Shown here: piece after piece, positions 1 to 64,000 of the stretch
Layout of the letters: each line of letters opens with the position of its first letter
Numbering within the stretch: the first letter of the stretch is position 1
Assembly (NCBI GenBank): GCA_051530055.1
Contig: CM121342.1
Span: forward strand, 13,655,480 to 13,719,479
Length of the DNA: 64,000 nt
Origin: Neoechinorhynchus agilis
Lineage: Eukaryota; Animalia; Acanthocephala
Reading direction: 5' to 3'
Translations under genes and position numbers: made by a program
Notes under the pieces: generated by a model
Told to the model about the DNA's origin: nothing
Database searches by the model: none
The model's input: only the letters and a program-made list of their open reading frames with translations

Positions 1-285
1 TTCAATTGAAATCAAACTACGAAGTTCGAATACGTTGATGATATTCTGTTACGAAGTTATGGTGGCAGGTTTAAAAAAGTTAAACTTGGATGTTTAAATG
101 TTGAGCAGGCAGACACAGTCTAATTATAAACTTGAGAAGAATATTCAGCACATTGCAGCAATACCTTATTTTAAACGCAATAGAAATCCAATAACTTTAA
201 AGGGTTTATACTTCGTTTCCGAAAAATATAACATTCCAATTTTTATTCTTGTACCCATTTGCAAGGACATATTTGCATTCCCATT

Positions 286-765
286 TCACTTGCCTTTATA
301 AGACTTGATTGCCGCGAGTGTCTTACTTTCACAATAACGGTGGGTACGATTTAAAGAGCACGTTTGGCCGACAGTAGCGGGTGTGGAAGACACAAAATTA
401 AGGAAAATGTTCTTAGCGTCGCTCAAGTGAATAATTGCTAAAAGAGGGAAATTAAGGTAAAGGTAAAACATGATCCTTAAGGTGTGTTCTCATGGCTGAT
501 AAGAAATTGCAATTATAGGGTTCTAAAATACAAGAAATTTAAATCACCTCTTCGCAAACCGTGAGGTATTCCATAGGTGTAAGTAAGTATATGCTGCAGA
601 TAATGAACTTTGGACTCAGTAAATTGAGCAGAGGATTAAATGGGCGACAAGGAGTTCCGTACAAGTATTTGTAGTCCACCGGAAAACCTTTGGTTGAACT
701 AGCAAGCCCGTGTATATGGAAGTCCCTTGGAACGATAAATAATCCGGAGATAGTTCTCCTATGTT
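286..765 (-). CDS. Probable exons of a multi-exon hypothetical gene running off the left edge
   Basis: An open exon-like stretch (~535-765, RTISGLFIVPRDFHIHG...VCEE) sits between an AG and a GT, followed by the 286-440 frame (IIHLSDAKNIF...). No family recognised. Confidence 0.3.
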
Positions 766-1135
766 TTGTAAAATATGTAAAGATTAACGAAATGTAAGCA
801 AAAATTTTGTAATATGAGATCCTTATACGTTGTTGTCATGATTTCCTGCCCCTAGGATGTAAAATATCTATAGAATCTGTACCGTTGGTGGATTTGTTGA
901 AATACAAGCGCTATATTAATGTGTAGGTTTGGAACAATGTTTGCATCCTAGTTTTAGAGCCTTAAAGTTCTCTTGAAGGTATTTCTGAAAAACCAAATGT
1001 AGCTCATTTTATCGCTCTCACAGCTCGAGCCTTTTCCGTTTCTCTCATTGAACTTCTTTAACCGCTTATATCCATTATATGCTCACCCACGAAAAAATAT
1101 TGCTTCCGAACGCATTCCGCGACCTTTATTTTCAG

Positions 1136-1831
1136 ATGATATCTTCCCCTGGCGACATGAGAATATGTCCATTTGATAGGTCTCATGCTATTAAAGCGTC
1201 AAGGTTCATAAATCACGTTTACAAATGCGCCCGCAGTCACGATAAGAAAATTTACTCCTGTCCTTACGTTTATGATCACTTATTTGCCACCGAAGACAAA
1301 CTCCGTCAGCATTTGAAGACGTGCCATATCAGTGGATCCAATAAGTTAGATCAATTTGTCGCTGGGGCGACCACTGTTGATCTCAATTCCATGGTTGTTA
1401 AAAATGAGGGGTGGAAATTTTATCAAGACAAAGCCATAAATTTTGACGTCGCCGCTGCCAAACCACCTCAACGATTCCCATCTCCAATTAAACCGGCTAT
1501 CCGATCAGCCCCCACCTCTTCCATTAACTCCGCATTAGCTTCTCCCCGCCTTGAGGAAGGCGAAATCGTAGACTTAAATGTAAAAGGGAAGTTCGTAGGT
1601 AGCGCTAATAACGGCGGCCTCAATAATCGACGATCTCCGAAATTGGTTCGACGTGGACGCGGTCAAGGTTTGCGCAAATTCACCGAGGAAACGTCCAAGC
1701 AAACCGATGTACGGTTACTTGAAAATGAGCAGAAAAAGGACGAAATCCAAGCGAAAAATTGTTTTAAGACAGGCGGATTTCAGAGAATGAACAACTGTTA
1801 TAACGAAATCAGTGACGAAGACCTCTGTTGA
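1136..1831 (+). CDS. GTSF1: GTSF1/Asterix-like protein with two CHHC (U11-48K) zinc fingers; intronless
   Basis: CPFDRSHAIKASRFINHVYKC and CPYVYDHLFATEDKLRQHLKTC match the tandem CHHC finger pattern. The likely start ATG at 1136 directly follows TTTTCAG. Confidence 0.75.
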   Translation: MISSPGDMRICPFDRSHAIKASRFINHVYKCARSHDKKIYSCPYVYDHLFATEDKLRQHLKTCHISGSNKLDQFVAGATTVDLNSMVVKNEGWKFYQDKAINFDVAAAKPPQRFPSPIKPAIRSAPTSSINSALASPRLEEGEIVDLNVKGKFVGSANNGGLNNRRSPKLVRRGRGQGLRKFTEETSKQTDVRLLENEQKKDEIQAKNCFKTGGFQRMNNCYNEISDEDLC

Positions 1832-2199
1832 ACGCATGTTTGCGTTCTTGGCTTGACGAGAATTTTCGGAATTGCCATTTTTAAATTTTTTAAAGTAGAA
1901 AAGGGCTTGTGGCAATTACTGGGTCTTACGTTGCGCTCAAGATTTAAATGTATTAATAGTTGATAGCGTCAAAAGTTTAAATGCTTTGAAATGGGTAAAA
2001 AAGTGACGGCAAGGTATTTCGTTCCGACAAAATAGAAAGCTGTTTTAAGATTTAACTATCAATGCTTGTTTATTACGTAAAAATTAAAGGAATTTATTAA
2101 ATCTGATATTCCGGAGGCACAATATCGTGCTTTTATTGAGGTTTTTATTGCTTCACACTTAAAGACTTACAAGTTTGTACAAAAATACCCAGGTCAAAA

Positions 2200-2448
2200 A
2201 CAGAAACAAAATTAATTATGATGGTGAACTGACGGAAAAAATTATGAATATATTAATCAGAATTTTCGACCAATGCGTTGGTCTTCTTCAGTGATTGTTT
2301 TCGGATTTCTCGAACTTTCCTCCGAAAACAATCACTGAAGAAGACCAACGCATTGGTCGAAAATTCTGATTAATATATTCATAATTTTTTCCGTCAGTTC
2401 ACCATCATAATTAATTCCTAAATGAATATCTACACAGAAACAAAATTA
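2200..2448. mobile_element. Palindromic hammerhead-bearing mini-element (Penelope pLTR-derived fold-back) with 15-bp TSD
   Basis: Perfect inverted arms 2210-2305 / 2321-2416 with a 15-nt spacer. Direct repeat ACAGAAACAAAATTA at 2200-2214 and 2434-2448. Confidence 0.85.
2330..2371 (+). ncRNA. Minimal type I hammerhead ribozyme (mirror copy on - strand 2255-2296)
   Basis: AATCA-CTGAAGA-A-GACCAA(CGCA)TTGGTC-GAAA-AT-TC-TGATT: intact core, 6-bp stem II, 5-bp stem I, palindromic stem III (AATT), predicted cleavage after C2366. Confidence 0.9.
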
Positions 2449-2949
2449 CCGCAACGATGAAAACAGCCAAGAGAATCTATTCATCATTAGTCGCTAAAGT
2501 GTTTAAAATTTACACCATGGGTAACATTATCTTTCAAAAATAAAAAGATGAAATATTTCTCAAATGTAAATTTGATTTACGAAGTAACAATTGTTTTCCA
2601 GGTAAATGATCAGTGATAAAAATCTTTTCGTTTTTGAAAAGTACTGCATAATTTCCGTATTCATTGGATTGCACCTCAATAGAATTCATCTTAATTTATT
2701 TACATGTCTATTTTTTGTAATTCCGTGCTTGTACCCTTCAATTTTATTGGGTACGAGCGATATCGCACGCATTTTCGTTATCAAAGTTCATGAAATGCAG
2801 ACTTTTTCATTTTACGACAAAGAATTCAACACTTAAGAGAGCAAAAAAGAAAATGCGATCCAATTCAAAATTTCCAAATAGGTTGTCGAGAATAAATTAA
2901 GATTTTTATTTCAAAAGAGAATTAGTTCGATTGTCTTATAGCTTAATTT

Positions 2950-3588
2950 TTAGATGCTATCGAGCTTCTTCCACACCTCCTCCACCGAAGGTTGATTCTT
3001 GAAATATTCGTTTAGTTCTGGCAAGGCTTCGACTAATTTTCGATTCTCGGCAGCAAATTTGTCTTGTACTTTCTCTCGAATGAACATGTACACAGAACTA
3101 TAGAAACCATAGATGTATAGATCCGCATAAGTTAATTTATCCGTTATTATATGGCCTTTGTTGCCGTACAGACCGGCGAGTTTTTGAAGCGATTTGTCTA
3201 GATTAGGAAGTTCGTGTTTCGTGAATGCCAGCGCCCTTTCTTTTCGTCCTTCTTGTGAAGAATAGACTGTGCCAATGAATTTACCGAGATATTCGTCCAC
3301 GACACATAGAACAGCATCGCATCGAGCCGCATCGATATCGGTATTTCCACTTATTCCATGTTTTTCTCCTAAATAGCGAATAATCGCGCTTGTCTCGAAT
3401 AAAAGATCTTCGTTTACTTTGAGCACCGGGACTTTGTTCAATGGCATTTGGTTTTTGTATTTTCGGATCCATTCATCTTGGCCGAATCGAACATCCTTGA
3501 AATCCTGTCCGACCGCAGAAAGTGTGAGTCGGATCACCTCGGCTCGTCCTGGAAAGTCGAAGTAGTAGAGAACGTAGTTGGAAGGCAT
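2950..3588 (-). CDS. Glutathione S-transferase, sigma-class-like; intronless
   Basis: YVLYYFDFPGRAEVIR (catalytic Tyr), KVPVL, ETSAIIRYLG and KLTYADL motifs; 212 aa. Confidence 0.95.
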   Translation of the reverse strand: MPSNYVLYYFDFPGRAEVIRLTLSAVGQDFKDVRFGQDEWIRKYKNQMPLNKVPVLKVNEDLLFETSAIIRYLGEKHGISGNTDIDAARCDAVLCVVDEYLGKFIGTVYSSQEGRKERALAFTKHELPNLDKSLQKLAGLYGNKGHIITDKLTYADLYIYGFYSSVYMFIREKVQDKFAAENRKLVEALPELNEYFKNQPSVEEVWKKLDSI

Positions 3589-4101
3589 CGCTTATAATTG
3601 TACGAATCTTTCATAAAACTCGACTTTGTCATAAGTATAAATGAACGAAAGAGGTTGATTCACCGTTTTAAGCTTCACTTGCTAAACCCTTCGCTGAAAT
3701 GCCAAGTAAACTTTGACTCATTTGTGACACGTGTGATGATGCTTAAGCATCAAAAAGCAAAGAATTTCGACTACAAAATTACGCCGGGTTGTTCGATATC
3801 AAAAGTTCTAACTCAAGAATATTTCAATTTATATTGACCTCGTTGGTTAGAGCGATGTTCTTAGTAAAATTTGCTTAGAATAACAGAAATAATGATTTTA
3901 TTCAGTGTCGCAATAAAGCTTGCACTTAATGAACGTTTTTGGACAAAAGATTTCGCCGTAGTTTCGATTATTGCTCTAAATTTGATGCCCTTTCCGAAAG
4001 ATAATTAAAGCAAACTTTTTTAACATTTTTGTCAGCAATACAATGAATGCATAAGCGTTCGAGTTTTTAATCCGCAGATTTACAATCGTTTTGTAAACAG
4101 T

Positions 4102-4632
4102 TCACTTTGAAAAGTTTAATTTTAACCTTTTCGTTCTTAGCAGTCTTCGTTCATTGTCCCAATTTTGACTAAGTCTACGGATATGGCAGGAGGTGTTAAA
4201 AGTCTTTGTTTTCTTGCCCGTCGTCTGAAAAGTTTTATTGCCTCTAGATGATTCGTATTCTTTAATAATATCCATAATTTTGGGAGCTTCTTTGTTTGTA
4301 TTTGTCTTCGATTCGAGTAATTTCTTGTCCATATATTCCCAGACGGGCATTATCTCGTTTGGTTTTCTTACCAGAGTTTCCGAAATATAGTCACGATTGT
4401 AAAATGAATAATCTTTTTCGAAGAGACCAAAGCGCGTCGCTCACATTTTTCTTTTTTCGTCGTTTGCCACAAGTCTTGATAATCGGTTGTCTTCGCTCCA
4501 CCACGAATTATCCATATTATTCCGATTTTCCCAATAGTCATCTTGATGTCTTTTTAAGGCTTGGCAATATCGGCTAAACGTTTTAAGACTTTTATTTGCT
4601 CGCTCAAAGTGAAAACGTCTTCGGTTGTTCAT
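4102..4632 (-). CDS. Hypothetical protein, probably spliced (two ORF segments)
   Basis: ORFs 4441-4632 and 4102-4350 are on the same strand, separated by a short intron-sized gap. No family recognised. Confidence 0.4.
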
Positions 4633-4665
4633 CGTACACGATTATTTGCAGTGAGCAGTTATTTA

Positions 4666-5048
4666 TGGATCAAAAGTGAAAGAACGATTGTGCAAGGTCT
4701 TTACTTTGTTCGATTTCGTAGAAAAGGAGAGTAGTTCAAAGTATAATGAACTAGAACACAGAATTGTTGAATGCGTACTTACCCGTGAACTCGCAAACCA
4801 AAATTCACAGCAAGAAACATTTGCGGCAATTCTATTGGCTGCCCAAATGGCTTCCCACCAAAGCGTAACTCATTTGCCGGATTGTTTCTGCGCCGATTCA
4901 AAAATAGTCAAAGCAAACGACGTTGACCGCAAAGTGCTCTGTGGGAAATTTGCAATTTTAATTTTGTCGAATGCTTTTTGGGCCTTTGATGTTATTTAAC
5001 AGGAGGCTTTGCGGTCTCAGATTCCTATTACGTTGACGAAGAATCATG
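4666..5048 (+). CDS. Hypothetical protein; ATG at 4666 is one base out of frame with the main ORF
   Basis: Helical-looking ORF 4676-4999, with a likely short intron ending at TAACAG before a final exon. ATGGATCAAAAGTG would join the ORF with one extra A. Confidence 0.4.
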
Positions 5049-5413
5049 AAATATTTTCTTGTCTCGCTGACCTATTATCAAAGTAATGCAAAAATTTCAT
5101 ATCACTATTTTTTTGATGAAATTTACAATACAGCAAATAAAATTAACTAAAGTAAAATTCAAAGTATAATAAAGAATCAAGGGTCGCCCATGAACTCAAG
5201 ATCGCAATTTTCGCATGAATTTAAATAAATATACTTATGTTTTTAATTTTACTTAACTCGAAAATCTCGAATGGTCACTAAATATGAGGCGTCGGAATGG
5301 GCGCCTCATTCTTAAAACAATGCCGATTTTCGAAATACAGCTGAAATCGCCAATAATTGTATTGCACACTTTGGTTCAGAATAGAACTATTGACCACATT
5401 GCTTGTATTTGCC

Positions 5414-6181
5414 TCAAATCCACCTACATCTTCGATTGTTGTCATGTTCTGGGCTGACTCGATGTTGCTTTGCTGGACGGACTTCTGATTTCGACAGGAA
5501 TGAACGCTTCCGCGTAGTATAGTTCGATGCTAATAAATGGCCGCTGGATCCTGGCGATTGAATGAAGACCGGCAAAGTCGGCCTCGAAGTTGAAAGCTGG
5601 TCAGCACTGTTAAATACGGGACAACGTTGTCGTTTCGGTGGACAGCTTTCCGCAGTTGACATGAAATGGCGTTTCGTCGGTGTGAAATTCGGAGTCGGTA
5701 AAAGACCATTGCGATTCTGGGGAATGTAGCTCGCTTTTCGTGGTCTCATTTTTGGAGTTGGAAGGAGAGGTGGTCGTTCATTGTAACGTCGAGGAATTGA
5801 CGGTTTGGTGTAAAAGAACTTCCAATTGTCTGGAATAGTGATGGACCGTTTTAACCACCAATACTCCTCGTCTGTTAATGTCTTCTGATTTCGCTCCGGA
5901 TCATAATCTGGGTTGTAGTATACACCGATGCCATATTTTTCTCGCATTTCATCCCTCGTTTCAATAGACCTTATTGTTTCCAACCTTTTCGAGTGGCAGT
6001 AGTCTGCCCAAGTAACTTTTCTGGGGTTTCGGGGGCGAGTGCGATTGGAACTGTCTCGTTTGAATAAAATTCCTTTAGGCGATATTGGCTTGCCAGCAGG
6101 ATGCTCAGTGTCTGTCGGAGTGATAAAGATGCGTTCAGAAATCTTTGCCTGAATATCGGTTATGGCTTGTTTCTCCTCCAT
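5414..6181 (-). CDS. Intronless, largely disordered protein with candidate PP1-docking motifs
   Basis: 257-aa ORF. KGILFKR (SILK-like) precedes RKVTWAD...L..IR (RVxF/W-type), followed by a Pro/Arg-rich tail. Confidence 0.65.
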   Translation of the reverse strand: MEEKQAITDIQAKISERIFITPTDTEHPAGKPISPKGILFKRDSSNRTRPRNPRKVTWADYCHSKRLETIRSIETRDEMREKYGIGVYYNPDYDPERNQKTLTDEEYWWLKRSITIPDNWKFFYTKPSIPRRYNERPPLLPTPKMRPRKASYIPQNRNGLLPTPNFTPTKRHFMSTAESCPPKRQRCPVFNSADQLSTSRPTLPVFIQSPGSSGHLLASNYTTRKRSFLSKSEVRPAKQHRVSPEHDNNRRCRWI

Positions 6182-6879
6182 TATCACCGAATAATTAATT
6201 TAGCCGCTTATTTGAAAAACTGGAATGTTTGTTGCTGGTATGATGCAAGTGTTATAGGTTTCGCGTTTTAAAGAGATGAAGACCTAGTTAATCTGTGCAG
6301 CGATAAATAAAGGTGAAAAATTGACAAACAAGCAAATATTTTCCTCAAAACATTATTTTTCTTGTTATGCTTTATTTTGCAAACAAGAATTGTCGCCTTT
6401 GTTATGTTTTTCACGCGGACACAATCATAACTTCTGATGAGCACAAAACAACTTGTTTTGCGAAAACTGGTAAAAAATCATTAGCGATTGAAGGTCCAAG
6501 ATCAAAGCCAGCGCAGGATTCGCGAAAGTTCTGTCATTCAGCACATTGTTAGCCAAATTTTTCCATAAAAATACTTTTTACATTTTTAATCCGTTCTTAA
6601 TCTGCAGATCATTTTCGATTGACAAAAACAACTTAATGGTTAGTAAAAAGAACTAATTAAAAGTACCATTGTTGTTATTTAGATTCCAGTAAATTGTATT
6701 TCCCCTTAAATCCTTCAAAAATGCAGCTCAATAAACCGAATAAAAATTTAGCGTTAACGAATCTTATATTGATAGTTAAAAATTTACAGATAAGACATCG
6801 CTTTTATTAAAAATCAGACCACAAATTGATCGGAAATCTTATGCAGAGTTTGAATAAGCATAAAAAGTACACAAGTGCA

Positions 6880-6960
6880 CAAGAATTCGCTTGAATCAAC
6901 TATGCGATTTTATTCGCTTGCAAGAATTCGCTAGAGTCAAGAATACGATTTTATTCGCTT
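6880..6960. repeat. Imperfect ~41-bp tandem duplication
   Basis: CAAGAATTCGCT...CGATTTTATTCGCTT occurs twice in tandem. Confidence 0.8.
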
Positions 6961-7029
6961 TTCTGTTCGAGTGATAGCTAATCACTTAATCGCATTAGCT
7001 CACAAAAACTATTGACGATCAATTTTATC

Positions 7030-8173
7030 TTAAATTAGGGTTTTTTTCCATCTGAGCGCGGTCAAGTAAGTGTTTCTGAGAAGCATTGCGACGGTCACTG
7101 GTCCAACACCACCAGGAACAGGTGTTATCCACTGAGCGATCTCACTAACATCGTCAAAATCAACATCGCCAATCATTTGTCCGCCGTCTGTCCTTGAGAA
7201 GCCAACATCGATTACAATGCAACCAGGGCGACAGTGTTTGCGCTGAACTATTTTCGGTGATCCGGCAGCTGAAACAATCACGTCCGACTGTTTAAGCTGA
7301 AGAGAAAAAGCGGTTAAGCTTCTCATGGTTCATTGAAACTTACGATGTCAAATCCTGAACTAGTGGTCACCTCGTTCACTGTTCCCATCCCAATAACTCG
7401 CAGAAGTCGATAGATTGGTACACCAGAGACTCGTCCTTGACCAATGACACTGGCTACCATTTCAGGGTAATTAAGATCACCTTTAATGGAGTTATTCAAG
7501 ACAAATGAGAAAAACCGGAGCCCGTCCACCTGTGTATTCCAAACATCTCAGGACGGCGAGGGCGGTTGCGGAGATCGTCGGTTCATCATGGTTTTGCGGA
7601 TAATTGTCTATAAGCGACAGATTCGCATCGCATAGACTAAATCGTACGATGAGTGCAAAAATTCAAGCCAACTAAAGTACCCGTCAACATCCTTTACAGT
7701 CGAAATGGCATTAAAGAGACGGTAAGAATCAATTCCCTCAGGTAAAGGGGTTTGAAGCACAATTGCATGTACGTCCACGTCCGTATTCCAGCGATTTATA
7801 GTTCTTAATATCTTTAATTTCATAGAACTATTGAACAACACCTAAACCTGATATTGTTTACCTCTTCTTCATCCGTGGTTTCGGGAAGCCTCAAGACGTT
7901 CACTTGAATTCCTACCGATTGCGCGACACGCTGTTTCAGACGAATATAAGTATCGGATTGCCATGCGTTATCGACCTTTTATAGGCTTTTTAGTTGCAAA
8001 ATGAAGTTCCATCTTACTTGCAATATGTTAAGTCGAGGCGTAAAGCCAAGTTTAGAGATATCCAACCTTAGGCGGGCTAATATTTCACTGAGAATACAGA
8101 ATATAATCAATAGAAAGAAGCTATTCCGAAACACCAACCGTGCAATTAATCTTCCATCAATAATTTTTGCCAT
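7030..8173 (-). CDS. Stand-alone methylenetetrahydrofolate dehydrogenase/cyclohydrolase (FolD/MTHFD-type), multi-exon
   Basis: MAKIIDG, YIRLK, VLQTPLP, KDVDG, DVIVSAAG, VIDVG, GDVDF and ITPVPGGVGPVTVAMLLRN are spread over exons separated by ~50-nt GT-AG introns. Confidence 0.93.
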
Positions 8174-8284
8174 CACTTATGATCTGAAAAGTGAAATAAG
8201 CGTCGAATTATTTGCAAAATTAATGACAGGAGATCGCTAGATCAAACACGAAGGTGTGAATTTTTTCAACAAAATAGAATTTAC

Positions 8285-9600
8285 AAACATTCCCGCCACC
8301 GCCCTGGATCACTCAGCTGCCGTCCTTGTGTTATGGTCGAAATGACGGAACAGGCTTATGTATTGCACAAGGAATGCTCCAGCCCCCGGATCGCCAGTGA
8401 TTCGTCTCATTTTCTTCGACAATTGCTTGACCAGGTCCTGCGCCGCGGTACCAAACGACCCGAGTGCCTCGATGATTTCGACAAAATTCCCTGTATTTGG
8501 TATTTTGGGGATCCTTATTGGCGGTTGCTACTCCCCCCGGTTTAGCAGCCGCGAATTTTATGTGGCTGGCTGCGAATAACGTGTCAGAGAAGGCATTTGC
8601 TTTCTCGCCACGGGAATACTGCGACAGCGTCCGGTCTGCGGCCATCGAGTCGGCAAAGATTGCTGGGCTCCAGGGTGTGGGGCGCATATACACTATTCAG
8701 GGCACGACTAAGAATCGCGTTCACTTCGGTGTTGCCGATGGACGACACCATGGCACCCCGATGGTCCCAGGGTAACTCCGCAACGGCAGCGATGGGATGT
8801 GCACATCGGAACCCCAAGTCTCAGTTACACTGCAATCCTTACTGTTTCCTCGGAGAGAAGGGTACCCACAGAAGCGATTGGGATAGCGTTGAGCCAAACA
8901 CCCGATTCTCTTGTAGAGACTGCCGCCAATCGAGTTCGGTTTACCAGGTCACGAGAATCTGAAACTAAAGAATTATGAATTCTCGCTACCAGGAGTTAGT
9001 CGCAGCTCGTTACCGGAATCTTCACATCAAAGATTAACAGTCCTCACAAAATGTTCATCCAAAGTGTAATTCTCGCCAAGAAAAGACTGAACTATTTTGC
9101 GGCTTGCTTCAACGCAAAGAGACGCATCCACGACAACTCTGGGTTAGCCCTTATGCATTCTATCAATAGAGAAGTGAATCTCATTGCGACCTGATATCGC
9201 GCACCCCCTGGGAATCTTTTCAGAAGATTCCTGAGCACCACGCGAGCATAATATTCCTCACAAATGGAACATAATTTTGCAGTGTTGCCCCGCATTATTA
9301 ATGGACTTCGGGGTGAACCAGAACCGCCCCAGAACTATTATTTTCGTCACTGTGAAAACTCCACGAACCTCAAGCTCCGTCGTTGGTGAAGTTGAAAGTG
9401 TCAAATTGATGTTGTTTGCTTCACGTTTTTGGAAGTTTCCATCCTCATCCATGTTCGGAGCGAAGAGAGTGGGCGGCATCGTTTTCGTCGGTTATGGCAT
9501 CGGTCTCGTCGTTGGTGGCAATGTACAATCATTAAACAACATGACTTTGATGCCTCGTAGTGTTACATTTTTGAAATTACGATTAATGTTACCGAAACCT
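8285..9600 (-). mobile_element. Decayed, internally deleted CRE-like non-LTR retrotransposon (RLE type)
   Basis: RFPGGARYQVA... (pre-RT region), ESGVWLNAIPIASVGTLL...RLGVPMC..HRCRCG (zinc knuckle), LEPSNLCRLDGRRPD...FPW (PD..D/ExK nuclease); contains stops and frameshifts. Confidence 0.8.
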
Positions 9601-10381
9601 TAGCGAAGGCCAAAAATCAATTGAAGGAACTTTTCGATAATAGGAACTTTCTTCTTAGTCACCATTTCTCTTATGTTGTCATCGTTATTACAAATGTTTC
9701 TGACGTTCAATTTGGACGTCTTGATGCTTTGTGAGGACCGCGAAAATTCTAAGAAGCAATGCACTTAAAAATGAAACGTAAATCGGTATGCAAAAGGTTT
9801 CAAAAACAATCAATGACTATATCTATTTTTAATGGCGTAATCTTGAATGTGGACGCTCGCATAGAAATACCATGTTGTTGCATACAAAAATCCTAAATAA
9901 GTATGTTAATTTCTTCGATAAAGGTGCAACTTCAACCGCCAAATGTATAATCTTAAAAGTCGGTCAGCGATTTAAAAAGTCTTAAAATTATTCAACGTTG
10001 TCTCAGAAACTTATAGAATCTCCAAAGAAGCGTTCATTTCCGATAAAATCAAATTGTGTTTCGCTAAAATAATCAGTGAATCTCAAAAGGTAAGTGATTT
10101 CCTTAACTGGGATCGCCAAAATTAATCTCGACCAATAAACGCGATAAGAGCAGAAGAAGTGATTTGGAGCCAATCAGTATGGCCATTTATTTTGAAAACT
10201 AAGGAAGGTGTTTATCGGCGAGATATTTTTTATTCCGCTATTTTTTTATCCCGATTTCAAAATAAAATTTCTGAATAATTCATATAAATGCTTTTAAAGT
10301 TTTTGAAATAAATAACTTCGATTTGTGAGTAGCATCCAAAGACGCTTACACAGACTGGATAAAAGATTAGGACTAGGATCG

Positions 10382-12013
10382 ATCTTTATTTTATATATTT
10401 TGACAATCGACCGGAACGAGACTTTTATTTTTATTTTTTATTTTGGTTGAGCTTTCGTCGTTTTACGACTTCGACAGGGCCGTCTAAAACACGAGGTGGA
10501 AAGATTATGCGAACTCACAATAACATCATGGACGTGGACAGTTCGTCGTCCTCATCCCTTGTTGAGCACCTTCACGAGTCACCCCTTTCGTCTCACGAGA
10601 GATCAGTAGAGCCTCCGCGATCGCCACATCCACCGGATCCAGGGCAATATACCTGATCTTCGTGGAAAGCGCAAATAATGCTCGGCCCACGGTGTAGTTT
10701 TGTGCGATGGCGCATTGTGGTTCAGCGTATTGCGGATGTGTTCAGTGACGCGTTTGTACAACGATCTTTCTGTTTTTCCGACATAGGAATACTTCCGATT
10801 GACATCTGCCTTGCATCGTTCGTACGAGATTTCATAAACGACGTTGTTACGGCCACATAGAGATATTCCCCCTCGTTCTCCCTTCTTGTCCCTGCATAAG
10901 CCGGACGAATACCTGCACATCATGCATGATTTTGGGAATTCAATAGACGATTCATGATGTCTTGTCCTCGTCAGTATTCGGTGCAAGGTGGGTGCATTTC
11001 GGTGTACTAAGCGTACATCCAGTCCCGACTTTTGCAGGAATAGTTTAACACCGCTCGTAAATTGCTCACTGACAAACGGTATCTTCAGAATCGGCTTGAG
11101 CTCGGACTGATTCTTGGTAAAAACCATCGCTTCCATGCTGATTTACCCTTTCTGAACGCATTTGAAGCCGATGATTTCTTCACTTGAATACCCATTATCA
11201 GCAAACAAATCATTGACCTTCTGAACTGCTGAACGTTTTGCATCGGATGATGAGCAACTTCGTGCGGTCTTATGCATCTGGGCGTAAATTGCCTGCTAAA
11301 TCACCCCGGGGTGATGGGAATCGCGATGCATAACTATTGCCTTCCGGCCGACAGATTGTCTTTAGTTACTTTTATTCGCCGTGTTGCATCCATCGAGTTC
11401 AACCGACGCTAAACGTCGCTCACTTGATCATCTTCTGTGTAGGTGAACAGAACATCATCCACATAGCGGAGGTAAATCTGACTCGACGCAGGAAAATGAC
11501 AACTAGGACGGGAGCTAAACTATTACCCATAGACAATCCGTGAATTTGTCGATAGAGGCGGTTCCCGTATTTAAAGAGGTTGCACTCTAGCACTACCCGT
11601 GTGAGATGAATCACATCGGCCGGCTGCATCCCAAAGAGATTGACCTCGTCTTTGAACTTGTGCAGCATCTTCTCCAGCGCTCTTATTGCTACGTTATTGT
11701 CCACGTTCGTATAGAGCGATTCAAAGTCAAAGGACATCACACGACCGGAGGCACTACTGATATCTCGTGAGACTAAAAGGGTGACTCGTGAAGATGCTCA
11801 ACAAGGGGATGAGGAAATAAGGGCACACCTCATCAATAAAAGAGACGAATTGCTTACATCCATGATGTTATTGTGAGTTCTCATAATCTTTCCACCTCGT
11901 GTTTTGGACGGCCCTGTCGAAGTCGTAAAACGACGAAAGCTCGGCCAAAATAAAATAAAAAAATAAAAATAATTCTCGTTCCGGTCGATTGTCAAAATAT
12001 ATAAAATAAAGAT
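10382..12013 (-). mobile_element. Decayed Penelope-like element (RT and GIY-YIG fragments) with ~235-265-bp inverted terminal arms
   Basis: SFDFESLYTNV and YRQIHGLSMGNSLAP (RT); VVYEIS...YVGKTERSLYKRVTEH (GIY-YIG). Arms 10382-10616 and 11747-12013 are reverse complements. Confidence 0.9.
11910..11946 (+). ncRNA. Hammerhead-like motif with variant core (mirror copy on - strand ~10445-10484)
   Basis: GGCC-CTGTCGA-A-GTCG(TAAAA)CGAC-GAAA-GC-TC-GGCC. Stems are intact; core position 6 is T instead of A. Confidence 0.65.
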
Positions 12014-12029
12014 TAATTTAACAGACTAG

Positions 12030-12800
12030 GGATAGTTAATTGCTTCTAACTAGTCAATATTCTCGGAGCAGGTCCTGAAAGCACAATAATTATAATTAAC
12101 GGGATTGTTCTGATCATAATCCCCCAGATAAAACCTATTTTATTGAGATATTTCACGAGAAAACCTTTACCACCATTCCATATCTATCATCCCGAACGAT
12201 TTTCTCTCGATGATTAGATCTAATGTTAAAATTTCCAAAAGGTATACAACAGTTTATAATCTTTTCGACAAACAATAATTTTTATTTGTGAATACCAAAA
12301 ATCATCATATTGAACGCTAGAAGTATCATGGGTTCAATTTTTGCAAGCCTGAGCAGTATTGTGCATTCCGTCCACCGCTAATAATTGTTTCTTTGGTGTC
12401 TACATCCTTTTTAATGTTTTCCAAGATGCGCATCGCATATTGGAATTTAAAAAATTCATTCCTGTACTCAGCTGATGTTTTCTTAAGGATTTTTATGACT
12501 TCGTAAATTGGGAAATTATTGTTTATTTTTAGAATCGAGCAAGGCGTGGTCACATCTCTTGTGTATATAACATTTTTAAGGTAGCCTTTTTGGCATGGAT
12601 TTCCATTTAAGGAGAAAAATGGAATCCCGTGCTTTATAATAAACATAATCGCATACGAAATCTACATTTGCATGCCCAATCATAAAAAAGTCACGCTGCG
12701 CTTTCATGTGAGAGTGAATTCGAAATTTCCTTCCGCATCTGTCTTTGCTATCGATCACAATTTTCAAAGAGATGATTATTGTGATTATTAGCGTACGTTT
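12030..12800 (-). pseudogene. Highly decayed coding remnant, possibly an HUH endonuclease/SF3 helicase (Rep-like) of viral or transposon origin
   Basis: RIHSHM and DYVYYK lie upstream of a frameshifted DRYG-NGGKGFLVKYL Walker-A-like segment; several stops. Confidence 0.3.
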
Positions 12801-13374
12801 AGACTTTCGTTCGTTAGACTTTCTCGAAGAACATCGAATCTAATCACTGCTTCGTCTGGTTGCTCAATATAACTCGGTTCTTCTAAGTTTATTGCAGCAA
12901 ATGATTGAACGATGAAAAATAATGCGCACAGCTTGGATGAATGCATTTTATCTTTTTAGGGTGTACTTTGGAAAATACGTGAAACTCGTTTCAAACCTCA
13001 AACTAAAAGTCTTTTTATACTACAGCAATTCTGTCACATAAGAGATGTCATAGCGGATTTTTTGGTTTTTGAGACAAGCACTCATTTGCACACAGTTTCC
13101 CTCCTCTCACGTTGAAATTTGGAGTCAAGCGTGCATTCATGAGTGGAGGATAACATTGGGGGAAATCCAAGTGAGTGTAAAAGCTTTACACTTTTCGTTT
13201 TCTCATAAAATTTGACGCCTTTGATCTCATGAATGCCGGTCCGAATTTGGGCGTCAGATTGCGGTTTAGTCTGATGACCAATGTGGATCAGAGATCTTTT
13301 CCACAGTCATTTCAATATTCATAGAAGTTGACAAAACTACAAATGTGTGATGATAAAAATTATTTTTTATCGAG

Positions 13375-13425
13375 TGTTCGGAGCGAAGATAGTGGGCGGC
13401 ATCGTTTTCGTCGGTTATGGCATCA
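13375..13425. repeat. Second copy of a ~50-bp segment of the CRE-like element at 9453-9502
   Basis: TGTTCGGAGCGAAGA-AGTGGGCGGCATCGTTTTCGTCGGTTATGGCATC is shared between the two sites. Confidence 0.8.
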
Positions 13426-15005
13426 ATCCCGTCGGTAGTGCAGCCGTCGACGGTAAAAAGAGAGAAACTTTTGTTTAAAGTAGTGCGATTAAATTAATAG
13501 GACAAATTGAAGCATCTAAAGGAGATCGCGATCACGAGTGGCTCAAAGAGTTATGGATCTCTTGACAATTTGGAAGATTGAATTTTACAGGAATGGTGTT
13601 TATTCTCTTAGCCGAGTAAAAAAGCGAAAAATCTTTCGTTATAATGGGCGACGGTTCCATGTGATCATTTAATAAAACTTGCTCACAAAAACTCAGGTTT
13701 TTGAAAATATCGCCTGTAGGTACACAAATACATTCTTAATCGTTCAACGCTGGGAATTTTGTCATTTACGATAAGGTTTATAATGGATTAGTCTTGGCAA
13801 CTTCCAAAGTAGGATAGATCTGCCACAAGATCGTAATCATTTTTTACTTTGAAAGAGAACACATAGACCGCTAGAAATGATGCTGAAATTTACGACCACT
13901 TGATACATGGGCGCGTGAAATAGATGATCCACTTTTTGGAGCGAGGGAAGAGATGTTGAACTTAAAACCGAATTATTAAAAGTAATAAAATGAGGCGTAG
14001 ATCAAGGTCTGTGCCATGCTAAGGATTTGTGTGCTTTTGAGTTTGTAGAATACGATCGTGTAAATGAAAGGGGAATTACAAGCCGGATACTGTTGGTACG
14101 CATATTTGACTTGCTTCTAAGCAAAGAGTATTGAGACATCCAAAGGTGAAGAAGCGTTCTCCCAAAACAGTTAAGGAATATTTGCGGCAATCATGATTTT
14201 TACATGATTTATTGAGTGATCCTCATCGCGCGCATTATTAATTATTCTGTTCGCCCATTCCAATTGCATGAACACGAGTTAAACCGTCCAAAAAGACCGT
14301 AATTCGCTCATAATGATATAGATTAGAACGGTTTCTCCGTGCTGAATCACCAGTTTAACTTAAAAATAACATTGGTATCGCAAGTGTCCTCACTCAGATA
14401 CACATAGAAATTGAGTTTAGTGCTAAGCTAAGTGTAGTAAGCTTTAAGCCGCAACAGTAAATAATTGAGAGTTATAAAAGTCGAAAGACGCAAGACGGCA
14501 GTCAAGTTTTAATCTTGGGTTTTTAAATAGTTTTACGATAATCGATCAATGTTCATTTAGCGTGTGCTAAAAGATAAATCGTTTTTCTGCGACGTTGATA
14601 AGCGAATATGTAAAATGGCGAACTTTCGTTAGCGGCTATTTTATGAACATAAATAAACGATGGAATTAACGTAGCGTGAATTTGGGACTACAATCCTCCC
14701 AAGTAAAACAGTTATAAATCTAAGTATCGAATATACCATCCGTTTAAAGCATTTTCACTATTATTTCAGTGCGTCAAGAAGGTTTTTTACCGCGTAGAGT
14801 TCACTTTTATACCCTAAGCAAAAAAGTTAAGCTTGAACTCTACTTCTAATAATCTTTTTGTGGAAAAAATGGTGCAAAAATCAAACTAAATAATGCAGTC
14901 AGTTCTTTGAAGTATAGCACCAAAATTTAAAAATCCCACCTAGCATTAAATCTCGAGAAGCCGAACTAAAATGCACTAATAAAGGAAACCACATTCGCAT
15001 CAGTA

Positions 15006-15647
15006 TCAAAACTTTTCGCAGTTGTCATTTCCCTCGGACTCAGCACCGGCAGTGCTCGTAGTCCCGGTGGAAGGTTTCGTTCGTGTAGAGGCAAATCGTC
15101 CGCCTTCACCTCTCGCTCGCTTGACGGCATGCAGATGTCTGCTCTCGTGTAGGAATTTAGTCCTTCGCTTAGGAATAAGGCCATCTTCTTCCATCTTTGC
15201 CCTAGCTGCACGCCTTTTCATTATCCGCTCGAATTGCTTGGGATTAACGAAGAATGGTTGGTCATCGCTGGATTGAGGTATTTGTTGAGAAGGAATGTCT
15301 GCAATGGTTGACTCTTGATTTGTTGGAGAAGGATTGAGTGAATGAACAAAGACTCGGCTTGGGTTGCTAAGCATCAGACTTGAATACAGTGCCTTGGTTG
15401 CCTCCTCTTCGCAGTCATCGTCGATATCGACTTCTCCTTCATCCACAATAAGATCTTCTTCAGTAGGTTCAGGCAAAAAATCGAGTGCAGATCCCTGGAC
15501 GGCGGCGTTGGACGACGTTAGCCTGTCGATAATTGAATAGGGAACCCATCGTCCATCAGCTACCTGAGTATAAGCCGTCGGCGCTTCATCGTCCGTTTGA
15601 GTGGAGTCCGATTTGGAGTTATGACCGGCTCCTCCGTTTCCAATCAT
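15006..15647 (-). CDS. NFYA: Nuclear transcription factor Y subunit alpha; intronless
   Basis: [19 protein letters not shown]...[21 protein letters not shown] is the CBF-B/NF-YA core. First in-frame ATG at 15647. Confidence 0.95.
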
Positions 15648-16547
15648 TTTTTGCCAGGAGCGTAGCAGCCAATAGCTAAGCGAGCGGGTTGTTGTTTGTG
15701 TTCTGAGTGGCGAACTGAAGAGAGAGAGCGAGACACTATAGGCGGTGTGCGTACGTCGAAATGTGACGGTGAATTCGGCAAGTGTAAACGTAGCCCAGAG
15801 GAACAAAGTCAACTCATACACGCTGCTTAGAAATGGGCTTTGTATAGGTTTAGGGATGCGTTAAATCAATCACGGTGAGTGGTTCTCTGTAAATACCAAC
15901 TTGTTCATATCGTATTCGGAAGATTGACGCATTCGTAAACAACAACACAAATGTGTAAGACGGGATTTCTTCACGCTGTTCTGTGTTGGTCGATGCGAAG
16001 TAGAACGGAAATCAATTACGTAAATGGCACACTAGAAGATATCTACGGTCACTTGCCCTCTCTAAATGCCTAAGACGGGAAAGAGTGCTTCTCAAACGAT
16101 GCAAGTAATTTCGTCCTTTGATCCAACCAAAAGACGTAACTATATGAACGATGTACTTTAGTTCACGAACCAACGAATTCTCGCAATATCTAGACCGAAC
16201 ATTGAGAATAAGACTTCGCGATGATTAGTAACCTTCAAGTACACATAGTCTAAGTTTATCAACACTAGGTGACCCTTTTGTTTCTAGGAAAGGCCTAAAT
16301 AAAACGCTCAACAATTCAAAGCATTCATTTTTATTGTGACATTGGGAATGTGAGCCGTGCGTTAAGAATAAATCCTCGTTTTCGATTTTATTTGGAAAAA
16401 TATTGGCAAAAATTTTGCTTCACAAGGCAAAAAAGAATGGACGAAGCCAAGAAAATTTGCGCTGGATGCAACTCACGGATACAAAGAGCGGTATGCTATA
16501 ACCAAGTATGATGATTTATTGCTTTTTTTGAAGATTGAATTGCCCAT

Positions 16548-16720
16548 GCTTTTTATGGCAGAAAATTTGAAACAATTTATTAAGTCCGATATTTCGGCAG
16601 AATATTGTGCCTTTATCAAGGTTGCTTGTGAGTAACTCACAGACGACCTTGATATAGGCAAAATGTTGTGCCGAAATATCGCACTTAATAAATTCCTTCA
16701 AATTTTTCGTCATAAAGAAC
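16548..16720. repeat. 85-bp-arm imperfect fold-back with degenerate hammerhead motif
   Basis: Arms 16548-16632 / 16636-16720 with a 3-nt loop. TTGATA(A/T)-A-GGCA(8 nt)TGCC-GAAA-TA-TC occurs in both arms. Confidence 0.8.
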
Positions 16721-17947
16721 ATTTATTGGTTTACATAATGACAATTTTAATTGAACTCGTTATGTGGATAAAACCTTACGGAGATAGCGATTATTCTCTT
16801 CGTGATTTCATATTCAACAAAATGCTCTTAGATGGCATAATTAAAATTCTAGCGTAATTTTTGCAATTGTGCAAAATTCATTATTGTGTGACGGCAAGCA
16901 ACGATTATAAACTTCATGATTATATACGAGAGATGCATGTAGTCTTTATCCAAAGAATCGCCCGCAATAAATGTTTACGACACTTTGCCTTATAATGATT
17001 ATATAATTGAAAACAGTACCAACTCTTCATATCAAAATTTGTTGCAATTTCTTCGAACGGAGAAATTAATTTAGAAACGAAATAGCATTATTGGCTACCC
17101 AAATAAGCTTCCAACGAATCACATTTATAGACGTGAAAAGCTGTTATGTCGTAAAACCGAAACTGATTTTTATTTGTGGCATATTTTATCAGACACTATG
17201 AAATAGATATTTTGCATGTAAATATCATTTTGATTCCTAAAAGTTCTTGTTTCTCCCAGATTCCATCATTTATCGCATAAGGTGAAATTACGTATAATTT
17301 CTATTGAAGCAAAGAAACTTGGGCGAATTTGAGGATATTGATCAGTACGTAGGTGGCTGAAAAGTCAAAAGAGCCAATGCCGGAGACGTGAGACATTTAA
17401 AACCAGTAAACTACTGCTTGTATTTACTACGTTTTACGAAAAAATGCAACTGTGCAACCCCCCCAAAACGTTAGTTGATTTTGAATAAAAAAACCCACAA
17501 AATTGGACTTGCGACTCATATAACCATGCAACCACTGCTTCTTTCGCGCTCTTGGAATAAGATAGAACGTCAAATCGTTGGGGAATTAATAGTTAGCATT
17601 CATGTTCAATCATAGCTAAAAATCAACCTTGAATCCAAAAGCTAAATTGTACTTAATAAGCTAGGTGATGTAAATGTATCCGTGAACGATCTTCTCGACA
17701 AGATCTTAGAGTATTCAGGTGCGAACAAGCGACCGAAAATCATTATATCATATTTCGAAGTTTTTCGCCGCCGAACTGCTAAAATCAAACGCAAATTGAT
17801 AAAAGTTAAGAAAAAATAACCTTAACCGTGGAATGAATTCGACTAATCTAAGAAAAGTGAAATGTGATGACTTCGATACAAAGGTAAACTTCATAGAATT
17901 CCCACAAAGTACGTTAAGTTATGCATCTTCATAATGCAAACGCTATT

Positions 17948-18968
17948 TTATGTGTTTACCAATGAAATTTTGACAAGTCTTTGACATAAGATCCAAAATG
18001 AACAGGATGATAGGAAATCAATGTGGTTCAAATTTCCATTTTTGGTTCCATGCGAAAGGGATTTCATTGCATTCGTGACAATATCCTCATTGTTTCCTGC
18101 CTTTTTCAAATATTCAATAAATTTTTCTGTACTTATAAAGTACTGAAAAATGTTTTTCATGTTCATTTCTGATTGCTTTTCCCCCGCAATGTTCAAAAAT
18201 AATTCCATCATGTACCGAATTTCCGTATCGACCAAAATCATCAACAATTTTTTTCCTTTACTCACTTTGTAGATCTCGTGAATCATACGAAACGATTCCA
18301 ATTCACAGTATTCTGAAAAACTCAAAAAATCTAAAATTCCGTTTATTTTCCGCGGTGTCAGCAAAAGTTTAAAACATACCATCTCTATCGCGGTCAAACA
18401 ACTTAAAAAATTCAATTTTGAGCTTTTTATCGAATTTTCTGTTAAGATAATACGACAAAATGTTTTTCCTCCTTACTTTACCATTTTTCGCTTTCAAAGC
18501 GTTGAAGCTCGTCCTAAACTTATGTGAAACATTAGGCCACGAGTTTACCTGTTCATTTTGCAAAATCTGCTTCAAAGAAAGTCGAAACGATGAACACTGT
18601 TTACACATTGAACAATTAGCATTTTTTGTGCTTTCGCTCATGCACGAACTGTGAAATGATAGATGGCAATTGATGCAACGCATAACGGTATGAGTTTTAA
18701 GAATCGAAAATCCACAATGAATACACCAATTTTTTCCAACGTTTCCTTTTACAATTAATCGGAAAATGCGATGTTCAAACTTTTTGAGGTCACACTCCGT
18801 ATTGTTGACGATCTTAGGAATTGTCGCTATGTTTGTTTCAAACATAATCCTATCTAAGAATATTTTAGGTAGGCGAAAATTTTGTACTTTTCGCTCTCTA
18901 GCTTCAGCATTTCCATAACGGATGTTCTGACAGCGAAGTGCTTCAATAAGAAGAGGTTCAACGTCCAT
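17948..18968 (-). CDS. PHF24/KIAA1045-like PHD finger plus EF-hand protein, two exons
   Basis: CIHC-x12-CINC-x4-H-x2-C...CSMCKQC finger. A ~52-nt intron splits the EF loop DRDRD|DFLSFSE. The LESFRMI...LLMIL..E segment resembles PHF24. Confidence 0.65.
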
Positions 18969-19989
18969 AGTAGTCGAATACAATCTGTTTGTTGCTCAAA
19001 GCAAAAAATAGGACTATAAATCATGTTACCATAACATCATTTTTTCCAAGGCTTATTAGGAATTTCGTTTGGAACGCTAGAACAAAAACAAAATAACCAT
19101 TAAAGCAATGTAAGTTTTTGTATTTGAATAATAAACAAACACGTTACCAGTTTCATACGAGAATTCAAGTAGGTTTAAAAGTTCCACCATTTAGGAAAAA
19201 AGATTAAGCGAATGCTAGGCGGAAAAAAATTAAATCGTCAAAATTCATCATATTGAATAACTACAGCAAGTATAGATTAAAAGTTTAAAGCAAGGATATC
19301 TGCTCTTCAAAACTGAATTTCTTAGTCTTTAAAATTGCAGTATCTTCATAACCAGTTTTTAGACGCATGTCGAACTTTCACATACAGAAAAGGTCTACTA
19401 GAGAAACAAAAAGGCTTTTACGGTGATTAATTTATTGCTACACAGCGCATATGATTTAATTGGACTTAATGATGTATAACTGTTTTAATCTTGAATTTCT
19501 CGATAGGATCAGATAACTTCGTGATACCTGGCTTTATGTGTCCTGTCCTATATAAAATGGCAATTGTCACAATTGGCTCCTTGTTTCTGCCACCTACTTG
19601 TGTCGATCCCAGTTCGCATTTGCAGACATTAAGCGCTTGCAGCCTTTAAATGTAAATCTGAGAGAAAATAATAGTTTGTTTTTTAGACGTGAGCATTTGA
19701 TAGACAAAATTTCCGATGCAGGCAATTTTAAATTCAGTCCCATCGAAACGATTTGCGCAAATGCATTCGATTAATGCACATGAAATATAACTGAGAACCT
19801 GAGTAATCGTCGCAGATTGATCAAAATGTTGATGCAACTATAGTTTTGGACAAGTGAGCGATATTGTGTATGAACATTAAAATAATGATAAAAAATACTA
19901 TTGAAGAACACAGGTGATTTTACAGTATACATTTTTTATAAAAACATAAAATACATTTCCCCAGTCGAAAATAAAACCACAGATTGACA

Positions 19990-22900
19990 ATTAATCCCAT
20001 CAAATCGCTCTATTCAAATACAATTCCGCGCTGCCCATCGTCGACCCGCTAAACAAAATCACAACGCCTACAAACCTCTCGGCCTTGCGATCGTTTTTTG
20101 TTGTCCATACTAAAACCACTGAAAACATCCAACGACCGAATCCTTTGCGATTATAATAAAAATCCATTCCATAAAATCGTTTTATTAAAATTCAATTCTG
20201 CGCTGTCTATCGTCGGCCCGCTAAACAAAATCACAACGCCTACAAACCTCTCGGCTTTGCGATCGATTTTTTGTTGTCCGTACAAAAACAACTGAAAAGA
20301 TCCGACGACCGAATCCTTTACGATTATAATAAAAATCCATTCCATAAAATCGCTTTATTCAAATTCAATTCTGCGCTGACTATCGTCGGCCCGCTAAACA
20401 AAATCACAACGCCTACAAACCTCTCGGCTTTGCGATCGATTTTTTGTTGTCCGTACAAAAACAACTGAAAAGATCCGACGACCGAATCCTTTACGATTAT
20501 AATATTAATCCATTCCATAAAATCGCTTTATTCAAATTCAATTCTGCGCTGACTATCGTCGGCCCGCTAAACAAAATCACAACGCCTACAAACCTCTCGG
20601 CTTTGCGATCGATTTTTTGTTGTCCGTACAAAAACAACTGAGAAGATACGACGACTGAATCCTTTACGATTATAACAAAAATCCATTCCATAAAATCGCT
20701 TTATTAAATTCCAATTCCACGCAGTCAATAGTCGACCTGCAACATCAAATCGCAAAACTTACAAACCTCTCGACTTTGCGATCGATTTTTTGTTGTCCGT
20801 ACAAAAACAACAGAAAAGATCCGACGACCGAATCCTTTACGATTATAATAAAAATCCATTCCATAAAATCGCTTTATTCAAATTCAATTCTGCGCTGACT
20901 ATCGTCGGCCCGCTAAACAAAATCACAACGCCTACAAACCTCTCGGCTTTGCGATCGATTTTTTGTTGTCCGTACAAAAACAACTGAGAAGATCCGACGA
21001 CCGAATCCTTTACGATTATAATAAAAATCCATTCCATAAAATCGCTTTATTCAAATTCAATTCTGCGCTGTCTATCGTCGGCCCGCTAAACAAAATCACA
21101 ACGCCTACAAACCTCTCGGCTTTGCGATCGATTTTTTGTTGTCCCTACTAAAACAACTGAGAAGATCCGACGACCGAATCCTTTACGATTATAATAAAAA
21201 TCCATTCCATAAAATCGCTTTATTAAAATTCAATTCTGCGCTGTCTATCGTCGGCCCGCTAAACAAAATCACAACGCCTACAAACCTCTCGGCTTTGCGA
21301 TCGATTTTTTGTTGTCCGTACAAAAACAACTGAGAAGATCCGACGACCGAATCCTTTACGATTATAATAAAAATCCATTCCATAAAATCGCTTTATTCAA
21401 ATTCAATTCTGCGCTGTCTATCGTCGGCCCGCTAAACAAAATCACAACGCCTACAAACCTCTCGGCTTTGCGATCGATTTTTTGTTGTCCCTACTCAAAC
21501 AACTTAGAAGATCCGGCGACCAAATCCTTTACGATTATAATAAAAATCCATTCCATAAAATCGCTTTATTAAAATTCAATTCTGCGCTGACTATCGTCGG
21601 CCCGCTAAACAAAATCACAACGCCTACAAACCTCTCGGCTTTGCGATCGATTTTTTGTTGTCCGTACTAAAACAACTTAGAAGATCCGGCGACCAAATCC
21701 TTTACGATTATAATAAAAATCCATTCCATAAAATCGCTTTATTAAAATTCAATTCTGCGCTGACTATCGTCGGCCCGCTAAACAAAATCACAACGCCTAC
21801 AAACCTCTCGGCTTTGCGATCGATTTTTTGTTGTCCGTACAAAAACAACTGAGAAGATCCGACGACCGAATCCTTTACGATTATAATAAAAATCCATTCC
21901 ATAAAATCGCTTTATTCAAATTCGATTCTGCGCTGACTATCGTCGGCCCGCTAAACAAAATCACAACGCCTACAAACCTCTCGGCTTTGCGATCGATTTT
22001 TTGTTGTCCCTACTCAAACAACTTAGAAGATCCGGTGACCAAATCCTTTACGATTATAATAAAAATCCATTCCATAAAATCGCTTCATTAAAATCCAATT
22101 CCGCGCTGACTATCGTCGGCCCGCTACACCAAATCACAACGCCTACAAACCTCTCGGCTTTGCGTTCGATTTTTTGTTGTCCGTACATAAACAACTGAGA
22201 ATATCCGACGACCGAATCCTTTACGATTATAATAAAAATCCATTCCATAAAATCGCTTTATTCAAATTCAATTCTGCGCTGTCTATCGTCGGCCCGCTAA
22301 ACAAAATCACAACGCCTACAAAAACCTCTCGGCTATGCGATCGATTTTTTGTTGTCCGTACAAAAAGAACTGAGAAGGTCCGACTACCGAATCCTATTCG
22401 ATTATAATAAAAATCCATTCCATAAAATCGCTTTATTCAAATTCAATTCTGCGCTGTCTATCGTCGGCCCGCTAAACAAAATCACAACGCCTACAAACCT
22501 CTCGGCTTTGCGATCGATTTTTTGTTGTCCCTACTCAAACAACTTAGAAGATCCGGCGACCACATAATTTACGATTATAATAAAAATCCATTCCATATAA
22601 TCGCTTTATTAAAATTCAATTCTGCGCTGACTATCGTCGGCCCGCTAAACAAAATCACAACGCCTACAAACCTCTCGGCTTTGCGATCGATTTTTTGTTG
22701 TCCGTACAAAAACAACTGAAAAGATCCGACGACCGAATCCTTTACGACTATAATAAAAATCCATTCTATAACATCGCTTTATTAAAATCCAATTCCGCGC
22801 TGTCTATCATCGGCCCGCTACACCAACTCGAAACACTTACAAACTTCTCGGCTTTGCGATCGATTTTTTGTTGCCGTACTAAAACAACTGAAAAGATCCG

Positions 22901-25900
22901 ACGACCGAATCCTTTACGATTATAATAAAAATCCATTCCATAAAATCGCTTTATTCAAATTCAATTCTGCGCTGTCTATCGTCGGCCCGCTAAACAAAAT
23001 CACAACGCCTACAAACCTCTCGGCTTTGCGATCGATTTTTTGTTGTCCGTACAAAAACAACTGAGAATATCCGACGACCGAATCCTTTACGGTTATAATA
23101 AAAATCCATTCCATAAAATCGCTTTATTCAAATTCAATTCTGCGCTGTCTATCGTCGGCCCGCTAAACAAAATCACAACGCCTACAAACCTCTCGGCTTT
23201 GCGATCGATTTTTTGTTGTCCCTACTCAAACAACTTAGAAGATCCGGTGACCAAATCCTTTACGATTATAATAAAAATCCATTCCATAAAATCGCTTCAT
23301 TAAAATCCAATTCCGCGCTGACTATCGTCGGCCCGCTACACCAAATCACAACGCCTACAAACCTCTCGGCTTTGCGATCGATTTTTTGTTGTCCGTACAA
23401 AAACAACTGAGAATATCCGACGACCGAATCCTTTACGATTATAATAAAAATCCATTCCATAAAATCGCTTTATTCAAATTCGATTCTGCGCTGACTATCG
23501 TCGGCCCGCTAAACAAAATCACAACGCCTACAAAAACCTCTCGGCTATGCGATCGATTTTTTGTTGTCCGTACAAAAAGAACTGAGAAGGTCCGACTACC
23601 GAATCCTATTCGATTATAATAAAAATCCATTCCATAAAATCGCTTTATTCAAATTCAATTCTGCGCTGTCTATCGTCGGCCCGCTAAACAAAATCACAAC
23701 GCCTACAAACCTCTCGGCTTTGCGATCGATTTTTTGTTGTCCCTACTCAAACAACTTAGAAGATCCGGCGACCACATAATTTACGATTATAATAAAAATC
23801 CATTCCATAAAATCGCTTTATTAAAATTCAATTCTGCGCTGACTATCGTCGGCCCGCTAAACAAAATCACAACGCCTACAAACCTCTCGGCTTTGCGATC
23901 GATTTTTTGTTGTCCCTACTCAAACAACTTAGAAGATCCGGCGACCACATAATTTACGATTATAATAAAAATCCATTCCATATAATCGCTTTATTAAAAT
24001 TCAATTCTGCGCTGACTATCGTCGGCCCGCTAAACAAAATCACAACGCCTACAAACCTCTCGGCTTTGCGATCGATTTTTTGTTGTCCGTACAAAAACAA
24101 CTGAAAAGATCCGACGACCGAATCCTTTACGACTATAATAAAAATCCATTCTATAACATCGCTTTATTAAAATCCAATTCCGCGCTGTCTATCATCGGCC
24201 CGCTACACCAACTCGAAACACTTACAAACTTCTCGGCTTTGCGATCGATTTTTTGTTGCCGTACTAAAACAACTGAAAAGATCCGACGACCGAATCCTTT
24301 ACGATTATAATAAAAATCCATTCCATAAAATCGCTTTATTCAAATTCAATTCTGCGCTGTCTATCGTCGGCCCGCTAAACAAAATCACAACGCCTACAAA
24401 CCTCTCGGCTTTGCGATCGATTTTTTGTTGTCCGTACAAAAACAACTGAGAATATCCGACGACCGAATCCTTTACGGTTATAATAAAAATCCATTCCATA
24501 AAATCGCTTTATTCAAATTCAATTCTGCGCTGTCTATCGTCGGCCCGCTAAACAAAATCACAACGCCTACAAACCTCTCGGCTTTGCGATCGATTTTTTG
24601 TTGTCCCTACTCAAACAACTTAGAAGATCCGGCGACCAAATCCTTTACGATTATAATAAAAATCCATTCCATAAAATCGCTTTATTAAAATTCAATTCTG
24701 CGCTGACTATCGTCGGCCCGCTAAACAAAATCACAACGCCTACAAACCTCTCGGCTTTGCGATCGATTTTTTGTTGTCCCTACTCAAACAACTTAGAAGA
24801 TCCGGCGACCAAATCCTTTACGATTATAATAAAAATCCATTCCATAAAATCGCTTTATTAAAATTCAATTCTGCGCTGACTATCGTCGGCCCGCTAAACA
24901 AAATCACAACGCCTACAAACCTCTCGGCTTTGCGATCGATTTTTTGTTGTCCGTACAAAAACAACTGAGAAGATCCGACGACCGAATCCTTTACGATTAT
25001 AATAAAAATCCATTCCATAAAATCGCTTTATTCAAATTCAATTCTGCGCTGACTATCGTCGGCCCGCTAAACAAAATCACAACGCCTACAAACCTCTCGG
25101 CTTTGCGATCGATTTTTTGTTGTCCGTACAAAAACAACTGAGAAGATCCGACGACCGAATCCTTTACGATTATAATAAAAATCCATTCCATAAAATCGCT
25201 TTATTAAAATCCAATTCCGCGCTGTCTATCGTCGGCCCGCTACACCAAATCACAACGCCTACAAACCTCTCGGCTTTGCGATCGATTTTTTGTTGCCGTA
25301 CTAAAACAACTGAAAAGATCCGACGACCGAATCCTTTACGATTATAATAAAAATCCATTCCATAAAATCGCTTTATTCAAATTCAATTCTGCGCTGTCTA
25401 TCGTCGGCCCGCTAAACAAAATCACAACGCCTACAAACCTCTCGGCTTTGCGATCGATTTTTTGTTGTCCGTACAAAAACAACTGAGAAGATCCGACGAC
25501 CGAATCCTTTACGATTATAATAAAAATCCATTCCATAAAATCGCTTTATTCAAATTCAATTCTGCGCTGTCTATCGTCGGCCCGCTAAACAAAATCACAA
25601 CGCCTACAAACCTCTCGGCTTTGCGATCGATTTTTTGTTGTCCCTACTCAAACAACTTAGAAGATCCGGTGACCAAATCCTTTACGATTATAATAAAAAT
25701 CCATTCCATAAAATCGCTTCATTAAAATCCAATTCCGCGCTGACTATCGTCGGCCCGCTACACCAAATCACAACGCCTACAAACCTCTCGGCTTTGCGAT
25801 CGATTTTTTGTTGTCCGTACAAAAACAACTGAGAAGATCCGACGACCGAATCCTTTACGATTATAATAAAAATCCATTCCATAAAATCGCTTTATTCAAA

Positions 25901-27256
25901 TTCGATTCTGCGCTGACTATCGTCGGCCCGCTAAACAAAATCACAACGCCTACAAACCTCTCGGCTTTGCGATCGATTTTTTGTTGTCCCTACTCAAACA
26001 ACTTAGAAGATCCGGTGACCAAATCCTTTACGATTATAATAAAAATCCATTCCATAAAATCGCTTTATTAAAATTCAATTCCGCGCTGACTATCGTCGGC
26101 CCGCTACACCAAATCACAACGCCTACAAACCTCTCGGCTTTGCGATCGATTTTTTGTTGTCCGTACTAAAACAACTGAGAAGATCCGACGACCGAATCCT
26201 TTACGATTATAATAAAAATCCATTCCATAAAATCGCTTTATTAAAATCCAATTCCGCGCTGACTATCGTCGGCCCGCTACACCAAATCACAACGCCTACA
26301 AACCTCTCGGCTTTGCGATCGATTTTTTGTTGTCCGTACAAAAACAACTGAAAAGATCCGACGACCGAATCCTTTACGATTATAATAAAAATCCATTCCA
26401 TAAAATCGCTTTATTCAAATTCGATTCTGCGCTGACTATCGTCGGCCCGCTAAACAAAATCACAACGCCTACAAACCTCTCGGCTTTGCGATCGATTTTT
26501 TGTTGTCCCTACTCAAACAACTTGAAGATCCGGTGACCAAATCCTTTACGATTATAATAAAATCCATTCCATAAAATCGCTTCATTAAATAATTCCGCGC
26601 TGACTATCGTCGGCCCGCTAAACAAAATCACAACGCCTACAAACCTCTCGGCTTTGCGATCGATTTTTTGTTGTCCCTACTCAAACAACTTAGAAGATCC
26701 GGTGACCAAATCCTTTACGATTATAATAAAAATCCATTCCATAAAATCGCTTCATTAAAATCCAATTCCGCGCTGACTATCGTCGGCCCGCTACACCAAA
26801 TCACAACGCCTACAAACCTCTCGGCTTTGCGATCGATTTTTTGTTGTCCGTACAAAAACAACTGAGAAGATCCGACGACCGAATCCTTTACGATTATAAT
26901 AAAAATCCATTCCATAAAATCGCTTTATTCAAATTCGATTCTGCGCTGACTATCGTCGGCCCGCTAAACAAAATCACAACGCCTACAAACCTCTCGGCTT
27001 TGCGATCGATTTTTTGTTGTCCCTACTCAAACAACTTAGAAGATCCGGTGACCAAATCCTTTACGATTATAATAAAAATCCATTCCATAAAATCGCTTCA
27101 TTAAAATCCAATTCCGCGCTGACTATCGTCGGCCCGCTACACCAAATCACAACGCCTACAAACCTCTCGGCTTTGCGATCGATTTTTTGTTGTCCGTACA
27201 AAAACAACTGAAAAGATCCGACGACCGAATCCTTTTCGATTATAAACGGAATCCCA
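19990..27256. repeat. 173-bp tandem satellite array, about 42 units, with higher-order structure
   Basis: Identical motifs recur every 173 bp (ORF starts 20271, 20444, ...). Edge units are more diverged; diagnostic variants repeat at 1212-bp and 1385-bp periods. Confidence 0.98.
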
Positions 27257-28899
27257 TTATCACATTAATTAATAGCACAATTTAAATGGATGAGATTTGC
27301 AATAACACCTAATTTGTACTATTCGGAAAGAATCCTTGAGATTTTTGTTCTCGTGTCGGTCACGCTTGCGCCAGCGCTCAATTCATACGACACGTGATTT
27401 GGTTTCGCTTCTTTCCGTGATTATTCTTTTGGGATATGTGGTGGTTGTGCTGCGTTTTTTGAAAGGGAGAGAAATTCATTTTGGGGGGCTGGAGTCGTTG
27501 TCACATATTGTGGACACGGGATAGTTCCGGATGTTTTGTGGTTATTCGTCAGTTTACTGTTTGCAACTATCTTCATTAGCGGTGGTCGTTGGTGCGACGG
27601 TGGCATATTTTTACATCCATCCAGGGGATGATGTACCGAGTCGCATGCGGGAGACGCTCTTGTCATATCTTTATTTATTATATCGATTTTCATTCATAAA
27701 AGAAAGGGGGATGAAGAACCTAAGCCATCCACACGATCCCGGGCAAAACTTGATGTTTAAACGATGGTGAGGATTGACGGTTGCAGCGGTCACCTGAGAT
27801 TGTTCATGTTTTTATATGGTTCCAATTAATGGCAATTTTCTCTGTTTTATGAGGAGTTCATTCAACATGAGGAATAATAAATTCTTTTGATTTTTATGTC
27901 ATAAACAAAAAAATTGATGACTGAACGTTTATCTTACCTTTTTAGTTTTCTGGCTCTAAGATCTTAGTACACAAAATCGAAGTTAAAATTTCCGATTTTT
28001 CTCCAATGCCGTATCGGGCAACGTTTCCTACTATGGGGAACTGGGTTGGACTTTTGACGCCCAAATCTCGTTCAATTTTCGACTAATGACTGCTCCCTAG
28101 ACAATTTTTTAATGATTAGCCATTACATTGGAACTTTCACCAACGATACGTTCTGAACATTTGACATTCTTTGATCCTTAGTTTCTTAGACATTTCAGCA
28201 GTTCGCATTCTTCTAAAAATTCAATAACCATTTATTTCGCATTATTAAAACCGAAACTCATCTACGATACACCTAACGAGCTGTCCGAGTGCATTGAGTT
28301 TGTTGGTGTAATTATTTATGGTAAATAGACACGTGCAATCAATCCTAATATACAAAGTTGCTTTCGTTAGCGATTTGAAACCCAATTTCACGGTAACGAG
28401 AACAATTCCAAACTCGATAGTATCTTAGTCACATCATTTCGCTCGAGTGTCTACACTTAAAACGCAAGCTAAACAAACGTTCTCCTCGAAATTCAATATT
28501 TATCGCTTAATTCACTTTCGACACATTCCTGATAGTTCTCGTTTCTAATTAGACCTATCAAAATGTTCAGGGAAAGAGTTTCGTTTTAAAGCAACACTTT
28601 TTTCACAGAAGTTAGAAGATTATACCAATTGCCGAATGTATTTCATGCAGCGTTTTTTCTCGTGCTCTTTGAACTTTTCATCAAAGCGACAATGCGCATT
28701 TAATTGTTTTAAAATAATATAAATATTGTTATATTTAACTCATTTTTATGATTCAAATAAGATACTTTTTATTTTCGTACATTTCCATGTTTGTCCACGG
28801 CTATTCTAAGAAGTAACTAAGGTTTTGAGTTCAATGTGACGAAGACGATTATATTTTTCAGACGGCTCCATATTTGAGACGAGCTTTGTTCGCAAAAAA

Positions 28900-29200
28900 A
28901 GAAATTAGCACACGCGTTCGCACGGAAGCGAGGCTGAAGTTGTGCAAGATGCTCACAGTTGAGGAGTTCTCTTTCCTTTTGGTTCCTGTGTAAATTCGCT
29001 CGTGATCGTTTTGAGACTACACTCCTTTTATATATGACTCCGCGTACCACTAGTTGATGATATAATCTTGTTTTAAAAACGTACGGACTTTTGTGCCTTC
29101 TTTGAGATGTGTGATGGAAGTGTGTAGTTTTTAAGTGATTTAATTCTCTTTCTTGTGACTGCAACAATGTCAACTTTTAGGTCCTCAAGTTTCTAAGGTT
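28900..29200 (-). mobile_element. Possible decayed APE endonuclease fragment of a LINE
   Basis: The stop-interrupted frame KLEDLKVDIVAVT resembles the L..lkiDi.avtE motif of LINE APE domains. Confidence 0.3.
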
Positions 29201-29432
29201 TCTTCTCATAAAACACTACTTAAATTCCCCGGTGCGTTTGAATCTTTATGTATTTTTGAACGCTAGGACAACTCATCAACTTGGCGAGTGTTTATAAACT
29301 TGTGTATGTGTTTGCGCATCTACGACGTTTTTGCACCGCGCCAGCTTATTCGTTGCGGTTGGGGCATGAATGGAGCTGCATGTTCACAGTTGGATTACAC
29401 GCCATGGTTTCCCTTAATATTGCTTAGAATTC

Positions 29433-29666
29433 ATGCCCGTTGGTTATTATTGCGACTATTGCGAAGTGTACGTTCCGTTAAGAAATCGGAGACTTCATCG
29501 ACAAGGACTGACTCATCGTCAAGCGTTTCAGCGAGCACATTTCGCCGCTAGCAGCGACAACGTACTTGTCAGCCATCATCCACTGACTTCACATCCGTGC
29601 TTCTGTGAGTCAGAGCACGAAGCAGACCAACTCGTCCAAGAGCTTGAAGAATTCTGCTTTCTTTAA
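29433..29666 (+). CDS. Small U1C/matrin-type zinc finger protein (ZMAT5/SNRPC-like)
   Basis: YYCDYC-x9-RRLHRQGLTH (C-x2-C...H-x5-H) at the N-terminus. Confidence 0.7.
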   Translation: MPVGYYCDYCEVYVPLRNRRLHRQGLTHRQAFQRAHFAASSDNVLVSHHPLTSHPCFCESEHEADQLVQELEEFCFL

Positions 29667-29733
29667 TAGAAATAGATTTTGTGTGTGTTTGTGATTAATC
29701 CATTTTTGCCCGTCGTCCCCAATTTTCAGACTT

Positions 29734-30411
29734 ATGCTTCCAATCCTGGACCGAAAAAGGCAGGCATCTCCCGATAGAAACCCCAATTCAGATGCCAACG
29801 AAGCTGATGATGCAACGATTTGGACGCCTGATAATTTGGCAAAACGATTTAACAATGCCGATTTCGGATTTAGTCAGAAGCCAGGACTTAATCCTGCATT
29901 TGCCGGCAATCCTTTTCAAAAGTACCCGTTTATTAACGTTTTATCCAGGAAAAGGACTCTCGACGCAGATGGATTAAAGGACAGTCCCGATGATTTATTG
30001 AGCCAACCACTTCTAAAAATCCCTCTAATGTCAACAACTGTACCGCGGGACAAAGACATCAAGTTTCATGATACCTTCAATAAAATGCTCGCAATTTCAC
30101 CCAAGTTATATGCTGACGCAGTCAAAGCTGCTGTTGACCTGGAGTTTAACAAGTATTCAAGACTTTCACTAAGTTCTAAGAAACTTGATATTTGCCTTGT
30201 GGACGACTTTGACAATCAATATATCACCCTGGAACAGTCAAAAACGATCTGTAAAGAAACGGTTGAACGAATGGAAGGCATTATCAGAAATCAATACGAG
30301 GCTGAGTTATCTAAACGCTTAAGTGTTCAATATGAAGCCTTCACAAAGTTCACAAATGATAGCCTCCAAAAACACTTCGCTTCATCTGAAGAACCGTCAT
30401 ATATATCTTGA
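29734..30411 (+). CDS. AKIRIN: Akirin; intronless
   Basis: C-terminus ITLEQSKTICKE...IRNQYEAELSKRLSVQYEAFTKFTND...PSYIS matches the akirin signature. KRTLD motif upstream. Confidence 0.9.
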   Translation: MLPILDRKRQASPDRNPNSDANEADDATIWTPDNLAKRFNNADFGFSQKPGLNPAFAGNPFQKYPFINVLSRKRTLDADGLKDSPDDLLSQPLLKIPLMSTTVPRDKDIKFHDTFNKMLAISPKLYADAVKAAVDLEFNKYSRLSLSSKKLDICLVDDFDNQYITLEQSKTICKETVERMEGIIRNQYEAELSKRLSVQYEAFTKFTNDSLQKHFASSEEPSYIS

Positions 30412-31134
30412 CGAGGACGGGGCTAAGGAAAACGAGTGCCAAGCGGGTCCTGTTGTATCATGGATGCTATGACTGGCTTTTTATACTCTTTTCAACAGGA
30501 TAATCGTGCGTGTGCTTGGTATGGAAAATTATGAGTCCTTAAATCGATCAATCATCTTTAAAATCAAAAATTCGCTTAAGCGCTCGCACGATTAAACCGC
30601 TTACTTAAATATTGAAAAAATAAATCCGACGGCTAAATAAATGAGCGTGACGGGCATTTCGCTTGAACTTCGGTGTTTTGACATGGTCGAAGATGATGAT
30701 TCGTCGTTTAAATGCTGTAACTGTTCCATAATCCCTTTTCGTCTTTTTGTTACCTGAACTATGTGAAATCTTATAAATTATAGATTTTTTGACATGGCGT
30801 GAAATATTAATGAAAGAAGACTTTTCTGTAAGTTATTAATTATTAATACAAGTTTCTTTGCCATAATTTTTTGTATTCAATCTAATTTACTGTATTTTTG
30901 AAATATTTAAGGGGAAATACAGGTTACAGAAATCTAGAAAGCAACAATGTCACTTTTGATTAGTTCCTTTTACTAGCCCTGAAATTGTTTTTGCCAACCA
31001 AAAAACGCATACCAAAAAACCGATTATTTTAAAATATATTTATTCCTCAAGGACTTGCGAATTTAATAACTCAAAACGAGATTCGGATAGAGAACAAGTC
31101 CGAAGTGTAAATTGGATTTATTTAATTTTTCTTT

Positions 31135-31730
31135 ACATTACATTAGGCCCATTACATGTCATCCGGACGCTGGCAGCGGTCCCACGCTGGACAGCCAGAC
31201 TCAAGTTTTCTCTCAAGAAAGTGATTGACTGCGGCTCTTTCGTTACACTCGCGATACGTCGCCCCAGTTAAATCACGAATTCCGCTGCGGCCTTTCCAAA
31301 TGCCCCGTAAGTCTCGACTCCGAAGGGCAGGAACAAAAACTGAGAGGCTAACTCATGATACTTCGCGGTCTTATGTTCCTCCGCTCTCGTTGCCGCGGCT
31401 CCTGCGCCTAATTCAGCGGTCGTTATATTGTTGTTTGCCAGCGTATCGACGCATGTTGCGTCCCATATAAGGCATCTGCCACGTTACCAGGGAAAGACCG
31501 TGACCCCGTTAGGACGTTTCCTGTCTGAGCGGCAGAGATTATTTGGCTCCAGGATGCAGGGCACATGAATCGATCTCAGCGCTCGACTTATGATAGCGTT
31601 GATTTCAGCATGGCGGAGAAAACGTCCTGCGGACCGTTTACATGAGAGACCGTGTTGCCCCCTGCTGTCCACTGTGACACCACATCGACATTTATGAGCG
31701 ACACAATTCCGATGTTCTCTGGCTGCAAAA
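31135..31730 (-). mobile_element. 5'-truncated CRE-like non-LTR retrotransposon (RLE C-terminus)
   Basis: HKCRCGVTVDSRGQHGLSCKRSAGRFLRHAEIN...LEP..L.RSDRKRP..VTVFPW...SLAVQRGTAASV; several frameshifts. Confidence 0.85.
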
Positions 31731-32353
31731 ATTTGGTTTACCAGTCGAAAACAGTATTTTAATATGGTTTCATTTAGATTAACGAAAAATTGACGACGGT
31801 AAAATATAAAATATATGCAATAATACTAATTTATAAATTATTTAAAATACAAAGAAATTTTATTACCATTTATTTTCACCAAAATGTAAACTCATCGACG
31901 TTAAAATGAGCGAACACTCTCCTTCCAGAAACCCAAGATGAGGCCATGATAAACGAACTTTATTCCCCGGAATCACCGTGATAATTTTACCAACTCAAGA
32001 TATAACACCGACAAAATGCCGTCCTCGTGTCATCGGTGGAAAACTCTCAATCGAAACAACGATCTTACATCGTACGTTGGGGTAATGAAAAGCCTTCAGC
32101 TTCATGAATAGTGCACAGAAAGCCATTGTTGCCGACGTTGACCACCCGCGAATCTCCGGCGGAATTTCGCTGACAAACTACACTTTGTGGAAGCGTTCAT
32201 TCTTGCATAAATCTTAAGTGCATCCGTCAAAGAAACAGCAAGCCAGTCCAGAACATGACCATAATCTAAAATGTTGACGGATTTTATGTAAACACAAACA
32301 ATAGCATTTGCAGTTCCATTCTGAGCGATAGTGTACAATACAATCTTTTTATA

Positions 32354-32650
32354 AACACTTTTTTTGAAAATTCGCTCACACTGCAGCCGCCATACGGATG
32401 ATCGCGGTTTCCCGCTGCACGGCGAGACTTATGTTTTGGTCCAAAAACATTGGCGCGCGAGGAAACTTCGTTATTTTCATCAGTCTCAGCCCTATATCCC
32501 TTGTCAACGTCAAAGCCGTCTCCAGCAACGAACCATAGGTTTCGACGCCGAACGGAACAAAAATAGCAGTGGCGACTTCGCCGGCGCCTTTTTTTCGCAA
32601 GTTCGAAGTTGTTCCAGGTCAAAGTGTCGGTGCATGTTGTGTCCGTCCTA
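32354..32650 (-). mobile_element. Short 3' fragment of a CRE-like element
   Basis: DTTCTDTL, GAGEVA..., FVPFGVETYG, ISLAVQRE-T-A. Confidence 0.8.
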
Positions 32651-33034
32651 AATTTGACAGGATCTTGTTATTGCCACTATCCTCTAAAATATGAGAAGCA
32701 AAACGTAAGCAGCCAGATTTTGTGTCGTTCATATTAAAAATGGCATTTAAGCGGCAAAGTGAGAAAAAATATGTACTTTGTATTCAAGTTAAAATAGAAA
32801 GAAATTAGACACCATGAAAAAAGAGCGAAATGTGCCATTGCAATCATTTAATACAAATTTTATTATTTAGGCCAAATTAATTACGCTTAAATCTTCTTTT
32901 TTCTTAGAAAATGGTTGCTATTGTTTGGAAATGATAAACAAATTTGCTTTTCTTAAAAAGAATTTCCAATAATTAATTCTATAAAGAACAATTTATACAT
33001 GAGACCTTCTAATTTATTTACACTCTGTGGAACT

Positions 33035-34648
33035 TCATTTACAATTCAACACTTTTAAAAATTGGATATAATATACGGCACGCTTGCGATATGTCATCGA
33101 AATCGCGGCCATTTAATATAAGTTTTCGGGTTGTGAAACCCTGAATATTTGCATCTATTCTTTTAATTGTTATTTTTGCACCATTGGAAATTTCAGGACG
33201 ATAGAAAAATGTTTTTATCTTTCTCGTAATTGGATGCTTATTCGCCCATAAATCAATCAGGCTGTATAAATCAACTTGAAGCCGAAAATCGGTCTTCGCT
33301 TGTATCCGGCAAAGACTATAGCCTCGAACTTGTGTTTCACTCCAGCTCTTCTGAGTTGACGCGTTGCACGGTCCGCCAAATCACGAGTCTGATCAAGCGT
33401 TCCAGGGCAATATATAACAGCGCGATCAAATCGATAGAATGATACTTTACCCGGAGGCGCGTGATGTATTAATGTTAATATCCTTCCTTGACTATCTATC
33501 TTAGAATTCATGACTTTATTGGCCAGTTCACGAATGTTAAGCTCTTCGAAGATATGAAACACTGCGATGGTGTTATATATCGTTATTTGGAATTGAGGAT
33601 ATTCTTGAGGGACTGCTGGTAAAGATAGCCGTGAATTGTCTTCAATTTGAACTTCGGATTCATTTATGGGCTCCAGAAATAAACATCTTCGTCTCATCCT
33701 TTCTTCATTAACTAATTGAATTTGTCGCAGCCTCGCGCTTGTAACTGTAACGTCTCGAATATTCGCCTGCTCTCTGTAAACTCTATGTCCACATTCTGGA
33801 TTCTGCACGGGTTCAACCGAGTGTCTTCTTCTGGGAATCCTTGCATCAATATCGTGATATTCATGCATAGATAATTCGCCACTTAAAGAAAAATTGTTCG
33901 ACCGTGGGGTTCTGTTCGGGATTGATTGCGCATTCGGTAATGAATAATCAGTTATCAAATCGAGCGAACCACTTTGCATGTTTTGAATTGGATTGATTTG
34001 CATCGGTTCAACTGCATGGAGAAAACGTGTTGTTGGAAGTTCGGTTTGTCCTGGTAAAGCGCAGAATTGCGGCATGCGTCTTAAATGATAATTTGAACTA
34101 TGTTCATTTGATTGTTCTTGAGATAAATTTATTGGATGTCTGTTTTGAAGATAAGGCAATTGAGATGTTAATCGTTGAGTAATTAAATACTGATGTCGTC
34201 TCGAATGTGGATTAAGGCTAAATCCACTAGGTCGATTAACTAGCCGTTGAGATCGGAGTAGAGAATGATGATATAGGTTTCGATCAAGCGCATGTGGATA
34301 TCTAGACGAATCCACGAATGAATGAGTTATATGATGTAAATTTTGTTGTGACTGTGATAGTCTATAATGAGGCCAGTTTGAGCTATTTGAACGGTGATAA
34401 GTATTATGCTGATGGAATAAATCAGTTTGTGAATGTCGAAACTGCGATGAGTGTTCGCCCGCTTGTATAATCTCTTCTTGACGCCGATCTGAACCACGTG
34501 GATCGAAAGGATTGGACACAATGGGAAAATCATATAAATGTCGCTGATTAGGATTCACTAGTGTCATTGCAATTCGTCGTTGCATGTTGTCCGAGGGTTG
34601 TACGCTATATGTTGGTCGTATAGTTCGGTCGCTCATTCCAATCACCAT
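33035..34648 (-). CDS. Divergent TBP-family factor (TRF2/TLF-like) with long low-complexity N-terminus; one frameshift between the two TBP repeats
   Basis: Repeat 1 (ITIYNTIAVFHI.EELNIRELA...RQLRRAG) is in ORF 33257-34648. Repeat 2 (VRGYSLCRIQAKTDFRLQVDL...YRPEISNG...ISQACRILYPILK, stop at 33035) is in the -1 frame from ~33330. Confidence 0.7.
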
Positions 34649-35447
34649 AGTGCAATTTCTTGGCTTTTTAGCAGTAGAAAGTGGGAATAAAAGGAGATTG
34701 TATTATGCGAATATAAATAACTAGTAACAACGAAAATAACATGAAGCCGTTACAGGTCCCTGATTGGCCCATTTGCTTAAATATATTTTCATACGTGGGC
34801 ACGTGATTTGCTGAAGTGCCATAAAATAAAATCTATTGTAACGTTTTAAGCTAAAGCGAACAATGGAAAAAGGTAGCTTTTGTTTTGGTGTTAATGAATT
34901 TTATTGCCTTTTTGCAGGTGTAATCAAATCCGCGGCGAAAACTAGTGATTAAAAATCAATTTAAATTTTCTCGAGAATTTTTAATTATTGTATCAAAATA
35001 TTGGCATTCCGCAGCTAGTCTTTCCTATTAATTTTTCAAAGATTTCATTTATTTGTTATACTTTACATATATTTAAGTTTGTGGAGATTTTAACAGCATG
35101 TTTATGAAATGCGAAATTAATCGATCGGAAAAAGAAAATTGAATAGAACTACATATATCAATAAAGACTTACACCAAGATTGTTCAACTCGATTTGCAAC
35201 CAATAGCTCGTTTTTGTTTTATTGCACTTCACGCAAAATTTCATTATCTACTAAGTGTTTTCGGTTAGTGTAAATCGTTCATAAAAGCAACCATACACAT
35301 GTCGTTGCTGTTACAATATTTCCTTTAAGTTGAAATAATGAAAATCTAATAATCTTAACGCGCGTCCTTTTCATACTTCAAAACATTCTAATTGTCAAAC
35401 ATTCGACGATAAAAAATCGGCATATCATTATATAAACACGTTTTTAT

Positions 35448-38400
35448 TTATGTAAAAAATGCAGGATCCACACACTTGTCAGCATCTATCTTTGCTAAAC
35501 GGTGTATGGATGACGGATGTTGAGAAGTTTCTACTTCGTAAGATAGCTGGCCTTTCCTGCTACATATCGATGCTGGTACCCATTTCTTGTGCCGAACATC
35601 TCGGTACCATACTTGACTCTTGTCCTCAAATTCTTCGAATCTTCTAACCTTTTTGTCGTGACTAGATTTTTCGATCATTCCCTTGATTCTCTCTGTCTTC
35701 GCCGGATCTGACTTGAGATTGTCGAACAGAATCGGAATTATTCGCCCTATCATCATCATCTGGGCTGGCGACTGTCCTGTGATCGCGTGTGGGGTATTTC
35801 GATATGCCAATAGCAACTTTTGGAGACTATCGCTGCCCGCACACGTTCTGCTTTTCAATGTCCCCACGAATCTCTCGACCAGCCCATTTGTCCTCGGATG
35901 GTAGAATGAACTGCCACAGTGAGTGATCCCGTTCTTTCTACAAAAATGTTCAAAATCTCTGGCTACAAACTGCGGACCATTATCCGTGACAATTCGTTCG
36001 GGGACTCCCCGCCGTGCGAACGCTTCCTTTAAACATTCTATTGTGTTCCGCACATTGAATGACGGTCTAATACATACCTCGGGCCATTTGGAAAATGCGT
36101 CTATTGCAATCAGGTACATTGAGCCACCTATCGGTCCGGCAAAATCCAAATGGATCCTCTTCCATGGCTCTTTTTCTGGGCCCCAAGGGAAAAGCGGCAT
36201 CTCTTTTAATTCTGGTCTTTTGGATTGACACTCATAGCACCCCTTAATATGATTTACTATATCATGATCCATTCCTGGCCACCAGCAATAGAAACGTGCC
36301 AAAGCTTTCATCGCTGCCATGCCTGGGTGTCCTTCGTGTAATTTCGATAAAACCTCTGCCCGCAAGGCCTCCGGGATCACAATTCTGTCCAACCACATTA
36401 CAACGCCGCCTTGCATGGATAATTCCCTTCGACGCCTCCAAAACGCAGTATCGGACTCATCGACGGAGATCGGCCATCCATATATCAAAAATCTTTTCAC
36501 TTTAGAGATATGCTTATCTGCTTTTGAACATTCTCTCAAATCTTTGCCGGTGAGATCTAAAACGGATTCGTTCTCATATGTGATGAAGTAAATTCCTTCC
36601 TTTTCATTCACGTGTTTGTCGTTGTCGTCTTCTAACGTTGGCATCCTGGACAAAATGTCAGCGTAACAATTCTTGGCCCCTGGAACATGTTCGATTTCAT
36701 ACTCGTAGGATGATAAATCTAGTGCCCATCGCACGATTCGAGCATTCGCCACTTTAGATAACACCCGGTTACGACCGAAAATAAATTGCAGAGGCTTGTG
36801 ATCCGTGCACATCGTGAACGGCCTTCCATGGAGATAATCATGAAACTTCCTTAAGCCATAAATCAACGCCAGCGCCTCTTTCTCAATTTGCGAATAGTTC
36901 ATTTCTGCCTTAGACAGAACCCGAGAGGCGAACGATATCGGCACTAAGTCTTTGGATTCTGTTCGGTGCACCAAGACCGCACCAAGACCGCACCAAGTCC
37001 TACTCCGCTGGCATCACAAACCAACGCTACCTCTTTCCTTGGATCAAATGGGATCAGTCCTCTGGGATTTCGTAACCGCTGTTTTAGCTCGCTGAAAGCC
37101 TTTTCCTGACGCACGCTCCATTTCCAGCATGGAAGTTAGCCATGCCAAGAAAACTCCTCAGCTCCTTCGCGTTTTTAGGCGGCGAAGCTTCTGTCAACGC
37201 TTTCGTTCTATCATGAATGGGTGTTATCCTGTTTTCGGAGATGACATGGCCCAAATAACGAATTTCCTTAACAGTAAAAACGCACTTTCCTCCTTGAACC
37301 CGAATACCTTCATCTTCCAAACGTCCAAGCACTTGCTTCAAACATGTCTCGTGTTCGTTTAGTGTTTTTGTAGCAATGATAATATCATCTGGATATGCTG
37401 CTGTATTGGGGAAACTTTGAGAACTTTATTAATATATCTCTGAAAGATTCCCGGTGCGGCGGAAATTCCCAGGGGCATCCTCCTGTATCTAAAATATCCG
37501 AACGGAGTACAAATCGTGAGCATCCTGCTGGTTTGCTCATCCACCGGAATCTGAAGGTGGCCATCCTTTAAATCAATTGAGCTATACCAGCTGGACCTAG
37601 CTAACTTTTGAGTCACCTCCTCAAATGTAGGTATTTGCAGCGGATACAGTCTTAGATATTTGTTTCAGGTGATTCTGAAGTCGCCACATATCCTGATCCT
37701 CCCATTGGCTTTTCTCACGATTACAATCGGCGTGGCCCATATCAGATCATCTTACACCGCATCGACCGGAACCAAAATATCGTCCTTAACCAATCCCTCT
37801 AGTTTTTCCTCTAGAGCTTGATGTTATGCGAACGACACCCTCCTTGTCTTATGAATACTGCCCTGAATATTAGATAATGAAGCAAAACTGGCCACGAACC
37901 CCTTCACAGCTGCTGTGCGACCATCGAAGGGTGTCGAGAACTGCTCTTAGATTCTGGAACCTATCGAACGTGCCTTGGCTTCGTTTTCTTGAACCTGGTT
38001 GACTGGAACGATTCGAGATTCCGGTATTTTCAAACCAAATGCTAACATCCATGGTAGCGTGAAAATTGGGCGTTCTATTCCGGTAATCATAATAACCTCC
38101 AAATTCTTCAATTTCCGGTCCACTCTCACTTGCACGACACAAGAGCCAAGCGTCTCGATCCTCGTTCCCCCAAACGCTCTTATCACTGGCGCTGGGGCTT
38201 ACACAGCTTCCTTCAAATTGCTCTGGTGAGCTAACATCTCTGCTCTCTGATTTCCTCTCGATCTCCGAATACATCGAAGCATTGTACCACTATTATAATC
38301 CGAATTTAGTACTATTTGATTCACATCTTTCGACTCTTTGCAGCATCGTGCCAAATGTCCCATTTTGTTGCATCTGAAACATTTCATAGACTTTGCTCCA

Positions 38401-38880
38401 CATTTGCTCACATCACCATGTTCCCTGTCACATCGAAAACATCTCCTCTTCCAACGCTTCGGGGACTCAGTACTTCTTCGACTTTTAGACTGCCTCTGCT
38501 TCCTTGGCCAGGTACTTACTGCTTTGACCTCTGAGTCCGAAAACGGCGCGCTGTTTCCTGATGTAATAATCTTCATCGCTTCCCTCTTGCTCTCGAAAGT
38601 GTCGGTGATCTCCAACAAATCTTTCAGAGTGAGATCTTTCTTGTTGAACGCAGCTTTTCTCACTTCTTCATGTGGCGAGCTAATGATGATTGCGTCGCGG
38701 ATATAAACTTCGGTCGCCGACTGCTCGTCGCGAGAACTTCCATGTGGATCATGCAGCGAACTAATACATTTTGAGAGTCGCGAATCTCTTCTCATTTCTT
38801 TCATAGACAGAAAACGATGGGTACAGACGCTGAAACAGTTTTCCACTGTAGTTTCAAGGGCAATTTTTTTTCGTTCACCA
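35448..38880 (-). mobile_element. Decayed Gypsy/Ty3 (Mag/K02A2.6-like) LTR retrotransposon internal region
   Basis: gag double zinc knuckle (CFRC..H...C...CFRCNKMGHLARCC), RT (SIDLKDG, RMPLGISAAPGIFQ), RNase H (NYSQIEKEAL, TDHKPL), integrase (HEGHPG, PWKRIHLDFAGP, TDNGPQF). Many stops and frameshifts; no LTR pair found. Confidence 0.95.
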
Positions 38881-40057
38881 CATTAAAAATCGATTATGTG
38901 TTTAAGCTCACAGGAATGATTTCTGATACGGTCGAAAGCTATTTTAATTTTCGTAACTGAGGATATAATTGAAATGCCACTAATAATGCTACAAACTCGC
39001 AGGAAAAGGTTTACTCAAAAAGGTATTTAATAATTGATCACTTTTGAGTAGTTGAATGTCTTGCACGGTACAAAATGCAGGTAAGAGCAAATGTGATACC
39101 AAGAATAAATGACAAAGTTCCAATGATTGTCATTGTCAATTCTACTCCATTTAAGCATATTCGGCGATGAAAAAACCCTTGATCGTCAACCACCAGTTGC
39201 AGATTTTTATCTTCAGTAGAACATGAGGCTCAATATTACTGATATAGAAAATTAATACGACCTTTTTGACTTACCCAGAACCAAGAGCGCTACAATTGAG
39301 AGCATTTCCAAAAGAGGCTATCTCACCACTCAGTCAGTTGCTCGTGTATAGATGTACTTTAAACTATATATACACATATTAAGCGCTTTAAGAGTAGGAA
39401 AGTTGGGTGACAGCTTAGAAAAGTGTCAGGGGTCTCGGTGGCTTGCAAAAGTTGGAAGTTGGGGTGTTTTCTATTTAACAACACCAAACGATAATTTTCC
39501 ACTTGCCCTATTTTATCACGGTGTACCTGTTAAAAAAATAAAATCACTCGAAGGATTCGCTCACTTCTACAGAATCCTTCAATATTTCCATAGAAAAGAC
39601 GTAAATCATCTTTATACTGATGATTCGCTCCAGTATTGTTTTGTCATATGTGAATACGTTTCTTTAAATCTCACTTGATCGACATTCAGGCAAAAAAAAT
39701 CAAAATTCAAAAATCACGATCCCAGAAACTTCAGTTTATGTGATATCAAAGCATTATTCAGATTTGCTCGAAGACAATGCTTAAATTTTAATGTGTTTTG
39801 ACTGGTAAAATAATCAGATGTGGGATTTTTGACAGAACAAAAAACTGAATAGTTAAATCTTCAATTGGAATCTCACATTAAAGAAAACTTTTCCTGTTAA
39901 AAAAATGGACAGTGTATATCAAAATCGAATGAAGTTCACAAAACATTTCACCGTAGTTTACGAATAACTATTAATATTTTCTAAGAGAATAATCAAACTT
40001 GTAATATGAATACAGCCGTGGCGGTGGGGAAACAAATTATATATCCAAGATGACTTT

Positions 40058-40103
40058 TATTGAAATATTTCGTCCAATCACGATGGACTTCTTCAGTCAA
40101 TTA
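40058..40103 (-). ncRNA. Minimal type I hammerhead ribozyme (3' pLTR copy, sense to the GIY-YIG ORF)
   Basis: Reverse strand reads AATTGA-CTGAAGA-A-GTCCA(TCGTGAT)TGGAC-GAAA-TA-TT-TCAAT. Confidence 0.85.
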
Positions 40104-40988
40104 TCTAAAAAGGGAATTAGAAACATCATTTTCTTATCAGGAGGTATCCTTAACTTTAGGGAATAATCTATCTTGCTTCCCTCGAAAGTATTGGTTCCCT
40201 GGATGAACATGACCTCGATAATAACACGCTCAACCTTATGGTCATTGCGTACCAACAAATATCCGTCGTTAATATCGGGCCCGTATTCAGAGAGTGGGAA
40301 ACCACAGCGGAGTTCGTGTCATGTTTCCTCAGTGAATAGCGATGTTCCCTTATCCTCCTCCCAAAGTTATTTGTCTGGCCAATATAGTAGCGATCACAAT
40401 CCGAGCAAGGTATTTTATATATGCTCGGACAGATCAGACCATGAAGATTATTTCTTCGTTTGGAATAGACGAGCGTATGTTTGCTCTGGTGGCCCGTCAA
40501 TAAGACCCTGGATAAACTTCGATGGGAGGAATCGTCAATAAACGGCAACTCAAGAAACACACTGCCCTTATCCGATGTCACGACTGTCGGCCTCCCAAAT
40601 CTAGCGCTCCTGATCACCTTCCTAACCAGATTCAATGGATAACCCATCCGTCCTGATAAATCCAGAATAAAATGCAGTTCATGTTCGAGGTCAGTACTAG
40701 AGCTGCAATAAGCAAAAGCTCGTTGTACCAATGATCTATCCCTGGAGATCTTATATTCTCGTAGTTAAGAGGAGATCCATGGGACCATGCCATGTGGAAC
40801 ATCGATTCTTCGATGGAAACTGAATCTACCGTCAGTCTCGACATCCGTCGATCATTGAATGTGTGGATCTTTAGTGTTGAGGTAGTTCAGCAGGGAATCA
40901 ATACTTTCGAGGGAGACAAGGCAAATTATTCCCTAAAGTTGAGGATACCTCCGGATAAGACGTTGAGATTGCCAAATTTCTTTTTAGA

Positions 40989-41035
40989 TAATTGACTGAA
41001 GAAGTCCAGTGTGATTGGACGAAATATTTCAATTA
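40989..41035 (+). ncRNA. Minimal type I hammerhead ribozyme
   Basis: TAATTGA-CTGAAGA-A-GTCCA(GTGTGAT)TGGAC-GAAA-TA-TT-TCAATTA: intact core, 7-bp stem I, palindromic stem III (ATAT). Confidence 0.88.
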
Positions 41036-41476
41036 AAGTGATTCTTGGATATATAATTTGTTTCCCCACCGCCACATACTCATGGATTTTATCTTTAACC
41101 ACCAAAGCAATACACTCAATGAAAACTGATCTGATTCTGCAATTTGAGACCATTTTCTTATTGTTTCCTCAGTGGGTAAAACTGAAAGATGAGAAAAGTA
41201 AGTGTTACATTCGTCGTCGGCCTCTCTCGTCGTCGACCGTCATCCATCACGAGGACCAAGAACAAAATAAAATAAAACGTGTTATTGAACTTGTTTATAT
41301 CCTTCATGATAACATTCGGGTGAAAAGCAATCCTCTTGTGGCGATTCATACCCCGAGACCTGCAAGTCGGTTTAGGAAATTTTGTGCCTATCACAATGTC
41401 AATATTAAGTGATGATTGATCTTAATTAAAAATTGCAAGTAAAAAAATTTGATTAAAAAAATTCAACATACAAGAT

Positions 41477-42016
41477 CAATGTTCCCTCTAAACTGCGCGC
41501 CCGCCGTGCCGATCTGCGCAACAGCAAAAACTCTTACTCAGTTCTATTTTTCCTTCACCGTTCAACTCTCTTCTTTATACAACTCTATTAATTTTTTATA
41601 AAAAATACATTTCATATTTTTGATTACAGAGAAGGTTAGAACTAGTTCAATTCAGACACCATGACGTCGTGAGCTATGCAGCAAAGAATAAAGGCTGAAC
41701 TAGTTGAGCATTAAAATTTTGCTTATCATCTTATAGTCAAATTTATCTAAATACAGTTTACAATCCTTGAATAACATATAAATACAGAACGAAAAATGGC
41801 TGATAATAAGCAGAATGAAGTTGAATAAACATTAGTTGGTCGCGTATAATTAAATATTTAATGAGAAGATTAAATTGATTCAAATAATTTACTACTACAT
41901 TTTCCATAATTTTAATTGTTAACTTTAATATTGCCGTTTTTGTCACATTCGGCTCATTAAAAGCTATTATTATGATTTTTTGAGCTCACGTTAATCTTTT
42001 GCTAGAGGGAATGTTG
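41477..42016. mobile_element. 540-bp non-autonomous hAT-type MITE
   Basis: TIRs CAATGTTCCCTCTA / TAGAGGGAATGTTG (12 of 14 match); perfect 8-bp TSD TACAAGAT at 41469-41476 and 42017-42024. Confidence 0.88.
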
Positions 42017-43399
42017 TACAAGATTTAGGCTAGCAGCTGTTGGCAAATCGTACATTTGATTCTATTAAACACGATCTGGCACTGCCATCAAGTGTCAACG
42101 AAAAATTATACTACAAGAGGAAGTCCTCCCGGGTTCGAGCTAGTTCTATGGTCGTTATTTTCAAAAGATTGATAGTCGGTCGTCGTTCAGTTGACACCAA
42201 GCGCCGTTGTGATGGTGTTGTTGAACCCGCTAAGAAACAGGTTATTACGCCCTTTAGTAATCCATTCATAATCTTGTGAAATAATACTTAATTTGCCAGC
42301 TGCATGATTAATCAAGTTTTGTTTTCAAATGGACCCTTTTGCGGGCTGATGCAAGGTCGATTGAACAGTTCGATGTTGTAAACCTAAACCCAGTTTCATG
42401 GTAAATATTCGAAGTCGACAATCGAATTTGCTGGATATTCCAAAAATCGAATTATGTCATGTAATCAGACAAGGCCGACGACAGTCGCAATTGGCTATTA
42501 ACATTCGATGCTCGCGATTAGTGGCAGTCTCTTGGTGGGCTAGGGCAGGTTTTGATGCTGTGTTGGAAGTTGAGCTTGCGTTGGACTCGGAAGTTCATGC
42601 GGTGGATTATTGCGAATATTGGGATCTAAATATTGGATAGATGCCCCCAATGTTAGTCATCCGAAAATCAAATGATATGGAGATAATTTGAGTTGGTCAA
42701 AGATAACAAAAACTCGATGATAAGTGAATACTTTTTCTACCAAGAAGCAAATATGGATATTAAGCTCTTGATTATATGAAGATAAAAGTAGATGAATTGA
42801 TAGACCTCTTGTTTTTCTCGAAATTATTACACGAAAAACAACAAGTCATCAACTTCGACAATAATTGAGACTTCAACTCAACCTTAGCGGAACTCATTAT
42901 TCATAGCATTTTCCATATGGCATCTATCGGTGATGTTTGCTCTCAAGACCTTCGCTCGGTCCATCTTTAGTTATATTTAAAATGAACATGAGTTTTTTCG
43001 AAAGAGAACTTTCTGTCTTCTATATTATCAATAATCGCATTTTGTACAATCAATAAGCTGGCGTACAACTTTAAAATTACCCTTTTTATCGTGATATCTT
43101 AATCGCGCATTTTTCTCGGGTTCTTAAGAACTTATCTAAATTGCAATTTTTCGTTTAATATCACCGTTTATCGATGTCGACCGTTAACGTTTTAAAATAG
43201 CCTGTCGAACTATTTTCAAATGAAAATGGACATGTTTTTGTGTGGTGCTCTATGAACAAACTTATACGTGAAATCAAAGAACATTGCAATAATATTCCAT
43301 TAAATAAAGCTTTTTTAATCACGATTAAGGTTACAGTTGTAGAAAATGAGGCTGTCAGAAGGGTTGCATTAGGACACTTCTCGATTTTCATTGTTTGTT

Positions 43400-46300
43400 T
43401 CATTTAAGCGTGTTCAGCGTCATGGTCTTTATTAGTGAAACCGACTGTTGGACGAAAACTTGACCTCTGTCTGTCAGTACAGCGAGTCTCTTTCCCAAGA
43501 TTGTATTTATGCACAATGGAACATCAGCGATTACATATCTTTCAAAGATTTTCTGGGGATTTAAGATTGATATAACACTGATTGAGCGGTCTTCACATCC
43601 GACATAAAGGTTCGGTTCGTCATAATGAATGGCTGTAATATCAAAGTCGCTCAATTCGACTTTAACTATCGTCTTCCTGTTGAAGATATCGATCACAAAT
43701 ACCGTTCCACTGCTTGATCCAATTGCAATATAAGCCAATTCTTTGCTTTCATCATTGCTGAAGAATGCGTGAAGAACTTTCAATTTTAGATTTGGATCAA
43801 TGCTAAGCAGGTTAAGGCATCGGTCGAAGCTAATCGCTCGCTGGCCTTCTTCATTTAAAATCTCGTCCATTGTAAACCTGCAGTATAGTAAATTCTGATC
43901 AGTCGTCACTACTAGTGCTAAATACTCGTTATTTGGATAAAAGAGAATCTTGAACCAAACTGGCCATTCGGCTAGATCAACTGCGTGCTCGATATTTTTC
44001 ATAATTTTAATTTCCGCATTTAAAATTACTTTTCCGTCTGAATTTCGCGATAGATCAACGCGCAAATCCTTATTTAACATTATCTGTCTGTATTCAGCGA
44101 GATCGCCATAACTATATATTCTATCACTTCCAGAAGTAATAACCGCTTCCTGAAGTGCCCGACCAGGAAAATGAAAATAACTGTGGTGACAATAAGCATA
44201 GTGAAATCCATAGACACAACGAGGATAGTCGGCTAAATTGGTTTCACTTTTATATTCTGTGAGTTTACCGTTTGCATCACATTTCCATTTTGTCAACACG
44301 TTATGGCTATTCACGGTCAGCATAAATTTCTTGCACCTGCATACATCCATGCACTTGATATCATTTTGAAGAAATTCCCGAGGAATTGGAGTTAAACTCA
44401 CGATACCTTCGGCTCCGCAGCAAACAATATTCTCATTGTTTAATAGGGCAAAATCAGTACATTCGCCGCCATGTGGGCGTATCATTCGGTAATTATGTCG
44501 CATATCCGGTTCATCATATAAAACTATTTTTCCATCTTCCGATAAGAACAACATTGCAGTACCGTAGGATTCCGAATCACCAAGAAAGATAGGCGATCTG
44601 GCCGATTTTATTTTTTTCGCATCATAACAGCCTTTCATAGCTGGATCTTCGCCAAGTTCAACGTAGTATATCATCTGCGATTCATTGCTTAGAATGAAGA
44701 CAATTTCTTCGTCAATGCTTGAATTAAGAATTCGTGATGGAACGTCAGGGATTAAATTCCGAACGCGACATTCACTGTTCGCGACAATTGAAAGCTTTCC
44801 TTCGCCTGATTTCACTTTAAATATTCTCATATCGCCATCACCAAAGTCGATAATCAATGATTCTTCGCAATAGGCAATTTCTTGGATGGGATTTGAACTT
44901 AGCCTATCACACGATGTTGATTCAAAATCACAATTAAGAAAATCATCACTAAGCGCAGCTTAATTTTTTTGACAGCAATTCAATAATATTTATAAAATTT
45001 AATAATACACCAATTATGGGAGAAAGCATTTGGAAATTTTCATTCAACATTGAGAAAATATAATAAGAGTTAATGCTTTCGTAAAAAGTTAGGGGTAATC
45101 GAAAAGAAAATGTTTTCGAATTTCTATTAATGACATTTTTGATATTATAAACATACAAATGAGCAAAATAAAGGGAATATCAGTCGGCACGTTTAAAAGT
45201 ATTTCATTAACTCAAAAAATTAAACTCAACTAGATAGATGGGGTAATTTCGTTAGGTTAATGTTCCAAGAAAAATTTGTTGTATTGTTAGAATTTTAATG
45301 CGTCTCATTCAAGAAAGTTCTCTTTAAAAATATATACCTTTCTCGTATTCTTTACGCTTAAATTTATATTTTTCAAACTTAAATGCACATAAGTTTGTGA
45401 AATTGAAGATATTTGAGGACATACACGAGAACATATTTTGTTCGATTCTAAAACTTAAAAGAAATTTAAAGCTACACTTCTTAGAGCAATTTGACTTATC
45501 CGCGAAGATTCGAACGCAACCATCATCATAGCCAACAGCAATAAATTGTTCGACGTTACAACAGCAAGTTGCCCGTTTATTGGCTCTCAATTCAATAAAA
45601 ACATTTTCATATTCCGTAATCACGAATGCTTGTTGGTCACTCAATATGCCAACGACCTTATAACCATCATATATGCTTTTTCTAATGCAGTACAATGAAG
45701 ATCCTAAATCTGTTATGGACTTGACTTTTGGATTGGTCTTTAAGGCACTAAATTCGTACAGTTTTCCGTTTTCGCAGTAGGCAAAGAAAGTTTCGTTTTG
45801 ACACGATATTGACATTTGCAAAACCTTTCCGGCACCCTTCAAGTTTATTGAACTTTTACATAGCATATCCATTTGATCGTAGATCTTAACGATTGAGTTG
45901 CTGAAGCCCACTGCTAAACGTTTATTGTGATCTTGGGAATAAAAGCATAAAGGTTCTCCGGCCTCGGATTTCGACACGTCTATGCTTTTCACGAGAACGG
46001 GTTCAGTAAAATTAAAGACTTGAAGACCCGATGCGCTTGAAGCGATGTACAAATCACGCAAAGGCAACGTCGAAGGACATGAGAATCCACGCCTTAATTT
46101 TTCTTCGGATCCGGTATAGGTGCTTATAAGTTCTTTTTTACTAAGTAGATCAAACACAGCATCAATATCTCCAACTACGGTATTCCCGATCAGACAATTG
46201 TAAGGAAATATAACGTTTAAGTGATAAATAGCACTATTGGTGCGTATTGAATATAAATATTCACCGGTGTAAGGATTCCAACATCTGATTCCTTCCTCCG

Positions 46301-49300
46301 CGGATAACCAACCTGTAGAAAGAAGCAAAAGGTCCACTGGATGGAAACGTACACAATAAATCGGTTTTCGACTTGCTTTTATTGTAATAACATGAGCCAG
46401 AGAGTCCGAATTCCTTATCAGACACCATTGTAAGGCACGTAGAAAAAACCAATTTAAATTTTATAAAATACTATATATAACGCTTGTAAAATTTTAAAAT
46501 TTTAATGCATAATAATGAAATCCTGGGATCGGTAAGATGGAAAAATGCCCTAAAACGAGAATACTTCAGCACCTCTAAGGGTTCCTATACTATAATTTAA
46601 CGAACCTAAATGAAGAAATAAGAATTACAATGGTGTTTATACGGCAATTTGGCCATCATATGAACATGTGGCGATCAGATGATGATCAGCATCCATCGAA
46701 GTGATTTTGCCAGTGTGATCGTTATGAAAATGGTTGATTCGTATTTGCAAAAGTAGATCCCAGACTGAGAGAGATGCGTCGTGGGACACGCTTGCGAGAC
46801 GATTTTCATCAAGAAATTTTACCCCTGATATACAATCATAATGACCGTAAAATGAGTTATTAATTGAAGACGTGATTGAATCGATAACCGTCACGAAACC
46901 GGTTTTCGTACCGATCGCCACCATTCCCGTTCCGGCAAACGCATCCACACAAACGGCGCAATTTTCAGTTGACTGGTAAATCACAGTCCTTGGTGTAGTT
47001 GCATTAATCGGCCTCAATGCAGAAGTCAGATTCTTCTTTGCGGCAAGCTGTGTAGCTTCTATTAATAAGTGTGTGTTGGAGTCTTGTAGCATCATTTCAA
47101 GGCAACAATTCGGATTTGTTTCCAAAATGAATCGATTGTTGCGAATAAAAGTAAACATGTCGTAAAACCTCTTGTCCTTTTCAAGTGATGAAGAAGTTTG
47201 CAACAGTTCAATATAGTCTTTAAGAAGTTCATCAATACTACCCAGTGCACATCTTGCCTCGAGGTAAGAAACATCGGTTAAAAGTTTCTCTGCGTACATT
47301 GGACAATCAGATCGAATTGCATGAGAAATTAGTTTTATCATCATTTGAGGACAGGGCGAATGCCAAGAGTGGTTTCCGAACGGATCACAGTGCGATTCGT
47401 AATACACTGCTATGAGTTTGTGCGAGTGCTGAGTGTACTTTGTAAATGGTGTTGCTTTTCGAAGACATTCAACCACACTATCCTTGATTTCTTTATGAGC
47501 AAACGAAATGATGCCACCATCATGCTCGTTACTTGGGGTTAGATATCCATTCAGAAAATCTCGTAGGGCGAAGAATTTCGATTGAATTAGCGGTGGCACA
47601 TTTAAAGGGTTGCCGCTACCTAAGCTGCAAATAATATTTTCGATCGATATTTTGTTTAAATCAAATTGGGAATCCAAATAAAGAAGATTAAGTAGATCGA
47701 TTTCATTGATTCCATCGTTCACACAAAGCAGAAGAGAAAGCAATCGATATACATTCAATGTACCTTCGTATTTCTTTAGTCGATCTAGAGATGTTGCAAC
47801 CATTCGACGAAAAGAACCCGGTAATTTAGAAATATTCGATGATACCATTTCAAAATCGGTCGTTAGCTTGCGAATTTCTTCACAGGCAAATTGTACGTAC
47901 AGAGGAAATTTTGCGTGTTGTTTCGTTAGAAGCATTCTTAACTGATTATTCCGTGAACTTTCCTCAAGCGTCTTGCTGAACCGAGCAAAAGTACTGATAG
48001 CAATCTCCTTGCGTTCTGGATAAGTTAAATCATCGAGTACAAAAGTAGACTGATTCATTTTAGGCGGAATAACTATGTCTTTCATAAAATCATTACTTGT
48101 CAAAAGCAAGCTTGTATTCTAAAGAACGGGAATATTTAGATTTAGTCTAAGGTCGGATAAAATTCGAGGCTCGTCATGTTAAAGGCTACAGCCGTCACTG
48201 ATGAATACAATTTTAAATATTTTAAGTACCTACCTTTTAAAGGCGAACAGTGGCGGTTATAATATAACAAAATTTTAAACGAAACTTACATAATTCAAAG
48301 TCGCCTTGAACATTCGTTTTATCAGATGCGGTTGTCTTAACCATTCAAATCCATCCACAGCAAGAATTATCCTTTTGTCCTCAGAGGCGAATTGTTTCAA
48401 GACATTTGAGAAACTAGCAATAACAGTGTCCTCATTATCATCTTTGAGATGAATGTCCTGTTGCATTTCATGGGACATCTCATGAATAAATTTCTTTAGC
48501 ATCGTATTAGCACTGCTGTGTCCACCGTCAGATAAATAGTAAAGACATGTCAGACCGTATTTCTGAGATTGTAATTCCTTGATAATCTGACACACAAATG
48601 TCGATCGCCCCGAACCTGGAGAACCTTCTATAATCACTAATTGATTTCCACAACGAATTTTTAAGACTGCAATTGCGCTATTAAATATGCTCTTTCTTAC
48701 AATTGGCTGTATTGCCATTTCTTCAAATTTCGATTTCATGTATTCGATTTCAAGATTAATGTCATCACACAGGAAATCATTGGTTCGTTCAACAGGGAGT
48801 CTTAGCTTCTCCAAACAATTCCAAACGTTATTAAATACCCGCTCTGCAAAGATTTCGAGGTTCCTAAGTTTCACAATACCACCAGAGGTAAGCCCAGCGT
48901 AGCTACATGGATAATTCCGGTAAACTTCAAATCCTGATGAGACAATTTTCGACTTCAATTCTCTAAGCCTTTGTACTTTGTCTTTACAAGTGTCCACCAA
49001 GTTATCCTTGTAAACATTTGGAACATTATCAACATACGATTCGTCGCGCAAATAGAAAAACACTCGATCCTTTAGGCATTTATATTTTTCAAATGCACCT
49101 TCGATTATTTCAAGTTCGGTTATTGAAGCTCCAGATGGATATTGAGTAATCCATGGATGACGAATTCTATCAATATTTTCGTAGCTAAAATCGGAATAAC
49201 CGTATCGACTTCCTAATATACCAATAAATATGTCGTTTTTTCGAGCTTCATTCAGACAAACTTTGATGCAGCCTTCAACTGAATCTTCGGTTACGCCCCA

Positions 49301-52300
49301 TCTTAGATCGATATCGTAAAGATTAATTGAAAGGGCTCGCGCTCGACTCCTTAATTCTGGAAATACTTGTTTAAACAAAATGTCGCGTTCATTTTGCATA
49401 TCCAAAAATGTTGACGAGACAAATATTCGAACGTTACGCCATCTTGGTAAATCGGGAAAATGTCTTACTAACTCATTTTCAGTAAATAAATCTTCCTCCT
49501 TCAGTCCTTCAACCAATCCGAACTCTTGATCAATTTTATTGACCCGTTTCACTTGTGACTCTACATCTCGATCCGATAAATATCTTGAATAAACAAGTGA
49601 GAATCGAAACATAAAATCACAAAAAATACCTCAGTACTTTCTCAGATGCGCCTACAATGAATATATCATTCTTGGTGGTAGTTGGAAGCCCATTAACGTT
49701 AGAAAGAAAAAGGTTCATTGACAAAAGGTTAGAATTTTGAACTTGTCTATAATAGTCGATTGCTGCTTTGGTGGCGCTATACAAATCTAACGATTCCGAT
49801 ATTGTAACAATATTGTCAAGTTTCTATACATTTACATGTTATCGCTATCTTTAAGAAATGGAGAATACTTTGCATTCATTGTAAGGTGAAGCGAATTCCG
49901 TAACATATCCTCCATAATTTGATTTACCTCCTCCATGAATTTTGCACTCAATTTCTTCATTGCTATCCGAATAATCACTAACGTCAGATTCATCACTTTT
50001 CGAACTTGATTCGCTAGTGGATGTATCAACTTCTTTTTCTTCGTCCTTTTCGCTGTTTTCGGTTGATTCGCTACTGGATGTATCAACTTCTTTTTCCTCG
50101 CCCTTTTCGCTTTTTTCGGTTGAATCGCTACTGGATGTATCAACTTCTTTTTCTTCGTCCTTTGCGCTGTTTTCGGTTGATTCGCTACTGGATGTATCAA
50201 CTTCCTTTTCTTCGCCCTTTTCGATTTTTTCGATTGATTTATCTGGATACTTCGATGTACATTCACTTTGAAATTCCTTAATGATATATTTCCTGAGTTC
50301 GTTAATCACTTCAAGGTCCAATCGTGAACTATTGATTTCTATAATAGATAATGATTTTCCTCTGTAGAATAAAACCAGATCGCATATTTCGCATCGATAA
50401 TAAATAATTAAGGCTGACAGCACCTCCATCATCTCCTAAATCACAAAATAAAGCAACAAAATAAAGTGAAGTGACATATATAAATGCACTTTTCGAATCT
50501 CTTTTGAACCAAATTTCTAAAACTTAAAAATAGAAGATTTCGATGGAATATTTCATTTGTTATTATAACCGCGTTAAAATTCTTATTATTCGGTTTAAAG
50601 GTAATGTCAAGAATAAGCTAACGTATTATGCGCTGTGGGTATTCTACTTATAGAACATTAAATTATATTCCACAACCAAAAACGAAGGAAATGTTTTGCA
50701 GTTAAAACAGAAATATTTTATAACAGATTTTCAATCCCGCATAATTGCTTTTACAATTAAGTATAAGGCAGACGACCTAAAAATCGATATTAAAATATTT
50801 TAAGAGCCATCCGCATTATTTCTCAATGATGTACTGCTGTAGGATTCACGTATTGAAAAACTATTTAGAATATTATAAAAATGCATGTATTTTTATGTTG
50901 TCTATGTTCTGAAATGTATTATAATTTTGTACCTTCGAAGTTTTAGTTTCATGTCGTATTGTCGTCTTTTCATCAACTTTTGGATTAACGATATTCTCCA
51001 CGTCGACGATTACAATAGTTTTTCCCGGAATGACTGGAACGTCGTTTTCAACTGAAATTGAAAGCGCTTCAGATAATGCCATTTGCAATTGTTCATTGTA
51101 CTGGCGCCTATTGAAAAATTAAAACGTCCTATTGAATTTAAATACTTACCACTTGGGATTTTCGCTATAGCGACCAGAGTCCTCATATTGTTTTTTTAAT
51201 GCCATGTAAGCCTGATAAAATTGTTGCGGAAATTGTCTCGATTTTTTTACTTGCTCCTAACACACGCCATAAATGCACTTCAACGAGCTATTTTCTTACC
51301 TCATCTTTTATGATATTAATAACTTTAACAAAATGTTGATTGGATATTTTCTTATCTACAAGGTTTCGCAAGTTTCGAATTAGCGCCATGTAAGCAACCG
51401 CATTTTTGTCTATAGAAAGATAATAAGTAAAACACTTTTAGTAAATAGTATTTACCTAAAAGATTTTCCCATACATTAGCAGAGTTGCCATTTAAGCTTA
51501 ATTCTCTTTCCCAGGTGACTATCGGGTCGAATTTAATTTTTTTACCGGCCAATGATTCATCGAATTCGCCTGGTAACTCTGATGCAATGAATTCGTCGAC
51601 ATTTGATGGATATCTTTAGCAATTTAAGGGATAGTAGTTAACTTGAATAAAAGATAAGAAAAGCGCACCTTGCTTGAACAACTTTCATTACCTTATCTCT
51701 TGGGTACTTGATGTGTAATACCTTTACAGCGGTTTTCATCGTTAAGTTCTTCGCTTGTTTGTTTCGTCCTTCAATCATCTTTGGTATTCTTGCCAATGAT
51801 TTGTATTTCTCTATGAAACAAATATGAGAAGATGCAATTTATAAATAATGAAAAATTACGAAGGTGGAAATCGGAAAATTGTCCGAACTTTAGTTTCATT
51901 ACTTTAACCAAGCATTTTGGAATTGCTGCCTTTCCGCTTATTGCCTATTGCAGCAAATAACTTATTATGACAAAGACGAATTTTATTCGACGATTGATTG
52001 CGTTCTCAGTTAAGAGGTAATATTTGCAACGTAGTTTACGCAAATTGAGTATTTAAAGTGAATTTTAAAATTCAAACTTATTATTGGATATTTATTCGTA
52101 AATTTCCTTTTATAAATAGAGAAGGCCACAATTTCGTAAATTGCAACCTTGAAACCTATAAAATAAAGTTTTTAGAATTAATTTTTTGATAATGCTTTCA
52201 GCATAACCACAGAATTACAAGAAAAATGCATCGAAGTAAAATATATTAACGGAGAATAAAATCAATCATTAGATGTATAAATGCTAATTACTTTGTAAAA

Positions 52301-52997
52301 ATCAAGAACTTCCAACCAATCTGTGGGAAGATTGACAACTGAACCGAAGTATTTCGAAAGATAAGGACGACATGATTGCTCGGAACTTGAAAACGCGAGT
52401 AAAAGATTGGCAAGTGACCTAAAGTTCAATATATTCCTTATGTACAAAGAAGCCTGTACAAGAATGTCACAGTGGACAGATACAAAGTTTTAAACTCGCC
52501 TTCAATACGAACTCTGGATCATGATTTGATACATTACGGCAAAGATCGATGACCTCCGTTCTTGGACTCTGATCGAAACCTCGAAATCGTGTATTGTTCG
52601 CATAACTCAGAGCTGCATAATTCAGCAAATCATTTTTTGCTTTAACGATCAGATCAACGGTTTCCTTGATACTTCGAGTCATAATTTCCTTTTTTCCAAA
52701 ATCCATTCGAGGCGGCAAGTTGATTAAGAGATCAACATCCTCAGTGTCACTGAATTCCCTGCCACTTTCACTCTTCGGTTCAATATAAGCGTCTTTCTTT
52801 GCTTTCATGTCAAGGCGGTAACTTTTCACTTGTTTTCGTTTTGGGTAACACGGAGTTCCGTCAAGGACATCCAGCAAATTTGAGAGATTAACCGAGGGAG
52901 TCGAAGAACCACTGCTCGTGTCACGTTTTTCGGCTTCCTGAAGTCGCTTCCTTTGCAAGCGCTCGTAGGCGGCTAATATGCTTTCCTTATCAGACAT
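43400..52997 (-). CDS. TEP1: Telomerase/vault-associated protein TEP1 (TROVE, vWA-like, DUF4062, NACHT-like ATPase, WD40 repeats); multi-exon
   Basis: DPEFVLK|ASLYIR..LNFRSLAN.LLA...CRPYL..YF..VVNLPTDW (TROVE); WRNVRIFVSSTFLDMQNERD...DLRWGV (DUF4062); GSPGSGRS (Walker A); LILAVDG (Walker B); WD repeats; ends RLAVLTDRGQVFV. Confidence 0.93.
50006..50228 (-). repeat. In-frame 57-bp coding minisatellite (~4 copies) inside TEP1
   Basis: TTGA(T/A)TCGCTA recurs at 50006, 50063, 50120 and 50177; encodes (K)GEEKEVDTSSSESTENS-type 19-aa units. Confidence 0.92.
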
Positions 52998-54455
52998 TGC
53001 CCAGGAAAATAAGAATCTTCAAATGAAATCTTAAAGACAAAATTGGCCAAAGTTGCACTTTTTTCCAGGGTAAAACTCATGTAACCCTCGCATATTCTCT
53101 CGTTGTAAGCACTGAGACAATGACGAACTCAGGAGTCATCAATTTTGTCACGCACCGGAGAACATAGTTCGTTTAAATAAAAAAACGTTCAATAAAATTG
53201 GTTTTAGATTTATAGTCAACAACGCGCCAAATAAGTTTCTGTAAGGAAGTTGTTCATTCAAACAGATGTTCCTTAGTGATGAAAAGAATAGATATTGCGA
53301 CAATAAATCAATATATATTCTTCTCATCACCAAAGTACGCACGGAAAAGGTTTCGGCGTTTTCGCAATATTTTACATTTCTAGTAGTGAGACTTAAAATT
53401 TTTTTCCATCAGTTCCATATAGAGTTATTAAAATTTGAACGTAGCCATGATTCGGTTAATTTAAGTAGCGTGATTTAGTCCCTTTCTTTGAAAGATTAAG
53501 AATTCAACCATTAATTTTTTCATTTTCAAACTCCAATTCTAAATATCTCAGATTTCATTTATTTTACGAGGAGCTAAAAATTCCAAGCATTTATGGGATT
53601 TAAGGAAGATGCTAACAGCCGAAAATGTTAAAGTTTACATGACAAACCAAGTGTGCTCATATATAAATTGACGCCTATATTTCAACACCAACCTTTGAAA
53701 CTTTGTAGAAACTCGAATTGCTCACTTCATCTGAACTCATGGGTTTCATTTCGAAAATCTATTGCAGTTTAAAATCTGTATTTTTTTTATTCCATCTCAC
53801 GCCCGATCACTCTCCTAAACAATTATACTCTCAATTTCCGAAAACAATGTGAATCGCTTCCCACGTTAATATTGCACTGAGGGCATCGCCTGACTTTCTA
53901 AAATAATTGTGCTAACCGCCTAAAATACCAGTATTCTCTATTTCATTTACTCATTGGGTTCAGTGCACCAAGTTTCCTATCGCTTGAATATAAGGTAAAC
54001 GTTTCATTTCAATAGCCAAAATTTTAGTTTCAGTTGTAGTTTGCAAGGCTTCTAATTTGTTCAGCAGACCATCTAGATATAATGCATTCATCATCGTAAA
54101 CGACAGTAAAAATCTTTGATTCTACTACACAAGGCTGCCAAAAGGATAGAGTTCCAACTTTGACGATACATGAATACGACTTGACTACGAAAAATCGATA
54201 GCATGCAATTTGACGCGATCAGCATCGAGTTTTAACTTTCTGCTCTCATGTTCCACATTTCAAATTCATTATAGATCAGTACGATTGGTGCAAGCTAAAG
54301 CAGCTCTGAATTTAAAGTTTAATTTCCCTCAAAAGCTATTAAAACAAAAAGTGCTGCTATTACAAATATGCACCTAACTTGGTTTTGGAAACTAAACAAG
54401 AAGTCATAGCAACCGTCTACGATATTCATCAATGTACATGTTGTAGTGCAACAGA

Positions 54456-57184
54456 ATGATAGTGTTGATACTTTTTAGTATTCTAGGAGAATCTTTGGTA
54501 TCCACAGACAATCCAATAACGACTTGTTACCCCATGGATCTCACCGAATACAACGGAACACTTGATGTTACTGCCGATGGGCACAAATGCGTTAAATGGA
54601 AGGCTGTTAGAAGACGGTTGGGTAAATGGAAATCATCTTTACCCTATGAAATTTATCATTCAAACAAGTGCCGAAAGCTGTGGAGAATAGCTCCATTTTG
54701 CTATTTTAAAACATCTACAAAACAAGAGCTTTCGTTGTTTTTTCTCGTTTTCAGAGGCCTAAACATGCGAATGAGAATGGGCGACGAACATTATTTGATT
54801 GGAGCTTTTGTAATGTTAGACCATGTCCTACCCTTAATGTTTCGTTCAGCGAAGTACTAAAAGATATTCCGTGTACAACAACTATCGAATGTTATCACTC
54901 AATTTTGTCGGGTTCGAAGTGTTTTGATGGGAAATGTCAGTGTCCTAAGACACATCCTCGAATTGCTCGTAGTCGTAATCTCAAAACCTTTCGTTGTATT
55001 GGACTTAAAACGATGTCACCTTGTTCCAGTGATCAAGATTGTTTGACTTCTCGTATAAGTCAACGCCCAGACCACCGAGCTACAAACCTTTCATGCTTAT
55101 TTACACCCGAAAATTTCAATTCCTTTGAAAAAACAGGGCGCTGTGGTTGCGGAATGGATTCTATCCAAATGCTACGTGAGCACGTTAGTGCTGACTATTG
55201 TTTAAAAGCTACTGACCTTCTCGAATCATTAAATCAACGTCTGAACATTCAAAAATTGAATCAACACGTGGACGATGAAGCCATTCTAAACTCAATTGCA
55301 TTATTGGGTTGGTTCTTTAATCCAGAAAAATGATTTTAGAATCATCCGTGTATTGGGAGACGATTGCACAAACAGAACATGCTTGTTCAGTGCTAATTTG
55401 GAATGCGTCCGTCGAATTCGAGCCGACGGAGAAATCCAAGGAATGGTGTGCCAATGCTCCAAAGCTTCCGTACCAACTTTGGGAGGAATTACGGGTGGAT
55501 GTTCGGTCCCTAAAGGCTATATGCAGCGCTGTAACACCGACATGGACTGTAAGCCTAATTTTAGATGTACGAACTTTGTTTATCCTAACGGCGTTCAAAA
55601 ATCCCGAGTGTGTCGCTGCTCTGAACGCAATGCACAATTTAGTGCTGATTATTGGAGCGATGCTTGCATTTTATGCACAGAAAACGAATGTCAGTGCAGT
55701 GATAATTCTATGGTGGACGATGAGGTTACATCTTTGGATAGTACAATCAACAGTTGGGACGGTCATAGTTGTAGAATGCTGATAATACTCCTGTGGGGGA
55801 TGAGATATGGTCTTTGAGATTAGGAAACATAAATCCAATTTTTGCTACTAGGAAATGTAAAGCGAACTATAGCTAAAGATCGTTTCAGTTAATACGATGA
55901 AACAAAGTTTCGATTCTTTGGTTCAACGTATATTTTATCATTTTTTAAATGTTCCCCATAAATATTTTTTATAGCGCCCCATTTGTAGACATACTTTTGG
56001 ATATATAAAACGTATAATTAAATCTTAATGCCCTATTTGTAAGAACAAGAACCACGCATGGAACTACATTCCTAAAAAATTCTTTGTACGGGAGCAATAA
56101 TTGCAGTAGACGAAAGCCGATATTTGGCGATTTCTGTTCTGATCTTTTTCCATGTCAATCACAGCTCGGTCTAGAATGTTCCACTATAGAAGACGAGACC
56201 ATGACATGTTCCTGCACTGACGGTACAATATGGGATGGCACGCGATGCTTAGAATGTCAAAAGGATGAGATTCTTTACCGAAACAGTTGCATTCGAGTAT
56301 TTAACACGAATCTCGAGTGGCACGATGCCAATGAGTTCTGCTCGAATTCAGGTCTAAACGCATCGATGATGGTGTTCAGTGGTGATCCAAATGACTCTGA
56401 ACAAGTCACTGATTTCATCAATATATTACGATCAATTGACTCAACTGAGTTCTCACTAAACAGTCTTGTTTACTTTATTGGATACAAAATGATCTTCGAG
56501 CACAAAGACTCGTGTCTTAAGAAAAGAAAATCATTCGCTTCTTTAAGTCTTAACAACTTCGATTGCGTAAAGGACAATGCAGTTAGTTTTGAAGCCAAGT
56601 GTGGCAATGTCAAAAACTACATGAAGAGGCATTCATGGTGTATGGTGAATGAGTCGGGATACGAGTGGGACTATTGTGCAGTAAGTGCTTGCGAGTCCTT
56701 ATCATTTCAAAAAAATACGTCCGATTTCAAACGAAAAGATGAAGTTGCTACCATTTTTCGATCATCGTCGCGCAGTCCTGATCCTGAAATAATATCAGTC
56801 GAAAGGTTTGAAGGTGAGTTGCATGGCATTGACATTCCATTCGAAATAACAGCACCACCCACAAGGGAACAATGGAAGCTGGCTACTAAAAGTAATGAAA
56901 ATACTTCCTCAAAAATTGAACGTAATGTACCATACTGTTTAACATTATCCTTTTGGAGATTGACTGGAAAAATAAAAGCGACTGATGTGAAGTTTAATTC
57001 AACCTTTATAAGAGGCTTAATTGAAAATCGCCGTATTCTCGACCTTCAACCGTGCAACATGACTTTGTCTTTTATTTGTAGACGTGGAATATGGAATGCA
57101 GCTTCAATCCGACATCGAGATGGTTTGGCTACCAACCTTCCTGAATATACTGCTGTCGTAGCTGGACAAAAAAGGCGTAGATAA
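54456..57184 (+). CDS. Secreted mosaic protein: signal peptide, kringle-like domain, Cys-rich (EB-like) modules, C-type lectin; possibly two genes
   Basis: Hydrophobic N-terminus; CY....EYNG...TADGHKC..W...NKCR...PFCY...DWSFCNVRPC (kringle); C..C..GKCQC modules; WHDANEFC...C.....FIC (CTL). Joined by short introns. Confidence 0.75.
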
Positions 57185-57703
57185 CGGTCCACAATTTAGT
57201 TTATATATGATCAGTAAATCGTCCAGTATATGGATAGTCATTCCTTTTACCATTGAACGGGTTCAGACTAAACCATGCGAACTAAGGGAATTCTCTAGAA
57301 TGTAATAAATAGATCTTATACCAATCATAATATTTGTAATAAATTTAACGTTTCGCATTACACGAAAATCATTATCGAGCCAATCGTGGTCGTTCGAGAA
57401 CTTTAAATATATAGCCTGGTCCTTTTACAGGATGTCAAATCAACCCTCATTATAGCAAAAGCCTTTTAAATTGGTTCGAATTTCAAAGATCAAAACTATT
57501 CTCTTGCTCGTTTTAAGTTGTTGGTATCACCTAGAATTTAAAAAAGGAGAACGTATGCCTATATTGATTTTTCGACAACTTTCGTTTATTCCAAGCCCGA
57601 CATTTAATTTAAAAGCTGAAAAGTCAAGGTAATGAAATGCTAATTTGTTAGTATTTTACGGCTTCAAACAAATTTTCCTTTATTCCAGAATCTTATAGCT
57701 GAT

Positions 57704-60700
57704 TTATTTAACTGAAAATGTTGAAGATGAGTTTCGTTCTTCGCTTCTCTGTTGATGCTGATACGGCATCGGTTGTGGTTGTGATGCCCGTAGGTCGCTC
57801 TGAGAACTAAAAGCTGCCGGAACCGTAGATGGGTATTGTCCTTTAATGCTTTGTGGAGTCATGTATTGGTAGGCCGGATCCGGATGGCTGTTTATAGGTG
57901 CTCCAGTTGACTCATAGATGGGTAACGAGGGTTGCATCGGTGGATGTGGCATTGGCTGCTGATACATGTATTGAAAATTTTGCGGGTATAGTGCAGGTTT
58001 ATGAGGATTGGGATGACTACTGTCTTGCGGATAATGGTGGTTGCTGTAATGAGCCGGATACTGTTGAGGGTGTTGTAAATGTCCACCGAGTTCATATTGA
58101 GGGTCACCTATAAGTAAAAGCCATTACGCTTACCTCTTACAATTAGTTTCATTGTGGACATGGGATTTAAAGCAGGATAAAATCTGGAAATTATATGTTA
58201 CGAACGTCAAAAATGAATCATTTTCTGTATAACTCGTTCAAAAAAAACCTAAAATGAAATTTTTGTTAAAGACAAAAGCGCTAAATTAACGTTATCCCAA
58301 ACCAGTTTCAAACTCGTAAACCATGGCGTTATTTTTTTACTTACCGTGAAGGTAGATATGATTATAATAGTTTTCATTCGCATAATCCTTCGCATGATGC
58401 GATACTGTTCCCTGGAATGATGTGAATGAACCCATGGGATAGTATTTAAAGAAGTCCCATTACTTCGTATGTATGACTATCAAGAGATCCAGACCTTTTA
58501 TAAAGACGCAGGAATTCATCCATGCTAACTAAATTGTCTTTGTCTTCATCATACTAAAATCATCGAATGCAAGCAATAAAAAAAAGACGAAAACCTACAA
58601 ATCGCATGAACTCTTCGCGCATCCGATTGGCTTCCTCGTTTCTTTCAACATGATCGATGCCACTCGTGGAATTGAACGTATTGTCAATCTACAAAACGTA
58701 TAAATTCTTAACGTTAAAGAGCACAATAGATTACCTCCTTCTCAAATAAGGCGGTAACTTCGTTTGCGTCTAAATACCCATTCCCGTCGATATCTTAAGA
58801 TAGGAACTATCGAATTAAAAGTTAAGTGTAGATGGACCTATTGTATTGTGCCATTCAAAAGTGAAGCCACAGTGCCGAACAAGCTCATTTTCCCTTGAGC
58901 GTACTTCTAAATATGCTTTTCTCGGATATATGCTTTTATACTCATCCTATGTTGTTCTGATAAAAATTACTGTTAAGAGGCATTCATTATTTTATCATAA
59001 GAAATGGCAATCAAGTTTTCAATACCTCACTCAAATTGCACTTTTTAAGTGAGGAATTTTACTAAAAAGGTAGCTATCAATCAACTTTTTCTCTATGAAT
59101 CTCATTTCGAATTTTAAATAGGCAAAACAACTTCAGCCGCCACTTGCAGTTATAAAGTTTATGTTGACACGCAAAAAGTATCCTGTTATTAAGGGCTCGT
59201 TTATCGTGGCGTCTTTATAGTCGAATTCCAATGTTTGAAAAAACAAACCATGAAGCTTAAAGAAAGTAAGCGGATCGAAATGTTCAGGCTCCAGATTATC
59301 CATTTCTTGCCAAACTTTATTCAGTTGCTTTTTGCTTCCCTATGAAGTAAAGATTAAAAGGTCGTAAAATGGACGAGATATATCAAATATCTAACGGGTG
59401 GATCGAATTTAGTACTTTCAGCCACTTGCTTCATTAGCGATCTCCGTTGTTCAATCAACTCTTTCTGTTTATCAGGTTTCAAATGCTTCAATTAATTTGT
59501 GAAATTGAACGTGTTCAAAACGCAAAATTCACCCTAATACTTTTCAAGAACTTCTCGTGTTTGTGGTGCTCATAAACTTCAAAGGCAGCACGCCGGCGAC
59601 GGTCGATCTCATTTAAATCGTGACTTGCTCTTAATAAGAGTTTTCTCAGGTCCTTTTCTCCAAAAGTATCCCTTCGACTTTTCTTCCAATCTAGATATCC
59701 ATACTTCGATTTTTTTAATGTACCTATCAGACAAAAGGTATTGTGAAAATGTCGATATGTGAGGTACCGGGGAATGTGATTGGGATTATTGCTTAGGTCT
59801 ATACCCTGTAAATGATTATTTATTAAAGACGTTTCGAACCTCATCGGGTTCATCATCAGTTCTAAAATACAAGTGGATACGTCTTTAATAAGTAATCATT
59901 TACCGGGTGTAGACCTAAACAATAATTCCCAAAAGCATTGTGCTCTTTTCCAAGACAATACATCCTTATACCTCGAATACTTGATCGCGTCCCTAGAAAT
60001 GATGGATGGAGGTTATTAAGTGTAGAAGATGTGTTGAAATTAAGGATTTAAAAAATTTAAGAATAACATTTTGACCAATTTAATTGCATAAACTTCAAGC
60101 AAAATAGGATTTTCGATAAAAGTATAGTTGAGCCTATGGGAATCTTAGGTCTAGGACACAATCTGTTTTCCTTTTTATTCACAAAAATGCGTATTTAAAT
60201 AGATTTTTCATGTATCTGAAATTTTAACTGCTGCAGAACTACAATTTATCCAGACAGAATGTTTCCAATGGGTGTTCTGCTAATAATTCAAAGTATCGAC
60301 ATGACTTTTGTATATATTTCTAATTATATCGACATGTGAGATACCGGGGTTATATGATTAGAATTATTGTTTAGGTCTTCATCCGGTAAATGTTTTTTAA
60401 AGACGTTCTGCTAATTTCGTCGGGTTCAGCATCATTTTTTTAGTTACTAAAATACGCTCCTTTTAATATCTAACAAGCTGATAATGAATCCGAATTACCT
60501 AAACAATAATTCTAATTATATTTTTTTTTGTGACGGAACACTTGAAATATTTTATTAGGTGGCACAATATTGTGCCGATATATCCGACCTAGTAAATTAC
60601 TTCAAATTTTTCACTAACGTAAGATGTGTTATTCTTCGGAAATCTACATGCCATAGTTTACGTTGTTACCTAATAGTATAGATTGTTTGGAATCCGAAAT

Positions 60701-61325
60701 TGGATAAAATTGTTCAAAGGCTTCGAATTCGCATAAATTCAATTTTTTGATGTATTCCATGATTCTATATTCAGGTTAGTAAAAAGAATTATAATGCCAA
60801 TTTAGAGTTTAAAAACATCTTCGTTATTAAGTATCCAGATAAGCCTTGATTCTACTAGCGCTTAGAAAATGTACCTTTTAAAATTTTCTTCACTTTCTGT
60901 ATTTCCCGCTGCTTAGCTTCATCGAGCCAACTTCGGACATCGGAAGGCAGATTTTCCATTATGTAAGAAGTAGTGTTGCTGTTCAGAGACTGTAGGGGAA
61001 CTGAAATTTTTGTCGATTAAACTACTGCTCCCAAATTTACCCTAAATCCTTTATCCTCGATTTCCTCAAAGACGTCCTTTAACCTTTCTATCGCTGTTAT
61101 ATTCTCGTACACTTGGTTTAGATATTCAACATAAGACAGCTTGTCGAGCTAAATATTATTTTTAACTTTTACATATATTTGAAAAACGCATTGTACAATG
61201 TCGTTTGTTTCGTCCTTGTAATCACTCGGATTGTAAAATTTATCAAGTTCTTCGCTGAGTTGTTTTGCATCATCGAAAGTCCATAACATTGCCAGTAAAA
61301 GCAAAGCAATTGGTGATTGAATCAT
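57704..61325 (-). CDS. NUCB: Nucleobindin (NUCB1/2-like EF-hand Ca-binding protein), multi-exon, with Q/P/H-rich C-terminus
   Basis: Signal peptide MIQSPIALLLLAML; YVEYLNQV; SDVRSWLDEAKQREI; DLRKLLLRASHDL...FEVYE; GSKKQLNKVWQEMDNLEPEHFDPLTFFKLH|DIDGNGYLDANEVTALFEKE; second EF loop DEDKDNLVSMDEF. Confidence 0.9.
59782..59930. mobile_element. Intronic fold-back element (50-bp inverted arms enclosing a hammerhead core), Penelope pLTR-like
   Basis: 59782-59831 is the reverse complement of 59880-59930. A diverged sibling copy lies at ~60330-60516. Confidence 0.8.
59823..59865 (-). ncRNA. Minimal type I hammerhead ribozyme, sense to nucleobindin pre-mRNA
   Basis: TTAGAA-CTGATGA-T-GAACC(CGATGA)GGTTC-GAAA-CG-TC-TTTAA: canonical core, GUC triplet, palindromic ACGT stem III, weak stem I. 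Confidence 0.82.
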
Positions 61326-61432
61326 TGGTGGCGGGTTTTGCTGTTTAGTGGAAATTCGAAAGCAAGAGCATAAAACGAAAACAGAGTGTATCCAAGCTGG
61401 TGCTGCATTCTTTGAGTACTGTCATAAGAACA

Positions 61433-62113
61433 TTAAATCTCTTCGCGCAGATTGAAGTTGCTGCAAACTATTTCGATCACCTTTATTAATGGCAGATTGA
61501 TGGTACGTTTTGATTGCATTAAAAATTCCTTAAGATTATTCCGCGTTCTTAAAGATCTGAATATATTTCGGCATAAGATATTGATCCTCAAGAAATCACC
61601 TATCTGCTCGAAAAGCAACGAAAACCGTCGATATAGAAAATCGCCGCTCTAAAATATCTTGTTTTTTGCTTTTGTGACTTTGTTTACAAACTTTGCGGTG
61701 CATTGATTGACCTAATCTACCATTATAAATTTTTCGCCATTGTGCTTATCCGAAAATTGTTTAAATTCATAAATTGTTTTATTAAAATTCGACCCAAGTG
61801 CCGGTTTAAATCTCGAATTCCTCTTCCTTAACAGAATTGGATGTGCTAACGGAAGTCTGATCAGACTTAGAATCGATTATATCCTTCACATTTTGTTTAG
61901 CGAAGTGCGCACCCTTAAAAACATTCACAAGTGAAAGTGTGGCATTCAAAGACTTTTCTTCATTTAAATGAGAATCATTATCGCACGGAACGAGAATTCG
62001 TTTTGGCATTCCTTTTGCAATTGAGGACCAGGGTACATCTAAAAACCCAAACTATTGCATTCAATACGTCGAAAAGACAAACCTTCAACATACATTCTGA
62101 CCGAATATGGCAT
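61433..62113 (-). CDS. Spliced hypothetical protein directly upstream of nucleobindin
   Basis: ATG at 62113, then MPYSVRMYVE|DVPWSSIAKGMPKRIL across a clean ~44-nt GT-AG intron. Downstream exon structure is uncertain. Confidence 0.5.
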
Positions 62114-62509
62114 CGTAGCTTAGATTGAATCGAAAACGGAACGTGAAAAGTTTGCCATGGTAACCAAATTAGGAATATTCATGATAAGTAGAAGAGTTTA
62201 GGCCGAGGTAGTATTGATTGCAAAATTCAGCAGATATTTATTTTACCTATTTTAATTACAATGTTAAACATATGAATAATATATTTGGCATGAACTATGT
62301 CTTCACAGCTGATTGATTGGGTGATCACTAAGCTACCAAGCTGTATGTTCATCGTTCTTATGCTTTCTTAAAGGTTTCCTTGAGTTGTAACTTTGTTACA
62401 TTATTGATTCACTCCTTTGGTTTATAATGTTTTTCTCCTGTTCTTTGGATTCATGCCTTTGAAGAGATTGATAGTTGATTCCTTCATAAAATTATCAGTT
62501 TTAATCACA

Positions 62510-63008
62510 TTATCGATAAGTATAAGATGACTATTTTTTTATCATACACGGCTGGATTATGGACATACAGTCCATCGATTTCTGTCTGGGAAACGCTGAT
62601 CGGCGCTCAATGCCCTTGACAGTACAGTTATAAGTTTGTAAGAATCACCCCGGATCCTCAAATATCTCCCGAAAAGGCGCGACTCATCAGTGGGTTTCCC
62701 CTTCCCTTCAACGAGGTATTTCGTCCCCTTCGGTTGTGGGTCATCGGCGATAATGGTTTTTGAACTCTTTGACCCTGAAATCAACGATCGCCGATGATCA
62801 TCAACCGAAGGGGATGAAATACCGCTGAAGGGAGGAAACTCACTGATGAGTACCAACTCTTCGGGAGATATTTGAGGATCCTGAGGGATGTACAAACTTA
62901 TAACTGTACGGTGATGAGCATTGAGCGCAGATCAGCGTCTCCGGGCCGAAATCGATCCATAATTCAGCCGTGTATGGTAAAAAATAGTCATTTTATACTT
63001 ATCGATAA
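62510..63008. repeat. ~500-bp imperfect fold-back (arms ~220-240 bp) with degenerate hammerhead-like cores
   Basis: TTATCGATAAGTATAA... at the left end is the reverse complement of the right end; ~35-nt central loop. CCGATGA...GGGA(C/T)GAAATA and CTGATGAG occur in both arms. Confidence 0.85.
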
Positions 63009-63299
63009 AAGGCAATCGGCTGAGCCACGCATAAATATGTTTTAATTGCACTATTTGAAATGTATGTTGAGTTGAAATTTGAGTTAGCGGAGAAGGAAAG
63101 GCGAAATGAATCGGAATCAATTATAGCATATTTAGCTAAAGGAAGTTTTGGTGTATAAAATAAAACTTTTGAAAAAAGATGTGATGAACCGTTGATGTGA
63201 ACCTCTCGTGATTTAGCTCCACTCAAAACATTAATAAGCATGATATTTAATGTGTTAGCATTAATACTAAGGCGGGTGGCACGTTATATAATACGTTTA

Positions 63300-64000
63300 A
63301 ATTGTCAACGTTCTCTCTCGTCAATCGTCAACGTACAACGCTCTCTCTCGTCGTCTTCGCACATCATCGAATATTTTCTTTGTCACGCGATCAACGCCGT
63401 CACAAGATCTAACGTCGTAAACAATCGCAAACAAATCTGTGAGCGTCAACGCCGTCGCACGATCTAACGTCGTAAACACTTGCAAACAATGCCGAAACCA
63501 AAGCGCCCAACTACCAAGCTCGCCCCCTGTGACATGGACGATTGTCCTGTTGCAACTCAAATATTCGTCTCAGCTACTTGGGCAGCAGGCCGGAAATTTA
63601 TTTGCGGTTTCGGTGCAGCCGCCTTGCTCAAACCTTGTTCTCCGGTTTCCCCTCTTCCCAATAAGTACTAAAACCCTAACCGCCCCCAAACCCTAAACCC
63701 CAACCCCTTCCATCTTCAGTTTCCCCACCTTAAACCTCCTCTTCTCGCTCGCTTCACTCTTTAAATACTGTCCACCCACCCTTTGCTGTCGGCGCCCTCC
63801 ATGACTCCTCTCCACATCTTCTCCCCTCCTTAATTCTGTTCCTATCATCTCTCATACTTCTTTTCCTTCGTCCATGCACTCTAAGTCTCACTCTGCTCCA
63901 CTATTAAAACCGAACCCCCCTTTCTCCTCGACCTCATTTAAATCCTCCACCTCCTCTCTAGCACCCCGTACTGCTAGAAAAAACCATAAACCCCTACCAT
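63300..64000 (+). mobile_element. Possible 5' end of a decayed LINE-like element (repeated 5' UTR, Cys-containing ORF1-like start, C-rich strand); runs off the window
   Basis: A ~44-bp unit TCAACGCCGTC.CA.GATCTAACGTCGTAAACA is duplicated before an ATG. Abrupt shift to C-rich, G-poor composition. Confidence 0.35.

Follow-up and report, generated by a model that had tools for sequence, protein, structure and literature searches.

The window analyzed here is a 64,000-nt stretch of the Neoechinorhynchus agilis (Acanthocephala) genome (GCA_051530055.1, CM121342.1:13,655,480-13,719,479, forward strand). An inverted-arm check within the window recovered all six inverted-arm elements reported in an initial annotation, each in its reported place. 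They are named el1 to el6 and are laid out as follows (identities are between the two arms):

el1, 2215-2433, no strand: insertion of 219 bp, consisting of a perfect palindrome (arms 2210-2305 and 2321-2416, 15-nt spacer, 100% identity, 96/96) and a 17-nt tail at the right end only (2417-2433)
el2, 10382-12013, minus strand: 5'-truncated Penelope-like element (PLE), with a sense copy from 10382 to ~11745 and an inverted 268-nt copy of the 3' end (11746-12013); arms 10382-10617 and 11746-12013, 82% identity with gaps
el3, 16522-16720, no strand: palindrome (arms 16546-16633 and 16635-16722, 1-nt spacer, 83% identity) with a 24-nt left tail (16522-16545)
el4, 40018-41075, minus strand: 5'-truncated PLE, with a sense copy from 40018 to ~40890 and an inverted 185-nt copy of the 3' end (40891-41075); arms 40018-40201 and 40891-41075, 88% identity
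el5, 59746-59929, minus strand: sense copy 59746-59875, including a 36-nt tail (59746-59781), and a 54-nt inverted arm (59876-59929); arms 59782-59835 and 59876-59929, 89% identity
el6, 62510-63008: 0.5-kb palindrome with arms of ~250 nt (62510-62760 and 62778-63008, 17-nt spacer, 80% identity)

The centre of el1 (2276-2350) was covered by an Illumina-derived contig with zero differences. Comparison between the elements revealed that the sequences of the families are unrelated, as had been proposed, and the range of arm identity, from 100% down to ~80%, is consistent with the proposed spread of ages.

Coding remnants were detected in el2 (reverse transcriptase and endonuclease) and el4 (endonuclease only):

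el2, 11412-11758, minus strand: reverse-transcriptase remnant with FDFESLYTN, GLSMGNSLAPV and YVDD, and a frameshift between the last two motifs
el2, 10606-11142, minus strand: GIY-YIG-type endonuclease remnant; its stop codon (10603-10605) lies 12 nt inside the left arm
el4, 40171-40731, minus strand: GIY-YIG endonuclease remnant (Pfam PF01541, E = 2.6e-6, 28.1 bits versus a cutoff of 22.6)

The nearest Atlas clusters of the el2 reverse transcriptase were rotifer and eukaryote RVT_1 clusters (0.93-0.95), and those of the endonucleases were GIY-YIG clusters (0.95 for el2, 0.95-0.96 for el4). In Pfam, the short reverse-transcriptase piece of el2 gave no match, and its endonuclease remnant stayed below the GIY-YIG threshold. 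The el2 reverse transcriptase probably belongs to a PLE, and the minus-strand remnants of el2 and el4 support the Penelope-like origin claimed for the elements. In both, the coding remnants are read from the minus strand and their 3' ends point to the left arm, so that this arm is the sense 3' end; the right arm consists of a second copy, inverted and 5'-truncated, that is joined to the truncated 5' end. Thus, the orientation and the inverted copy described in the initial annotation hold, but its term pLTR for the left arm is loose, because no direct repeat was found in el2 or el4.

The following duplications flank the elements:

el1, 2200-2214 and 2434-2448: 15-bp target-site duplication (empirical P < 2e-4); the 15-mer occurs at only these two sites in the window, and the last 5 nt of the left copy overlap the arm (microhomology)
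el2, 10346-10361 and 12018-12034: imperfect direct repeat of 16-17 nt (P = 0.025)
el3, 16514-16521 and 16721-16728: target-site duplication of 8-12 bp (P = 0.04)
el4: no significant target-site duplication; the sole candidate is the 6-bp AATACA, with a 33-nt right tail
el5, 59732-59745 and 59930-59942: imperfect target-site duplication of 13-14 bp (P = 0.11 alone)
el6, 62485-62511 and 63030-63055: imperfect direct repeat (P = 0.004), with a right tail of 21-30 nt

Combined, the flanking duplications were significant (P about 5.5e-6), and the tails, 17-36 nt long, were present on one side only. We conclude that this is the signature of retrotransposition and not that of a transposon with terminal inverted repeats.

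For the hammerhead motifs, a strict descriptor was used (CUGANGA, one nucleotide, stem II closed by G-C, GAAA, a 2-nt palindrome, U and H). It gave five matches, in both arms of el1, both arms of el4 and one arm of el5, versus none in 200 dinucleotide-preserving shuffles. A relaxed descriptor returned the same five (0.03 expected), a descriptor with position 6 free returned seven (0.017 expected), and a U3-A8 core descriptor returned one, in the left arm of el3 (0.037 expected). By itself, CTGANGA was at chance level in the window (30 versus 27.7). Furthermore, helices I and II covary across families: 83% of the cells were paired versus 58% in shuffles, none of 500 shuffles was as high, and pairing fell to 15-39% when the partners were slid. 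An Rfam search returned no hammerhead even at E values up to 10; the palindromes matched miRNA-hairpin models only. The candidate motifs are:

el1, 2330-2371, plus strand: minimal hammerhead; helix I AATCA/TGATT, core CTGAAGA, unpaired A, stem II GACCAA/TTGGTC, GAAA, AT, U, C17 at 2366
el1, 2255-2296, minus strand: mirror hammerhead
el2, 11906-11950, plus strand: hammerhead-like motif; core CTGTCGA (A6 to U), stem II GTCGT/ACGAC, GAAA, GC, UC, helix I GGCC/GGCC
el2, 10441-10485, minus strand: counterpart motif without helix I
el3, 16580-16627, minus strand (left arm): U3-A8 variant hammerhead; core TTGATAA (UUGAUAA), unpaired A, stem II GGCA/TGCC, GAAA, TA, UC, weak helix I
el3, 16641-16688, plus strand: right-arm copy with an additional A9 to U change
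el4, 40988-41036, plus strand: minimal hammerhead; helix I AATTGA/TCAATT, core CTGAAGA, unpaired A, stem II GTCCA/TGGAC, GAAA, TA, UU
el4, 40056-40104, minus strand: mirror hammerhead
el5, 59820-59867, minus strand: minimal hammerhead in single copy; core CTGATGA, unpaired T, stem II GAACC/GGTTC, GAAA, CG, UC, helix I of 3 bp only

By sequence, five of the six elements carry a minimal hammerhead motif, el2 and el3 as core variants, so that the hammerhead architecture attributed to all six stands for el1, el4 and el5 (intact, in el5 in one arm) and in variant form for el2 and el3, but not for el6. Both arms of el2 have CUGUCGA with the remaining motif intact; this core matches none of the active variants described and is probably inactive. 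In el5, the inverted arm breaks off 8 nt upstream of where its cleavage site would be. In el6, GAGA replaces GAAA in both arms and the right arm lacks a stem II of at least 3 bp; a hammerhead was rejected here, as a very tolerant descriptor matched shuffled arms one-third of the time. Among the degenerate motifs, those of el2 and el3 exceeded chance expectation, but that of el6 did no better than shuffled arms. Since el6 has neither a hammerhead nor a coding remnant, its PLE origin is indicated by the insertion signature only. The outward reading direction claimed for the ribozymes holds for every motif.

Additional family copies were found in the window:

el5b, 60330-60521, minus strand: second, independent el5-family insertion with a decayed hammerhead and a 25-nt inverted arm (60352-60376 / 60497-60521)
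el3c, 60561-60612, plus strand: solo, decayed copy of the 3' part of the el3 family, without inverted partner
el3d, 2066-2142, minus strand: solo, decayed copy of the 3' part of the el3 family

The el5b insertion has a separate 12-bp duplication of its target site (TTCTAATTATAT, at 60318 and 60510); it thus differs from el5 in this duplication, in its junction and in the length of the inverted arm (25 versus 54 nt). The terminal segment of el3d (2076-2110) was multi-copy in genomic reads. In the el1 family, genomic reads contained tandem joints in ~640 reads and inverted joints in ~40 reads over at least six distinct junctions; in whole-genome reads, each of these opposite-strand joints, like the centre of el1 itself, was at about single-copy depth. 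The proposal that inversion is the normal integration outcome is therefore only partly borne out: within the window, ~7 inverted insertions (the six and el5b) face the solo copies el3c and el3d and one unclassifiable fragment, but tandem joints outnumber inverted ones in the el1 family.

The feature is real, and its architecture is already known from published scars of head-to-head PLE insertions. The initial annotation had recommended it for study as new, but published work already covers the motif architecture, the inverted twin copies, the tail at one end only and the connection to siRNAs. Complex PLE insertions consist of a unit and an adjacent inverted, 5'-truncated copy; one end has a tail of 30-40 bp, and the pLTRs contain hammerheads (PMC8557442, Craig et al. 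2021; also Evgen'ev and Arkhipova 2005). As in the window, the inverted second copy sits on the 5' end so that inverted repeats flank the unit, the hammerhead is near the 3' end, and GIY-YIG is C-terminal to the reverse transcriptase. In contrast, el2 and el4 lack the direct (tandem) pLTR, most copies here are truncated to just two 3' ends, and the tails, with 17-36 nt, tend to be a little shorter. The motifs resemble the minimal hammerheads described in PMC4209133, with an unpaired nucleotide before stem II (between A9 and 10.1), a G10.1-C11.1 pair, palindromic 15.2-16.2 (2-nt helix III), short helix I and long helix II. That paper also describes high sequence diversity within genomes, U3-A8 core covariation and "Dual min-HHRs ... 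in opposite strands", ~100-700 bp apart, all with counterparts here; the acanthocephalan host is new, and spacers as short as 1-15 nt are not discussed there. Animal retrozymes are likewise short, noncoding PLE derivatives with type-I hammerheads (bioRxiv 10.64898/2026.07.22.740005; Cervera and de la Pena 2020), but theirs are non-autonomous head-to-tail arrays of tandem hammerhead repeats able to yield circular RNAs, whereas those in the window are head-to-head pairs; tandem joints of the el1 terminal segment are present in other parts of the genome and absent at these six loci.

We consider it likely, with a probability of about 80%, that the elements are insertion scars of several unrelated PLE families and their short derivatives, in which two copies were joined head to head. 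Against this reading weigh the lack of a significant target-site duplication at el4, the weak duplication of el5 when taken alone and the missing Pfam recognition of the el2 reverse transcriptase and endonuclease. In addition, the near-equal arms of el1, el3 and el6 are unexpected under independent truncation and hint at snap-back or at a short template whose 5' end is fixed. That these three arose from a single cDNA folding back (snap-back, or template switch onto the nascent strand) is possible, albeit rather unlikely. It would fit their spacers of just 15, 1 and 17 nt, and also 10 nt (2321-2330 and the mirror) that are common to both el1 arms and absent from most family copies according to loose-end reads. 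However, it leaves el2, el4, el5 and el5b unexplained, in which the 3' terminal region forms the inverted arm and is attached to a distant 5' truncation point. Moreover, the el1 arms differ in the position of the 3' end, the tail is on one side, and the flanks form a direct and not an inverted duplication.

The near-equal arms, together with the nearly equal length and similar layout of el5 and el5b (tail, arm, hammerhead, inverted end) at different target-site duplications, could also suggest non-autonomous fold-back retroelements copied whole, with the inversion inherited from a master copy. We regard this as improbable, since el5 and el5b part directly after a shared upstream segment and their inverted arms differ in length, meaning that the junctions differ; the solo copies of the el3 family, the many inverted junctions in el1-family reads and the near-single-copy depth of the el1 centre also speak against it. 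It appears more doubtful still that the host or the elements have co-opted the palindromes, either to supply hairpin RNA for siRNAs or as functional ribozyme loci. The predicted hairpins are very stable, transformed D. melanogaster offers a precedent with siRNAs that map to the inverted repeats of Penelope (PMC3681739), and small-RNA data were reported for N. agilis (PMC12256650), but arm decay looks roughly neutral, the cores of el2, el3 and el5b are mutated, and the hairpin would mask the ribozyme. Finally, DNA-transposon MITEs or Foldback-type elements with coincidental hammerhead motifs are largely refuted and hardly credible, because, despite the inverted-repeat shape, the Rfam hairpin matches and the chance level of CTGANGA, the full motif far exceeds chance and covaries, two elements hold remnants of reverse transcriptase or GIY-YIG endonuclease oriented as predicted, the target-site duplications differ in length and are separated from one arm by a tail, and arm length varies within a family.

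In the preferred explanation, two cDNAs joined head to head, the element protein (reverse transcriptase and GIY-YIG endonuclease) would make a staggered cut in both target strands, and the stagger would later be visible as a target-site duplication whose length varies. Each of the two exposed 3'-OH ends would then serve as a primer for reverse transcription of the element RNA, starting in its 3' region. One primer would start at the very end of the RNA and retain the 17-36-nt tail, and the other would start slightly further in; the two cDNAs would extend toward each other, halt early (5' truncation) and be joined. A comparable event is reportedly L1 twin priming, proposed by Ostertag and Kazazian in 2001 for 5' inversions of LINE-1, in which the second target strand also primes a second cDNA and the inverted 5' segment lies within one target-site duplication. 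There, however, the inverted segment is a more 5' part of the RNA and no palindrome forms, whereas the two arms of the elements in the window come from one and the same 3'-terminal region. The priming of both strands and the final joining are inferred by analogy with in vitro work on a lizard PLE: the protein of an Anolis element cleaves and extends both target strands, with internal initiation (PMC11167929, Frangieh et al. 2024). This biochemistry could offer a mechanism for the two outward 3' ends and the one-end tail, which in N. agilis are known from DNA sequence.

The two-cDNA model predicts an outward-facing 3' end for each arm. Since the minimal hammerhead lies ~42-71 nt from the element 3' end, every arm that is long enough carries one, reading outward. 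The surviving coding length would be set only by the stop point of the longer copy, which may account for the series from el2 (reverse transcriptase and endonuclease) through el4 (endonuclease only) to the pure palindromes el1, el3 and el6. In a whole-palindrome transcript, the long hairpin (predicted at -157 kcal/mol for el1) would beat the ribozyme fold, and this ribozyme type would also require a second copy in the same orientation for helix III. The hammerheads in these scars would thus be inherited baggage.

A search of the window for inverted repeats returned all six inverted-arm elements (6/6) at the positions first annotated. Each of them (el1 to el6) carries its second, inverted copy as a terminal repeat.

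Inverted-arm elements, with arm identity, flanking repeat (P against the non-satellite parts of the window) and one-sided tail, the short stretch between an arm and the target-site duplication (TSD)
el1, 2210-2416, palindrome: arms 100% identical; 15-bp flanking repeat, empirical P < 2e-4; 17-nt tail
el2, 10382-12013, palindrome with coding remnants on the minus strand: arms 81.7% identical; imperfect flanking repeat of 16-17 nt, P = 0.025; gaps to the flanking repeat of ~20 nt (left, 10362-10381) and 4 nt (right)
el3, 16546-16722, palindrome: arms 83.0% identical; flanking repeat of 8-12 bp, P = 0.04; 24-nt tail
el4, 40018-41075, palindrome with a coding remnant: arms 87.6% identical; no significant flanking repeat, P = 0.79; a tail candidate only
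el5, 59782-59929, palindrome: arms 88.9% identical; imperfect flanking repeat of 13-14 bp, P = 0.11; 36-nt tail
el6, 62510-63008, palindrome: arms 79.7% identical; imperfect flanking repeat of ~21-27 nt, P = 0.004; tail of 21-30 nt

The proposal that these are separate families was borne out by the lack of DNA similarity between them. Furthermore, BLASTP aligned the endonucleases of el2 and el4 solely at a Y-[VI]-G-x-T ... EH patch, and the families are therefore distant.

On its minus strand, el2 holds a frameshifted reverse transcriptase (RT) in which motifs A, B and YVDD (motif C) are recognizable. A GIY-YIG-type endonuclease follows 3' on the same strand, as in endonuclease-containing Penelope-like elements (PLEs). 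The nearest Atlas clusters were eukaryote/rotifer RVT_1 for the RT, whose short pieces gave no Pfam match, and GIY-YIG for the endonuclease. In el4, a GIY-YIG domain matched Pfam PF01541 above the cutoff, and Atlas agreed. When the window was searched by tblastn with the protein pieces of el2 and el4, no further PLE coding remnant was found. In both elements the 3' end of the open reading frame (ORF) points to the left arm, which makes this arm the sense 3' end and the right one an inverted copy, as initially annotated. The right arm consists of the 3' untranslated region together with the final 12-31 nt of the ORF, both inverted, and is joined at the 5' truncation point. No direct repeat was found in el2 or el4.

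Taken together, the flanking repeats of the six elements gave a combined P of 5.5e-6. The null was limited to the non-satellite parts of the window, since a null including a 173-bp satellite was inflated. This satellite (19997-27245; 7.2 kb) consists of ~42 copies at 93% matches and has a strong excess of C over G (GC skew, -0.33); its unit is free of GAAA and of hammerhead cores on both strands. Another tandem repeat, with 4.1 copies of a 57-bp unit at 90% matches, lies at 50006-50239.

The 3' end of the el1 family was located by mapping whole-genome reads to 1,901 nt around el1. Hundreds of reads stop at 2435/2436, indicating that the tail is the true 3' end of the family and that the other arm was primed ~20 nt further in. 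According to PMC8557442, PLE insertions are marked by an inverted, 5'-truncated copy beside the unit and a tail of 30-40 bp at one end, and the inverted copies and one-sided tails seen here match this signature. A PLE protein cleaves and extends both target strands and initiates internally (PMC11167929). These data support the proposed origin of the six elements from two 5'-truncated cDNAs joined head to head.

Were the junctions made at insertion or inherited? A second el5-family insertion (el5b, 60330-60521) lies 400 bp from el5 in the same orientation and has its own 12-bp TSD, which is unique within the window. Its inverted arm is just 25 nt long, and its inversion junction is unlike that of el5. 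The el3 family is also present in the window as two solo copies (60561-60612 and 2066-2142) and one fragment. Among el1-family reads, at least six distinct joints between opposite strands were detected, each at approximately single-copy depth. We conclude from the differing el5 and el5b junctions, the solo copies and the multiple el1-family joints that the junctions were created anew at insertion. Misassembly does not account for the palindrome, since an Illumina-derived contig bridges the el1 centre, which is covered at approximately single-copy depth.

Inversion had been described as the normal outcome of integration. It is indeed common, but not the sole outcome, as shown by the solo copies and by el1-family reads in which joints linking the terminal 50-55 nt in tandem (~640) far outnumber inverted joints (~40). 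The ~640 reads link 2435 back to 2386 with CATAA in between, and from these joints we conclude that the terminal 50-55 nt of the el1 family occur in tandem at other places in the genome. A unit of ~95 nt emerges when the consensus sequences of the loose read ends are chained.

Three features bear on how the equal-arm palindromes arose. In el1 (at 2321) and el3 (at 16635), which belong to unrelated families, the arms terminate exactly 46 nt upstream of C17, the predicted hammerhead cleavage site, and the longer copy of el5 ends at most 48 nt upstream of it. The spacers of el1, el3 and el6 (1-17 nt) are tighter than independent truncation predicts. Moreover, 143 el1-family reads match from 2331 rightward, the innermost 25 nt of el1 being replaced by a shared sequence ending GTGTGTTTCAG. 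This end resembles a 3' splice site and falls precisely on the 5' limit of helix I; the TTTCAG end of this variant recalls the intron boundary described for Penelope of Drosophila virilis (PMC4209133). A spliced or variant RNA may have been the source of el1. Because of the 46-nt arm ends, the tight spacers and the TTTCAG variant, we keep a small chance for a special route by which el1, el3 and el6 arose, either from a template with a fixed end or by snap-back. In the former case, a short RNA with its 5' end ~46 nt upstream of the cleavage site could have been fully copied from both target strands. That such a dedicated route exists, and that its hairpins then serve as siRNA sources policing PLEs in this parasite lineage, we consider improbable.

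The origin from two joined PLE cDNAs was also weighed against other classes of inverted or hammerhead-bearing elements. MITEs or Foldback DNA transposons would have inverted arms as well, but here the TSDs are of variable length and are separated from one arm by a tail, and el2 and el4 contain RT and GIY-YIG remnants. Animal retrozymes carry a hammerhead in each unit but are head-to-tail tandem repeats, while the six loci are head to head. Finally, four of the palindromes match plant or insect microRNA (miRNA)-precursor models of Rfam (2240-2386, 16583-16684, 59807-59904 and 62719-62819; MIR7504 at E = 1e-10), but these matches are below the gathering threshold and reflect shape, and we do not regard the loci as miRNA genes.

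A hammerhead motif had been assigned to all six elements. The Rfam hammerhead families (types I, II and III, HH9 and HH10) gave no match, either at the gathering threshold or with E relaxed to 10, and the bare heptamer CTGANGA occurs at chance frequency (30 versus 27.7), so a full descriptor was required for testing this claim. We infer that the Rfam models presuppose a closed helix III and leave no room for a bulge ahead of stem II. With a strict descriptor (CTGANGA, 0-2 extra nt, stem II of at least 4 bp, GAAA, a 2-nt palindrome, U, non-G and helix I of at least 3 bp), five sites were found (two each in el1 and el4, one per arm, and one in el5), versus none in 200 dinucleotide-preserving shuffles. 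A broader descriptor, open to all helix III types, to at most 1 extra nt and to a C3-G8 or U3-A8 core, returned the same five sites versus 0.03 expected. Leaving position 6 free added both el2 arms, in which the core is CUGUCGA (A6 to U), resulting in seven matches versus 0.017 expected. With the U3-A8 core, the left arm of el3 was matched (1 versus 0.037 expected); its right arm has an additional A9 to U change. Conserved cores (CUGANGA and GAAA with H17) are present in el1, el4 and el5.

The pairing pattern supported these assignments. Across families, 83% of the cells of helices I and II were paired versus 58% after shuffling (0/500 shuffles as high), and sliding the helix partners lowered this value to 15-39%. 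Five pairs had changes in both partners, with a covariation score of 0.487 versus 0.126 in shuffles (0/500 as high), in a test whose structure was derived from the very sequences tested. In the MAFFT alignment, el5 was misaligned. A covariance model built from el1 to el4 (R1) was discarded as support: based on seven sequences and over-fitted, it recovered its training sequences but not el5 or el6. In el6, both arms have GAGA in place of the required GAAA, stem II is essentially absent, and with a very tolerant descriptor shuffled el6 arms match in one-third of the trials. Hence a motif in five of the six elements is well supported, intact in el1, el4 and el5, while el6 is no better than its shuffled arms.

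The common architecture noted initially was seen in every descriptor match: exactly one unpaired nucleotide precedes stem II, although 0 to 2 were allowed, stem II is closed by G-C, and GAAA is followed by the palindrome AT, TA, CG or GC. For the minimal hammerheads of PLEs, Cervera and de la Peña (2014) described one unpaired nucleotide after A9, pairing of G10.1 with C11.1 and a palindrome at 15.2-16.2 (PMC4209133). The same work reported the 2-nt palindromic helix III in D. virilis and rotifers, extreme motif diversity inside a single genome, and "dual min-HHRs" on opposite strands ~100-700 bp apart. It also listed the U3-A8 covariation, and the el3 core is thus a known covariant.

Regarding function, transcripts of whole palindromes are predicted to form highly stable hairpins (-157 kcal/mol for el1, for example), in which the ribozyme would be hidden. 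Furthermore, helix III of minimal hammerheads forms only when another, equally oriented copy is available, and the cores of el2, el3 and el5b are mutated. For these reasons we read the hammerheads as inherited baggage. Published PLE minimal hammerheads cleave poorly in vitro (PMC4209133). The palindromes may produce small RNAs. Penelope inverted repeats have been linked to siRNAs (Evgen'ev 2013; PMC3681739), and small-RNA libraries are reported for this species (PMC12256650).

In summary, the initial observation was mostly right and its interpretation right in outline, except for the el6 hammerhead. The feature is real; its architecture was already known (PMC4209133 and PMC8557442), novelty is low, and no new class of element or ribozyme is involved. 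In genome annotation, these palindromes are best treated as PLE debris, to be masked and not entered as miRNA or hairpin genes or as MITEs; the shape matches to miRNA models could mislead automatic miRNA annotation. The loci are clean natural examples of the proposed two-sided PLE priming, with one TSD, two outward 3' ends and a one-sided tail, and the within-family pairs with different junctions support this mechanism, which has so far been shown only in vitro.
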